NCBI RefSeq assembly: GCF_009914755.1
Contig: NC_060933.1
DNA from: the human T2T-CHM13v2.0 reference genome, Homo sapiens
Direction: 5' to 3' (one strand)
Length of the DNA: 64,000 nucleotides
The notes beneath the pieces are model-generated. The model was not told the DNA's origin, did not search any database, and saw only the letters and a list, made by a program, of their open reading frames with translations. The stretch's first letter is position 1. Each line of letters starts with the position of its first letter. Shown here piece by piece: positions 1-64,000 of the stretch. The position numbers and the translations under genes are program-made.

Positions 1-497
1 ATGGAATGGAATGCAAAGGAAATTAATCAACCCGAGTGGAATGGCATGGAATGGAATGCAATGGATTGGAATGGAATGGAATCAACTCGAGTGGAAAGGA
101 ATGGAATGGAATGGAAATGAATGGAATGAACTCAACTCGAGTGGAATGGAATGGAATGGAATGGATTGGAATGGATTGCAATGGAATGAACTGGAATGGA
201 ATGGAATGGAATCAATCATGGAAGGGAATGTAATGGAGTGGAAAGAAGGGAATGGAATCAACCCGAGTGGAATGCAAGGCAATGGAATGGAATGGAAAGG
301 AATGGAATGCAATCAACTCGATTGCAATGGAATGGAATGGAATGGAATGGAATGGAGTTAACCGGAATAGAATGGAATGGAACGGAATGGAATGGAATGG
401 AAGGGAATGGAATCAACACGAGTGCAGGGGAATGGAATGGAATGGAATGCAATTGAATGGAATCATCCGGAATGGAATGGAATGGAATGGAATAAAC
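1..497 (+). repeat. HSat3 block, G-rich (GGAAT) strand on +
   Basis: GGAAT pentamers up to ...ggaatggaataaac at 497. Confidence 0.95.
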
Positions 498-509
498 CCA
501 TTCCGTTCC
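479..509. other. Inversion junction J1 (GGAAT->CATTC)
   Basis: ggaatggaatgg-aataaac-ccattccgttcc; exact reverse complement of the junction at 17088-17118. Confidence 0.92.
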
Positions 510-3500
510 ATTGTACTCGGGTTGATTCCATTCCATTGCATTCCATTCCATTCCATTCCATTCCATTCCATTCCATTCCATTCCATTCCGTTTCATTCCA
601 TTACATTCGGATTGATTCTATTCAACTCCCTTACTCTCCATTACATTCCATTCCATTCGGGTTGTTCCATTCCATTCCATTCCATTCCACTCCATTCCAT
701 TGCACTCGGGTTGATTCCATTCCATTCCATTCCATTCCATTCGATTCCATTCCATTCCAATTCTTTCCATTCCATTCTATTCCGTACCATGCCATTCCAT
801 TCCATACAATTCCATTCCATTCCATTCCACTCATTCCACTCCGTTCCGTTCCGTTCCGTTACGTTCCATTCCGTTCCGTTCCATTCCATTCCATTCCATT
901 CTATTCGGGTTAATTCCATTCCATTCCATTCGATTGCAATCGAGTTGATTCCATTCCATTCCATTCCATTCCATTCCATTCCATTCCATTCCTTTCCATT
1001 CCATTACGGATGATTCCATTCCATTGCATTCCATTCCATTCCATTCCCCTGTACTCGGGTTGATTCCATTCCATTCCATTCCAATCCATGGCATTCCACT
1101 CGTGTTGATTCCATTCTTTCCATTCCATTCAAGTTGAATCCATTCCATTGCATTCCATTCCATTCGATTCCATTCGATTGCACTCGGGTTGATTCCATTC
1201 CATTGCATTCCATTCCATTCGATTCCATTCCATTCCATTCCATTCCATTCCATTCCGTTCCATTCCATTCCATTACATTCGGATTGATTCTATTCAATTC
1301 CGTTACACTCCATTACATTCCATTCCATTCGGGTAGTTTCCATTCCATTCCATTCCATTCCTCTCCATTCCATTGCACTCGGGTTGATTCCATTCCATTC
1401 CATTCCATTCAATTCCATTCCGTTCCATTCCATTCCATTACATTCGGATTGATTCTATTCAACTCCCTTACTCTCCATTACATTCCATTCCATTCGGGTT
1501 GTTCCATTCCATTCCATTCCATTCCACTCCATTCCATTGCACTCGGGTTTATTCCATTCCATTCCATTCCATTCCATTCCATTCCGTTCCGTTCCATTCC
1601 ATTCCATTCCATTCTATTCGGGTTAATTCCATTCCATTCCATTCCATTCCATTCCAATCGAGTTGATTCCATTCCATTCCATTCCATTCCATTCCACTCC
1701 ATTCCAGTCCTTTCCATTCCATTCCACTCGGGTTGATTCCAATGTATTCCTTTCCATTCCATTCGGTTTGAAGGCATTCCATTCCATTCAATTCCATTCC
1801 ATTCCATTCCATTCCATTCCATTCCATTCCATTCCATTGTACTCGGGTTGATTCCATTCCATTCCATTCCATTCTATTCCATTCCGTTGCATTCCATTCC
1901 ATTACATTCGGACTGATTCTATTCAACTCTCTTACTCTCCATTCCATTCCATTCCATTCGGGTTGTTCCATTCCATTCCATTCCATTCCACTCCATTCCA
2001 TTGCACTCGTGTTGATTCCATTCCATTCCATTCCATACCATTCCATTCCATTCCATTCCATTCCATTCCGTTCCATTCCGTTCCATTCCATTCCATTCCA
2101 TTGCAATCGAGTTGATTCCATTCCATTCCATTCAATTCCGGATGATTCCATTCCATTGCCTTCAATTCCATTCCATTCCCCTGCACTCGGGTTGATTCCA
2201 TTCCATTCCATTCCATTCCATTCCATTCCATTCCATTCCATTTCATTCCATTCCATTTCGTTCCTTTCCATTCTATTCCGTACCATTCCATTCCATTCCA
2301 TTCCATTCCATTCCATTCCATTCCATTCCATGCCATTCCACTCGGGTTGATTCCATTCCTTTCCATTCCATTCGAGTTGAATCCATTCCAATCCATTCCA
2401 TTCCATTCGATTCAATTCCATTGCACACGGGTTCATTCCATTCCATTCCATTCCATTCCATTCCATTTCGTTCCATTCCATTCTACTCCGTACCATTCCA
2501 TTCCATTCCATTCCATTCCATTCCATTCCATTCCATTCCATTCCATTCCACTCCATGCCATTCCACTCGGGTTTATTCCATTCCTTTCCATTCCATTCGG
2601 GTTGAATCCATTCCATTCCATTCCATTCCATTCGATTCCATTACATTGCACTCGGGTTGATTCCATTCCATTCCATTCCATTCCATTCCATTCCATTTAG
2701 TTCCATTCCATTCTATTCCATACCATTCCATTCCATTCCATTCCATTCCACTCCATTCCATGCTATTCCTCTCGGGTTTATTCCATTCCTTTCCATTCCA
2801 TTCGGATTGAATCCATTCCTATCCATTCAATTCCATTCCACTCGATTCCATTACATTGCACTCGTGTTGTTTCCATTCCATTCCATTCCATTCCATTTCA
2901 TTCTATTCCATTCCATTCCATTCCATTCCATTCCATTCCATTCCATTCCATTCCATTCCATGCCATTCCACTCGGGTTGATTCCATTCCTTTCCATTCCA
3001 TTCGAGTTGAAACCATTCCATTCCATTCCATTCCATTCCATTCCATTCCAATCCATTGCACACGGGTTCATTCCATTCCATTCCATTCCATTCCATTCCA
3101 TTCCATTTCGTTCCATTCCATTCTATTCCGTAGCATTCCATTCCATTCCATTCCATTCGTTTCCATTCCATTCGGGTTGAATCCATTCCTTTCCATTCCA
3201 TTCCGTTCAATTCCATTCCATTGAACTCGGGTTGATTCCATTCCATTCCATGCCATTCCATTTCATTCCGTTCCATTCCATTCCATTACATTCGGATTGA
3301 TTCTTTTCAATTCCCTTACACTCCATTCCATTCCATTCCATTCGGGTAGTTTCCGTTCCATTCCATTCCATTCCACTCCATTGCATTGCACTCTGGTTGA
3401 TTGATTCCATTCCATTGCATTCCATTCCATTCCATTCCATTCCGGATGAATCCATTCCATTGCATTCCATTCCATTCCATTCCCCTGCACTCGGGTTGAT

Positions 3501-6500
3501 TCCATTCCATTCCATTCCGTTCCATTCCATTCCATTCCATTCCATTCTGTTCAGGTTAATTCCATTCCATTCCATTCCATTCCATTCCATTCCATTCCAT
3601 TCCATTCCATTCCATTCCATTGCAATCGAGTTGTTTCCATTGCATTCCATTCCATTCCATTCCATTGCATTCCATTGCATTCCATTCCCCTGCACTCAGT
3701 TTGATTCCATTCCATTCCATTCCATTCCATTCCATTCCATTCCATTCCGGATGATTCCATTCCATTGCCTTCCATTCCACTCCATTCCCCTGCACTCGGG
3801 TTGATTCCATTCCATTCCATTCCATTCCATTCCATTCCATTCCATTCCATTCCATTCCATTTCGTTCCATTCCACTCTATTCCATTCCATTCCATTCCAT
3901 TCCATTCCATTCCATTCCATTCCATTCCATTCTATTCGGGTTAATTTCATTCCATTCCATTCCATTCCATTCCATTCCATTCCATTCCATTCCATTCCAT
4001 TGAAATCGAGTTGATTCCATTTCATTCCATTCCATTCCATTCCATTCCATTCCATTCCGTTCCATTCCATTCCATTACATTCGGATTGATTGTATTCAAT
4101 TCCCTTAAACTCCATTACATTCCATTCCATTCGGGTTGTTTCCGTTCCATTACATTCCATTCCACTCCATTCCATTGCACTCAGGTTGATTCCATTCCAT
4201 TCCATTCCATTCCATTCCATTCCATTTCGTTCCATTCCATTCTATTCCGTACCATTCCATTCCATTCCATTCCATTCCATGCCATTCCACTCGGATTGAT
4301 TCCATTCCTTTCCATTCCATTCGGGTTGAATCCATTCCATTCTATTCCATTGCATTCCGTTCCATTCCATTCCCCTGCAATCGGGTGGATTCCATTTTAT
4401 TCAATTCCATTCCATTCATTCCATTCCATTCCATTCCATTTCGTTCCATTCCATTCTATTCCGTACCTTTCCATTCCGTTCCATTCCATTCCATTCCATG
4501 CCATGCCATTCCACTCGGGTTGATTCCATTCCTTTCCATTCCATTCTAGTTGAATCCATTCCATTGCATTCTATTCCATTCGATTCCATTCAATTGCACA
4601 CGGGTTCATTCTATTCCATTCCATTCCATTCCATTCCATTCCATTCCGTTCCATTCCATTCCATTTCGTTCCATTCCATTCTATTCCGTACCATTCCCTT
4701 CCATTCCATTCCATTCCCCTCCGTTCCATGCCATTCCACTCTGGTTTATTCCATTCCTTTCCATTCCATTCGGGTTGAATCCATTCCATTCCATTCCATT
4801 CCATTAAATTCCATTCCATTCCATTCCATGCCATTCCACTCGGGTTGATTCCATTCCTTTCCATTCCATTCGAGTTGAACCCATTCCATTCCATTCCATT
4901 CCATTCCATTGCTCACGGGTTCATTCCTTTCCATTCCATTCCATTCCATTCCATTTCGTTCCATTCCATTCTACTCCGTACCATTCCATTCCATTCCATT
5001 CCCTTCCATGCCATTTCACTCGGGATTATTCCTTTCCTTTCCATTCCATTCGGGTTGAATCCATTCCATTCCATTCCATTGCATTCCATTCCATTCCATT
5101 CCCCTGTAATCGGGTGGATTCCATTCTATTCCATTGCATTCCATTCCATTCCATTCCATTCCGTTCCATTTCGTTCCATTCCATTCTATTCCGTAACTTT
5201 CCATACCATTCCATTCCATTCCATTCCATGCCATTCCACTCGGGTTGATTCCATTGCTTTCCATTCCATTTGGGTTGAATCTAATCCATTCCATTCCATT
5301 CCATTCCATTCCATTCCATTGCACTAGGTTTGATTCCATTTCACTGCATTCCATTCCATTCCATTCCATTCCATTAAATTCCATTCCACTCGGGTTGATG
5401 CCATTCCTTTCCATTCCATTCGTGTTGAATCCATTCCATTCCATTCCATTACTTTCGATTCCATTCCATTGCACTCGGGTTGAACCCATTCCATTGGATT
5501 CCATTCCATTCCATTGCATTCCATTCCGTTCCATTCCATTCCATTACATTCGTATTGATTCTGTTCAATTCCCTTACACTCCATTCCATTCCATTCCATT
5601 CCATTCGGGTTGTTTCCATTCCATTCCATTCCATTCCACTCCATTCCATTGCAATCGGGTTGATTCCATTCCATTCCATTCCATTCCATTCCGTATGATT
5701 CCATTCCATTGCATTCCATTCCATTCCATTCCCCTGCACTCGGGTGGATTCCATTCTATTCCATTCCATTCCATTCCACTCTATTCCATTCCATTCCATT
5801 CCATTCCATTCCATTCCATTCCATTCCATTCCATTCTATTTCATTCTATTCGGGTTAATTTCATTCCATTCCATTCCATTCCATTCCATTCCGTTCCATT
5901 CCATTCCATTCCATTCCATTGAAATCGAGTTGATTCCATTTCATTCCATTCCATTCCATTCCATTCCATTCCATTCCATTGCATTTTATTCCGGTTAATT
6001 CCGTTCCATTCCATTCCATTCCATTCCCTTCCATTCCATTCCATTCCATTCTATTAGGGTTAATTCCATTCCATTCCATTCCATTACATTCCATTGCAAT
6101 CGAGTTGATTCCATTCCATTCCATTCCATTCCATTCTATTCCGGATGATTGCATTCCATTGCCTTCCATTCCATTCCATTCACCTACACTCGGGTTTATT
6201 CCATTCCATTCCTTTCCATTCCATTCCATTCCATTCCATTCCATTCCATTCTATTAGGGTTAATTCCATTCCATTCCATTCCATTACATTCCATTGCAAT
6301 CGAGTTGATTCCATTCCATTCGATTCCATTCCATTGCACACGGGTTCATTCCATTCCATTCCATTCCTTTCCATTCCATTCCATTGCACACGGGTTCATT
6401 CCATTCCATTCCATTCCATTACATTACATTCCATTTCGTTCCATTCCATTCTATTCCGTACCATTCCATTCCATTCCATTCCATTCCATTCCATTCCACT

Positions 6501-8891
6501 CCATTCCATGCCATTCCACTCGGGTTTATTCCATTCCTTTCCATTCCATTCGGGTTGAATCCATTCCATTCCATTCCATTCCATTCCATTCCATTCAATT
6601 CCATTACATAGCACTCGGGTTGATTCCATTGCATTCCATTCCATTCCATTGCATTCCATTCCATTCCATTCCATTCCATTGCATTCCATTCCATGCCGTT
6701 CCACTCGGGTTGATTCCATTCCTTTCCATTCCATTCGAGTTGAACCCATTCCATTCCATTCCATTCCATTCCATTCCATTCCATTCCATTCCATTCTATT
6801 CGGGTTAATTTCATTCCATTCCATTCCATTCCATTCCATTGCATTCCATTCCATTCCATTGAAATCGAGTTGATTCCATTTCATTCCATTCCATTCCATT
6901 CCATTCCATTCCATTCCATTGCATTCTATTCCGGTTAATTCCATTCCATTCCATTCCCTTCCATTCCATTCCATTCCATTCTATTAGGGTTAATTCCATT
7001 CCATTCCATTCCATTACATTCCATTGCAATCGAGTTGATTCCATTCCATTCGATTCCATTCCATTGCACACGGGTTCATTCCATTCCATTCCATTCCTTT
7101 CCATTCCATTCCATTGCACACGGGTTCATTCCATTCCATTCCATTCCATTACATTACATTACATTTCGTTCCATTCCATTCTATTCCGTACCATTCCATT
7201 CCATTCCATTCCATTCCATTCCATTCCATTCCACTCCATTCCATGCCATTCCACTCGGGTTTATTCCATTCCTTTCCATTCCATTCGGGTTGAATCCATT
7301 CCATTCCATTCCATTCCATTCCACTCCATTCAATTCCATTACATAGCACTCGGGTTGATTCCATTGCATTCCATTCCATTCCATTGCATTCCATTCCATT
7401 CCATTCCATTCCATTGCATTCCATTCCATGCCGTTCCACTCGGGTTGATTCCATTCCTTTCCATTCCATTCGAGTTGAACCCATTCCATTCCATTCCATT
7501 CCATTCCATTCCATTGCAATCGAATTGATTCCATTCCATTCTATTCCATTCCATTCCATTCCATTCCATTGCACTAGGTTTGATTCCATTCCACTGCATT
7601 CCATTCCATTCCATTCCATTCCATTCCATTCCGTTCCATTCCATTCCATTACATTCGGTTTGATTGTATTCAATTCCCTTACACTCCATTTCATTCCATT
7701 CCATTCAGGTTGTTTCCATTCCATTCCAATCCATTCCACTCCATTCCATTGCACTCGGGTTGATTGCATTCCATTCCATTCCATTCTACTCCATTTCGTT
7801 CCATTCCATTCTATTCGGTAGCATTCCATTCCATTCCATTCCAATCCATTCCATTCCATGCCATTCCACTTGGGTTGATTCCCTTCCTTTCCAATCCATT
7901 CGGGTTGAATCCATTCCATTCCATTCCATTCCATTCCATTCCATTCCTTTCAATTCCATTGCACACGGGTTGGTTCCATTCCATTCCTTTCCGTTCCATT
8001 CCGGATGACTCCATTCCATTGCATTCCATTCCATTCCATTCCCCTGCACTCGGGTTCATTACCTTCCATTCCATTTACTTCCATTCCATTCCATTCCATT
8101 CTATTCGGGTTAATTCCATTCCATTCCATTGCATTCCATTGCATTGCATTCCATTCCATTCCATTCCATGCCATTCCATTCCATTCCATTGCAATCGAGT
8201 TGATTCCATTCCATTCCATTCAATTCCGGATGATTCCATTCCATTGCCTTCAATTCCATTCCATTCCCCTGCACTCGGTTTGATTCCATTCCATTCCATT
8301 CCATTCCATTCCATTCCATTCCATTCCATTCCATTTCGTTCCATTCCATTCTATTCCGTACCATTCCATTCTATTCCATTCCATTCCATTCCACTCCACT
8401 CCATGCCATTCCACTCGGGTTTATTCCATTCCTTTCCATTCCATTCGTGTTGAATCCATTCCATTCCATTCCATTCCATTCGATTCCATTCAATTGCTCA
8501 CGTGTTCATTCCATTCCATTCCATTCCATTCCATTCCATTTCGTTCCATTCCATTCTCTTCCGTAGTATTCCATTCCATTCCATTCCACTCCATTCCATG
8601 CCATTCCACTCGGGTTTATTCCATTCCTTTCCATTCCATTCGGGTTGAATTCATTCCATTGCATTCCATTCCATTCCATTCAATTCCATTACATTGCACT
8701 CGGGTTGATTCCATTCCATTCCTTTCCATTTCAATCCATTCCCTTCCATTCCATTTCATTCCATTGCTTTCCATTCCATTCCATTCCATTCCATTCCATG
8801 CCATTCCACTCGGGTTGATTCCATTCCTTTCCATTCCATTCTAGTTGAACCCATTCCATTCCATTCCATTCCATTCCATTCCATTGCACAC
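498..8891 (-). repeat. HSat3 block, C-rich (CATTC) on + (GGAAT on -)
   Basis: CATTC pentamers from ccattccgttcc (498) to ccattgcacac (8891). Confidence 0.95.
5845..7515 (+). repeat. Local tandem duplication (~950-bp unit, then a ~720-bp copy lacking ~200 bp)
   Basis: gaaatcgag at 5921/6861; ctattagggttaat at 6051, 6251 and 6981; acatagcac at 6606/7341; ccatgccgtt at 6691/7426. The same structure recurs at ~59330-61040. Confidence 0.8.
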
Positions 8892-8910
8892 GGAATGGAA
8901 TGGAATGGAA
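8869..8910. other. Inversion junction J2 (CATTC->GGAAT)
   Basis: ttccattccattccatt-gcacacgg-aatggaatggaatggaa; identical to the junction at 62410-62451. Confidence 0.92.
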
Positions 8911-11900
8911 ACAACCCGAATGGAATGGAATGTATTGGAGTGTAAGGGAATTGAATACAATCAATCCGAATGTAATGGAATGGAATGGAACGGAATGGAA
9001 TGGAATGGAATGCAGCGGAATGGAATCAAACCTAGTGCAATGGAATGAAATGGAATGGAATGGAATGGAATGGAATGGAATGGAATGGAATGGATTGGAT
9101 TCAACCCAAATGGAATGGAAAGCAATGGAATCAACCCGAGTGGAATGGCATGGAATGGAATGGAATGGAATGGAATGGAATGGTACAGAATAGAATGGAA
9201 TGGAACGAAATGGAATGGAATGGAATGGAATGGAACGGAATGGAATGGAATCAACTCGATTGCAATGGAATGTAATGGAATGGAATGGAATGGAATTAAC
9301 GCGAATAGAATGGAATGGAATGTAATGGAACGGAATGGAATGGAATGGGATGGAATGGAATCAATCTGAGTGCAGGGGAATGCAATGGAATGGAATGCAA
9401 TGGAATGGAATGGAATGGAATGGAATGCAATGGAATCAACTAGATTGCAATGGGATGGAATGGAATGGAATGGAATGGAATGGAATGGAATGGAATGGAA
9501 TGGAATTAACCTGAAAAGAATGGAATGGAATGGAATGGAACGGAATGGAATGGAATGCAATGGAATGGGATCAACCCGAGTGCAGGGGAATGGAATGGAA
9601 TGGAATGCAATCTAATGGAATCAATCAACCCGAGTGCAATAGAATGCAGTGGAATGGAATGGAATGGAATGGAAAGTACCCGAATGGAATGGAATGTAAT
9701 GGAGTGTAAGGGAATTAAAAAGAATCAATCCGAATGTAATGGAATGGAATTGAAAGGAAAGGAATGGAAAGGAATGGAATGGAATAGAACGGAATGAAAT
9801 GGAATGGCATAGAATGGAATGGAATCAACCCGAGCGCAATGGAATGGAATGGAATGGAATGGAATGGATTCAACCCGAATGGAATGGAAAGGAATGGAAT
9901 AAACCCGAGTGAAATGGCATGGAAGGGAATGGAATGGAATGGAATGGTACGGAATAGAATGGAATGGAACGAAATGGAATGGAATGGAACGGAATGGAAT
10001 GGAATGGAATGGAATGAACCCGTGAGCAATGGAATGGAATGGAATGGAATGGAATGGAAGGGAATGGAATGGGTTCAATTCGAATGGAATGGAAAGGAAT
10101 GGAATCAACCCGAGTGCAATGGCATGGAATGGAATGGAATGGAATGGAATGGAATGGAATGGAATGGACTCAACCCGAATGGAATGGAAAGGAATGGAAT
10201 AAACCCGAGTGGAATGGCATGGAATGGAGTGGAATGGAATGGAATGGAATGGAATGGAATGGAATGGAATTAACCCTAATAGAATGGAATGGAATGGAAT
10301 GGAATGGAATGGAATGGAATGGAATGGAATGGAATGGAATTAACACGAATAGAATGGAATGGAATGGAATGGAATGGAATGGAATGGAATCAACTCGATT
10401 TCAATGGAATGGAATGGAATGGAATGGAATGGAATGGAATGGAAGGGAATGGAATGAAATTAACCCGAATAGAATGGAATGGAATGGAATGGAATGGAAT
10501 GGAATGGAATGGAATGGAATGGAATAGAATGGAATCCAACCGAGTGCAGTGGAATGGAATGGAATGGAATGCAATGGAATGGAATCATACGGAATGGAAT
10601 GGAATGGAATGGAATGGAATGAAATGGAATGGAATGCAATGGAATGGAATGGAATCAACCCGATTGCAATGGAATGGAGTGGAATGGAATGGAATGGAAT
10701 GGAAACAACCCGAATGGAATGGAATGTAATGGAGAGTAAGGGAATTGAATAGAATCAATACGAATGTAATGGAATGGAATGGAACGGAATGGAATGCAAT
10801 GGAATGGAATGGAATGCAATGGAATGGGATCAACCCGAGTGAAATGGAATGGAATCGAAAGGAATGGAATAGAATGGAATGGTTTCAACCCGAATGGAAT
10901 GGAAAGGAATGGAATCAACCCGAGTGGAATGGAATGGAATGGAATGGAATGGAATGGTATGGAATGGAATGGGTTCAACTCGAATGGAATGGAAAAGAAT
11001 GGAATCAACCCGAGTGGAATGGCATGGAATGGAATGGAATGGAATGGAATGGAATGGAATGGAATGGAATGGATTCAACACGAATGGAATGGAAGGGAAT
11101 GGAATAAACCCGAGTGGAATGGCATGGAATAGAGTGGAATGGAATTGAATGGAAGGGAATGGTACGGAATAGAATGGAATGGAACGAAATGGAATGGAAT
11201 GGAATGGAATGGAATGAACCCGTGTGCAATTGAATGGAATCGAATGGAATGGAATGCAATGGAATGGATTCAACTAGAATGGAATGGAAAGGAATGGAAT
11301 CAACCCGAGTGGAATGGCATGGAATGGAATGGAATGAAATGGAATGGAATGGAATGGAATGGAATGGAATGGTACGGAATAGAATGGAATGGAACGAAAT
11401 GGAATGGAATGGAATGGAATGGAACGGAATGGAATGGAATCAACTCGATTGCAATGGAATGTAATGGAATGGAATGGAATTAACGGGAATAGAATGGAAT
11501 GGAATGGAATGGAACGGAATGGAATGGAATGGGATGGAATGGAATCAATCTGAGTGCAGGGGAATGGAATGGAATGGAATGCAATGGAATGGAATGGAAT
11601 GGAATGGAATGCAATGGAATCAACTCGATTGCAATTGGATGGAATGGAATGGAATGGAATGGAATGGAATGGAAGGGAATGGAATGGAATGGAATTAACC
11701 TGAACAGAATGGAAAGGAATGGAATGGAATGGAACGGAATGGAATGGAATAGAATGGAATGGAATCAACCCGATTGCAATGGAATGGAGTGGAATGGAAT
11801 GGAATGGAATGGAAACAACCCGAATGGAATGGAATGTAATGGAGTGTAAGGGAATTGAATAGAATCAATACGAATGTAATGGAATGGAATGGAACGGAAT

Positions 11901-14900
11901 GGAATGCAATGGAATGGAATGCAATGCAATGGAATGGGATCAACCCGAGTGTAATGGAATGGAATCGAAAGGAATGGAATGGAATGGAATGGTTTCAACC
12001 CGAATGGAATGGAAAGGAATGGAATCATCCCGAGTGGAATGGAATGGAATGGAATGGAATGGAATGGAATGGAATGGAATGGAATGAACCCGTGTGCAAT
12101 GGAATGGAATCGAATGGAATGGAATGGAATGGAATGGATTCAAGTCGAATGGAATGGAAAGGAATGGAATCAACCCGAGTGGAATGGCATGGAATGGAAT
12201 GGAATGAAATGGAATGGAATGGAATGGTACGGAATAGAACGGAATGAAACGAAATGGAATGGAATGGAATGGAATGGAAAGGAATGGAATGGAATCAACC
12301 CGAGTGCAGGGGAATGGAATGGAATGGAAGGCAATGGAATGCAATCATCCGGAATTGAATGGAATGGAATGGAATGGAATGGAATCAACTCGATTGCAAT
12401 GGAATGAAATGGAATGGAATGGAATGGAATTAACCCTAATAGAATGGAATGGAATGGAATGGAAGGGAATGGAATGGAATGGAATGGAATGGAATGAAAT
12501 GGAATCAACTCGATTTCAATGGAATGGAATGGAATGCAATGGAATGGAATGGAATGGAATGGAATGAAATTAACCCGAATAGAATGGAATGGAATGGAAT
12601 GGAATGGAATGGAATGGAATGGAATGGAATAGAGTGGAATGGAATGGAATGGAATAGAATGGAATCCACCCGAGTGCAGGGGAATGGAATGGAATGGAAT
12701 GCAATGGAATGGAATCATACGGAATGGAATGGAATGGAATGGAATGGAATCAACCTGATTGCAATGGAATGGAGTGGAATGGAATGGAATGGAATGGAAA
12801 CAACCCGAATGGAATGGAATGGAATGGAGTGTAAGGGAAGTGAATAGAATCAATACGAATGTGATGGAATGGAATGGAACGGAATGGAATGCAATGGAAT
12901 GGAAAGGAATCCAATGGAATGGGTTCAACCCGAGTGCAATGGAATGGAATCGAAAGTAATGGAATGGAATGGAATGGAATGGATTCAACACGAATGGAAT
13001 GGAAAGGAATGGAATCAACCCGAGTGCAGGGGAATGTAATGGAACGGAATGCAATGGAAAGGAATCATCCGGAATGGAATGGAATGGAATGGAATGGAAT
13101 CAACCCGAGTGCAATGGAATGGAGTGGAATGGAATGGAATGGAATGGATCAACCCGAATGGAATGGAATGTAATGTAGAGTAAGGGAGTTGAAAAGAATC
13201 AATCCGAATGTAATGGAATGGAATGGAACGGAATGGAATGGAATGGAATGGAATGGAATGCAATGGAATGGAATCAACCCGAGTACAATGGAATGGAATG
13301 GAATGGAATGGAATGGAACGGAATGGAATGGAATGGAATGCAATGGAATGGAATCTTCCGGAATGGAAAGGAATGGAATGGAATGGAATGGAATGGAATG
13401 CAATGGATTCAACTCGATTCCAATGGAATGGAATAGAATGGAATGGAATGGAATGGAATGGAATTAAACCGAATAGAATGGAACGGAATGGAATGGAACG
13501 GAACGGAATGGAACTGAACGGAACGGAACGGAGTGGAATGGAATGGAATGGAATTGTATGGAATGGAATGGAATGGTACGGAATAGAATGGAATGGAATG
13601 AATTGGAATGGAATGGAATCGAATGGAATGGAATGGAATGGAATGGAATCAACCCGAGTGCAGGGGAATGTAATGGAACGGAATGCAATGGAATGGAATC
13701 ATCCGGAATGGAATGGAATGGAATGGAATGGAATGGAATCAACCCGAGTGCAATGGAATGGAGTGGAATGGAATGGAATGGAATGGAATAGAATCAACTC
13801 GATTGGAATGGAATGGAATGGAATGGAATTAACCCGAATACAATGCAATGGAATGGAATGGAACGGAATGGAGTGGAATGGAATGGAATGAACCCGAGTG
13901 CAGGGGAATGGAATGGAATGGAATGCAATGGAAAGGAATCATCCGGAATGGAATGGAATGGAATGGAATGCAAAGCAATGGAATCAACTCGATTGCAATG
14001 GAATGGAATGGAATGGAAAGGAATACATTGGAATCAACCCGAGTGGAAAGGAATGGAAAGGACTGAAATGGAGTGGAATGGAATGGAATGGAATGGAATG
14101 GAATGGAAAGGAATCAACTTGATTGGAATGAAATGGAATGGAATGGAATGGAATCAACGCGAGTGCAGGGGAATGGAATGGAATGGAATGCAATGGAATG
14201 GAATCTTCCGGAATGGAATGGAATTGAATGGAATGGAATGGAATGGAATGGAATAAACCTGAGGGCAATGGAATGGAGTGGAATGGAATGGAATGGAATG
14301 GAACAACCCGAATGGAATGGAATGTAATGGAGACTAAGGGAGTTGAATAGAATCAATCCGAATGTAATGGAATGGAATGGAACGGAATGGAATTGAATGG
14401 AATGGAATGGGATGCAATGGAATGGAATCAACCCGAGTGCAATCGAATGGAATCGAATAGAATGGAATGCAATGGAATGGATTCAACTTGAATGGAATGG
14501 AAAGAATGGAATCAACACGAGTGGAAGGGCATGGATTGGAATGCAATGGAATGGAATCAACCCGAGTACAGGGGAATGGAATGGAATGGAATGCAATGGA
14601 ATGGAATCATCCGTAATGGAATGGAAAGGAATGGAATGGAATGGAATGGAATGGAATGGAATGGAATGGAATGGAATCAACACGATTGCAATCGAATGGA
14701 ATGGAATGGAATTAACCCGAATAGAATGGAATGGAATGGAATGGAACGGAACGGAATGGAATGGAATGGAATGGAATGGAATGGAACGGAACGGAACGGA
14801 ACGGAACGGAATGGAATGGAATGGAATGGAATGGAATGGAATCGAATCAACGCGAGTGCAGGGGAATGGAATGGAATGGAATGCAATGGAATGGAATCTT

Positions 14901-17099
14901 CCGGAATGGAATGGAATGGAATGGAATGGAATGGAATGGAATTAACCCGAATAGAATGGAATGGAATGGAATGGAACGGAATGGAACGGAATGGAAAGGA
15001 ATGGAATGGAATGGTATGGAATGGAATGGAATGGTACGGAATAGAATGGAATGGAACGAATTGTAATGGAATGGAATTGAATGGAATGGAATGGAATGGA
15101 ATGGAATCAACGCGAGTGCAGGGGAATGTAATGGAACGGAATGCAATGGAATGGAATCATCCGGAATGGAATGGAATGGAATGGAATGGAATGGAATCAA
15201 CCCGAGTGCAATGGAATGGAGTGGAATGGAATGGAATGGAATTGAACAACCCGAATGGAATGGAATGTAATGGAGAGTAAGGGAGTTGAATAGAATCAAT
15301 CCGAAAGTAATGGAATGGAATGCAACGGAATGGAATGGAATGGAATGGAATGGAATGCAATGGAATTGAATCAACCCGAGTACAATGGAATGGAATGGAA
15401 TGGAATGGAAAGGAATGGAATGGAATGGAATGGAATCGTTCCGAGTGGAATAGGAGGGAATGTATTCGAGTGGAATGGAAAGGAAAGGTATCAACCAGAG
15501 TGGAATGGAAGGGAATGGAATGGAATGGAAACTAATAGAATGGAATCAACCCAAGTGGAATGGAATGGAAAGGATTGGAATGGAATGGAATGGAATGGAA
15601 TCAACTCGATTGTAATGGAATGGAATGGAATGGAATGCAATGGAACGGAATTAACCCGAATACAATGGAATGGAATGGAATGGAATGGAATGGAGTGGAA
15701 TGGAATGGAATCAACCCGAGTGCAGGAGAATGGAATGGAATGGAATGCAATGGAATGGAATCATCCGGAATGGAATGGAAAGGAATGGAATGCAAAGCAA
15801 TGGAATCAACTCGATTGCAATGGAATGAAATGGAATGGAAAGGAATACATTGGAATCAACCCGAGTGGAATGGAATGGAAAGGACTGGAATGGAGTGGAA
15901 TGGAATGGAATGGAATGGAATGGAATCAACTCGATTGGAATGGAATGGAATGGAATGGAATGGAATTAACCCGAATAGAATGGAATGGAATGGAATGGAA
16001 CGGAACGGAATGGAATGGAATGGAATGTAATGGAATGGAATGGAATAAACCCGAGTGCAATGGAATGGAGTGGAATGGAATGGAATGGAATGGAACAACC
16101 CGAATGGAATGGAATGTAATGGAGAGTAAGGGAGTTGAATAGAATCAATCCGAATGTAATGGAATGGAATGGAACGGAATGGAATTGAATGGAATGGAAT
16201 GGAATGGAATCAACCCGAGTGCAATGGAATGGAGAGGAATGGAATGGAATGGAATGGAAACTACCCGAATGGAATGGAATGTAATGGAGTGTAACGGAAT
16301 TGAATAGAATCAATCCGAATGTAATGGAATGGAATGGAACGGAATGGAATGGAATGGAATGGAATGGAATGGAATCGAATGGAATGGAATGCAATGGAAT
16401 GGAATCAACCCGAGTGCAATCGAATGGAATCGAATGGAATGGAATGCAATGGAATGGATTCAACTTGAATGGAATGGAAAGAATGGAATCAACACGAGTG
16501 GAATGCCATGGATTGGAATGGAATGGAATGGAATCAACCCGAGTACAGGGGAATGGAATGGAATGGAATGCAATGGAATGGAATCATCCGTAATGGAATG
16601 GAAAGGAATGGAATGGAATGGAATGGAATGGAATGGAATGGAATGGAATCAACTCGATTGCAATCGAATGGAATGGAATGGAATTAACCCGAATAGAATG
16701 GAATGGAATGGAATGGAACGGAACGGAATGGAACGTAACGGAACGGAACGGAACGGAGTGGAATGAGTGGAATGGAATGGAATGGAATTGTATGGAATGG
16801 AATGGCATGGTACGGAATAGAATGGAATGGAAAGAATTGGAATGGAATGGAATCGAATGGAATGGAATGGAATGGAATGGAATCAACCCGAGTGCAATGG
16901 AATGGAGTGGAATGGAATGGAATGGAATGGAACAACCCGAATGGAATGGAATGTAATGGAGAGTAAGGGAGTTAAATAGAATCAATCCGAATGTAATGGA
17001 ATGAAACGGAATGGAATGGAATGGAATGGAATGGAATGGAATGGAATGGAATGGAATGCAATGGAATGGAATCAACCCGAGTACAATGGAACGGAATGG
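8892..17099 (+). repeat. HSat3 inverted block (~8.2 kb), GGAAT on +
   Basis: GGAAT pentamers from ggaatggaa (8892) to ggaacggaatgg (17099). Confidence 0.95.
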
Positions 17100-17596
17100 G
17101 TTTATTCCATTCCATTCCATTCCATTCCGGATGATTCCATTCCATTGCATTCCATTCCATTCCATTCCCCTGCACTCGTGTTGATTCCATTCCCTTCCAT
17201 TCCATTCCATTCAGTTCCATTCCATTCTATTCCGGTTAACTCCATTCCATTTCATTCCATTCCATTCCATTGCAATCGAGTTGATTGCATTCCATTCCTT
17301 TCCATTCCATTCCATTGCCTTGCATTCCACTCGGGTTGATTCCATTCCCTTCTTTCCACTCCATTACATTCCCTTCCATGATTGATTCCATTCCATTCCA
17401 TTCCAGTTCATTCCATTGCAATCCATTCCAATCCATTCCATTCCATTCCATTCCACTCGAGTTGAGTTCATTCCATTCATTTCCATTCCATTCCATTCCT
17501 TTCCACTCGAGTTGATTCCATTCCATTCCAATCCATTGCATTCCATTCCATGCCATTCCACTCGGGTTGATTAATTTCCTTTGCATTCCATTCCAT
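15829..17596 (-). repeat. Right arm of near-identical inverted repeat (partner 1-1763)
   Basis: Reverse complement of 1-1763, including rare motifs (gaaattaatcaa, gaaagaaggg, aacgtaacg, ggaatgccatgg, aggaatacattgg). Confidence 0.92.
17088..17118. other. Inversion junction J1' (GGAAT->CATTC), reverse-complement copy of J1
   Basis: ggaacggaatgg-gtttatt-ccattccattcc; coordinates mirror J1 (position sum 17597). Confidence 0.92.
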
Positions 17597-20500
17597 TCCA
17601 TTCCATTCCATTCCATTCCATTCCATTCTGTTGCATTCCATTCCATTACATTCGGATTGATTCTATTCAACTCCCTTACTCTCCATTACATTCCATTCCA
17701 TTCGGATTGTTCCATTCCATTCCATTCCATTCCAGTCCATTCCATTGCACTCGGGTTGATTCCATTCCATTCCATTCCATTCCATTCCATTCCATTCCGG
17801 ATGATTCCATTCCATTGCATTCCGTTCCATTACATTCCCCTGCACTCGCGTTGATTCCATTCCATTCCATTCCTTTCCATTCAATTCCATTCCATTACAA
17901 TTCGTTCCATTCCATTGTATTCCGTACCATTCCATTCCATTCCATACCATTCCATTCCATTCCATTCCATTCCATTCCATTCCATTCCGTTCCATTCCGT
18001 TGCATTCCATTCAATTCCATTCTATTCGGGTTAATCCCATTCCATTCCATTCCATTCCATTCTATTCCATTCCATTGCAACGGAGTTGAATCCATTGCAT
18101 TTCATTCCATTCCATTCCATTCCATTCCGGAAGATTCCATTCCATTGCATTCCATTCCATGCCATTCCCCTGCACTCGCGTTGATTCCATTCCATTCCAT
18201 TCCATTCCATTCCATTCCATTCAATTCCGTTCCGTTCCGTTCCATTCCATTCCATTCCATTCCATTCCATTCCGTTCCGTTCCATTCCATTCCATTCCAT
18301 TCTATTCGGGTTAATTCCACTCCATTCCATTCGATTGCAATCGTGTTGATTCCATTCCATTCCATTCCATTCCATTCCATTCCATTCCATTCCATTCCTT
18401 TCCATTCCATTACGGATGATTCCATTCCATTGCATTCCATTCCATTCCATTCCCCTGTAATCGGGTTGATTCCATTCCTTTGCATTCCAATCCATGCCCT
18501 TCCACTCGTGTTGATTCCATTCTTTCCATTCCATTCAAGTTGAATCTATTCCATTGCATTCCATTCCATTCGATTCCATTCGATTGCACTCGGGTTGATT
18601 CCATTCCATTGCATTCCATTCCATTCCATTCCATTCCATTCCATTCCATTCCGTTCCATTCCATTCCATTACATTCGGATTGATTCTATTCAATTCCCTT
18701 ACACTCCATTACATTCCATTCCATTCGGGTAGTTTCCATTCCATTCCATTCCATTCCTCTTCATTCCATTGCACTCGGGTTGATTCCATTCCATTGCATT
18801 CCATTCCATTCCATTCCGTTCCATTCCATTCCATTACATTCGGATTGACTCTATTCAACTCCCTTACTCTCCATTACATTCCATTGCATTCGGCTTGTTC
18901 CATTCCATTCCATTCCATTCCACTCCATTCCATTGCACTCAGGTTTATTCCGTTTCATTCCATTCCATTCCATTCCATTCCGGAAGATTCCATTCCATTG
19001 CATTCCATTCCATTCCATTCCCCTGCACTCGCGTTGATTCCATTCCATTCCATTCCATTCCATTCCATTCCATTCCATTCCGATCCGTTCCGTTCCATTC
19101 CATTCCATTCCATTCTATTCGGGTTAATTCCATTCCATTCCATTCGATTGCAATCGAGTTGATTTCATTCCATTCCATTCCATTCCATTCCATTCCTTTT
19201 CATTCAATTACGGATGATTCCATTCCATTGCATTCCATTCCATTCCATTCCCCTGTACTCGGGTTGATTCCATTCCATTCCATTCCATACCATTCCATTC
19301 CAATCCATTCCATTCCATTCCATTCCATTCCGTTCCATTCCATTCCATTCCATTCCATTCCATTCTATTCGGGTTAATCCCATTCCATTCCATTCCATTC
19401 CATTCTATTCCATTCCATTGCAATCGAGTTGCATCCATTGCATTTCATTTCATTCCATTCCATTCCATTCCATTCCGGAAGATTCCATTCCATTGCATTC
19501 CATTCCATTCCATTCCCCTGCAGTCAGGTTGATTCCATTCCATTCCATTCCATTCCATTCCATTCCATTCCATTCCGTTCCGTTCCGTTCCGTTCCATTC
19601 CATTCCATTCCATTCTATTCGGATTAATTCCATTCCATTCCATTCCATTCCATTCCATTCCATTCCATTCCAATCGAGTTGATTCCATTCCATTCCATTC
19701 CATTCCATTCCATTCCTTTCCATTACATTACGGATGACTCCATTCCATTTCATTCCATTCCATTCCATTACCCTGTACTCGGGTTGATTACATTCCATTC
19801 CATTCCAATCCATGCCATTCCAGTCGTGTTGATTCCATTCTTTCCATTCCATTCAAGTTGAATCCATTCCATTGCATTCCATTCCATTCGATTCCATTTG
19901 ATTGCACTCGGGTTGATTCCATGGCATTGCATTCCATTCCATTCCATTCCATTCCATTCCATTCCTTTCCATTCCATTCCATTCGGATTCATTCTATTCA
20001 ATTCCCTTACACTCCATTACATTCCATTCGATTCGTGTAGTTTCCATTCCATTCCATTCCATTCCTCTCCATTCCATTGCACTCGGGTTGATTCCATTCC
20101 ATTCCATTCCATTCCATTCCATTTCATTCCATTCCATTCCATTCCATTCCATCCCGGATGATTCCATTCCATTGAATTCCATTCCATTCCATTCCCCTGC
20201 ACTTGGGTTGATTCCATTCCATTCCATTCCATTCCTTTCTGTTCCATTCCATTCCATTCCATTCCATTCTATTCGTGTTAATTCCATTCCATTCTATTCC
20301 ATTCCATTCCATTGAAATCGAGTTGATTCCATTCCATTCCATTCCATTCCATTCCATTCCGGATGATTCCATTCCATTGCATTCCATTCCATTGCATTCC
20401 CCTGCACTCGGGTTGATTCCATTCCATTCCATTCCATTACATTCCATTCCATTCCGTTCCATTTCATTCTATTCGGGTTAATTCCATTCCATTCCATTCC

Positions 20501-23500
20501 ACTCCATTCCAGTCCTTTCCATTCCATTCCACTCGGGTTGATTCCATTCTATTCCTTTCAATTCCATTCCATTCCATTGCAATCGAGTTGATTCCATTCG
20601 AGTTGAATCCATTCCATTCCATTCCATTCCATTCCATTCCATTGCACACGGGTTCATTCCATTCCATTCCATTCCATTCCATTCCATTCCATTCCATTCC
20701 ATTTCATTCCATTCCATTATATTCCATACCATTCCATTCCATCCCATTCCATTCCGTTCCATTCCATGCCATTACACTCGGGTTGATTCCATTCCTTTCC
20801 ATTCCATTCTTGTTGAATCCATTCCATTCCATTCCATTCCATTCGAATCCATTCCATTGCACTCGGGGTGATTCCATTCCATTCCATTCCATTCCATTTC
20901 ATTCTATTCCATTCCATTACATTCGGATTGATTCTATTCAATTCCCTTACACTCCATTCCATTCCATTCCATTCGGGATGTTTCCATTGCATTCCATTCC
21001 ATTCCACTCCATTCCATTGCATCAGGTTGATTGCATTCCATTCCATTCCATTCCATTCCGGATGATTCCATTCCATTGCATTCCATTCCATTCCATTCCC
21101 CTGCACTCGGGTTGATTCCATTCCATTCCATTCCATTCCATTCCATTCCATTCCATTCCGTTCCAATCCATTCCATTCCATTCTATTCCGGTTAATTCCA
21201 TTCCATTCCATTCGATTCCATTCCATTCCATTCCATTCCCCTGCACTCGCGTTGATTCCATTCTATTCCATTCTATTCCATTCCATTCCCTTCCTTTCCT
21301 TTCCATTCCATTCCATTCCATTCCATTCCATTCCGTTCCGTTCCATTCCATTCCATTCCATTCTATTCGGGTTAATTCCATTCAATTCCATTCGATTGCA
21401 ACCAATTTTTTCCATTCCATTCCATTCCATTCCATTCCATTCCTTTCCATTCCATTACGGATGATTCCATTCCATTGCATTACATTCCAATCCATTCCCC
21501 TGTACTCGGGTTGATTCCATTCCATTCCATTCCAATCCATGCCCTTCAACTCTTGTTGATTCCATTCTTTCCATTCCATTCTAGTTGAATCCATTCCATT
21601 GCATTCCATTGCATTCCATTCCATTCGATTGCACTCGGGTTGATTCCATTCCATTGCATTCCATTCCATTCCATTCCATTCCATTCCATTCCATTCCATT
21701 CCGTTCCATTCCATTCCATTACATTCGGATTGATTCTATTCAACTCCCTTACTCTCCATTATATTCGATTCCATTCGGGTTGTTCCATTCCATTCCATTC
21801 CATTCCACTCCATTCCATTGCAGTCGGGTTGATTCCATTCCATTCCATTCCATTCCGGAAGATTCCATTACATTGCATTCCATTACATTCCATTCCCCTG
21901 CACTCGCGTTGATTCCATTCCTTTCCATTCCATTCCATTCCATTCCATTCCATTCCGTTTCGATCCATTCCATTCCATTCCATTCTATTCGGGTTAATTC
22001 CATTCCATTCCATTCGATTGCAATCGTGTTGATTCCATTCCATTCCATTCCATTCCATTCCATTCCTTTCCATTCCATTACGGATGATTCCATTCCATTG
22101 CATTCCATTCCATTCCATTCCCCTGTACTCGGGTTGATTCCATTCCATTGCATTCCAATCCATGCCCTTCCACTCGTGTTGATTCCATTCACTCCATTCC
22201 ATTCAAGTTGAATCCATTCCATTGCATTCCATTCCATTTGATTCCATTCGATTGCACTCGGGTTGATTCCATTCCATTGCATTCCATTCCATTCCATTCC
22301 ATTCCATTCCATTCCATTCCATTCCGTTCCATTCCATTCCTTTACATTCGGATTGATTCTATTCAATTCCCTTACACTCCATTACATTCCATTCCATTCG
22401 GGTAGGTTCCATTCCATTCCATTCAATTCCTCTCCATTCCATTGCACTCGGGTTGATTCCATTCCATTGCATTCCATTCCATTACATTCAATTACATTCC
22501 GTTCCATTCCATTCCATTACATTCGGATTGATTCTATTCAACTCCCTTACTCTCCATTACATTCCATTCCATTCGGGTTGTTCCATTCCATTCCATTCCA
22601 TTCCACTCCATTTCATTGCACTCGGGTTTATTCCATTCCATTCCATTCCATTCCATTCCATTCCATTCCATTCCATTCCGGAAGATTCCATTCCATTGCA
22701 TTCCATTCCATTCCATTCCCCTGCACTCGCGTTGATTCCATTCCATTCCATTCCATTCCATTCCATTCCATTCCATTCCTTTCCGTTCCATTCCATTCCA
22801 TTCCATTCCATTCCATTCCGTTCCGTTCCGTTCCGTTCCGTTCCATTCCATTCCACTCCATTCTATTCGGGTTAATTCCATTCCATTCCATTCGATTGCA
22901 ATCGAGTTGATTCCATTCCATTCCATTCCATTCCATTCTATTCCATTCCATTCCATTCCTTTCCATTCCATTACGGATGATTCGATTCCATTGCATTCCA
23001 TTCCATTCCATTCCCCTGTACTCGGGTTGATTCCATTCCATTCCATTCCATTCCATTCTATTCCATTCCATTCCGTTCCATTCCGGAAGTTTCCATTCCA
23101 TTGCATTCCATTCCATTCCATTCCCCTGCACTCGCGTTGATTCCATTCCATTCCATTCCATTCCATTCCATTCCATTCCATTCCGATCCGTTCCATTCCA
23201 TTCCATTCCTTTCCATTCCGTTCCGTTCCATTCCATTCCATTCCATTCCATTCTATTCGGGTTAATTCCATTCCATTCCACTCGATTGCAATCGAGTTGA
23301 TTCCATTCCATTCCATTCCATTTCATTGCATTCCATTCCTTTCCATTCCATTCCTTTCCATTCCATTACGGATGATTCTATTCCATTGCATTCCATTCCA
23401 TTCCATTCCCCTGTACTCGGGTTCATTCCATTCCATTCCATTCCAATCCATGCCATTCCACTCGTGTTGATTCCATTCTTTCCATTCCATTCAAGTTGAA

Positions 23501-26500
23501 TCCATTCCATTGCATTCCATTCCATTCCATTCCCCTGCTGTCGGGTTGTTTCCATTCCATTCCATTCCATTCCATTCCATTCCATTCCATTCCGTTCCGT
23601 TCCATTCCATTCCATTCTATTCGGGTTAATTCCATTCCATTCCATTCCATTCCATTCCATTCCATTCCAATCGAGTTGATTCCATTCCATTCTATTCCAT
23701 TCCATTCCACTCCATTCCAGTCCTTTCCATTCCATTCCACTCGGGTTGATTCCAATGTATTCCTTTCCATTCCATTCCATTCCATTGCAATCGAGTTGAT
23801 TCCATTGCTTTGCATTCCATTTCATTCCATTCCATTCCGGATGATTCCATTCCATTGCATTCCATTCCATTCCATTCCCCTGCACTCGGGTTGATTCCAT
23901 TCCATTCCACTCCATTCCGTTCCATTCCATTCCATTCCATTGTATTCGAGTTAATTCCATTCCATTCCATTCCATTCCATTCCATTCCATTCCATTACAA
24001 TCGAGTTGATTCCATTCCATTCCATTCCATTCCATTCCATTCCATTCCATTCCAGTCCTTTCCATTCCATTCCACTCGGGTTGATTCCATTCTATTAGTT
24101 TCCATTCCATTCCATTCCCTTCCATTCCACTCTGGTTGATTCCATTCCTTTCCATTCCACTCGAATACATTCCCTCCTATTCCACTCGGAACGATTCCAT
24201 TCCATTCCATTCCATTCCATTCCATTCCATTCCATTCCATTCCATTTCGTTCCATTCCATTCTATTCCGTATCATTCCATTCCATTCCATTTCATTCCAT
24301 TCCATTCCATTCCACTCGTGTTGATTCCATTCCTTTCCATTCCGTTCGGTTTGAAGGCATTCCATTCCATTCCATTCCATTCCATTCCATTCCATTCCAT
24401 TGTACTCGGTTTGATTGCATTCCATTGCATTCCATTCCATTCCATTCCGTTGCATTCCATTCCATTGCATTCGGATTGATTCTATTCAACTCCCTTACTC
24501 TCTATTACGTTCCATTCCATTCGGGTTGTTCCATTCCATTCCATTCCATTCCACTCCATTCCATTGCACTCGGGTTGATTCCATTCCATTCCATTCCATT
24601 CCATTCCATTCCATTCCGGATGATTCCATTCCATTACATTCCGTTCCATTACATTCCCCTGCACTCGCGTTGATTCCATTCCATTGCATTCCATTCCATT
24701 CCATTCCATTCCGTTCCGTTCCGTTCCATTCCATTCCTTTGCATTCCATTCCATTCCGTTCCGTTCCATTCCATTCCATTCCCTTCTATTCGGGTTAATT
24801 CCATTCCATTCCATTCGATTGCAATCGAGTTGATTCCATTCCATTCCATTCCATTCCATTGCATTCCTTTCCATTCCATTCCTTTCCATTCCATTACGGA
24901 TGATTCCATTCCATTGCATTCCATTCCATTACATTCCTCTGCACTCGGGTTGATTCCATTCCATTCCATTCCATTCCATTCAATTCCATTCTATTACAAT
25001 TCGTTCCATTCCATTCTATTCCGTACCATTCCATTCCATTCCATACAATTCCATTCCATTCCATTCCATTCCATTCCATTCCGTTCCATTCCGTTCCATT
25101 CCATTCCATTCCATTCGGGTTAATTCCATTCCATTCCATTCCATTCCATTCTATTCCATTCCATTGCAATCGAGTTGAATCCATTGCATTTCATTCCATT
25201 CCATTCCATTCCGGAAGATTCCATTCCATTGCATTCGATTCCATTCCATTCACCTGCACTCGCGTTGATTCCATTCCATTCCATTGCATTCCATTCCATT
25301 CCGTTCCGTTCCGTTCCGTTCCATTCCATTCCATTCCATTCCATTCCATTCCGTTCCGTTCCATTCCATTCCATTCCATTCTATTCGGGTTAATTCCATT
25401 CCATTCCATTCGATTGCAATCGTGTTGATTCCATTCCATTCCATTCCATTCCATTCCATTCCATTCCATTCCATTCCTTTCCATTCCATTACGGATGATT
25501 CCATTCCATTGCATTCCATTCCATTCCATTCCCCTGTACTCGGGTTGATTCCATTCCATTGCATTCCAATCCATGCCCTTCTACTCGTGTTGATTCCATT
25601 CTTTCCATTCCATTCAAGTTGAATCCATTCCATTGCAATCCATTCCATTCGATTCCATTCGATTGCACTCGGGTTGATTCCATTCCATTGCATTCCATTC
25701 CATTCCATTCCATTCCATTCCATTCCATTCCGTTCCATTCCATTCCATTACATTCGGATTGATTCTATTCAATTCCCTTACACTCCATTACATTCCATTC
25801 CATTCGGGTAGTTTCCATTCCATTCCATTCCATTCCTCTCCATTCCATTGCACTCGGGTTGATTCCATTCCATTGCATTCCATTCCATTCCATTCAATTC
25901 CATTCCGTTCCATTCCACTCCATTACATTCGGATTGATTCTATTCAACTCCCTTACTCTCCATTACATTCCATTCCATTAGGGCTGTTCCATTCCATTCC
26001 ATTGCATTCCACTCCATTCCATTGCACTCGGGTTTATTCCATTCCATTCCATTCCATTCCATTTCATTCCGTTCCATTCCGGAAGATTCCATTCCATTGC
26101 ATTCCATTCCATTCCATTCCCCTGCACTCGCGTTGATTCCATTCCATTCCATTCCATTCCATTCCATTCCATTCCATTCCTTTCCGTTCCATTCCATTCC
26201 ATTCCATTCCATTCCATTCCATTCCATTCCGTTCCATTCCGTTCCATTCCATTCCATTCCATTCTATTCGGGTTAATTCCATTCCATTCCACTCGATTGC
26301 AATCGAGTTGATTCCATTCCATTCCATTCCATTCCATTGCATTCCATTCCTTTCCATTCCATTCCTTTCCATTCCATTACGGATGATTCTATTCCATTGC
26401 ATTCCATTCCATTCCATTCCCCTGTACTCGGGTTCATTCCATTCCATTCCATTCCAATCCATGCCATTCCACTCGTGTTGATTCCATTCTTTCCTTTCCA

Positions 26501-29120
26501 TTCAAGTTGAATCCATTCCATTGCATTCCATTCCATTCCATTCCCCTGCAGTCGGGTTGATTCCATTCCATTCCATTCCATTCCATTCCATTCCATTCCG
26601 TTACGTTCCGTTCCATTCCATTCCATTCCATTCTATTCGGGTTAATTCCATTCCATTCCGTTTCGTTCCGTTCCATTCCATTCCATTCCATTCTATTCGG
26701 GTTAATTCCATTCCATTCCATTCCATTCCATTCCATTCCAATTGAGTTGATTCCATTCCATTCTATTCCATTCCATTCCATTCCATTTCGTTCCATTCCA
26801 TTCTATTCCGTATCATTCCATTCCATTCCATTTCATTCCATTCCATTCCATTCCACTCGTGTTGATTCCATTCCTTTCCATTCCATTCGGTTTGAAGGCA
26901 TTCCATTCCATTCCATTCCATTCCATTCCATTCCATTCCGTTCCATTCCATTCCATTCCATTGTACTCGGGATGATTGCATTCCAATGCATTCCATTCCA
27001 TTCCATTCCGTTGCATTCCATTCCATTACATTCGGATTGATTCTATTCAACTCCCTTACTCTCCATTACGTTCCATTCCATTCGGGTTGTTCCATTCCAT
27101 TCCATTCCATTCCACTCCATTCCATTGCACTCGGGTTGATTCCATTCCATTCCATTCCATTCCATTCCATTCCATTCCATTCCATTCCGGATGATTCCAT
27201 TCCATTACATTCCGTTCCATTACATTCCCCTGCACTCGCGTTGATTCCATTCCATTCCATTCCGTTCCATTCCATTCCATTCCATTCCATTCCATTCCGT
27301 TCCTTTCCATTCCGTTCCATTCCATTCTATTCGGGTTAATTCCATTCCATTCCATTCGATTGCAATCGAGTTGATTCCATTCCATTGCATTCCATTCCAT
27401 TCGATTCCATTCGATTGCACTAGGGTTGATTCCATTCCATTGCATTCCATTCCATTCCATTCCATTCCATTCAGTTCCATTCCTTTCCATTACATTCGCA
27501 TTGATTCTATTCAATTCCCTTACACTCCATTACATTCCATTCCATTCGGGTAGTTTCCACTCCATTCCATTCCATTCCTCTCCATTCCATTGCATTCGGG
27601 TTGATTCCATTCCATTGCATTCCATTCCATTCCATTCAATTCCATTCCGTTCCATTCCATTCCATTCCATTACATTCGGATTGATTCTATTCAACTCCCT
27701 TATACTCCATTACATTCCATTCCATTCGGGTTGTTCCATTCCATTCCATTCCATTCCACTCGGTTTGATTCCATTCCATTCCATTCCATTCCATTCCGGA
27801 AGATTCCATTCCATTGCATTCCATTACATTCCATTCCCCTGCACTCGCGTTGATTCCATTCCATTCCATTCCATTCCATTCCATTCCATTCCGTTCCGTT
27901 CCATTCCATTCCATTCCATTCCATTCCATTCCGTTACGTTCCATTCCATTCCATTCCATTCTATTCGGGTTAATTCCATTCCATTCCATTCCATTCCATT
28001 CCATTGCGGAAGATTCCATTCCATTGCATTCCATTCCATTCCATTCCCCTGCACTCGCGTTGATTCCATTCCATTCCATTCCATTCCATTCCATTCCATT
28101 CCATTCCTTTCCGTTCCATTCCATTGCATTCCATTCCATTCCGTTCCGTTCCCTTCCGTTCCGTTCCATTCCATTCCATTCCATTCTATTCGGGTTAATT
28201 CCATTCCATTCCATTCGACTGCAATCGACTTGATTCCATTCCATTCCATTCCATTCCATTCCATTCCATTGCATTCCATTCCTTTCCATTCCATTACGGA
28301 TGATTCCATTCCATTGCATTCCATTCCATTCCATTCCCCTGTACTCGGGTTGATTCCATTCCATTCCATTCCAATCCATGCCTTTCCACTCGTGTTGATT
28401 CCATTCTTTCCATTCCATTCAAGTTGAATCCATTCCATTGCATTCCATTCAATTCCATTCCACTGCAGTCGGGTTGATTCCATTCCATTCCATTCCATTC
28501 CATTCCATTCCGTTCCGTTCCGTTCCGTTCCGTTCCATTCCATTCCATTCCATTCCAATCTATTCGGGTTAATTCCATTCCATTCCATTCCATTCCATTC
28601 CATTTCAATCGAGTTGATTCCATTCCATTCCATTCCATTCCATTCCACTCCATTCCAGTCCTTTCCATTCCATTCCACTCGGGCTGATTCCAATGTATTC
28701 CTTTCCATTCCATTCCATTCCATTGCAATCGAGTTGATTCCATTGCTTTGCATTCCATTCCATTCCATTCCATTCCGGATGATTCCATTCCATTGCATTT
28801 CATTCCATTCCATTCCCCTGCACTCGGGTTGATTCCATTCCATTCCACTCCATTCCGTTCCATTCCATTGCATTCCATTGTATTCGGGTTAATTCCATTC
28901 CATTCCATTCCATTCCATTCCATTCCATTCCATTCCATTCCATCACAATCGAGTTGGTTCCATTCCATTCCATTCCATTCCATTCCATTCCATTCCATTC
29001 CGGATGATTCCATTGCATTAAATTCCGTTCCATTACATTCCCCTGCACTCGGGTTGATTCCATTCCATTCCATTCCATTCCATTCGATTCCATTCCATTC
29101 CAATTCTTTCCATTCCATTC

Positions 29121-29810
29121 TATTCCGTACCATTCCATTCCATTCCATACCATTCCATTCCATTCCATTCCATTCCGTTCCGTTCCGTTCCGTTCCATTC
29201 CATTCCATTCTATTTTATTCGGGTTAATTCCATTCCATTCCATTCTATTCCATTCCATTGCAATCGAGTTGAATCCATTGCATTCCATTCCATTCCATTC
29301 CGGAAGATTCCATTCCATTGCATTCCATTCCATTCCATTCCCCTGCACTCGCGTTGATTCCATTCCATTCCATTCCATTCCATTCCATTCCGTTCCGTTC
29401 CGTTCCATTCGATTCCATTCCATTCCGTTCCGTTCCGTTCCGTTCCATTCCATTCCATTCTATTCCGTACCATTCCATTCCATTCCATACCATTCCATTC
29501 CATTCCATTCCATTCCGTTCCGTTCCGTTCCGTTCCATTCCATTCCATTCTATTTTATTCGGGTTAATTCCATTCCATTCCATTCCATTCCATTCTATTC
29601 CATTCCATTGCAATCGAGTTGAATCCATTGCATTCCATTCCATTCCATTCCGGAAGATTCCATTCCATTGCATTCCATTCCATTCCATTCCCCTGCACTC
29701 GCGTTGATTCCATTCCATTCCATTCCATTCCATTCCATTCCGTTCCGTTCCGTTCCATTCGATTCCATTCCATTCCGTTCCGTTCCGTTCCGTTCCATTC
29801 CATTCCATTC
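29121..29810 (+). repeat. Tandem duplication, 2 x ~345 bp
   Basis: tattccgtac at 29121/29461; rare tattttattcggg at 29211/29551; ORF starts at 29269/29619 and 29318/29668. Confidence 0.85.
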
Positions 29811-32800
29811 TATTCGGGTTAATTCCATTCCATTCCATTCGATTGCAATCGAGTTGATTCCATTCCATTCCATTCCATTCCATTCCATTCCATTCCTTTC
29901 CATTCCATTACGGATGATTCCATTCCATTGCAATACATTCCATTCCATTCCCCTGTACTCGGGTTGATTCCATTCCATTCCATTCCATTCCATTCTATTC
30001 CATTCCATTCCATTCCATTCCGGAAGATTCCATTCCATTGCATTCCATTCCATTCCATTCCCCTGCACTCGCGTTGATTCCATTCCATTCCATTCCATTC
30101 CATTCCATTCCATTCCGTTCCGTTCCGTTCCATTCCATTCCATTCCATTCCATTCCATTCCGTTCCGTTCCATTCCATTCCATTCCATTCTATTCGGGTT
30201 AATTCCATTCCATTCCATTCGATTGTAATCGTGTTGATTCCATTCCATTACATTCCATTCCATTCCATTCCTTTCCATTCCATTACGGATGATTCCATTC
30301 CATTGCATTCCATTCCATTCCATTCCCCTGTACTCGGGTTGATTCCATTCCATTGCATTCCAATCCATGCCCTTCCACTCGTGTTGATTCCATTCTTTCC
30401 ATTCCATTCAAGTTGAATCCATTCCATTGCATTCCATTCAATTTGATTCCATTCGATTGCACTCGGGTTGATTCCATTCCATTGCATTCCATTCCATTCC
30501 ATTCCATTCCGTTCTATTCCATTCCATTACATTCGGATTGATTCTATTCAACTCCCTTACTCTCCATTACATTCCATTCCATTCGGGTTGTTCCATTCCA
30601 TTCCATTCCATTCCACTCCATTCCATTGCACTCGGGTTGATTCCATTCCTTTCCATTCCATTCCATTCCATTCCGGATGATTACATTCCATTGCATTCCG
30701 TTCCATTACATTCCCTTGCACTCGCGTTGATTCCATTCCATTCCATTCCATTCCATTCAATTCCAATCCATTAAAATTCGTTCCATTCTATTCTATTCCG
30801 TACCATTCCATTCCATTCCATGCCATTCCATTCCACTCCATTCCATTCCATTCCGTTCCATTCCGTTCCATTCCATTCCATTCCATTCTATTCGGATTAA
30901 TTCCATTCCATTCCATTCCATTCCATTCTATTCCATTGCATTGCAATCGAGTTGAATCCATTGCATTTCATTCCATTCCATTCCATTCCATTCCATTCCA
31001 TTCCGGAAGTTTCCATTCCATTGCATTCCATTCCATTCCATTCCCCTGCACTCGCGTTGATTCCATTCCATTCCATTCCATTCCATTCCGTTCCGCTCCA
31101 TTCCATTCCATTCCATTCCTTTCCGTTCCATTCCAGTCCATTCCATTCTATTCGGGTTAATTCCATTCCATTCCATTCGATTGCAATCGAGTTGATTCCA
31201 TTCCATTCCATTCCATTCCATTCCATTCCATTCCATTCCATTCCATTCCTTTCCGTTACATTCCATTCCATTCCATTCCATTCCATTCCATTCCGTTCCG
31301 TTCCGTTCCATTCCATTCCATTCCATTCTATTCGGGTTAATTCCATTCCATTCCATTCGATTGCAATTGAGTTGATTCCATTCCATTCAATTCCATTCCA
31401 TTCCATTCCATTCCTTTCCATTCCATTACGGATGATTCCATTCCATTGCATTCCATTCCATTCCATTCCCCCGTACTCGGGTTGATTCCATTCCATTCCA
31501 TTCCAATCCATGCCATTCCACTCGTGTTGATTCCATTCTTTCCATTCCATTCAAGTTGAATCCATTCCATTGCATTCCATTCCATTCCATTCCCCTGCAG
31601 TCGAGTTGATTCCATTCCATTCCATTCCATTCCATTCCATTCCATTCCATTCCGTTCCGATCCATTCCATTCCATTCCATTCTATTCGGGTTAATTCCAT
31701 TCCATTCCATTCCATTCCATTCCATTCCAATCGAGTTGATTCCATTCCATTCCATTCCATTCCATTCCACTCCATTCCAGTCCTTTCCATTCCATTCCAC
31801 TCGGGTTGATTCCAATGTATTCCTTTCCATTCCATTCCATTCCATTGCAATCGAGTTGATTCCATTGCTTTGCATTCCATTCCATTCCATTCCATTCCAG
31901 ATGATTCCATTCCATTGCATTCTATTCCATTCCATTCCCCTGTACTCGGGTTGATTCCATTCCATTCCACTCCATTCCGTTCCATTCCATTCCATTCCAT
32001 TGTATTCGGGTTAATTCCATTCCATTCCATTCCATTCCATTCCATTCCATTACAATCGAGTTGATTCCATTCCATTCCATTCCATTCCATTCCATTCCAG
32101 TCCTTTCCATTCCATTCCACTCGGGTTGATTCCATTCTATTAGTTTCCATTCCATTCCATTCCCTTCCATTCCACTCTGGTTGATTCCATTCCTTTCCAT
32201 TCCACTCGAATACATTCCCTCCTATTCCACTCGGAACGATTCCATCCCATTCCATTCCATTCCATTCCATTCCATTTCGTTCCATTCCATTCTATTCCGT
32301 ATCATTCCATTCCATTCCGTTCCATTCCATTCCATTCCATTCCACTCGTGTTGATTCCATTCCTTTCCATTCCATTCGGTTTGAAGGCATTCCATTCCAT
32401 TCCATTCCATTCCATTCCATTCCATTCCATTCCATTGTACTCGGGTTGATTCCATTCCATTGCATTCCATTCCATTCCATTCCATTCCATTCCGTTGCAT
32501 TCCATTCCATTACATTCGGATTGATTCTATTCAAATCCCTTACTCTGCATTACATTCCATTCCATACGGGTTGTTCCATTCCATTCCATTCCATTCCACT
32601 CCATTCCATTGCACTAGGGTTGATTCCATTCCATTCCATTCCATTCCATTCCGGATGATTCCATTCCATTGCATTCCGTTCCATTACATTCCCCTGCACT
32701 CGCGTTCATACCATTCCATTCCATTCCATTCAATTCTATTCCATTACAATTCGTTGCATTCCATTCTATTCCGTACCATTCCATTCCATTCCATACCATT

Positions 32801-35800
32801 CCATTCCATTCCATTCCATTCCATTCCATTCCATTCCATTGCATTCCATTCCATTCCATTCCATTCCATTCCATTCCATTCCATTCCGTTCCGTTCCATT
32901 CCTTTCCATTCCATTCTATTCGGGTTAATTCCATTCCATTCCATTCGATTGCAATCGAGTTGATTCCATTCCATTCCATTCCATTCCATTCCATTCCTTT
33001 CCATTCCATTACGGATGATTCCATTCCATTGCATTCCATTCCATTCCATTCCCCTGTACTCGGGTTGATTCCATTCCATTCCATTCCAATCCATGACATT
33101 CCACTCGTGTTGATTCCATTCTTTCCATTCCATTCAAGTTGAATCCATTCCATTGCATTCCATTCCATTCCATTCCCCTGCAGTCGGGTTGTTTCCATTC
33201 CATTCCATTCCATTCCATTCCATTCCATTCCATTCCGTTCCGTTCCATTCCATTCCATTCCATTCTATTCGGGTTAATTCCATTTCATTCCATTCCATTC
33301 CATTCCATTCCATTCCAATCGAGTTGATTCCATTCCATTCCATTCCATTCCATTCCACTCCATTCCAAGATATTCCTTTCCATTCCATTCCATTCCATTG
33401 CAATCGAGTTGATTCCATTGCTTTGCATTCCATTCCATTCCATTCCATTCCGGATGATTCCATTCCATTGCATTCCATTGCATTCCATTCCCCTGCACTC
33501 GGGTTGATTCCATTCCATTCCACTCCATTCCGTTCCATTCCATTCCATTCCATTGTATTCGGGTTAATTCCATTCCATTCCATTCCATTCCATTCCATTC
33601 CATTCCATTACAATCGAGTTGATTCCATTCCATTCCATTCCATTCCAGTCCTTTCCATTCTATTCCTCTCGGGTTGATTCCATTCTATTAGTTTCCATTC
33701 CATTCCATTCCCTTCCATTCCACTCTGGTTGATTCCATTCCTTTCCATTCCACTCGAATACACTCCCTCCTATTCCACTCAGAACGATTCCATTCCATTC
33801 CATTCCATTCCATTCCATTCCATTTCGTTCCATTCCATTCTATTCCGTATCATTCCATTCCATTCCATTCCATTCCATTCCATTCCTTTCCATTCCTTTC
33901 CATTGTACTCGGGTTGATACCATTCCATTGCGTTCCATTCCATTCCATTCCATTCCATTACGTTGCATTCCATTCCATTACATTCGGATTGATTCTATTC
34001 AACTCCCTTACTCTCCATTACATTCCATTCCATTCGGGTTGTTCCATTCCATTCCATTCCATTCCACTCCATTCCATTGCACTCGGGTTTATTCCATTCC
34101 ATTCCATTCCATTCCATTCCATTCCATTCCGGAAGATTCCATTCCATTGCATTCCATTCCATTCCATTCCCCTGCACTCGCGTTGATTCCATTCCATTCC
34201 ATTCCATTCCATTCCATTCCATTCCATTCCTTTCCCTTCCATTCCATTCCATTCCATTCCACTCCAATCCGTTCCATTCCGTTCCGTTCTGTTCCATTCC
34301 ATTCCATTCCATTCTATTCGGGTTAATTCCATTCCATTCCATTCGATTGCAATCGAGTTGATTCCATTCCAATCTATTCCATTCCATTCCATTCCTTTCC
34401 ATTCCATTACGGATGATTCCATTCCATTGCATTCCATTCCATTCCATTCCCCTGTACTCGGGTTGATTCCATTCCATCCCATTCCAATCCATGCCATTCC
34501 ACTCGTGTTGATTCCATTCTTTCCATTCCATTCAAGTTGAATCCATTCCATTGCATTCCATTCCATTCCATTACCCTGCAGTCGGGTTGATTCCATTCCA
34601 TTCCATTCCATTACATTCCATTCCATTGCATTCCGTTCCGTTCCATTCCATTCCATTCCATTCTATTCGGGTTAATTCCATTCCATTCCATTCCATTCCA
34701 TTCCAATCGAGTTGATTCCATTCCATTCCATTCCACTCCATTCCAGTCCTTTCCATTCCATTCCACTCGGGTTGATTCCAATGTATTCCTTTCCATTCCA
34801 TTCCATTCCATTGCAATCGAGTTGATTCCATTGCTTTGCATTCCATTCCATTCCATTCCATTCCGGATGATTCCATTCCATTGCATTCCATTCCATTCCA
34901 TTCCCCTGCACTCGGGTTGATTCCATTCCATTCCACTCCATTCCGTTCCATTCCATTCCATTCCATTGTATTCGGGTTAATTCCATTCCATTCCATTCCA
35001 TTCCATTCCATTCCATTACAATCGAGTTGATTCCATTCCATTCCATTCAATTCCAGTCATTTCCATTCCATTCCACTCGGGTTGATTCCATTCTATTAGT
35101 TTCCATTCCATTCCATTCCCTTCCATTCCACTCTGGTTGATACCATTCCTTTCCATTCCACCCGAATACATTCCCTCCTATACCACTCGGAATGATTCCA
35201 TTCCATTCCATTCCATTCCATTCCATTTCGTTCCATTCCATTCTATTCCGTATCATTCCATTCCATTCCATTCCATTCCATTCCATTCCATTCCATTCCA
35301 TTCCATTCCATTGTACTCGGGTTGATTCAATTCCATTGCATTCCATTCCATTCCATTCCATTCAATTCCATTCCATTACAATTCGTTCCATTCCATTCTA
35401 TTCCGTACCATTCCATTCCATTCCATACCATTCCATTCCACTCCATTCCATTCCATTCCGTTCCATTCCGTTCCATTCCATTCCATTCCATTCTATTCGG
35501 ATTAATTCCATTCCATTCCATTCCATTCCATTCTATTCCATTCCATTGCAATCGAGTTGAATCCATTGCATTTCATTCCATTCCATTCCATTCCATTCCA
35601 TTCCGGAAGATTCCATTCCATTGCATTGCATTCCATTCCATTCCCCTGCACTCGCGTTGATTCCATTCCATTCCATCCCATTCCATTCCATTCCATTCCA
35701 TTCCGTTCCGTTCCGTTCCATTCCATTCCATTCCATTCCATTCCATTCCGTTCCGTTCCGTTCCATTCCATTCCATTCCATTCTATTCGGGTTAATTCCA

Positions 35801-38639
35801 TTCCGTTCCATTCGATTGCAATCGAGTTGATTCCATTCCATTCCATTCCTTTCCATTCCATTACGGATGATTCCATTCCATTGCATTCCATTCCATTCCA
35901 TTCCCCTGTACTCGGGTTGATTCCATTCCATTCCATTCCAATCCATGCCATTCCACTCGTGTTGATTCCATTCTTTCCATTCCATTCAAGTTGAATCCAT
36001 TCCATTGCATTCCATTCCATTCGATTCCATTCGATTGCACTCGGGTTGATTCCATTCCATTGCATTCCATTCCATTCCATTCCATTCCATTCCATTACAT
36101 TACATTCGGATTGATTCTATTCAATTCCCTTACACTCCATTACATTCCATTCCATTCGGGTAGTTTCCATTCCATTCCATTCCATTCCTCTCCATTCCAT
36201 TGCACTCGGGTTGATTCCATTCCATTGCATTCCATTCCATTCCATTCAATTCCATTCCGCTCCATTCCATTCCATTACATTCGGATTGATTCTATTCAAC
36301 TCCCTTACTCTCCATGACATTCCATTCCATTCGGGTAGTTTCCATTCCATTCCATTCCATTCCTCTCTATTCCATTGAACTCGGGTTGATTCCATTCCAT
36401 TGCATTCCATTCCATTCCATTCAATTCCATTCCGTTCCATTCCATTCCATTACATTCGGATTAATTCTATTCAACTCCCTTACTCTCCATTACATTCCAT
36501 TCCATTCGGGTTGTTCCATTCCATTCCATTCCATTCCACTCCATATCATTGCACTCGGGTTTATTCCATTCCATTCCATTGCATTCCATTCCATTCCATT
36601 CCGGAAGATTCCATTCCATTGCATTCCATTCCATTCCATTCCCCTGCACTCGCGTTGATTCCATTCCATTCCATTACATTCCATTCCATTCCATTCCATT
36701 CCATTCCATTCCTTTCCGTTCCATTCCATTCCATTCCATTCCATTCCATTCCAATCCATTCCATTCCGTTCCGTTCCGTTCCATTCCATTCCATTCAATT
36801 CTATTCGGGTTAATTCCATTCCATTCCATTCGATTGCAATCGAGTTGATTCCATTCCATTCCATTCCATTCCATTCCATTCCATTCCATTCCATTCCATT
36901 CCTTTCCATTCCATTACGGATGATTCCATTCCATTGCATTCCATTCCATTCCATTCCCCTGTACTCGGGTTGATTCCATTCCATTCCATTCCAATCCATG
37001 CCATTCCACTCGTGTTGATTCCATTCTTTCCATTCCATTCAAGTTGAATACATTCCATTGCATTCCATTCCATTCCATTCCCCTGCAGTCGGGTTGTTTC
37101 CATTCCATTCCATTCCATTCCATTCCATTCCATTCCATTCCGTTCCGTTCCATTCCATTCCATTCCATTCTATTCGGGTTAATTCCATTTCATTCCATTC
37201 CATTCCATTCCATTCCATTCCAATCGAGTTGATTCCATTCCATTCCATTCCATTCCATTCCATTCCACTCCATTCCAGTCCTTTCCATTCCATTCCACTC
37301 GGGTTGATTCCAATGTATTCCTTTCCATTCCATTCCATTGCATTGCAATCGAGTTGATTCCATTGCTTTGCATTCCATTCCATTCCATTCCATTCCGGAT
37401 GATTCCATTCCATTGCATTCCATTCCATTCCATTCCCCTGCACTCGGGTTGATTCCATTCCATTCCACTCCATTCCGTTCCGTTCCATTCCATTGCATAG
37501 TATTCTGGTTAATTCCATTCCATTCCATTCCATTCCATTCCAGTCCTTTCCATTCTATTCCTCTCGGGTTGATTCCATTCTATTAGTTTCCATTCCATTC
37601 CATTCCCTTCCATTCCACTCTGGTTGATTCCATTCCTTTCCATTCCGCTCGAATACATTCCCTCCTATTCCACTCGGAACGATTCCATTCCATTCCATTC
37701 CATTCCATTCCATTCCATTCCATTCCATTCCATTCCATTTCGTTCCATTCCATTCTATTCCGTATCATTCCATTCCATTCCATTCCATTCCATTCCATTG
37801 TACTCGTGTTGATTCAATTCCATTGCATTCCATTCCATTCCATTCCATTCCATTCCGTTGCATTCAATTCCATTACATTCGGATTGATTCTATTCAACTC
37901 CCTTACTCTCCATTACATTCAATTCCATGCGGGTTGTTCCATTCCATTCCATTCCATTCCATTCCATTCCATTCCATTCCATTCCGGATGATTCCATTCC
38001 ATTGCATTCCGTTCCATTACATTCCCCTGCACTCGCGTTGATTCCATTCCATTCCATTCAATTCCATTCCATTACAATTCGTTCCATTCCATTCTATTCC
38101 GTACCATTCCATTCCATTCCATACCATTCCATTCCATTCCTTTCCATTCTGTTCCATTCCGTTCCATTCCATTCCATTCCATTCTATTCGAATTAATTCC
38201 ATTCCATTCCATTCCATTCCATTGTATTCCATTCCATTGCAATCGAGTTGAATCCTTTGCATTTCATTCCATTCCATTCCATTCCATTCCATTCGGGAAG
38301 ATGCCATTCCATTGCATTCCATTCCATTCCATTCCCCTGCACTCGCGTTGATTCCATTCCATTCCATTCCATTCCATTCCATTCCTTTCCATTCCATTAT
38401 GGATGATTCCATTCCATTGCATTCCATTCCATTCCATTCCCCTGTACTCGGTTTGATTCCATTCCATTCCATTCCAATCCATGCCATTCCACTCGTGTTG
38501 ATTCCATTCTTTCCATTCCATTCAAGTTGAATTCATTCCATTGCATTCCATTCCATTCGATTCCATTCGATTGCACTCGGGTTGATTCCATTCCATTGCA
38601 TTCCATTCCATTCCATTCCATTCCGTTCCATTCCATTCC

Positions 38640-41420
38640 ATTACATTCGGATTGATTCTATTCAATTCCTTTACAGTCCATTACATTCCATTCCATTTGG
38701 GTAGTTTCCATTCCATTCCATTCCATTCCTCTCCATTCCATTGCACTCGGGTTGATTCCATTCCATTGCATTCCATTCCATTCCATTCCATTCCATTACA
38801 TTCCATTCCATTCCGTTCCATTCCATTACATTCGGATTGATTCTATTCAACTCCCTTACTCTCCATTACATTCCATTCCATTCGGGTTGTTCCATTCCAT
38901 TCCATTCCATTCCACTCCATTCCATTGCGCTCGGGTTGATTCCATTCCATTCCATTCCATTCCATTCCATTCCATTCCATTCCATTCCGGATGATTCCAT
39001 TCCATTGCATTCCGTTCCATTACATTCCCCAGCACTCGGGTTGATTCCATTCCATTCCATTCCATTCCATTCGATTCCATTCCATTCCAATTCTTTCCAT
39101 TCCATTCTATTCCGTACCATTCCATTCCATTCCATACAATTCCATTCCATTCCATTCCACTCCGTTCCGTTCCGTTCCGTTCTGTTCCGTTCCATTCCAT
39201 TCCATTCCATTCTATTCCGTATAATTCCATTCCATTCCATTCCATTCCATTCCATTCCATTCTATTCCTTTCCATTGCAATCGAGTTGAATCCATTGCAT
39301 TCCATTCCATTCCATTCCATTCCATTCCATTCCATTCCGGAAGATTCCATTGCATTCCATTCCATTCCATTCCATTCCATTCCATTCCATTCCATTCCAT
39401 TCCATTCCATTCCATTCCATTGTACTCGGGTTGATTCCATTCCATTGCATTCCATTCCATTCCATTCCGTTCCATTCCATTCCATTACATTCGGATTGAT
39501 TCTATTCAACTCCCTTACTCTCCATTACATTCCATTCCATTCGATTTGTTCCATTCCATTCCATGCCATTCCACTCCATTCCATTGCACTCGGATTGATT
39601 CCATTCCATTCCATTCCATTCCATTCCATTCCATTCCATTCCGGAAGATTCCATTCCATTTCATTCCATTCCATTCCATTCCCCTGCACTCGCGTTGATT
39701 CCATTCCATTCCATTCTATTCCATTCCATTCCCTTCCTTTCCGTTCCATTCCATTCCATTCCATTCCGTTCCGTTCCATTCCATTCCATTCCATTCTATT
39801 CGGGTTAATTCCATTCCATTCCATTCGATTGCAATCGAGTTGATTCCATTCCATTCCATTCCATTCCATTCCATTCCATTTCATTCCATTCCTTTCCATT
39901 CCTTTCCATTCCATTAATGATGATTCCATTCCATTGCATTCCATTCCATTCCATTCCCCTATACTCGGGTTGATTCCATTCCATTCCATTCCAATCCATG
40001 CCATTCCACTCTTGTTGATTCCATTCTTTCCATTCCATTCAAGTTGAATCTATTCCATTGCATTCCATTCCATTCGATTCCATTCGATTGCACTCGGGTT
40101 GATTCCATTCCATTGCATTCCATTCCATTCCATTCCATTCCATTCCATTCCGTTCTATTCCATTTCATTACATTCAGATTGATTCTATTCAATTCCCTTA
40201 CACTCCATTATATTCCGATCCATTCAGGTTGTCTCCATTCCATTCCATTCCATTTCACTCCATTCCATTGCACTCGGGTTGATTCCATTCCATTCCATTC
40301 CATTGCATTCCATTCCATTCCATTCCGGATGATTCCATTCCATTGCATTCCATTCCATTCCATTCCCCTGCACTCGGGTTGATTCCATTCCATTCCATTC
40401 CATTACATTCCGTTCCATTCCATTCCATTCCATTCGGATTGATTCTATTCAATTCCCTTACAGTCCATTACATTCCATTCCATTCGGGTAGTTTCCACTC
40501 CATTCCATTCCATTCCTCTCCATTCCATTGCACTCGGGTTGATTCCATTCCATTCCATTCCATTCCATTCCATTCCATTACATTACATTCCATTTCATTC
40601 TGTTCTATTGTACTCGGGTTGATTCCATTCCATTGCATTCCATTCCATTACATTCCATTCCTTTCCATTCCATTCCATTCCGTTCCATTCCATTACATTC
40701 GGATTGATTCTATTCAACTCCCTTACTCTCCATTACATTCCATTCCATTCGGGTTGTTCCATTCCATTCCATTCCATTCCACTCCATTCCATTGCGCTCG
40801 GGTTGATTCCATTCCATTCCATTCCATTCCATTCCATTCCATTCCATTCCATTCCGGATGATTCCATTCCATTGCATTCCGTTCCATTCCATTCCCATGC
40901 ACTCGGGTTGATTCCATTCCATTCCATTCCATTCCATTCGATTCCATTCCATTCCAGTTCTTTCCATTCCATTCTATTCCGTACCATTCCATTCCATTCC
41001 ATACAATTCCATTCCATTCCATTCCACTCCGTTCCGTTCCGTTCCGTTCTGTTCCGTTCCATTCCATTCCATTCCATTCTATCCGGTTTAATTCCATTCC
41101 ATTCCATTCCATTCCATTCCATTCTATTCCATTCCATTGCAATCGAGTTGAATCCATTGCATTCCATTCCATTCCATTCCATTCCATTCAATTCCGGAAG
41201 ATTCCATTCCATTGCATTCCATTCCATTCCATTCCATTCCATTCCATTCCATTCCATTCCATTGTACTCGGGTTGATTCCATTCCATTGCATTCCATTCC
41301 ATTCCATTCCATTCCATTCCATTCCGTTCCATTCCATTCCATTACATTCGGATTGATTCTTTTCAACTCCCTTACTCTCCATTACATTCCATTCCATTCG
41401 GGTTGTTCCATTCCATTCCT
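38640..41420 (+). repeat. Duplicated segment, ~38640-39560 vs ~40430-41420 (offset ~1.8-1.87 kb)
   Basis: Private variants tacagtcc (38672/40459), ttgcgctcggg (~38925/~40792) and tctgttccg (39181/41048); ORF offset 1867. Confidence 0.8.
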
Positions 41421-43489
41421 TTCCATTCCACTCCATTCCATTGCACTCGGGTTGATTCCATTCAATTCCATTCCATTCCTTTCCGGATGATTCCATTCCA
41501 TTGCATTCCGTTCCATTACGTTCCCCTGCACTCGGGTTGATTCCATTCCATTCCTTTCCATTCCATTCGAATCCATTCCATTCCCCTGCACTCGCGTTGA
41601 TTCCATTCCATTCCATTCCATTCCTTTCCGTTCCATTCCATTCCACTCCATTCCATTCCGTTCCGTTCCATTCCATTCCATTCCATTCTATTCGGGTTAA
41701 TTCCATTCCATTCCATTCGATTGCAAACGACTTGATTCCATTCCATTCCATTCCATTCCATTCCATTCCATTCCTTTCCATTCCTTTCCATTCCATTACT
41801 GATGATTCCATTCCATTGCATTCCATTCCATTCCATTCCCCGGTACTCGGGTTGATTCCATTCCATTCCATTCCAATCCATGCCATTCCACTCGTGTTGA
41901 TTCCATTCTTTCCTTTCCATTCAAGTTGAATCCATTCCATTGTATTCCATTCCATTTGATTCCATTCGATTGCACTCGGGTTGATTCCATTCCATTGCAT
42001 TCCATTCCATTCCATTCCATTCCATTCCATTCCCTTCCATTCCACTCTGGTTGATTCCATTCCTTTCCATTCCACTCGAATACATTCCCTCCTATTCCAC
42101 TCGGAACGATTCCATTCCATTCCATTCCATTCCATTCCATTCCATTCCATTCCATTCCATTCCATTTCGTTCCATTCCATTCTATTCCGTATCATTCCAT
42201 TCCATTCCATTCCATTCCATTCCATTCCATTCCATTCCATTCCATTGTACTCGGGTTGATTCCATTATATTGCATTCCATTCCATTCCATTCCATTCCAT
42301 TCCACTCCGTTGCATTCCATTCCATTACATGCGGATTGATTCTATTCAACTCCCTTACTCTCCATTACATTCCATTCCTTTGGGGTTGTTCCATTCCATT
42401 CCATTCCATTCCACTCCATTCCATTGCACTCGGGTTGATTCCATTCCATTCCATTCCATTCCATTCCATTCCATTCCATTCCATTCCATTCCGGATGATT
42501 CCATTCCACTGCAATCTGTTCCATTAAATTCCCCTGCACTCGCGTTGATTCCATTCCATTCCATTCCATTCCATTCAATTCCATTCCATTACAATTCGTT
42601 CCATTCCATTCTATTCCGTACCATTCCATTCCATTCCATACCATTCCATTCCATTCCGTTCCATTCCATTCCGTTACATTCCGTTCCATTCCATTCCATT
42701 CCATTCTATTCGGATTAATTCCATTCCATTCCATTCCATTCCATTGCAATCGAGTTGAATCCATTGCATTTCATTCCATTCCATTCCATTCCATTCCATT
42801 CCATTCCATTCCATTCCGTTCCATTCCATTCCTTTACATTCGGATTGATTCTATTCAATTCCCTTACACTCCATTACATTCAATTCCATTCGGGTAGTTT
42901 CCATTCCATTCCATTCCATTCCATTCCTCTCCATTCCATTGCACTCGGGTTGATTCCATTCCATTGCATTCCATTCCATTCCATTCAATTCCATTCCGTT
43001 CCATTCCATTCCATTACATTCGGATTGATTCTATTCAACTCCCTTACTCTCCGTTACATTCCATTCCATTCGGGTTGTTCCATTCCATTCCATTCCATTC
43101 CACTCCATTCCATTGCACTCGGGTTGATTCCATTCCATTCCATTCCATTCCATTCCATTCCATTCCATTCCATTCCGGAAGATTCCATTCCAATGCATTC
43201 CATTCCATTCCATTCCCCTGCACTCGCGTTGATTCCATTCCATTCCATTACATTCCATTCCGTTCCGTTCCATTCCATTCTATTCCATTCCATTCCATTC
43301 CGTTCCGTTCCATTCCATTCCATTCCATTCTATTCGGGTTAATTCCATTCCATTCCATTCGATTGTCATCGAGTTGATTCCATTCCATTCCATTCCATTC
43401 CATTCCATTCCATTCCTTTCCATTCCATTACGGATGACTCCATTCCATTGCTTTCCATTCCATTCCATTCCCCTGTACTCGGGTTTATT

Positions 43490-46400
43490 CCATTCCATTC
43501 CATTCCACTCCATTCGGTTCCGTTGCATTCCATTCTATTGCATTCCATTCTATTCGGGTTAATTCCATTCCATTCTATTCCATTCCATTCCATTCCATTC
43601 CATTGCAATGGAGTTTATTCCATTCCATTCCATTCCATTCCGGATGATTCAATTACATTGCATTCCATTGCATTCCATTCCCCTGCACTCGTGTTGATTC
43701 CATTCCCTTCCATTCCATTCCATTCCGTTCCATTCCATTCCATTCCATTCTATTCCGGTTAATTCCATTCCATTCCATTCCATTCCATTCCATTCCATTC
43801 CATTGCAATCGAGTTGATTCCATTCCATTCCTTTCCATTCCATTCCATTGCCTTGCATTCCACTCGGGTTGATTCCATTCCCTTCTTTCCACTCCATTAC
43901 ATTCCCTTCCATTCCACTCGGAATGATTGATTCCATTCCATTCCATTCCATTTCATTCCATTGCAATCCATTCCAATCCATTCCATTCCATTCCATTCCA
44001 CTCGAGTTGACTTCATTCCATTCCTTTCCATTCCATTCCATTCCTTTCCACTCGAGTTGATTCCATTCCATTCCAATCCATTGCAATCCTTTCCATGCCA
44101 TTCCACTCGGGTTGATTCCATTCCTTTGCATTCCATTCCATTCCATTCCATTGCATTCCATTCCATTCCATTCCGTTGCATTCCATTCCATTACATTCGG
44201 ATTGATTCTATTCAACTCCCTTACTCTCCATTACATTCCATTCCATTCGGGTTGTTCCATTCCATTCCATTCCATTCGACTCCATTCCATTGCACTCGGG
44301 TTGATTCCATTCCATTCCATTCCATTCCATTCCATTCCGGATGATTCCAATCCATTGCATTCCGTTCCATTACATTCCCCTGCACTCGGGTTGATACCAT
44401 TCCATTCCATTCCATTCCATTCCATTCCATTCCATTCCATTCCATTCCATTCTATTCTGGTTAATTCCATTCCATTCCTTTCGATTCCATTCCATTCCAT
44501 TCCATTCCATTCCATTGCAATCGAGTTGATTCCATTCCATTCCATTCCATTCCGTTCCGGATGATTCCATTCCATTCCATTCCATTCCCCTGCAGTTGGG
44601 TTGATTCCATTCCATTCCATTCCATTCCATTCCATTCCATTCCATTCCATTCCATTCCATTCCGTTCCATTCCATTCCATTCCATTCTATTCGGGTTAAT
44701 TCCATTCCATTCCATTCCATTCCATTCCAATCGAGTTGATTCCATTCCATTCCATTCCATTCCATTCCACTCCATTCCAGTCCTTTCCATTCCATTACAC
44801 TCGGGTTGATTCCATTCTATTCCTTTCCATTCCATTCCATTCCATTGCAATCGAGTTGATTCCATTGCTTTGCATTCCATTCCATTCCATTCCATTCCGG
44901 ATGATTCCATTCCATTGCATTCCTTTCCATTCCATTCCCTTGCACTCGGGTTGATTCCATTCCATTCCACTCCATTCCGTTCCATTCCATTTCATTCCGT
45001 TCCATTGTATTCGGGTTAATTCCATTCCATTCCATTCCATTCCATTCCATTCCATTCCATTCCAATCGAGTTGATTCCATTCCATTCCATTCCATTCCAT
45101 TCCATTCCATTCCATTCCAGTCCTTTCCATTCCATTCCACTCGGGTTGATTCCATTCTATTCATTTCCATTCCATTCCATTCCATTGCAATCGACTTGAT
45201 TCCATTGTTTTGCATTCCATTCCTTTCCATTCCATTCCGGATGATTCCATTCCATTGCATTCCGTTAAATTACATTCCCCTGCACTCGGGTTGATACCAT
45301 TCCATTCCATTCCATTCCATTCCATTCCGGATGATTCCATTCCATTGCATTCCATTCCATTCCATTCCCCTGCACTCGGGTTGATTACATTCCATTTCCT
45401 TCCTTCCATTCCTTTCCATTCCATTCCATTCCATTCTATTCGGGTGAATTCCATTCCATTCCATTCCATTCCATTCCATTCCATTCCATTCCGTTCCGTT
45501 CCATTCCAGTCCATTCCATTCTATTAGGGTTAATTCCTTTCCATTCCATTCGATTGCAATCGTGTTGATTCCATTCCATTCCATTCCGTTCCATTCCATT
45601 CCATTCCATTCCTTTCCATTCCATTACGGATGATTCCATTCCATTGCATTCCATTCCATACCATTCCCCTGTACTCGGGTTGATTCCATTCCATTGCATT
45701 CCAATCCATGCCCTTGCACTCGTGTTGATTCCATTCTTTCCATTCCATTCAAGTTGAATCCATTCCATTGCATTCCATTCCATTCGATTCCATTCGATTG
45801 CACTCGGGTTGATTCCATTCCATTGCATTCCATTCCATTCCATTCCATTCCATTCCATTCCATTCCAATCCATTCCGTTCCATTCCATTCCATTACATTC
45901 GGATTGATTCTATTCAATTCCCTTACACTCCATTACATTCCATTCCATTCAGGTAGTTTCCATTCCATTCCATTCCATTCCTCTCCATTCCATTGCACTC
46001 GGGTTGATTCCATTCCATTGCATTCCATTCCATTCCATTCAATTCCATTCCGTTCCATTCCATTCCATTACATTCGGATTGATTCTATTCAACTCCCTTA
46101 CTCTCCATTACATTCCATTCCATTCGGGTTGTTCCATTCCATTCCATTCCATTCCACTCCATTCCATTGCACTCGGGTTGATTCCATTCCATTCCATTCC
46201 ATTCCATTCCATTCCATTCCATTCCGGAAAATTCCATTCCATTGCATTCCATTCCATTCCATTCCCCTGCACTCGCGTTGATTCCATTCCATTCCATTCC
46301 ATTCCATTCCATTCCATTCCTTTCCGTTCCATTCCATTCCATTCCATTCCATTCCACTCGTGTTTATTCCATTCCTTTCCATTCCATTCGGTTTGAAAGC

Positions 46401-48690
46401 ATTCCATTCCATTCCATTCCATTCCATTCCATTCCATTCCATTCCATTCCATTGTACTCGGGTTGATTCCATTCCATTGCATTCCATTCCATTCCATTCC
46501 ATTCCATTCCGTTGCATTCCATTCCATTACATTCGGAATGATTCTTTTCAACTCCCTTACTCTCCATTACATTCCATTCCATTCGGGTTGTTCCATTCCA
46601 TTCCATTCCATTCCACTCCATTCCATTGCACTAGGGTTGATTCCATTCCATTCCATTCCATTCCATTCCATTCCGGATGATTCCATTCCATTGCATTCCG
46701 TTCCATTACATTCCCCTGCACTCGCGTTGATTCCATTCCATTCCATTCAATTCCATTCCATTACAATTCGTTCCATTCCATTCTATTCCGTACCATTCCA
46801 TTCCATTCCATACCATTCCATTCCATTCCATTCCATTCCATTCCGTTCCATTCCGTTCCATTGCATTCCATTCCATTCTATTCGGGTTAATTCCATTCCA
46901 TTCCATTCCATTCCATTCTATTCCATTCCATTGCAATCGAGTTGAATCCATTGCATTTCATTCCATTCCATTCCATTCCATTCCATTCCACTCGAGTTGA
47001 TTTCATTCCATTCCTTTCCATTCCATTCCATTCCTTTCCACTCGAGTTGATTCCATTCCATTCCATTCCATTGCATTCCATTCCATGCCATTCCACTCGG
47101 GTTGATTCCATTCCATTCCATTCCATTCCATTCCATTCCATTCCATTCCATTGCATTCCATTCCATTCCTTTCCCCTACACTCGGGTTGATTCCATTCCA
47201 TTCCATTCCATTTAATTCCATTCCATTCCATTCCATTCCATTCCAATCCGTTCCATTCCATTCCATTCTATTCCATTGCAATCGACTTGATTCCATTCCA
47301 TTCCATTCCATTACATTCCATTCCATTACATTCCATTCCATTTTGTTCCAATCCATTCTATTCCGAACCATTCCTTTCCATTCAATTCCATTCCATTCCT
47401 TTCCATTCCATGCCATTCCACTCGGGTTGATTCCATTCCTTTCCTTTCCATTCGGGTTGAATCCAATCCACTCCATTCCATTCCATTCGAATCCATTCAA
47501 TTGCACTCGGGTTGATTCCATTCCATTCCATTCCATTCGATTCGATTCCATTCCATTCCATTCCGTTCAATTCCATTTCATTACATTCAGATTGATTCTA
47601 TTCAATTCCCTTACACTCCATTATATTCCAATCCATTCTGGTTGTTTCCATTCCATTCCATTCCATTTCACTCCATTCCATTGCACTCGGTTTGTTTCCA
47701 TTCCATTCCATTCCATTCCATTCCGGATGATTCCATTCCATTGCATTCCATTCCATTCCATTCCCCTGCAGTCAGGTTGATTCCATTGCATTCCATTCCA
47801 CTCCATTCGGTTCCGTTCCATTCCATTCTATTGCATTCCATTCTATTCGTGTTAATTCCATTCCATTCTATTCCATTCCATTCCATTCCATTCCATTGCA
47901 ATGGAGTTGATTCCATTCCATTCCATTCCATTCCGGATGATTCCATTCCATTGCATTCCATTCCATTCCATTCCCCTGCACTAGTGTTGATTCCATTACC
48001 TTCCATTCCATTCCATTCTGTTCCATTCCATTGCATTCCATTCTATTCCGGTTAATTCCATTCAATTCCATTCCATTCCATTCCATTCCATTGCAATCGA
48101 GTTGATTCAATTCCATTCCTTTCCATTCCATTCCATTGCCTTGCATTCCAATCGGGTTGATTCCATTCCCTTCTTTCCACTCCATTACATTCCCTTCCAT
48201 TCCACTCGGAATGATTGATTCCATTCCATTCCATTCCATTTCATTCCGTTGCAATCCATTCCAATCTATTCCATTCCATTCCATTTCACTCGAGTTGATT
48301 TCATTCCATTCCTTTCCATTCCATTCCATTCCTTTCCACTCGAGTTGATTCCATTCCATTCCATTCCATTGCATTCTATTCCATGCCATTCCACTCGGGT
48401 TGATTCCATTCCTTTGCATTCCATTCCATTCCATTCCATTCCATTCCATTCCATTCCATTCCGTTGCATTCCATTCCATTACATTCGGATTGATTCTATT
48501 CAACTCCCTTACTCTCCATTACATTCCATTCCATTCGGGTTGTTCCATTCCGTTCCATTCCATTCCACTCCATTCCATTGCACTCGGGTTGATTCCATTC
48601 CATTCCATTCCATTCCATTCCATTCCGGATGATTCCATTCCATTGCATTCCGTTCCATTACATTCCCCTGCACTCGTGTTGATTCCATTC
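43490..48690 (+). repeat. Duplicated segment, ~43490-44400 vs ~47790-48690 (offset ~4.29 kb)
   Basis: ORF offsets of 4288 (43848/48136, 43961/48249, 44112/48400); shared ctccattcggttccg, tgcaatggag, cccttctttccactcc and paired CTCGAG sites. Confidence 0.82.
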
Positions 48691-51600
48691 CATTCCATTC
48701 CATTCCATTCAATTCCATTCCATTACAATTCGTTCCATTCCATTCTATTCCGTACCATTCCATTCCATTCCATACCATTCCATTCCATTCCATTCCATTC
48801 CGTTCCATTCCGTTCCATTCCATTCCATTCCATTCTATTCTGGTTTATTCCATTCCATTCCATTCCATTCCATTCTATTCCATTCCATTGCAATCGAGTT
48901 GAATCCGTTGCATTTCATTCCATTCCATTCCATTCCATTCCATTCCGGAAGATTCCATTCCATTGCATTCCATTCCATTCCATTCCCCTGCACTCGCGTT
49001 GATTCCATTCCATTCCATTCCATTCCATTCCATTCCATTCCATTCCGTTCCATTCCGTTCCATTCCGTTCCATTCCATTCCATTCCATTCCATTCCGTTC
49101 CGTTCCGTTCCATTCCATTCCATTCCATTCTATTCGGGTTAATTCCATTCCATTCCATTCGATTGCAATCGTGTTGATTCCATTCCATTCCATTCCATTC
49201 CATTGCATTCCATTCCATTCCTTTCCATTCCATTACGGATGATTCCATTCCATTGCATTCCATTCCATTCCATTCCCCTGTACTCGGGTTGATTCCATTC
49301 CATTGCATTCCAATCCATGCCCTTCCACTCGTGTTGATTCCATTCTTTCCATTCCATTCAAGTTGAATCCATTCCATTGCATTCCATTCCATTCGATTCC
49401 ATTCGGTTGCACTCGGGTTGATTCCATTCCATTGCATTCCATTCCATTCCATTCCATTCCATTCCATTCCATTCCATTCCGTTCCTTTCCATTCCATTAC
49501 ATTCGGATTGATTCTATTCAATTCCCTTACACTCCATTACATTCCATTCCATTCGGGTAGTTTCCATTCCATTCCTCTCCATTCCATTGCACTCGGGTTG
49601 ATTCCATTCCATTGCATTCCATTCCATTCCATTCAATTGCATTCCGTTCCATTCCATTCCATTACATTCGGATTGATTCTATTCAACTCCCTTAGTCTCC
49701 ATTACATTCCATTCCATTCGGGTTGTTCCATTCCATTCCATTCCATTCCACTCCATTCCATTACACTCGGGTTTATTCCATTCCATTCCATTCAATTCCA
49801 TTCCATTCCGGAAGATTCCATTCCATAGCATTCCATTCCATTCCATTCCCCTGAACTCGCGTTGATTCCATTCCATTCCATTCCATTCCATTCCATTCCA
49901 TTCTATTCCTTTCCATTCCAGTCTTTTCCATTCCATTCCACTCGGGTTGATTCCATTCTATTAGTTTCCATTCCATTCCATTCCCTTCCATTCCACTCTG
50001 GTTGATTCCATTCCTTTCCATTCCACTCGAATACATTCCCTCCTATTCCACTCGGAACGATTCCATTCCATTCCATTCCATTCCATTCCATTCCATTCCA
50101 TTTCGTTCCATTCCATTCTATTCCGTATCGTTCCATTCCATTCCATTCCATTCCATTCCATTCCATTCCACTCGTGTTGATTCCATTCCTTTCCATTCCA
50201 TTCGGTTTGAAGGCATTCCATTCCATTCCATTCCATTCCATTCCATTGTACTCCGGTTGATTCCATTCCATTGCATTCCATTCCATTCCATTCCATTCCG
50301 TTGCATTCCATTCCATTACTTTCGGATTGATTCTATTAAACTCCCTTACTCTCCATTACATTCCATTCCATTTGGGTTGTTCCATTCCATTCCATTCCAT
50401 TCCACTCCATTCCATTGCACTCGGGTTGATTCCATTCCATTCCATTCCATTCCATTCCATTCCATTCCGGATGATTCCATTCCATTGCATTCCGTTCCAT
50501 TACATTCCCCTGCACTCGCGTTGATTCCATTCCATTCCATTCCATTCCATTCAATTCCATTCCATTACAATTCGTTCCATTCCATTCTATTCCGTACCAT
50601 TCCATTCCATTCCATACCATTCCATTCCATTCCATTCCATTCCATTCCGTTCCATTCCGTTCCATTCCATTCCATTCCATTCTATTCGGGTCCATTCCAT
50701 TCCATTCCATTCCATTCCATTCCATTCTATTCCATTCCATTGCAGTCGAGTTGAATCAATTGCATTTCATTCCATTCCATTCCATTCCATTCCATTCCAT
50801 TCCCGAAGATTCCATTCCATTGCATTCTTTTCCATTCCATTCCCCTGCACTCGCGTTGATTCCATTCCATTCCATTCCATTCCATTCCATTCCATTCCAT
50901 CCATTCCGTTCCGTTCCGTTCCATTCCATTCCATTCCATTCCATTCCATTCCATTCCATTCCGTTCCATTCCATTCCATTCCATTATATTCGGGTTAATT
51001 CCATTCCATTCCATTCGATTGCAATCGAGTTGATTCCATTCCATTCCATTCCATTCCATTCCATTCCATTCCATTCCATTCCATTCCTTTCCATTCCATT
51101 ACGGATGATTCCATTCCATTGCATTCCATTCCATTCCATTCCCCTGTACTCGGGTTGATCCATTCCATTCCATTCCAATCCATGCCATTCCACTCGTGTT
51201 GATTCCATTCTTTCCATTCCATTCAAGTTGAATCCATTCCATTGCATTCCATTCCATTCCATTCATCTGCAGTCGGGTTGATTCAATTCCATTCCATTCC
51301 ATTCCATTCCATTCCATTCCGTTCCGTTCCATTCCATTCCATTCCTCTCTATTCGGGTTAATGCCATTCCATTCCATTCGATTGCAATCGAGTTGATTCC
51401 TTTCCATTGCATTCCATTCCATTCCATTCCTTTCCATTCCATTACGGATGGTTCCTTTCCATTGCATTCCATTCCATTCCATTCCACTGTACTCGGCTTG
51501 ATTGCATTCCATTCTATTCCAATCTATGCCATTCCACTCGTGTTGATTCCATTCTTTGCATTCCATTGAAGTTGAATCCATTCCATTGCATTCCATTCCA

Positions 51601-54600
51601 TTCGATTCCATTCGATTGCACTCGGATTGATTCCATTCCATTGCATTCCATTCCATTCCATTCCATTCCATTCGGATTGATTCTATTCAATTCCCTTACA
51701 CTCCAATACATTCCATTCCATTCGGGTAGTTTCCATTCCATTCCATTCCATTCCTCTCCATTCCATTGAACTCGGGTTGATTCCATTCCATTCCATTCCA
51801 TTCCATTCCATTCCATTACATTACATTCCATTCCATTCCGTTCCATTGTACTCGGGTTGATTCCATTCCATTGCATTCCATTCCATTCCATTCCATTCCA
51901 TTCCATTCCATTCCGTTCCATTCCATTCCATTAAATTCGGATTGATTCTTTTCAACTCCCTTACTCTCCATTACATTCCATTACATTCGTGTTGTTCCAT
52001 TCCATTCCATTCCATTCCACTCCATTCCATTGCACTCGGGTTGATTCCATTCCATTCCATTCCATTCCGGATGATTCCATTCCATTGCATTCCGTTCCAT
52101 TACATTCCCCTGCACTCGGGTTGATTCCATTCCATTCCATTCCATTCCATTCGATTCCATTCCATTCCTCTGCACTCGCGTTGATTCCATTCCATTCCAT
52201 TCCATTCCATTCCATTCCATTCCATTCCTTTCCATTCCAGTCCTTTCCATTCCATTCCACTCGGGTTGATTCCATTCTATCAGTTTCCATTCCATTCCAT
52301 TCGCTTCCATTCCACTCTGGTTGATTCCATTCCTTTCCATTCCACTCGAATACATTCCCTCCTATTCCACTCGGAACGATTCCATTCCATTGCATTCCAT
52401 TCCATTCCATTCCATTTCGTCGCATTCCATTCTATTCCGTATCATTCCATTCCATTCCATTCCATTCCATTCCATTCCATTCCATTCCATTCCACTCGTG
52501 TTGATTCCATTCCTTTCCATTCCATTCGGTTTAAAGGCATTCCATTCCATTCCATTCCATTCCATTCCATTCCATTCCATTCTATTCGGGTTAATTCCAT
52601 TCCATTCCATTCGATTGCAATCGAGTTGATTCCATTCCATTCCATTCCATTCCATTCCATTCCTTTCCATTCCATTACGGATGATTCCATTCCATTGCAT
52701 TCCATTCCATTCCATTCCCCTGTACTCGGGTTGATTCCATTCCATTCCATTCCAATCCATGCCATTCCACTCGTGTTGATTCCATTCTTTCCATTCCATT
52801 CAAGTTGAATCCATTCCATTGCATTCCATTCCATTCCATTCCCCTGCAGTCTGGTTGATTCTATTCCATTCCATTCCATTCCATTCCATTCCATTCCGTT
52901 CCGTTCCGTTCCATTCCATTCCATTCCATTCTATTCGGGTTAATTCCATTCCATTCCATTCCATTCCATTCCATTCCATTCCAATCGAGTTGATTCCATT
53001 CCATTCCATTTCATTCCATTCCACTCCATTCCAGTCCTTTCCATTCCATTCCACTCGGGTTGATTCCAATGTATTCCTTTCCATTCCATTCCATTCCATT
53101 GAAATCCAGTTGATTCCATTGCTTTGCATTCCATTCCATTCCATTCCATTCCGGATGACTCCATTCCATTGCATTCCATTCCATTGCATTCCCCTGCACT
53201 CGGGTTGATTCCATTCCATTCCACTCCATTCCGTTGCATTCCATTCCATTCCATTGTATTCGGGTTAATTCCATTCCATTCCATTCCATTCCATTCCATT
53301 CCATTCCATTCCATTACAATCGAGTTGATTCCATTCCATTCCATTCCATTCCAGTCCTTTCCATTCCATTCCACTCGGGTTGATTACATTCTATTAGCTT
53401 CCATTCCATTCCGTTCCCTTCCATTCCACTCTGGTTGATTCCATTCCATTCCATTCCACTCGAATACATTCCCTCCTATTCCACTCGGAACGATTCCATT
53501 CCATTCCATTCCATTCCATTCCATTCCATTCCATTCCATTCCATTCCATTTCGTTCCATTACATTCTATTCCGTATCATTCCATTCCATTCCATTCCATT
53601 CCATTCCATTCCATTCCACTCGTGTTGATTCCATTCCTTTCCATTCCATTCGCTTTGAAGGCATTCCATTCCATTCCATTCCATTCCATTCCATTCCATT
53701 CCATTGTACTCGGGTTGATTCCATTCCATTGCATTCCATCCCATTCCATTCCATTCCAATCCGTTGCATTCCATTCCATTACATTCGGATTGATTCTATT
53801 CAACTCCCTTACTCTCCATTACATTCCATTCCATTCGGGTTGTTCCATTCCATTCCATTCCATTCCACTCCATTCCATTGCACTCGGGTTGATTCCATTC
53901 CTTTCCATTCCATTCCATTCCATTCCGGATGATTCCATTCCATTGCATTCCGTTCCATTACATTCCCCTGCACTCGCGTTGATTCCATTCCATTCCATTC
54001 CATTCCATTCCATTCAATTCCATTCCATTAGAATTCGTTCAATTCCATTCTATTCCGTACCATTCCATTCCATTCCATACCATTCCATTCTATTCCATTC
54101 CATTCCATTCCATTCCATTTCGTTCCATTCCGTTCCATTCCATTCCATTCCATTCTATTCGGGTTAATTCCATTCCATTCCATTCCATTCCATTCCATTC
54201 CATTCCATTCCATTCCAATCTATTCCATTCCATTGCAATCGAGTTGAATCCATTGCATTTCATTCCATTCCATTCCATTCCATTCCATTGCAATCGAGTT
54301 GAATCCATTGCATTTCATTCCATTCCATTCCATTCCATTCCATTCCGGAAGATTCCATTCCATTGCATTCCATTCCATTCCATTCCCCTGCACTCGCGTT
54401 GATTCCATTCCATTCCATTCCATTCCATTCCATTCCGTTCCGTTCCGTTCCATTTCATTCCATTCCATTCCATTCCATTCCGTTCCATTCCATTCCATTC
54501 CATTCCATTCTATTCGGGTTAATTCCATTCCATTCCATTCGATTGCAATCGAGTTGATTCCATTCCATTCCATTCCATTCCATTCCATTCCAATCGAGTT

Positions 54601-57600
54601 GATTCCATTCCATTCCATTCCATTCCATTCCACTCCATTCCAGTCCTTTCCTTTCCATTCCACTCGGGTTGATTCCATTCTATTCCTTTCCATTCCATTC
54701 CATTCCATTGCAATCGAGTTGATTCCATTGCTTTGCATTCCATTCCATTCCATTCCATTCCGGATGATTCCATTCCATTGCATTCCATTCCATTCCATTT
54801 CCCTGCACTCGGGTTGATTCCATTCCATTCCACTCCATTCCCTTCCATTCCATTCCATTCCATTGTATTCGGGTTAATTCCATTCCATGCCATTTCATTC
54901 CATTCCATTCCATTCCATTCCATTCTATTACAATCGAGTTGATTCCATTCCATTCCATTCCACTCCATTCCATTCCATTCCAGTCCTTTCCATTCCATTC
55001 CACTCGGGTTGATTCCATTCTATTAGTTTCCATTCCATTCCATTCCCTTCCATTCCACTCTGGTTGATTCCATTCCTTTCCATTCCACTCGAATACATTC
55101 CCTCCTATTCCACTGGGAACGATTCCATTCCATTCCATTCCATTCCATTCCATTCCATTCCATTCCATTCCATTCCATTTCCTTCCATTCCATTCTATTC
55201 CGTACCATTCCATTCCATTCCATTCCTTTCCATTCCATTCCATTCCATTCCACTCTTATTGATTCAATTCCTTTCCATTCCATTCGGTTTGAAGGCATTC
55301 CATTCCATTCAATTCCATTCCATTCCATTCCATTCCATTCCATTCCATTCCATTCCATTGTACTCGGGTTGATTCCATTCCATTCCATTCCATTCTATTC
55401 CATTCCGTTGCATTCCATTCCATTACATTCGGACTGATTCTATTCAACTCTCTTACTCTCCATTCCATTCCATTCCATTCGGGTTGTTCCATTCCATTCC
55501 ATTCCATTCCACTCCATTCCATTGCACTCGTGTTGATTCCATTCCATTCCATTCCATACCATTCCATTCCATTCCATTCCATTCCATTCCGTTCCATTCC
55601 GTTCCATTCCATTCCATTCCATTGCAATCGAGTTGATTCCATTCCATTCCATTCAATTCCGGATGATTCCATTCCATTGCCTTCAATTCCATTCCATTCC
55701 CCTGCACTCGGGTTGATTCCATTCCATTCCATTCCATTCCATTCCATTCCATTCCATTCCATTCCATTTCATTCCATTCCATTTCGTTCCTTTCCATTCT
55801 ATTCCGTACCATTCCATTCCATTCCATTCCATTCCATTCCATTCCATTCCATGCCATTCCACTCGGGTTGATTCCATTCCTTTCCATTCCATTCGAGTTG
55901 AATCCATTCCAATCCATTCCATTCCATTCGATTAAATTCCATTGCACACGGGTTCATTCCATTCCATTCCATTCCATTCCATTCCATTCCATTTCGTTCC
56001 ATTCCATTCTACTCCGTACCATTCCATTCCATTCCATTCCATTCCATTCCATTCCACTCCATGCCATTCCACTCGGGTTTATTCCATTCCTTTCCATTCC
56101 ATTCGGGTTGAATCCATTCCATTCCATTCCATTCCATTCGATTCCATTACATTGCACTCGGGTTGATTCCATTCCATTCCATTCCATTCCATTCCATTCC
56201 ATTTAGTTCCATTCCATTCTATTCCATACCATTCCATTCCATTCCATTCCATTCCACTCCATTCCATGCTATTCCTCTCGGGTTTATTCCATTCCTTTCC
56301 ATTCCATTCGGATTGAATCCATTCCTATCCATTCAATTCCATTCCACTCGATTCCATTACATTGCACTCGTGTTGTTTCCATTCCATTCCATTCCATTCC
56401 ATTTCATTCTATTCCATTCCATTCCATTCCATTCCATTCCATTCCATTCCATGCCATTCCACTCGGGTTGATTCCATTCCTTTCCATTCCATTCGAGTTG
56501 AAACCATTCCATTCCATTCCATTCCATTCCATTCCATTCCAATCCATTGCACACGGGTTCATTCCATTCCATTCCATTCCATTCCATTCCATTCCATTTC
56601 GTTCCATTCCATTCTATTCCGTAGCATTCCATTCCATTCCATTCCATTCGTTTCCATTCCATTCGGGTTGAATCCATTCCTTTCCATTCCATTCCGTTCA
56701 ATTCCATTCCATTGAACTCGGGTTGATTCCATTCCATTCCATGCCATTCCATTTCATTCCGTTCCATTCCATTCCATTACATTCGGATTGATTCTTTTCA
56801 ATTCCCTTACACTCCATTCCATTCCATTCCATTCGGGTAGTTTCCGTTCCATTCCATTCCATTCCACTCCATTGCATTGCACTCGGGTTGATTGATTCCA
56901 TTCCATTGCATTCCATTCCATTCCATTCCATTCCGGATGAATCCATTCCATTGCATTCCATTCCATTCCATTCCCCTGCACTCGGGTTGATTCCATTCCA
57001 TTCCATTCCGTTCCATTCCATTCCATTCCATTCCATTCTGTTCAGGTTAATTCCATTCCATTCCATTCCATTCCATTCCATTCCATTCCATTCCATTCCA
57101 TTCCATTGCAATCGAGTTGTTTCCATTGCATTCCATTCCATTCCATTCCATTGCATTCCATTGCATTCCATTCCCCTGCACTCAGTTTGATTCCATTCCA
57201 TTCCATTCCATTCCATTCCATTCCATTCCATTCCATTCCGGATGATTCCATTCCATTGCCTTCCATTCCACTCCATTCCCCTGCACTCGGGTTGATTCCA
57301 TTCCATTCCATTCCATTCCATTCCATTCCATTCCATTCCATTCCATTTCGTTCCATTCCACTCTATTCCATTCCATTCCATTCCATTCCATTCCATTCCA
57401 TTCCATTCCATTCTATTCGGGTTAATTTCATTCCATTCCATTCCATTCCATTCCATTCCATTCCATTCCATTCCATTCCATTCCATTGAAATCGAGTTGA
57501 TTCCATTTCATTCCATTCCATTCCATTCCATTCCATTCCATTCCGTTCCATTCCATTCCATTACATTCGGATTGATTGTATTCAATTCCCTTAAACTCCA

Positions 57601-60600
57601 TTACATTCCATTCCATTCGGGTTGTTTCCGTTCCATTACATTCCATTCCACTCCATTCCATTGCACTCAGGTTGATTCCATTCCATTCCATTCCATTCCA
57701 TTCCATTCCATTCCATTTCGTTCCATTCCATTCTATTCCGTACCATTCCATTCCATTCCATTCCATTCCATGCCATTCCACTCGGATTGATTCCATTCCT
57801 TTCCATTCCATTCGGGTTGAATCCATTCCATTCTATTCCATTGCATTCCGTTCCATTCCATTCCCCTGCAATCGGGTGGATTCCATTTTATTCAATTCCA
57901 TTCCATTCATTCCATTCCATTCCATTCCATTTCGTTCCATTCCATTCTATTCCGTACCTTTCCATTCCGTTCCATTCCATTCCATTCCATGCCATGCCAT
58001 TCCACTCGGGTTGATTCCATTCCTTTCCATTCCATTCTAGTTGAATCCATTCCATTGCATTCTATTCCATTCGATTCCATTCAATTGCACACGGGTTCAT
58101 TCTATTCCATTCCATTCCATTCCATTCCATTCCATTCCGTTCCATTCCATTCCATTTCGTTCCATTCCATTCTATTCCATACCATTCCCTTCCATTCCAT
58201 TCCATTCCCCTCCGTTCCATGCCATTCCACTCTGGTTTATTCCATTCCTTTCCATTCCATTCGGGTTGAATCCATTCCATTCCATTCCATTCCATTAAAT
58301 TCCATTCCATTCCATTCCATGCCATTCCACTCGGGTTGATTCCATTCCTTTCCATTCCATTCGAGTTGAACCCATTCCATTCCATTCCATTCCATTCCAT
58401 TGCTCACGGGTTCATTCCTTTCCATTCCATTCCATTCCATTCCATTTCGTTCCATTCCATTCTACTCCGTACCATTCCATTCCATTCCATTCCCTTCCAT
58501 GCCATTTCACTCGGGATTATTCCTTTCCTTTCCATTCCATTCGGGTTGAATCCATTCCATTCCATTCCATTGCATTCCATTCCATTCCATTCCCCTGTAA
58601 TCGGGTGGATTCCATTCTATTCCATTGCATTCCATTCCATTCCATTCCATTCCGTTCCATTTCGTTCCATTCCATTCTATTCCGTAACTTTCCATACCAT
58701 TCCATTCCATTCCATTCCATGCCATTCCACTCGGGTTGATTCCATTGCTTTCCATTCCATTAGGGTTGAATCTAATCCATTCCATTCCATTCCATTCCAT
58801 TCCATTCCATTGCACTAGGTTTGATTCCATTTCACTGCATTCCATTCCATTCCATTCCATTCCATTAAATTCCATTCCACTCGGGTTGATGCCATTCCTT
58901 TCCATTCCATTCGTGTTGAATCCATTCCATTCCATTCCATTACTTTCGATTCCATTCCATTGCACTCGGGTTGAACCCATTCCATTGGATTCCATTCCAT
59001 TCCATTGCATTCCATTCCGTTCCATTCCATTCCATTACATTCGTATTGATTCTGTTCAATTCCCTTACACTCCATTCCATTCCATTCCATTCCATTCGGG
59101 TTGTTTCCATTCCATTCCATTCCATTCCACTCCATTCCATTGCAATCGGGTTGATTCCATTCCATTCCATTCCATTCCATTCCGTATGATTCCATTCCAT
59201 TGCATTCCATTCCATTCCATTCCCCTGCACTCGGGTGGATTCCATTCTATTCCATTCCATTCCATTCCACTCTATTCCATTCCATTCCATTCCATTCCAT
59301 TCCATTCCATTCCATTCCATTCCATTCTATTCCATTCTATTCGGGTTAATTTCATTCCATTCCATTCCATTCCATTCCGTTCCATTCCATTCCATTCCAT
59401 TCCATTGAAATCGAGTTGATTCCATTTCATTCCATTCCATTCCATTCCATTCCATTCCATTCCATTGCATTTTATTCCGGTTAATTCCGTTCCATTCCAT
59501 TCCATTCCATTCCCTTCCATTCCATTCCATTCCATTCTATTAGGGTTAATTCCATTCCATTCCATTCCATTACATTCCATTGCAATCGAGTTGATTCCAT
59601 TCCATTCCATTCCATTCCATTCAATTCCGGATGATTGCATTCCATTGCCTTCCATTCCATTCCATTCACCTACACTCGGGTTTATTCCATTCCATTCCTT
59701 TCCATTCCATTCCATTCCATTCCATTCCATTCCATTCTATTAGGGTTAATTCCATTCCATTCCATTCCATTACATTCCATTGCAATCGAGTTGATTCCAT
59801 TCCATTCGATTCCATTCCATTGCACACGGGTTCATTCCATTCCATTCCATTCCTTTCCATTCCATTCCATTGCACACGGGTTCATTCCATTCCATTCCAT
59901 TCCATTACATTACATTCCATTTCGTTCCATTCCATTCTATTCCGTACCATTCCATTCCATTCCATTCCATTCCATTCCATTCCATTCCATTCCATTCCAT
60001 TCCACTCCATTCCATGCCATTCCACTCGGGTTTATTCCATTCCTTTCCATTCCATTCGGGTTGAATCCATTCCATTCCATTCCATTCCATTCCATTCCAT
60101 TCAATTCCATTACATAGCACTCGGGTTGATTCCATTGCATTCCATTCCATTCCATTGCATTCCATTCCATTCCATTCCATTCCATTGCATTCCATTCCAT
60201 GCCGTTCCACTCGGGTTGATTCCATTCCTTTCCATTCCATTCGAGTTGAACCCACTCCATTCCATTCCATTCCATTCCATTCCATTCCATTCCATTCTAT
60301 TCTATTCGGGTTAATTTCATTCCATTCCATTCCATTCCATTCCATTGCATTCCATTCCATTCCATTGAAATCGAGTTGATTCCATTTCATTCCATTCCAT
60401 TCCATTCCATTCCATTCCATTCCATTGCATTCTATTCCGGTTAATTCCATTCCATTCCATTCCCTTCCATTCCATTCCATTCCATTCTATTAGGGTTAAT
60501 TCCATTCCATTCCATTCCATTACATTCCATTGCAATCGAGTTGATTCCATTCCATTCGATTCCATTCCATTGCACACGGGTTCATTCCATTCCATTCCAT

Positions 60601-62409
60601 TCCTTTCCATTCCATTCCATTGCACACGGGTTCATTCCATTCCATTCCATTCCATTACATTACATTCCATTTCGTTCCATTCCATTCTATTCCGTACCAT
60701 TCCATTCCATTCCATTCCATTCCATTCCATTCCATTCCATTCCACTCCATTCCATGCCATTCCACTCGGGTTTATTCCATTCCTTTCCATTCCATTCGGG
60801 TTGAATCCATTCCATTCCATTCCATTCCATTCTATTCCATTCAATTCCATTACATAGCACTCGGGTTGATTCCATTGCATTCCATTCCATTCCATTGCAT
60901 TCCATTCCATTCCATTGCATTCCATTCCATTCCATTCCATTCCATTGCATTCCATTCCATGCCGTTCCACTCGGGTTGATTCCATTCCTTTCCATTCCAT
61001 TCGAGTTGAACCCATTCCATTCCATTCCATTCCATTCCATTCCATTCCATTGCAATCGAATTGATTCCATTCCATTCTATTCCATTCCATTCCATTCCAT
61101 TCCATTGCACTAGGTTTGATTCCATTCCACTGCATTCCATTCCATTCCATTCCATTCCATTCCGTTCCATTCCATTCCATTACATTCGGTTTGATTGTAT
61201 TCAATTCCCTTACACTCCATTTCATTCCATTCCATTCAGGTTGTTTCCATTCCATTCCAATCCATTCCACTCCATTCCATTGCACTCGGGTTGATTGCAT
61301 TCCATTCCATTCCATTCTACTCCATTTCGTTCCATTCCATTCTATTCGGTAGCATTCCATTCCATTCCATTCCAATCCATTCCATTCCATGCCATTCCAC
61401 TTGGGTTGATTCCCTTCCTTTCCAATCCATTCGGGTTGAATCCATTCCATTCCATTCCATTCCATTCCATTCCATTCCATTCCTTTCAATTCCATTGCAC
61501 ACGGGTTGGTTCCATTCCATTCCTTTCCGTTCCATTCCGGATGACTCCATTCCATTGCATTCCATTCCATTCCATTCCCCTGCACTCGGGTTCATTACCT
61601 TCCATTCCATTTACTTCCATTCCATTCCATTCCATTCTATTCGGGTTAATTCCATTCCATTCCATTGCATTCCATTGCATTGCATTCCATTCCATTCCAT
61701 TCCATGCCATTCCATTCCATTCCATTGCAATCGAGTTGATTCCATTCCATTCCATTCAATTCCGGATGATTCCATTCCATTGCCTTCAATTCCATTCCAT
61801 TCCCCTGCACTCGGTTTGATTCCATTCCATTCCATTCCATTCCATTCCATTCCATTCCATTCCATTTCGTTCCATTCCATTCTATTCCGTACCATTCCAT
61901 TCTATTCCATTCCATTCCATTCCACTCCACTCCATGCCATTCCACTCGGGTTTATTCCATTGCTTTCCATTCCATTCGTGTTGAATCCATTCCATTCCAT
62001 TCCATTCCATTCGATTCCATTCAATTGCTCACGTGTTCATTCCATTCCATTCCATTCCATTCCATTCCATTCCATTCCATTTCGTTCCATTCCATTCTCT
62101 TCCGTAGTATTCCATTCCATTCCATTCCACTCCATTCCATGCCATTCCACTCGGGTTTATTCCATTCCTTTCCATTCCATTCGGGTTGAATTCATTCCAT
62201 TGCATTCCATTCCATTCCATTCAATTCCATTACATTGCACTCGGGTTGATTCCATTCCATTCCTTTCCATTTCAATCCATTCCCTTCCATTCCATTTCAT
62301 TCCATTGCTTTCCATTCCATTCCATTCCATTCCATTCCATGCCATTCCACTCGGGTTGATTCCATTCCTTTCCATTCCATTCTAGTTGAACCCATTCCAT
62401 TCCATTCCA

Positions 62410-62451
62410 TTCCATTCCATTCCATTGCACACGGAATGGAATGGAATGGAA
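62410..62451. other. Inversion junction J2' (CATTC->GGAAT), direct copy of J2
   Basis: tccattgcac-acgg-aatggaatggaatggaaacaacccg; offset 53541 from J2. Confidence 0.92.
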
Positions 62452-64000
62452 ACAACCCGAATGGAATGGAATGTATTGGAGTGTAAGGGAATTGAATACA
62501 ATCAATCCGAATGTAATGGAATGGAATGGAACGGAATGGAATGGAATGGAATGCAGCGGAATGGAATCAAACCTAGTGCAATGGAATGAAATGGAATGGA
62601 ATGGAATGGAATGGAATGGAATGGAATGGAATGGATTGGATTCAACCCAAATGGAATGGAAAGCAATGGAATCAACCCGAGTGGAATGGCATGGAATGGA
62701 ATGGAATGGAATGGAATGGAATGGAATGGTACAGAATAGAATGGAATGGAACGTAATGGAATGGAATGGAATGGAATGGAACGGAATGGAATGGAATCAA
62801 CTCGATTGCAATGGAATGTAATGGAATGGAATGGAATGGAATTAACGCGAATAGAATGGAATGGAATGTAATGGAACGGAATGGAATGGAATGGGATGGA
62901 ATGGAATCAATCTGAGTGCAGGGGAATGCAATGGAATGGAATGCAATGGAATGGAATGGAATGGAATGGAATGCAATGGAATCAACTAGATTGCAATGGG
63001 ATGGAATGGAATGGAATGGAATGGAATGGAATGGAATGGAATGGAATTAACCTGAAAAGAATGGAATGGAATGGAATGGAATGGAACGGAATGGAATGGA
63101 ATGCAATGGAATGGGATCAACCCGAGTGCAGGGGAATGGAATGGAATGGAATGCAATCTAATGGAATCAATCAACCCGAGTGCAATAGAATGCAGTGGAA
63201 TGGAATGGAATGGAATGGAAAGTACCCGAATGGAATGGAATGTAATGGAGTGTAAGGGAATTAAAAAGAATCAATCCGAATGTAATGGAATGGAATTGAA
63301 AGGAAAGGAATGGAAAGGAATGGAATGGAATAGAACGGAATGAAATGGAATGGCATAGAATGGAATGGAATCAACCCGAGCGCAATGGAATGGAATGGAA
63401 TGGAATGGAATGGATTCAACCCGAATGGAATGGAAAAGAATGGAATAAACCCGAGTGAAATGGCATGGAAGGGAATGGAATGGAATGGAATGGTACGGAA
63501 TAGAATGGAATGGAACGAAATGGAATGGAATGGAACGGAATGGAATGGAATGGAATGGAATGAACCCGTGAGCAATGGAAAGGAATGGAATGGAATGGAA
63601 TGGAAGGGAATGGAATGGGTTCAATTCGAATGGAATGGAAAGGAATGCAATCAACCCGAGTGCAATGGCATGGAATGGAATGGAATGGAATGGAATGGAA
63701 TGGAATGGACTCAACCCGAATGGAATGGAAAGGAATGGAATAAACCCGAGTGGAATGGCATGGAATGGAGTGGAATGGAATGGAATGGAATGGAATGGAA
63801 TGGAATGGAATTAACCCTAATAGAATGGAATGGAATGGAATGGAATGGAATGGAATGGAATGGAATGGAATGGAATGGAATGGAATGGAATTAACACGAA
63901 TAGAATGGAATGGAATGGAATGGAATGGAATGGAATGGAATCAACTCGATTTCAATGGAATGGAATGGAATGGAATGGAATGGAATGGAATGGAAGGGAA
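62433..64000 (+). repeat. HSat3 block, GGAAT on + (copy of 8892-~10455)
   Basis: GGAAT pentamers with the same variant order as 8892 onward (ggaaacaacccgaa, tgtattggag, gcagcgg, aacctagtgc, aacgcgaat). Confidence 0.95.

What the first reader, a model, noticed from the sequence alone, without database searches (positions are those of the whole stretch)
1746..1763. Cryptic same-strand breakpoint: the inverted repeat ends and the direct repeat begins at one 18-bp microhomology, implying a ~39-kb inversion
Seen: sequence to the left of and including ATTCCTTTCCATTCCATT (1746-1763) equals the reverse complement of 15829-17596. Sequence from the same 18-mer rightwards equals 55267 onward. The local chimera ccaatgtattcctttcc...ttcggtttgaaggc occurs only here; elsewhere ccaatgtattcc is followed by ...tgcaatcgag (~23750, 28690, 31810, 34780, 37310, 53070). 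Inference: write the macro-unit as B(1746-8891) C(8892-17099) D(17100-55266). The window then begins inv(D)-inv(end of C)-B, which is what an inversion in the previous unit would give through recombination between oppositely oriented copies of this 18-mer (equivalents of 15829-15846 and 55267-55284). A breakpoint of this kind causes no strand switch, so strand-based inversion counts would miss it. It also moves an old junction (J1) rather than creating a new one.
Basis: partly seen in the sequence, partly recalled or inferred. Interest (0 to 1): 0.75.

Follow-up and report, generated by a model that had tools for sequence, protein, structure and literature searches.

The report
Satellite inverted-duplication junction, not 39-kb inversion
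A real 18-base join in the giant chromosome 9 satellite array sits at the inner end of a flipped duplicate of nearby satellite DNA, likely made by a one-way template switch rather than by the proposed 39-kb inversion, and joins of this sort are ordinary in this array.

Summary
The junction is real at 1746-1763: the inverted match ends and the direct match begins on the same 18 bases, and the junction is derived. Upstream identity to revcomp(17597+) stops about 620 bases before the window, and no reciprocal junction exists in 264 kb or, by exact probes, genome-wide. Upstream DNA is instead an inverted copy of sequence downstream of the window (76-128 kb, about 0.35% divergence), and marker spacing suggests arms of about 180 kb. 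Best reading: the non-reciprocal inner junction of a large inverted duplication in the chr9 HSat3 array, likely made by a microhomology template switch. The chimera has three copies, two in the known 9qh+ 10.6-Mb duplicate. Seven other same-strand switches lie nearby with 24-66 bases of overlap; 18 bases arises by chance in 2.5% of random joins. Side result: the window's two strand-switch junctions have 83 and 20 copies on chr9, so many counted 'inversion breakpoints' are copies, not events.

The parts
1746..1763 (+). Derived same-strand junction; 18 bases shared by both parents
   Evidence: End of inverted match and start of direct match; both parents continue into older paralogues across the 18-mer, the chimera does not; 3 copies genome-wide
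1..1763 (-). Inner end of the left (inverted) arm: inverted copy of C end, J1 and D start; the block reaches -620 upstream
   Evidence: Block -620..1763 = revcomp(15829-18222); block -631..742 = revcomp(76294-77667); 743-1763 has 0 substitutions against C1 in 1021 bases
484..514 (-). Inverted copy of the old strand-switch junction J1
   Evidence: Probe hit at C9:60202484, minus strand; strand switch near 496
1746..13836 (+). B1 plus first 4.9 kb of C1: 12.1-kb direct copy of 55267-67367
   Evidence: Block map; 0.245% substitutions
8877..8902 (+). Old strand-switch junction J0 (B/C); 83 copies on chr9
13804..13836 (+). A further same-strand jump (33-base overlap) that skips about 3.45 kb of C2 and ends the direct repeat
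   Evidence: Block ends 13836; exact run 13804-14108 = 70785-71089
15829..15846 (-). Left parent's 18-mer (reverse orientation) in C1, 14 kb from the junction
17083..17113 (+). Old strand-switch junction J1 (C/D); 20 copies on chr9
19288..55266 (+). D1 interior: the segment predicted to be inverted upstream; it has no recent copy upstream
55267..55284 (+). Right parent's 18-mer at the ancestral D1-end/B2 boundary
   Evidence: Continuous with the paralogue at 108661 on both sides, 2.1% and 1.3% divergence
62418..62443 (+). Second J0 copy (B2/C2)

Best explanation
The 18-base joint is a derived junction at the inner end of an inverted duplicate of downstream HSat3 sequence, has no reciprocal partner in this assembly, and was likely made by a one-way microhomology-guided template switch between oppositely oriented 18-mers. 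Shown: upstream DNA (-100 kb to 742) holds inverted copies of 76.3-128.4 kb; the last kilobase (743-1763) copies C1; B then resumes in direct orientation. Inferred from marker positions only: the arms run about 180 kb, from near C9:60,023,573 on the left to near 60,433,990 on the right. Inferred mechanism: a stalled or broken fork at the start of B re-primed on a reverse-oriented 18-mer in C (the nearest is 14 kb away) and copied C end, J1 and D outwards, losing what lay upstream of B. Later deletions and tandem duplications changed both arms, and the whole locus was copied again in the 10.6-Mb 9qh+ duplication.
For: Inverted blocks such as -20101..-9832 = 101911-112200 and -6932..-582 = 83424-89789. 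38 of 100 upstream 1-kb tiles are under 2% divergent from 76-164 kb, pooled 0.354%. Mirror markers J1+/J0+ at 60,023,573/60,059,787 (36,214 apart) and J0-/J1- at 60,397,844/60,433,960 (36,116 apart). No reciprocal product. Both parents are ancestral continuities, and a paralogue at 72.69-72.76 Mb shows the ancestral marker order C end, J1, D end, B, J0, C, J1. Clean join without inserted bases. Three copies, two inside a 9.5-kb tandem repeat that the window lacks.
Against: 62 of 100 upstream tiles have no close partner in the 76-164 kb fetched; many lie in left-arm tandem duplications. The outer junction was not seen, and arms beyond -100 kb rest on two marker pairs. The 18 bases are weak evidence of a homology-guided step (2.5% by chance, 19.5% among joins sharing at least 4 bases). 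The final structure cannot tell a template switch from a deletion in a longer palindrome. The arm shared with the right side ends at 742, 1 kb short of the junction, so one more event is needed (a later deletion in C2, or a switch between J1 copies), and the substitutions do not decide which. Genome-wide probes were exact, so a mutated reciprocal site could be missed.
Confidence: 0.6

Rival explanations
1. Deletion in a longer palindrome: the inverted duplication formed earlier with another centre, and the junction is a later same-strand deletion (single-strand annealing, microhomology end-joining or unequal exchange) between two directly oriented 18-mers, from inverted C to the start of B.
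For: Both sides are on the CATTC strand. Seven other same-strand switches with 24-66 bases of overlap lie in 264 kb, several clearly deletions or tandem duplications. At 92606 and 101911 a tandem duplication within an arm gives the same 'inverted match ends, direct match begins' pattern. Secondary rearrangement of palindromes is proposed in PMC10766186 (abstract).
Against: Needs a lost intermediate of which nothing is seen; at 18 bases it is the shortest overlap of the eight switches.
Confidence: 0.24
2. An inversion did make the junction (the reader's 39 kb, or a larger flip of about 180 kb bounded by the inverted J1 repeats), and later events erased or replaced the inverted D1 and the reciprocal junction.
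For: 743-1763 has 0 substitutions against C1 while -575..740 is closer to the J1 copy at 76.5 kb (3 vs 6 substitutions), a possible mosaic (P of zero 0.01-0.09). Each arm is bounded by oppositely oriented J1 copies.
Against: No trace of the reciprocal product: no C-distal probe hit between 57.91 and 60.217 Mb on the plus strand, only 3 copies of the 14246 probe, none upstream of the window, the only reverse D-end copy is the intact paralogue at 72.71 Mb, and no J0 lies within 1 Mb upstream of the left arm's outer J1.
Confidence: 0.11
3. One reading: a present-day 39-kb reciprocal inversion with revcomp(17597-55266) upstream and a reciprocal junction about 37.7 kb away.
For: The geometry inside the window fits.
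Against: Both predictions fail on the fetched flank.
Confidence: 0.01
4. Misassembly: the chimera is a false join.
For: The 9q12 array needed two traversals of one graph loop, with nodes shared by both (10.1101/2021.05.26.445798, passages), so the copies at 70.85 Mb are not fully independent; they show 0 substitutions against the window copy in whole-locus alignments. No reads were examined.
Against: The three copies differ by small indels, two sit in a tandem repeat absent here, the flanks differ from both parents by their own substitutions, and graph edges are exact overlaps of at least 8 kb.
Confidence: 0.04

Closest known systems
chr9 HSat3B5 array with its many strand switches (Altemose et al., bioRxiv 10.1101/2021.07.12.452052; about 129 switches per haplotype in 10.64898/2026.09.03.749043; count scales with array length in 10.64898/2026.07.22.740206)
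   Same: Same array and same mosaic of orientations; J0 and J1 are such switches (passages read).
   Different: Those counts use strand switches; this junction changes orientation relative to its parents without one. The passages read do not describe single junctions or say that switches are copies of one another.
9qh+ multi-megabase tandem HSat3 duplication of CHM13 (Nurk et al., 10.1101/2021.05.26.445798)
   Same: Markers recur 10.58-10.66 Mb downstream, the chimera included; this matches the duplication described.
   Different: The junction is older than that duplication and was only carried along by it.
Inverted copy gains by template switching: MMBIR/FoSTeS, DUP-TRP/INV-DUP (PMC11293582), ODIRA (PMC10766186)
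   Same: Non-reciprocal gain of an inverted segment, short homology at one junction, inverted repeats nearby, later rearrangement of the palindrome (abstracts read).
   Different: No parent haplotype, no second junction and no copy-number profile were available; it lies in satellite DNA where short homology is everywhere, so the pathway is not identified.
Reciprocal inversion by recombination between inverted repeats
   Same: Oppositely oriented copies of the 18-mer exist at the two parents.
   Different: No reciprocal junction, not copy-neutral, and 18 bases is far below the kilobase-scale identity reported at homology-driven switches (2.2-5.5 kb in PMC11293582, abstract).

Membership tests
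Reciprocal inversion | Two reciprocal junctions | tested here: not met
   No match within 4 mismatches in 264 kb; 0 of 8 D-end sites overlap any of 37 C-distal sites; no orphan flanks upstream; genome-wide probes exact only
Reciprocal inversion | Inverted segment equals the intervening unit (D1) | tested here: not met
   Identity ends at about -620; 20 of 20 tiles 6-13% divergent at the predicted diagonal
Reciprocal inversion | Copy-neutral | tested here: not met
   The inverted sequence is also present in direct orientation at 76-128 kb; a flip inside an earlier direct duplicate is not excluded by this alone
Reciprocal inversion | Oppositely oriented repeats at the breakpoints | tested here: met
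   18-mer at 15829 (reverse) and 55267 (forward), but it is one of 126 copies in the window
Template-switch inverted duplication (MMBIR/FoSTeS, DUP-TRP/INV-DUP, ODIRA) | Gain of an inverted copy | tested here: met
   Inverted blocks of 2-10 kb from -100 kb to 742, pooled 0.354% divergence
Template-switch inverted duplication (MMBIR/FoSTeS, DUP-TRP/INV-DUP, ODIRA) | Microhomology at the junction beyond chance | tested here: inconclusive
   18 bases; 2.5% of random joins, 19.5% of joins sharing at least 4 bases
Template-switch inverted duplication (MMBIR/FoSTeS, DUP-TRP/INV-DUP, ODIRA) | A second junction at the outer end of the inverted copy | not tested
   It would lie near C9:60,017,800-60,023,573, outside the sequence obtained; inferred from missing mirror markers
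Template-switch inverted duplication (MMBIR/FoSTeS, DUP-TRP/INV-DUP, ODIRA) | Templated insertions or clustered mutations at the junction (feature recalled, not from a call) | tested here: not met
   Clean join; 0 substitutions in 1021 bases to the left, 497 exact bases to the right; this feature is not obligatory
Template-switch inverted duplication (MMBIR/FoSTeS, DUP-TRP/INV-DUP, ODIRA) | Known parent haplotype and DUP-TRP-DUP copy profile | not testable with these tools
   No other human or ape assembly is held
HSat3B5 | CATTC-derived satellite on chr9 carrying the subfamily's listed 24-mer | tested here: met
   The 24-mer in Table 1 of PMC4022460 is read by eye at window 636-659; the first 100 listed of 1,917 hits of a B-side probe are all on chr9, 49.3-51.3 Mb

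The most novel reading that the evidence does not exclude
The hundreds of 'inversion breakpoints' counted in the chr9 HSat3 array are mostly duplicated copies of a few old junctions (two of them account for 103 sites in CHM13), while recent orientation-changing events leave same-strand joints like this one that strand counts miss. Junction copy order and orientation could then be used to reconstruct the array's history and to genotype it across haplotypes.
Probability: 0.55. Interest if true: 0.45.

Novelty: new member of a known kind. Interest (0 to 1): 0.25.

Why it matters
As a single event it matters little: one more rearrangement junction in a satellite array known for its mosaic orientation, with no gene affected beyond a predicted lncRNA model. 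The lesson for method is real. Strand-switch counts overstate inversion events, because old switches are copied, and miss orientation-changing joints that keep the strand. Inversion calls inside this array are currently left out of population studies (10.64898/2026.07.22.740206, passage), so junction probes such as this chimera, J0 and J1 offer a simple alignment-free way to type the array.

Tried and rejected
Self-BLAST of the window timed out; exact-match chaining was used instead. A DNA similarity search of the genome found nothing because it skips simple repeats, so it shows nothing. Rejected: 39-kb inversion; tandem B-C-D macro-unit with equal D segments; chimera unique in the genome; 18-mer as a special recombination signal (126 copies in the window; chance rates). 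The last listing (C1 end against all 264 kb) printed no rows under its frequency filter and was not used; the middle's output was cut and only the visible rows were used. A test for fold-back symmetry at J0 and J1 found none close to either junction (2-10% divergence at offsets that do not mirror). The block map kept only blocks of 900 bases or more with 70% exact cover, so the eight switches plus the 13804 jump are a lower bound; two rows types with negative overlap (-25, -33 near 120.2 kb) were not counted as overlaps. The mosaic origin of the left arm could not be decided. Earlier findings were not open.

Full report
Setting. The window lies in the 27.6-Mb HSat3 array of chr9 (hub annotation; size from 10.1101/2021.07.12.452052, passages). 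It has strand switches near 496, 8890, 17100 and 62430. I call the B/C switch J0 and the C/D switch J1. I obtained 100 kb on each side; negative coordinates and those over 64000 refer to that 264-kb stretch.

Observation. An exact inverted match 1565-1763 = revcomp(15829-16027) ends where an exact direct match 1746-2242 = 55267-55763 begins, an 18-base overlap. The join has no inserted bases. The junction is the derived state: D-end/B2 continues into an older paralogue at 108661 on both sides (2.1% and 1.3%), whereas the chimera's left side does not (14.7%); C continues across the 18-mer in seven paralogues tested (distal side 3.3-9.2%), and the chimera's right side fits worse in six of the seven. 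In 30 array loci elsewhere, none of 34 copies of the right-hand motif has the chimera's left flank. The 18-mer has 126 copies in the window, and overlaps of 18 or more arise in 2.5% of 400,000 random joins and 19.5% of 50,605 joins sharing at least 4 bases.

Test of the 39-kb inversion. The 100 kb upstream are all on the GGAAT strand, but close identity to revcomp(17597+) ends at about -620. All 20 two-kb tiles from -40 kb to 0 are 6-13% divergent at the predicted diagonal. The predicted reciprocal junction has no match within 4 mismatches in 264 kb, the best being 7 of 64. Genome-wide, exact probes give 8 D-end sites and 37 C-distal sites, and none overlap; the closest pair is 23 kb apart. 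A second D-end probe marks the same 8 sites. The only reverse one, at 72.71 Mb, is followed by J0 7.1 kb later, as in the intact parent. A probe at 14246 has 3 copies, none upstream of the window; in the 72.7-Mb paralogue it lies 8.8 kb from J1 against 2.8 kb here, so it is a less direct test of the C-distal flank.

What is upstream. It is an inverted copy of sequence downstream of the window: -631..742 = 76294-77667, then after a 5.8-kb jump -6932..-582 = 83424-89789, on through -20101..-9832 = 101911-112200 to about -29 kb = 122 kb, and -99985..-98054 = 126472-128388. Of 100 upstream 1-kb tiles, 38 are under 2% divergent from 76-164 kb (pooled 0.354%); the other 62 have no close partner there, many being left-arm tandem duplications such as a 29.5-kb repeat. 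Marker positions extend the mirror: J0 and J1 at 60,059,787 and 60,023,573 face reverse J0 and J1 at 60,397,844 and 60,433,960, with spacings of 36,214 and 36,116. Markers beyond have no mirror, so the arm likely ends within about 6 kb of the outer J1. This length of about 180 kb is inferred from positions only. D1 and D2 share just 2.3 kb, so B-C-D is not a local tandem unit, although the order J1, D, B, J0, C, J1 recurs with varied lengths along the array, for example at 72.69-72.76 Mb.

Copies. The chimera occurs at 60,203,739, 70,846,742 and 70,856,275. Markers from 54.1 to 60.7 Mb recur about 10.6 Mb downstream, which fits the recent multi-megabase 9qh+ tandem duplication of CHM13 (10.1101/2021.05.26.445798, passages). 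The copies show 0 substitutions and 1-2 gaps in 2.8 kb in whole-locus alignments (one half-alignment gave 3 mismatches), and the two distant ones lie in a 9.5-kb tandem repeat absent here. This argues against a false join but is not independent proof, since both traversals share graph nodes and no reads were seen.

Mechanism. Shown: derived junction, inverted gain, no reciprocal product found. Inferred: a one-way template switch at the start of B onto a reverse 18-mer in C, copying outwards (0.6); or a later same-strand deletion in a longer palindrome (0.24); or an inversion whose partner junction was overwritten (0.11). The last kilobase (743-1763) has 0 substitutions against C1, while -575..740 is closer to the J1 copy at 76.5 kb (3 vs 6 substitutions). 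Either C2 lost that kilobase later, or the arm is a mosaic made by exchange between the J1 repeats; the counts do not decide. Divergences of 0.25-0.35% would mean roughly 3-4 million years at a genome-average rate (rate recalled, not from a call), less if satellites mutate faster.

How ordinary. The block map finds eight same-strand switches between recent duplicates in 264 kb, with overlaps of 28, 31, 50, 18, 33, 24, 66 and 25 bases. This one is the shortest. Two others (92606, 101911) show the same 'inverted match ends, direct match begins' pattern through tandem duplication within an arm, so the pattern does not diagnose an inversion.

Side result. J0 has 83 copies (47 forward, 36 reverse) and J1 has 20 (10 and 10) at up to one mismatch, all on chr9 between 52.3 and 76.4 Mb. 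Long-range strand change was confirmed only for the five copies inside the 264 kb. Altemose et al. report over 200 inversion breakpoints for the chr9 HSat3B5 and beta-satellite arrays, another study about 129 switches per haplotype on chr9 (10.64898/2026.09.03.749043, passages), and a third finds the count scales with array length (r = 0.90) and calls the switches by-products of expansion (10.64898/2026.07.22.740206, passages). Of 38 adjacent J0/J1 pairs, 12 have opposite orientation; each needs a hidden same-strand joint or further unprobed switches. Ten of the 12 belong to this locus and its 9qh+ copy.

Literature seen. Passages: 10.1101/2021.07.12.452052, 10.1101/2021.05.26.445798 (24), PMC4022460, 10.64898/2026.07.22.740206 (37), PMC11526998 (42, references only), 10.64898/2026.07.13.738322 (43), 10.64898/2026.09.03.749043 (48). 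Abstract and outline: PMC10766186, PMC11293582. Searches listed no paper whose title or abstract start describes this junction or copied switch junctions.

Verdict. Observation confirmed; 39-kb inversion not supported; an ordinary junction of a large inverted duplication in a known rearranged array, with a useful point of method. Interest 0.25.

Noticed in passing
window 8877-8902 and 17083-17113; chr9 52.3-76.4 Mb: The strand-switch junctions J0 and J1 recur 83 and 20 times on chr9, so at least 103 switch sites are copies of two junctions; the imbalance implies other unprobed junction types.
   Followed up: partly
G000:C9:70845487-70863453 (L052, L053): In the 9qh+ duplicate a 9.5-kb tandem repeat doubles inverted J1, the chimera, B and J0; the window's copy lacks it, so it marks a difference between the two 10.6-Mb copies.
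   Followed up: partly
G000:C9:72689469-72757844: A reverse-oriented paralogue with marker order C end, J1, D end (42 kb on), B, J0, 17.6-kb C, J1; a candidate for the ancestral arrangement, from positions only.
   Followed up: partly
window 13804-14108 and 76294 (L012): C1 (8.2 kb) and C2 (14.1 kb) appear to be differently shortened forms of a longer C: C1 skips about 3.45 kb at 13804-13836, and C2 rejoins C1 only about 240 bases before J1.
   Followed up: partly
upstream -88.6 kb to -19 kb (L002-L009): Nested recent tandem duplications in the left arm: periods of 8.2 kb and 29.5 kb, with 28-31 base overlaps at their joints.
   Followed up: partly
downstream 87.9-156 kb (L013-L020): Recent tandem duplications of 4.7, 5.6, 1.7, 2.0 and 9.5 kb in the right arm.
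   Followed up: partly
window 5500-6500 vs 12000-13000: B and the start of C share an older inverted homology (about 3% divergence) lying roughly but not exactly symmetric about J0.
   Followed up: partly
window 11972-11991 and 15413-15461: The predicted lncRNA LOC124906798 has exons of 20 and 49 bases inside the satellite and an intron across the junction; likely a spliced-alignment artefact of satellite transcripts, not examined.
   Followed up: no
G000:C9:54666617, 54687636, 65249335, 65270349, 71495248: Five D-end copies are not followed by J0 at 7.1 kb; four form 21-kb pairs repeated by the 10.6-Mb duplication. What follows them was not read.
   Followed up: no

What the first reader, a model, noticed from the sequence alone, without database searches (positions are those of the whole stretch)
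13350..54356. A satellite variant encodes ~28 perfect heat-shock elements, confined to one ~41-kb sub-domain
Seen: the recurrent motif aTTCcgGAAgaTTCc is an exact three-unit inverted nGAAn array. By eye it occurs at 13350, 14200, 14893 (reverse orientation) and at 18124, 18977, 19472, 21852, 22675, 25208, 26076, 27793, 29297, 29647, 30017, 34126, 35600, 36598, 39334, 39638, 41191, 43172, 48942, 49805 and 54342. Spacer-only variants that keep the consensus lie at 23080 and 31000 (GAAgtTTC), 46221 (GAAaaTTC) and 50799 (TTCccGAA). Core-broken copies are at ~28003 and ~38291. I found none in 1-13300 or 55300-64000, where only the one-mismatch sister TTCcgGATgaTTC occurs. Established: HSF1 trimers bind nTTCnnGAAnnTTCn, and HSF1 binds satellite III (mainly 9q12) to nucleate nuclear stress bodies, yet the plain GGAAT repeat gives only direct, not inverted, nGAAn units. 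Inference: a single T>A change turns a satellite motif into a high-affinity HSE about every 1.5 kb, set in 10-bp-phased TTC tracts. This could give a punctate internal HSF1 promoter grid, with HSE-rich and HSE-free domains alternating within the macro-unit.
Basis: partly seen in the sequence, partly recalled or inferred. Interest (0 to 1): 0.8.

Follow-up and report, generated by a model that had tools for sequence, protein, structure and literature searches.

The report
Heat-shock sites in chromosome 9 satellite
One spelling variant of the large chromosome 9 satellite repeat forms a textbook binding site for the heat-shock factor HSF1, which fits the known gathering of HSF1 at this locus under stress and refines published work rather than revealing a new phenomenon.

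Summary
The window holds 28 perfect three-unit heat-shock elements (24 exact TTCCGGAAGATTC) between 13351 and 54355 and none outside. Shuffles predict 1.8.

All copies are one allele of a ~58-bp chr9 HSat3 block. A single base (GAA vs GAT) separates it from the commoner 'sister' allele, and it is tightly linked to downstream variants. This points to one origin followed by amplification.

Every inverted nGAAn pair in 264 kb comes from this allele.

Genome-wide there are 12,968 exact copies, none clustered on chr1-8. They are present across chr9 from 50 to 74 Mb at about 0.4-0.5 per kb.

HSat3 samples from chr15, chr14 and chr22 gave 1 site in 46.5 kb. The Y-chromosome DYZ1 repeat carries three unrelated elements per unit.

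The two HSE-free flanks are copies of one ~14-kb segment. There is no regular 53.5-kb grid.

HSF1 binding to this exact site was not testable here. HSF1 motifs confined to HSat3 sub-regions, with matching ChIP-seq, are already in a 2024 preprint.

Verdict: a real feature of a known phenomenon, with useful sequence-level detail. Interest is moderate.

The parts
13351..54355 (.). HSE-bearing domain: 28 three-unit HSEs interleaved with 37 copies of the GAT 'sister' allele
Evidence: Sister copies inside the domain: 13696, 13936, 15154, 15758 (- strand); 17125, 17795, 20357, 21056, 23835, 24614, 27185, 28773, 28998, 32649, 33448, 34861, 37393, 37982, 38985, 40323, 40852, 41481, 42489, 43638, 44335, 44555, 44895, 45235, 45325, 46671, 47721, 47931, 48623, 50465, 52065, 53923 (+ strand). 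The 37th copy, at 54758, lies just past the last HSE.
13351..13363 (-). HSE, exact (GAATCTTCCGGAA on + strand)
14201..14213 (-). HSE, exact
14894..14906 (-). HSE, exact
18125..18137 (+). HSE, exact TTCCGGAAGATTC
18125..18182 (+). Example of the ~58-bp block: HSE 13-mer plus 45 bp ending in the linked ...CCCCTGCACTCGCGTT
   Evidence: The HSE allele is linked to A at +29 (100/100), C at +37 (99/100) and not-G at +54 (97/100).
18978..18990 (+). HSE, exact
19473..19485 (+). HSE, exact
21853..21865 (+). HSE, exact
22676..22688 (+). HSE, exact
23081..23093 (+). HSE, spacer variant TTCCGGAAGTTTC
25209..25221 (+). HSE, exact
26077..26089 (+). HSE, exact
27794..27806 (+). HSE, exact
28003..28017 (+). 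Core-broken copy ATTGCGGAAGATTCC (first TTC lost)
29298..29310 (+). HSE, exact
29648..29660 (+). HSE, exact
30018..30030 (+). HSE, exact
31001..31013 (+). HSE, spacer variant TTCCGGAAGTTTC
34127..34139 (+). HSE, exact
35601..35613 (+). HSE, exact
36599..36611 (+). HSE, exact
38291..38305 (+). Core-broken copy ATTCGGGAAGATGCC (last TTC lost)
39335..39347 (+). HSE, exact
39639..39651 (+). HSE, exact
41192..41204 (+). HSE, exact
43173..43185 (+). HSE, exact
46222..46234 (+). HSE, spacer variant TTCCGGAAAATTC
48943..48955 (+). HSE, exact
49806..49818 (+). HSE, exact
50800..50812 (+). HSE, spacer variant TTCCCGAAGATTC (CpG lost)
54343..54355 (+). HSE, exact
1..13350 (.). HSE-free segment, copy 1. 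It holds two strand flips and 5 sister copies.
   Evidence: Paralogous to 53.5-67.5 kb.
54356..64000 (.). HSE-free segment, copy 2. The gap runs on to 66,877 in window-continued coordinates.
   Evidence: 95.3% identity to copy 1 over 10,008 columns.
8892..17073 (-). Inverted (GGAAT-on-plus) segment of the array. It carries the three reverse-oriented HSEs.
   Evidence: Other runs: GGAAT 3-494, ATTCC 525-8883, ATTCC 17104-62424, GGAAT 62433-63991.

Best explanation
The 28 sites are copies of one allele of a ~58-bp block of the chr9 HSat3 array. The literature calls this array subfamily B5.

In this block a single inverted pentamer (GGAAG) sits between ATTCC units. This gives aTTCc-gGAAg-aTTCc, a canonical binding site for one HSF1 trimer. 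The commoner allele reads GGATG and has no perfect inverted pair at all.

The GAA allele arose once, most likely by T>A on a GAT background. It was then spread by the unequal exchange and segmental duplication that build the array. It now has roughly 13,000 copies at about 0.4-0.5 per kb across the ~28-Mb array.

I infer that these sites are the main high-affinity docking points for HSF1 trimers at 9q12 after heat shock. On this reading, it is the sheer number of sites in one compact chromatin block that makes 9q12 a primary nucleation site of nuclear stress bodies and of SatIII transcription. HSE-poor HSat3 arrays are engaged only weakly or secondarily.

Shown here: the sequence, the allele structure, the copy number and the contrast between arrays. 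Inferred: site-level HSF1 occupancy, affinity and any promoter role.
For: - 28 matches against 1.79 expected by shuffling.
- HSE and sister occupy the same position of the same block.
- The HSE allele is linked to +29 A in 100/100, +37 C in 99/100 and +54 not-G in 97/100 copies. For sister copies the figures are 102/192, 100/192 and 62/192.
- In 264 kb there are 111 HSEs. 222 of 230 two-unit inverted pairs lie inside them, and the other 8 are decayed copies.
- Genome-wide the exact 13-mer occurs 12,968 times against a control of 117. Only 13 isolated hits fall on C1-C8.
- The 15-mer ATTCCGGAAGATTCC occurs 12,700 times, none before C9:49.16 Mb. That is 90.7% of all 14,004 ATTCCNGAANATTCC sites.
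- 8 of 10 two-kb samples across chr9 50-76.5 Mb carry an HSE (10 sites, 8 exact).
- Other HSat3 arrays: chr15 0 in 25 kb, chr14 0 in 8.6 kb, chr22 1 in 12.9 kb. At the chr9 density 19.5 would be expected (P about 7e-8).
- The other known primary stress-body locus, Yq12/DYZ1, also carries perfect HSEs, of unrelated sequence, at 0.75 per kb.
- Literature (passages read):
  - HSF1 binds 9q12 SatIII directly (PMC2173303).
  - 'Putative HSEs' at 9q12 are reported as an unpublished observation (PMC9032817).
  - The HSP70 HSE probe printed in PMC2173303 contains the same GGAAT|ATTCC pentamers.
Against: - No binding data for this exact sequence could be examined.
- PMC2173303 reports that recombinant HSF1 shifts the 158-bp 9q12 clone pHuR98. 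The authors say its NGAAN organisation differs from a canonical HSE. HSF1 can therefore bind SatIII without this motif, though more protein was needed (>12.5 ng vs >3 ng).
- PMC9032817 notes HSF1 foci on other pericentromeres under HSF1 overexpression or severe stress. Perfect HSEs are thus not strictly required.
- There is no sign of constraint. My hand tally of the table covers 95 HSE-related copies on the linked haplotype. 85 keep the consensus. Core changes number 12 of 855 site-copies and spacer changes 11 of 380. The copies are not independent and the spacer holds a CpG.
- Other neutral-looking variants of the same block (+29, +37, +54) reach similar frequencies, so drift and amplification alone explain the abundance.
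- HSE and sister labels are not significantly segregated (P=0.083).
- The per-chromosome split of the 12,968 copies beyond chr9 could not be listed. Sampled densities of 0.28-0.5 per kb times 27.6 Mb give about 7,700-13,800.
Confidence: 0.7

Rival explanations
1. Neutral by-product. The GAA allele is just one of many block variants amplified by satellite turnover. HSF1 is drawn to 9q12 by other features, such as dense direct nGAAn arrays, unusual DNA structure or chromatin state. The perfect HSE match contributes little.
For: - pHuR98 is described as lacking canonical HSE organisation, yet HSF1 still shifts it in vitro. The authors propose that HSF1 recognises secondary structure.
- There is no detectable constraint on core versus spacer positions.
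- Linked non-HSE variants reach comparable frequency.
- HSF1 can reach other pericentromeres.
Against: - Direct GGAAT arrays are just as dense in the chr15, chr14 and chr22 HSat3 samples, yet those samples lack HSEs. The literature names 9q12 and Yq12 as the primary sites.
- The two primary loci are exactly the two arrays found here to carry perfect HSEs at 0.4-0.75 per kb.
- ChIP-seq follows motif density within arrays.
Confidence: 0.2
2. The HSEs form a regular promoter grid, and HSE-rich and HSE-free domains alternate periodically within a ~53.5-kb macro-unit. Each HSE drives its own SatIII transcription unit.
For: - HSE-free gaps are larger than uniform placement allows. The largest gap is 31 kb, matched in 0 of 5000 simulations, and the 4th largest has P=0.0024.
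- SatIII RNAs are reported as 2-5 kb and longer, the same order as the HSE spacing (median 1.5 kb, mean 2.3 kb over 264 kb).
Against: - The 53.5-kb offset links only window 0-14 kb with 53.5-67.5 kb. The next 200 kb show irregular gaps of 8.2, 9.1, 11.6 and 31.0 kb.
- Spacing is irregular (IQR 843-2403 bp) and not phase-locked.
- No TSS data were available.
- An HSE is orientation-independent, so it cannot by itself explain the G-rich strand bias of SatIII RNA.
Confidence: 0.12
3. The T>A change matters for another factor. CCGGAAG is the core of ETS-family sites (recalled knowledge, not from a call), so the allele may act as an ETS site, possibly methylation-sensitive, rather than or as well as an HSE.
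For: The HSE allele contains CCGGAAGA and the sister contains CCGGATGA. The preprint screen found many TF motifs in HSat3.
Against: [quoted passage not shown] No ETS binding at 9q12 was found in the passages read. The base after GGAAG is A, which I recall as suboptimal.
Confidence: 0.05

Closest known systems
HSF1 motif sub-regions of HSat3 arrays (bioRxiv 10.1101/2024.10.22.616524; passages read; figures and supplements not seen)
   Same: Same genome assembly and same satellite. The preprint states that HSF1 motifs are enriched in sub-regions of HSat3 arrays and that HSF1 ChIP-seq from heat-shocked MCF7 cells is enriched where motif density is high.
   Different: The passages read give no motif spelling, allele relationship, copy number or kb-scale anatomy. 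They do not contrast chr9 with chr15. HSF1 serves there only as a positive control.
Perfect HSEs of the Y-chromosome SatIII unit DYZ1 (PMC7889540; passages read)
   Same: Canonical HSEs are interspersed in SatIII at a primary stress-body locus, with HSF1 ChIP nearby. My samples show 3 three-unit HSEs per ~3.55-kb unit.
   Different: The DYZ1 sequences are unrelated (GAACTTTCTTGAA, GAATGTTCTGGAA, GAAGGTTCTCGAA). They sit at fixed positions of a regular 3.55-kb unit, almost all in one orientation (forward/reverse 4360/259, 5015/515, 4785/152). The chr9 sites are one 13-mer, irregularly spaced, on both strands (6383/6585).
Proximal HSE of the HSP70 promoter (probe sequence printed in PMC2173303)
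   Same: Inverted nGAAn pentamers in 5-bp register. The same GGAAT|ATTCC pentamers occur in both.
   Different: The promoter HSE lies upstream of a defined TSS. The satellite site is an isolated three-unit element flanked by direct ATTCC units, with about 13,000 copies and no mapped TSS.
pHuR98 / D9Z3 9q12 SatIII clone bound by HSF1 in vitro (PMC2173303)
   Same: Same locus and same factor.
   Different: The authors describe NGAAN elements there as not organised like a canonical HSE. The allele described here is canonical.

Membership tests
Canonical heat-shock element (HSF1 trimer site) | At least three contiguous nGAAn units in alternating orientation, in 5-bp register | tested here: met
   28 of 28 sites match TTCnnGAAnnTTC or its complement. 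The fourth unit on either side is a direct ATTCC, so each site has exactly three units.
Canonical heat-shock element (HSF1 trimer site) | Occupied by HSF1 in vivo on heat shock | not testable with these tools
   Only regional evidence from the literature: HSF1 at 9q12, and ChIP-seq following motif density in HSat3. No reads were available here.
Canonical heat-shock element (HSF1 trimer site) | Higher affinity than one-mismatch variants (GAA vs GAT) | not testable with these tools
   In sequence terms, the sister allele leaves zero perfect inverted pairs. No binding measurement was made.
Heat-inducible promoter element | Heat-induced transcription start within a short distance of the HSE | not testable with these tools
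   No 5'-end data. The only annotation is the predicted lncRNA LOC124906798, with exons at 11972-11991 and 15413-15461 (hub table).
HSat3 subfamily B5 (chr9 array) | Lies in the large chr9 pericentromeric HSat3 array | tested here: met
   The window is C9:60202001-60266000. GGAAT/ATTCC density is about 110 per kb. The chr9 array is named HSat3B5, 27.6 Mb, in 10.1101/2021.07.12.452052.
HSat3 subfamily B5 (chr9 array) | Carries the subfamily-specific k-mers of the published classification | not tested
   The subfamily k-mer sets were not available.
HSat3 subfamily B5 (chr9 array) | Frequent strand inversions | tested here: met
   Four flips in 64 kb. The literature reports over 200 breakpoints in the array.

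The most novel reading that the evidence does not exclude
Primary stress-body nucleation is set by the dosage of perfect HSEs that arose independently in two satellites. In chr9 HSat3 a one-base GAT>GAA switch in a ~58-bp block was amplified to about 13,000-14,000 sites. In DYZ1 three unrelated sites per 3.55-kb unit give about 13,200 sites.

Together these would make up roughly 36% of the 76,189 perfect three-unit HSE matches in this genome. The two arrays would then be the cell's dominant HSF1 sink. Normal size variation of the 9q12 and Yq12 blocks would change how much HSF1 is left for chaperone genes.

The independent origin of HSEs in both primary loci, and their near absence from the chr15, chr14 and chr22 HSat3 samples, would then reflect selection rather than chance.
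Probability: 0.3. Interest if true: 0.65.

Novelty: already known. Interest (0 to 1): 0.4.

Why it matters
Since 2002 the field has known that HSF1 binds 9q12 SatIII. It has also noted that the cloned repeat lacks a canonical HSE layout. Later texts speak of 'HSE-like sequences scattered' or 'putative HSEs ... unpublished observation'.

This window, together with the genome counts, gives a concrete spelling and an allele pair:
- The spelling is ATTCCGGAAGATTCC, with 12,700 copies.
- A natural one-base control allele, the GAT 13-mer, has 21,931 copies.
- Other HSat3 arrays show a clear contrast, with almost no HSEs.

The old question 'why 9q12 and Yq12?' thus becomes directly testable with existing ChIP-seq reads and simple oligo assays.

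This is a refinement of a known system, not a new one. The preprint already shows that HSF1 motif density within HSat3 predicts ChIP signal.

Tried and rejected
I used smaller samples instead. The chr9 share of the 12,968 copies is therefore an estimate, not a count.
3. A regular 53.5-kb macro-unit is rejected. The offset joins only ~14 kb of the window to its copy, and the next 200 kb have no such period.
4. I tested whether the left arm (1-9 kb) is an inverted copy of the right arm (8.5-18 kb), which would give paired GAA/GAT paralogues. The best alignment is 83.6% against 79-80% for off-register alignments. That is too weak to use.
5. The test for purifying selection on core versus spacer positions among haplotype-matched copies was inconclusive (and my hand tally).
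6. The test that HSE copies are clustered relative to sister copies was not significant: 130 runs against 141.6 +/- 8.0 expected, P=0.083; longest sister run P=0.157.
7. String searches of the paper library for the four 13-mers found 2 papers, both unrelated: a Cas12a coding sequence and a zebrafish study. An earlier search with 12-mers gave 138 papers, of which I saw 20 listed. None of those was on SatIII, and most hits were one primer.
8. I read passages of PMC11622622, PMC13634412 and PMC2241877 looking for HSE definitions in SatIII. None was given.

Full report
**1. The observation**

A direct scan of the window finds 25 matches to TTCnnGAAnnTTC and 3 to GAAnnTTCnnGAA. The DNA search gives the same 28.
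- The expectation from 100 dinucleotide-preserving shuffles is 1.79 (sd 1.47, max 7), and 0 of 100 shuffles reach 28.
- 24 of the 28 are the exact 13-mer TTCCGGAAGATTC or its complement.
- The other four differ only in spacer bases: 23081 and 31001 (GT), 46222 (AA), 50800 (CC).
So are the two core-broken copies at 28003 and 38291.
- No match lies in 1-13350 or 54356-64000.
- The three reverse-oriented copies lie in a segment where the satellite itself is inverted. Runs of GGAAT on the + strand cover 3-494, 8892-17073 and 62433-63991. Runs of ATTCC cover 525-8883 and 17104-62424.

**2. What the motif is part of**

I oriented and aligned all 74 CCGG-type sites. The HSE and the 'sister' TTCCGGATGATTC occupy the same position of a longer conserved block: TTCCGGA[A/T]GATTC followed by 45 bp ending in CCCCTGCACTCG[C/G]GTT.

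I extended the sequence by the next 200 kb of the chromosome. The resulting 264 kb holds 111 three-unit HSEs (100 exact) and 192 sister copies.

The HSE allele sits on one haplotype of the block:

| Linked position | HSE copies | Sister copies |
|---|---|---|
| +29 is A | 100 of 100 | 102 of 192 |
| +37 is C | 99 of 100 | 100 of 192 |
| +54 is not G | 97 of 100 | 62 of 192 |

(All.) The many HSEs are therefore one mutational event that was amplified, not repeated independent changes.

Of 230 two-unit inverted nGAAn pairs in the 264 kb, 222 lie inside the 111 HSEs. The remaining 8 are decayed copies of the same block. The GAA allele is thus the only source of inverted pairs in this satellite. 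The GAT allele leaves none, because its central unit is the damaged one.

**3. Domain structure**

A 40-mer offset analysis shows a ~53.5-kb repeat distance. That distance joins only window 0-14 kb with 53.5-67.5 kb. blastn aligns 528-10400 with 54060-63951 at 95.3% identity over 10,008 columns. The two HSE-free flanks are therefore two copies of one segment.

In the 264 kb the HSE-free gaps are 13.35 (cut by the window start), 12.5, 11.6, 9.1, 8.2 and 31.0 kb. There is no regular period.
- Against uniform placement, the largest gap is never reached in 5000 simulations, and the fourth largest has P=0.0024.
- Along the ordered list of 303 block copies, however, HSE and sister labels are not significantly segregated. 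There are 130 runs against 141.6 +/- 8.0 expected, P=0.083.
- The HSE-free stretches are mostly stretches where the whole block family is sparse. For example, bins 190-210 kb hold 0 HSE and 2 sister copies among 25 anchor blocks.
- Spacing is irregular: median 1.5 kb, IQR 0.84-2.4 kb, with 17 of 110 spacings divisible by 5.

**4. Genome-wide picture**

All of the following are pattern counts over the whole assembly. The tool warns that such counts are lower bounds.

| Pattern | Forward | Reverse | Total | Control (reversed pattern) |
|---|---|---|---|---|
| TTCCGGAAGATTC (exact 13-mer) | 6383 | 6585 | 12,968 | 117 |
| TTCCGGATGATTC (sister) | 11,000 | 10,931 | 21,931 | 45 |
| ATTCCGGAAGATTCC (15-mer with ATTCC flanks) | 6240 | 6460 | 12,700 | 3 |
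| ATTCCNGAANATTCC (one inverted pentamer in an ATTCC array) | 6859 | 7145 | 14,004 | 100 |
| TTCNNGAANNTTC (any three-unit match) | 31,067 | 45,122 | 76,189 | 43,994 |

- Only 13 isolated hits of the exact 13-mer fall on contigs 1-8. Dense hits begin at C9:49.29 Mb.
- The 15-mer has no hit before C9:49,162,019. It accounts for 90.7% of all ATTCCNGAANATTCC sites.
- Ten 2-kb samples spaced 3 Mb apart along chr9 (50-76.5 Mb) gave 10 HSEs (8 exact), and 8 of the 10 samples were positive.
- Sampled densities of 0.28-0.5 per kb, times the 27.6 Mb given for this array, make 7,700-13,800 copies. Most of the 12,968 copies, and probably nearly all, are therefore on chr9. I could not list the split by chromosome beyond chr9.
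- At the proximal edge of the array, the sister listing shows 86 copies between C9:48.79 and 49.163 Mb. The HSE listing shows one copy (49,162,020) before 49,287,719. A sister-only domain thus exists at the 100-kb scale. This and the sister's greater haplotype diversity suggest that GAT is the older allele. That is an inference, with no outgroup.

**5. Other arrays**

| Array (how located) | HSat3-like sequence sampled | Three-unit HSEs |
|---|---|---|
| chr9, contiguous 264 kb | 264 kb | 111 (0.42 per kb) |
| chr9, array-wide samples | 20 kb | 10 (0.50 per kb) |
| chr15 (probing at 6-13 Mb) | 25 kb | 0, and 0 two-unit pairs in the 21 kb checked |
| chr14 | 8.6 kb | 0 |
| chr22 | 12.9 kb | 1, of different sequence |
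| C24, taken to be chrY | 8 kb | 6 (0.75 per kb) |

- The chr15, chr14 and chr22 samples together gave 1 HSE in 46.5 kb, against 19.5 expected at the chr9 density (P about 7e-8). In making this tally, 27 probe loci that were not HSat3-like were set aside.
- On C24, two of three 4-kb samples were GGAAT-rich. Each carried three HSEs of unrelated spelling.
- Genome-wide forward/reverse counts for those three spellings are 5015/515, 4360/259 and 4785/152. One of them recurs every ~3.55 kb from C24:27.9 Mb.
- Forward minus reverse sums to about 13,200. This matches the 14,055 strand excess in the generic count.
- Scaling the exact chr9 count by the ratio 111/100 seen in the 264 kb, the chr9 and DYZ1 satellites together hold roughly 27,600 of the 76,189 perfect three-unit matches. 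That is about 36%.

**6. Literature (what I read)**

- bioRxiv 10.1101/2024.10.22.616524 (outline, abstract and passages). [quoted passage not shown] The figure and supplements were not visible to me.
- PMC9032817 (passages). Putative HSEs at 9q12 are an unpublished observation of the authors. Other pericentromeres are engaged under HSF1 overexpression or severe stress. SatIII RNAs are 2-5 kb and longer.
- PMC7889540 (passages). There are four perfect HSEs in a 3564-bp DYZ1 unit, with HSF1 ChIP nearby. The authors speculate that Yq12 may carry more HSEs than 9q12.
- PMC2173303 (passages). HSF1 binds 9q12 directly and shifts pHuR98 at higher protein amounts than an HSP70 HSE. The authors say the NGAAN organisation there differs from a canonical HSE.
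- PMC10505914 (passages). [quoted passage not shown]
- 10.1101/2021.07.12.452052 (passages). The chr9 array is HSat3B5, 27.6 Mb, with over 200 inversion breakpoints.
- Full-text searches for the four 13-mers found no SatIII or HSF1 paper.

**7. How it most likely works**

Shown:
- A canonical three-unit HSE exists at about 0.4-0.5 per kb through the chr9 array.
- It is created by one base in one block allele.
- It is the only inverted-pair source in the array.
- It is almost absent from the other HSat3 arrays sampled.

Established (literature):
- HSF1 trimers bind inverted nGAAn triplets.
- HSF1 binds 9q12 and Yq12 first.
- ChIP-seq follows motif density.

Inferred:
- These ~13,000 sites per chr9 copy are the high-affinity docking points that concentrate HSF1 at 9q12.
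- Their number in one compact chromatin block gives the focus its primacy.
- GAT copies and plain repeats contribute only weak binding.

Whether each site acts as a promoter is open. The HSE cannot by itself explain the G-rich strand bias of SatIII RNA.

**8. Novelty and verdict**

The phenomenon and the sub-regional motif/ChIP relationship are already known. Four things appear not to be in print, as far as the searches reach:
- the exact spelling of the site;
- the GAA/GAT allele pair on a shared block;
- the single-origin haplotype;
- the copy numbers and the chr15/14/22 contrast.

These make a long-standing question cheaply testable. Interest is moderate (0.4).

**9. Limits**

- No binding, methylation or transcription data were available.
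- Whole-genome counts come from a tool that warns they are lower bounds.
- Samples outside chr9 are small.
- Copies in a satellite are not independent, so all P values are indicative only.

Noticed in passing
window 495-525, 8883-8892, 17073-17104, 62424-62433: There are four strand flips of the satellite in 64 kb. The junctions at 8.9 kb and 62.4 kb are 53,541 bp apart and belong to the duplicated ~14-kb segment. Frequent inversions in this array are already reported (over 200 breakpoints).
   Followed up: partly
window 11972-11991 and 15413-15461 (+): The two in-window exons of the predicted lncRNA LOC124906798 (hub table) lie in the GGAAT-on-plus segment 8892-17073. The model is therefore G-rich-strand, like known SatIII RNA. 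The three reverse-oriented HSEs (13351, 14201, 14894) fall in its intron.
   Followed up: no
G000:C9:48,790,686-49,163,140 (listings): The proximal edge of the chr9 array has 86 listed copies of the GAT allele, locally about one per 200-1000 bp. Only one GAA copy occurs before 49,287,719. This is a sister-only domain at the 100-kb scale.
   Followed up: partly
L022, L023 (G000:C24:45.0 and 55.0 Mb); listing from C24:27,909,121: The DYZ1-like 3.55-kb repeat carries three perfect HSEs per unit (GAACTTTCTTGAA, GAATGTTCTGGAA, GAAGGTTCTCGAA). Each has about 4,100-4,600 copies, almost all on one strand. They account for the 14,055 strand excess of generic HSE matches. PMC7889540 reports four per unit, so its criterion may differ.
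   Followed up: partly
genome-wide: GAATGTTCTGGAA also has about 500 dispersed copies per strand on the autosomes, far above its control (31 and 41). It probably lies in an interspersed repeat family. A small cluster sits at C1:127.75-128.64 Mb.
   Followed up: no
L084 (G000:C22:8,000,301-8,004,300), position 1895: This is the single three-unit HSE found outside chr9 and chrY, in an HSat3-like array on chr22. Its spelling, GAATATTCTCGAA, is different. I do not know whether it recurs in that array.
   Followed up: no
L025 position 338, L026 position 1566 (G000:C9:53.0 and 56.0 Mb): These HSE copies have the central CpG decayed to CA or TG (GAATCTTCCAGAA, GAATCTTCCTGAA). They still fit the HSE consensus. 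The pattern is consistent with methylation-driven decay of the CCGG in the spacer.
   Followed up: no
window + L001-L020, offsets: Strong shared-40-mer offsets at about 1.5, 3.5, 5.0-5.5 and 9.0 kb in the 264 kb suggest nested tandem repeats of a few kb in parts of the region. They were not mapped.
   Followed up: no
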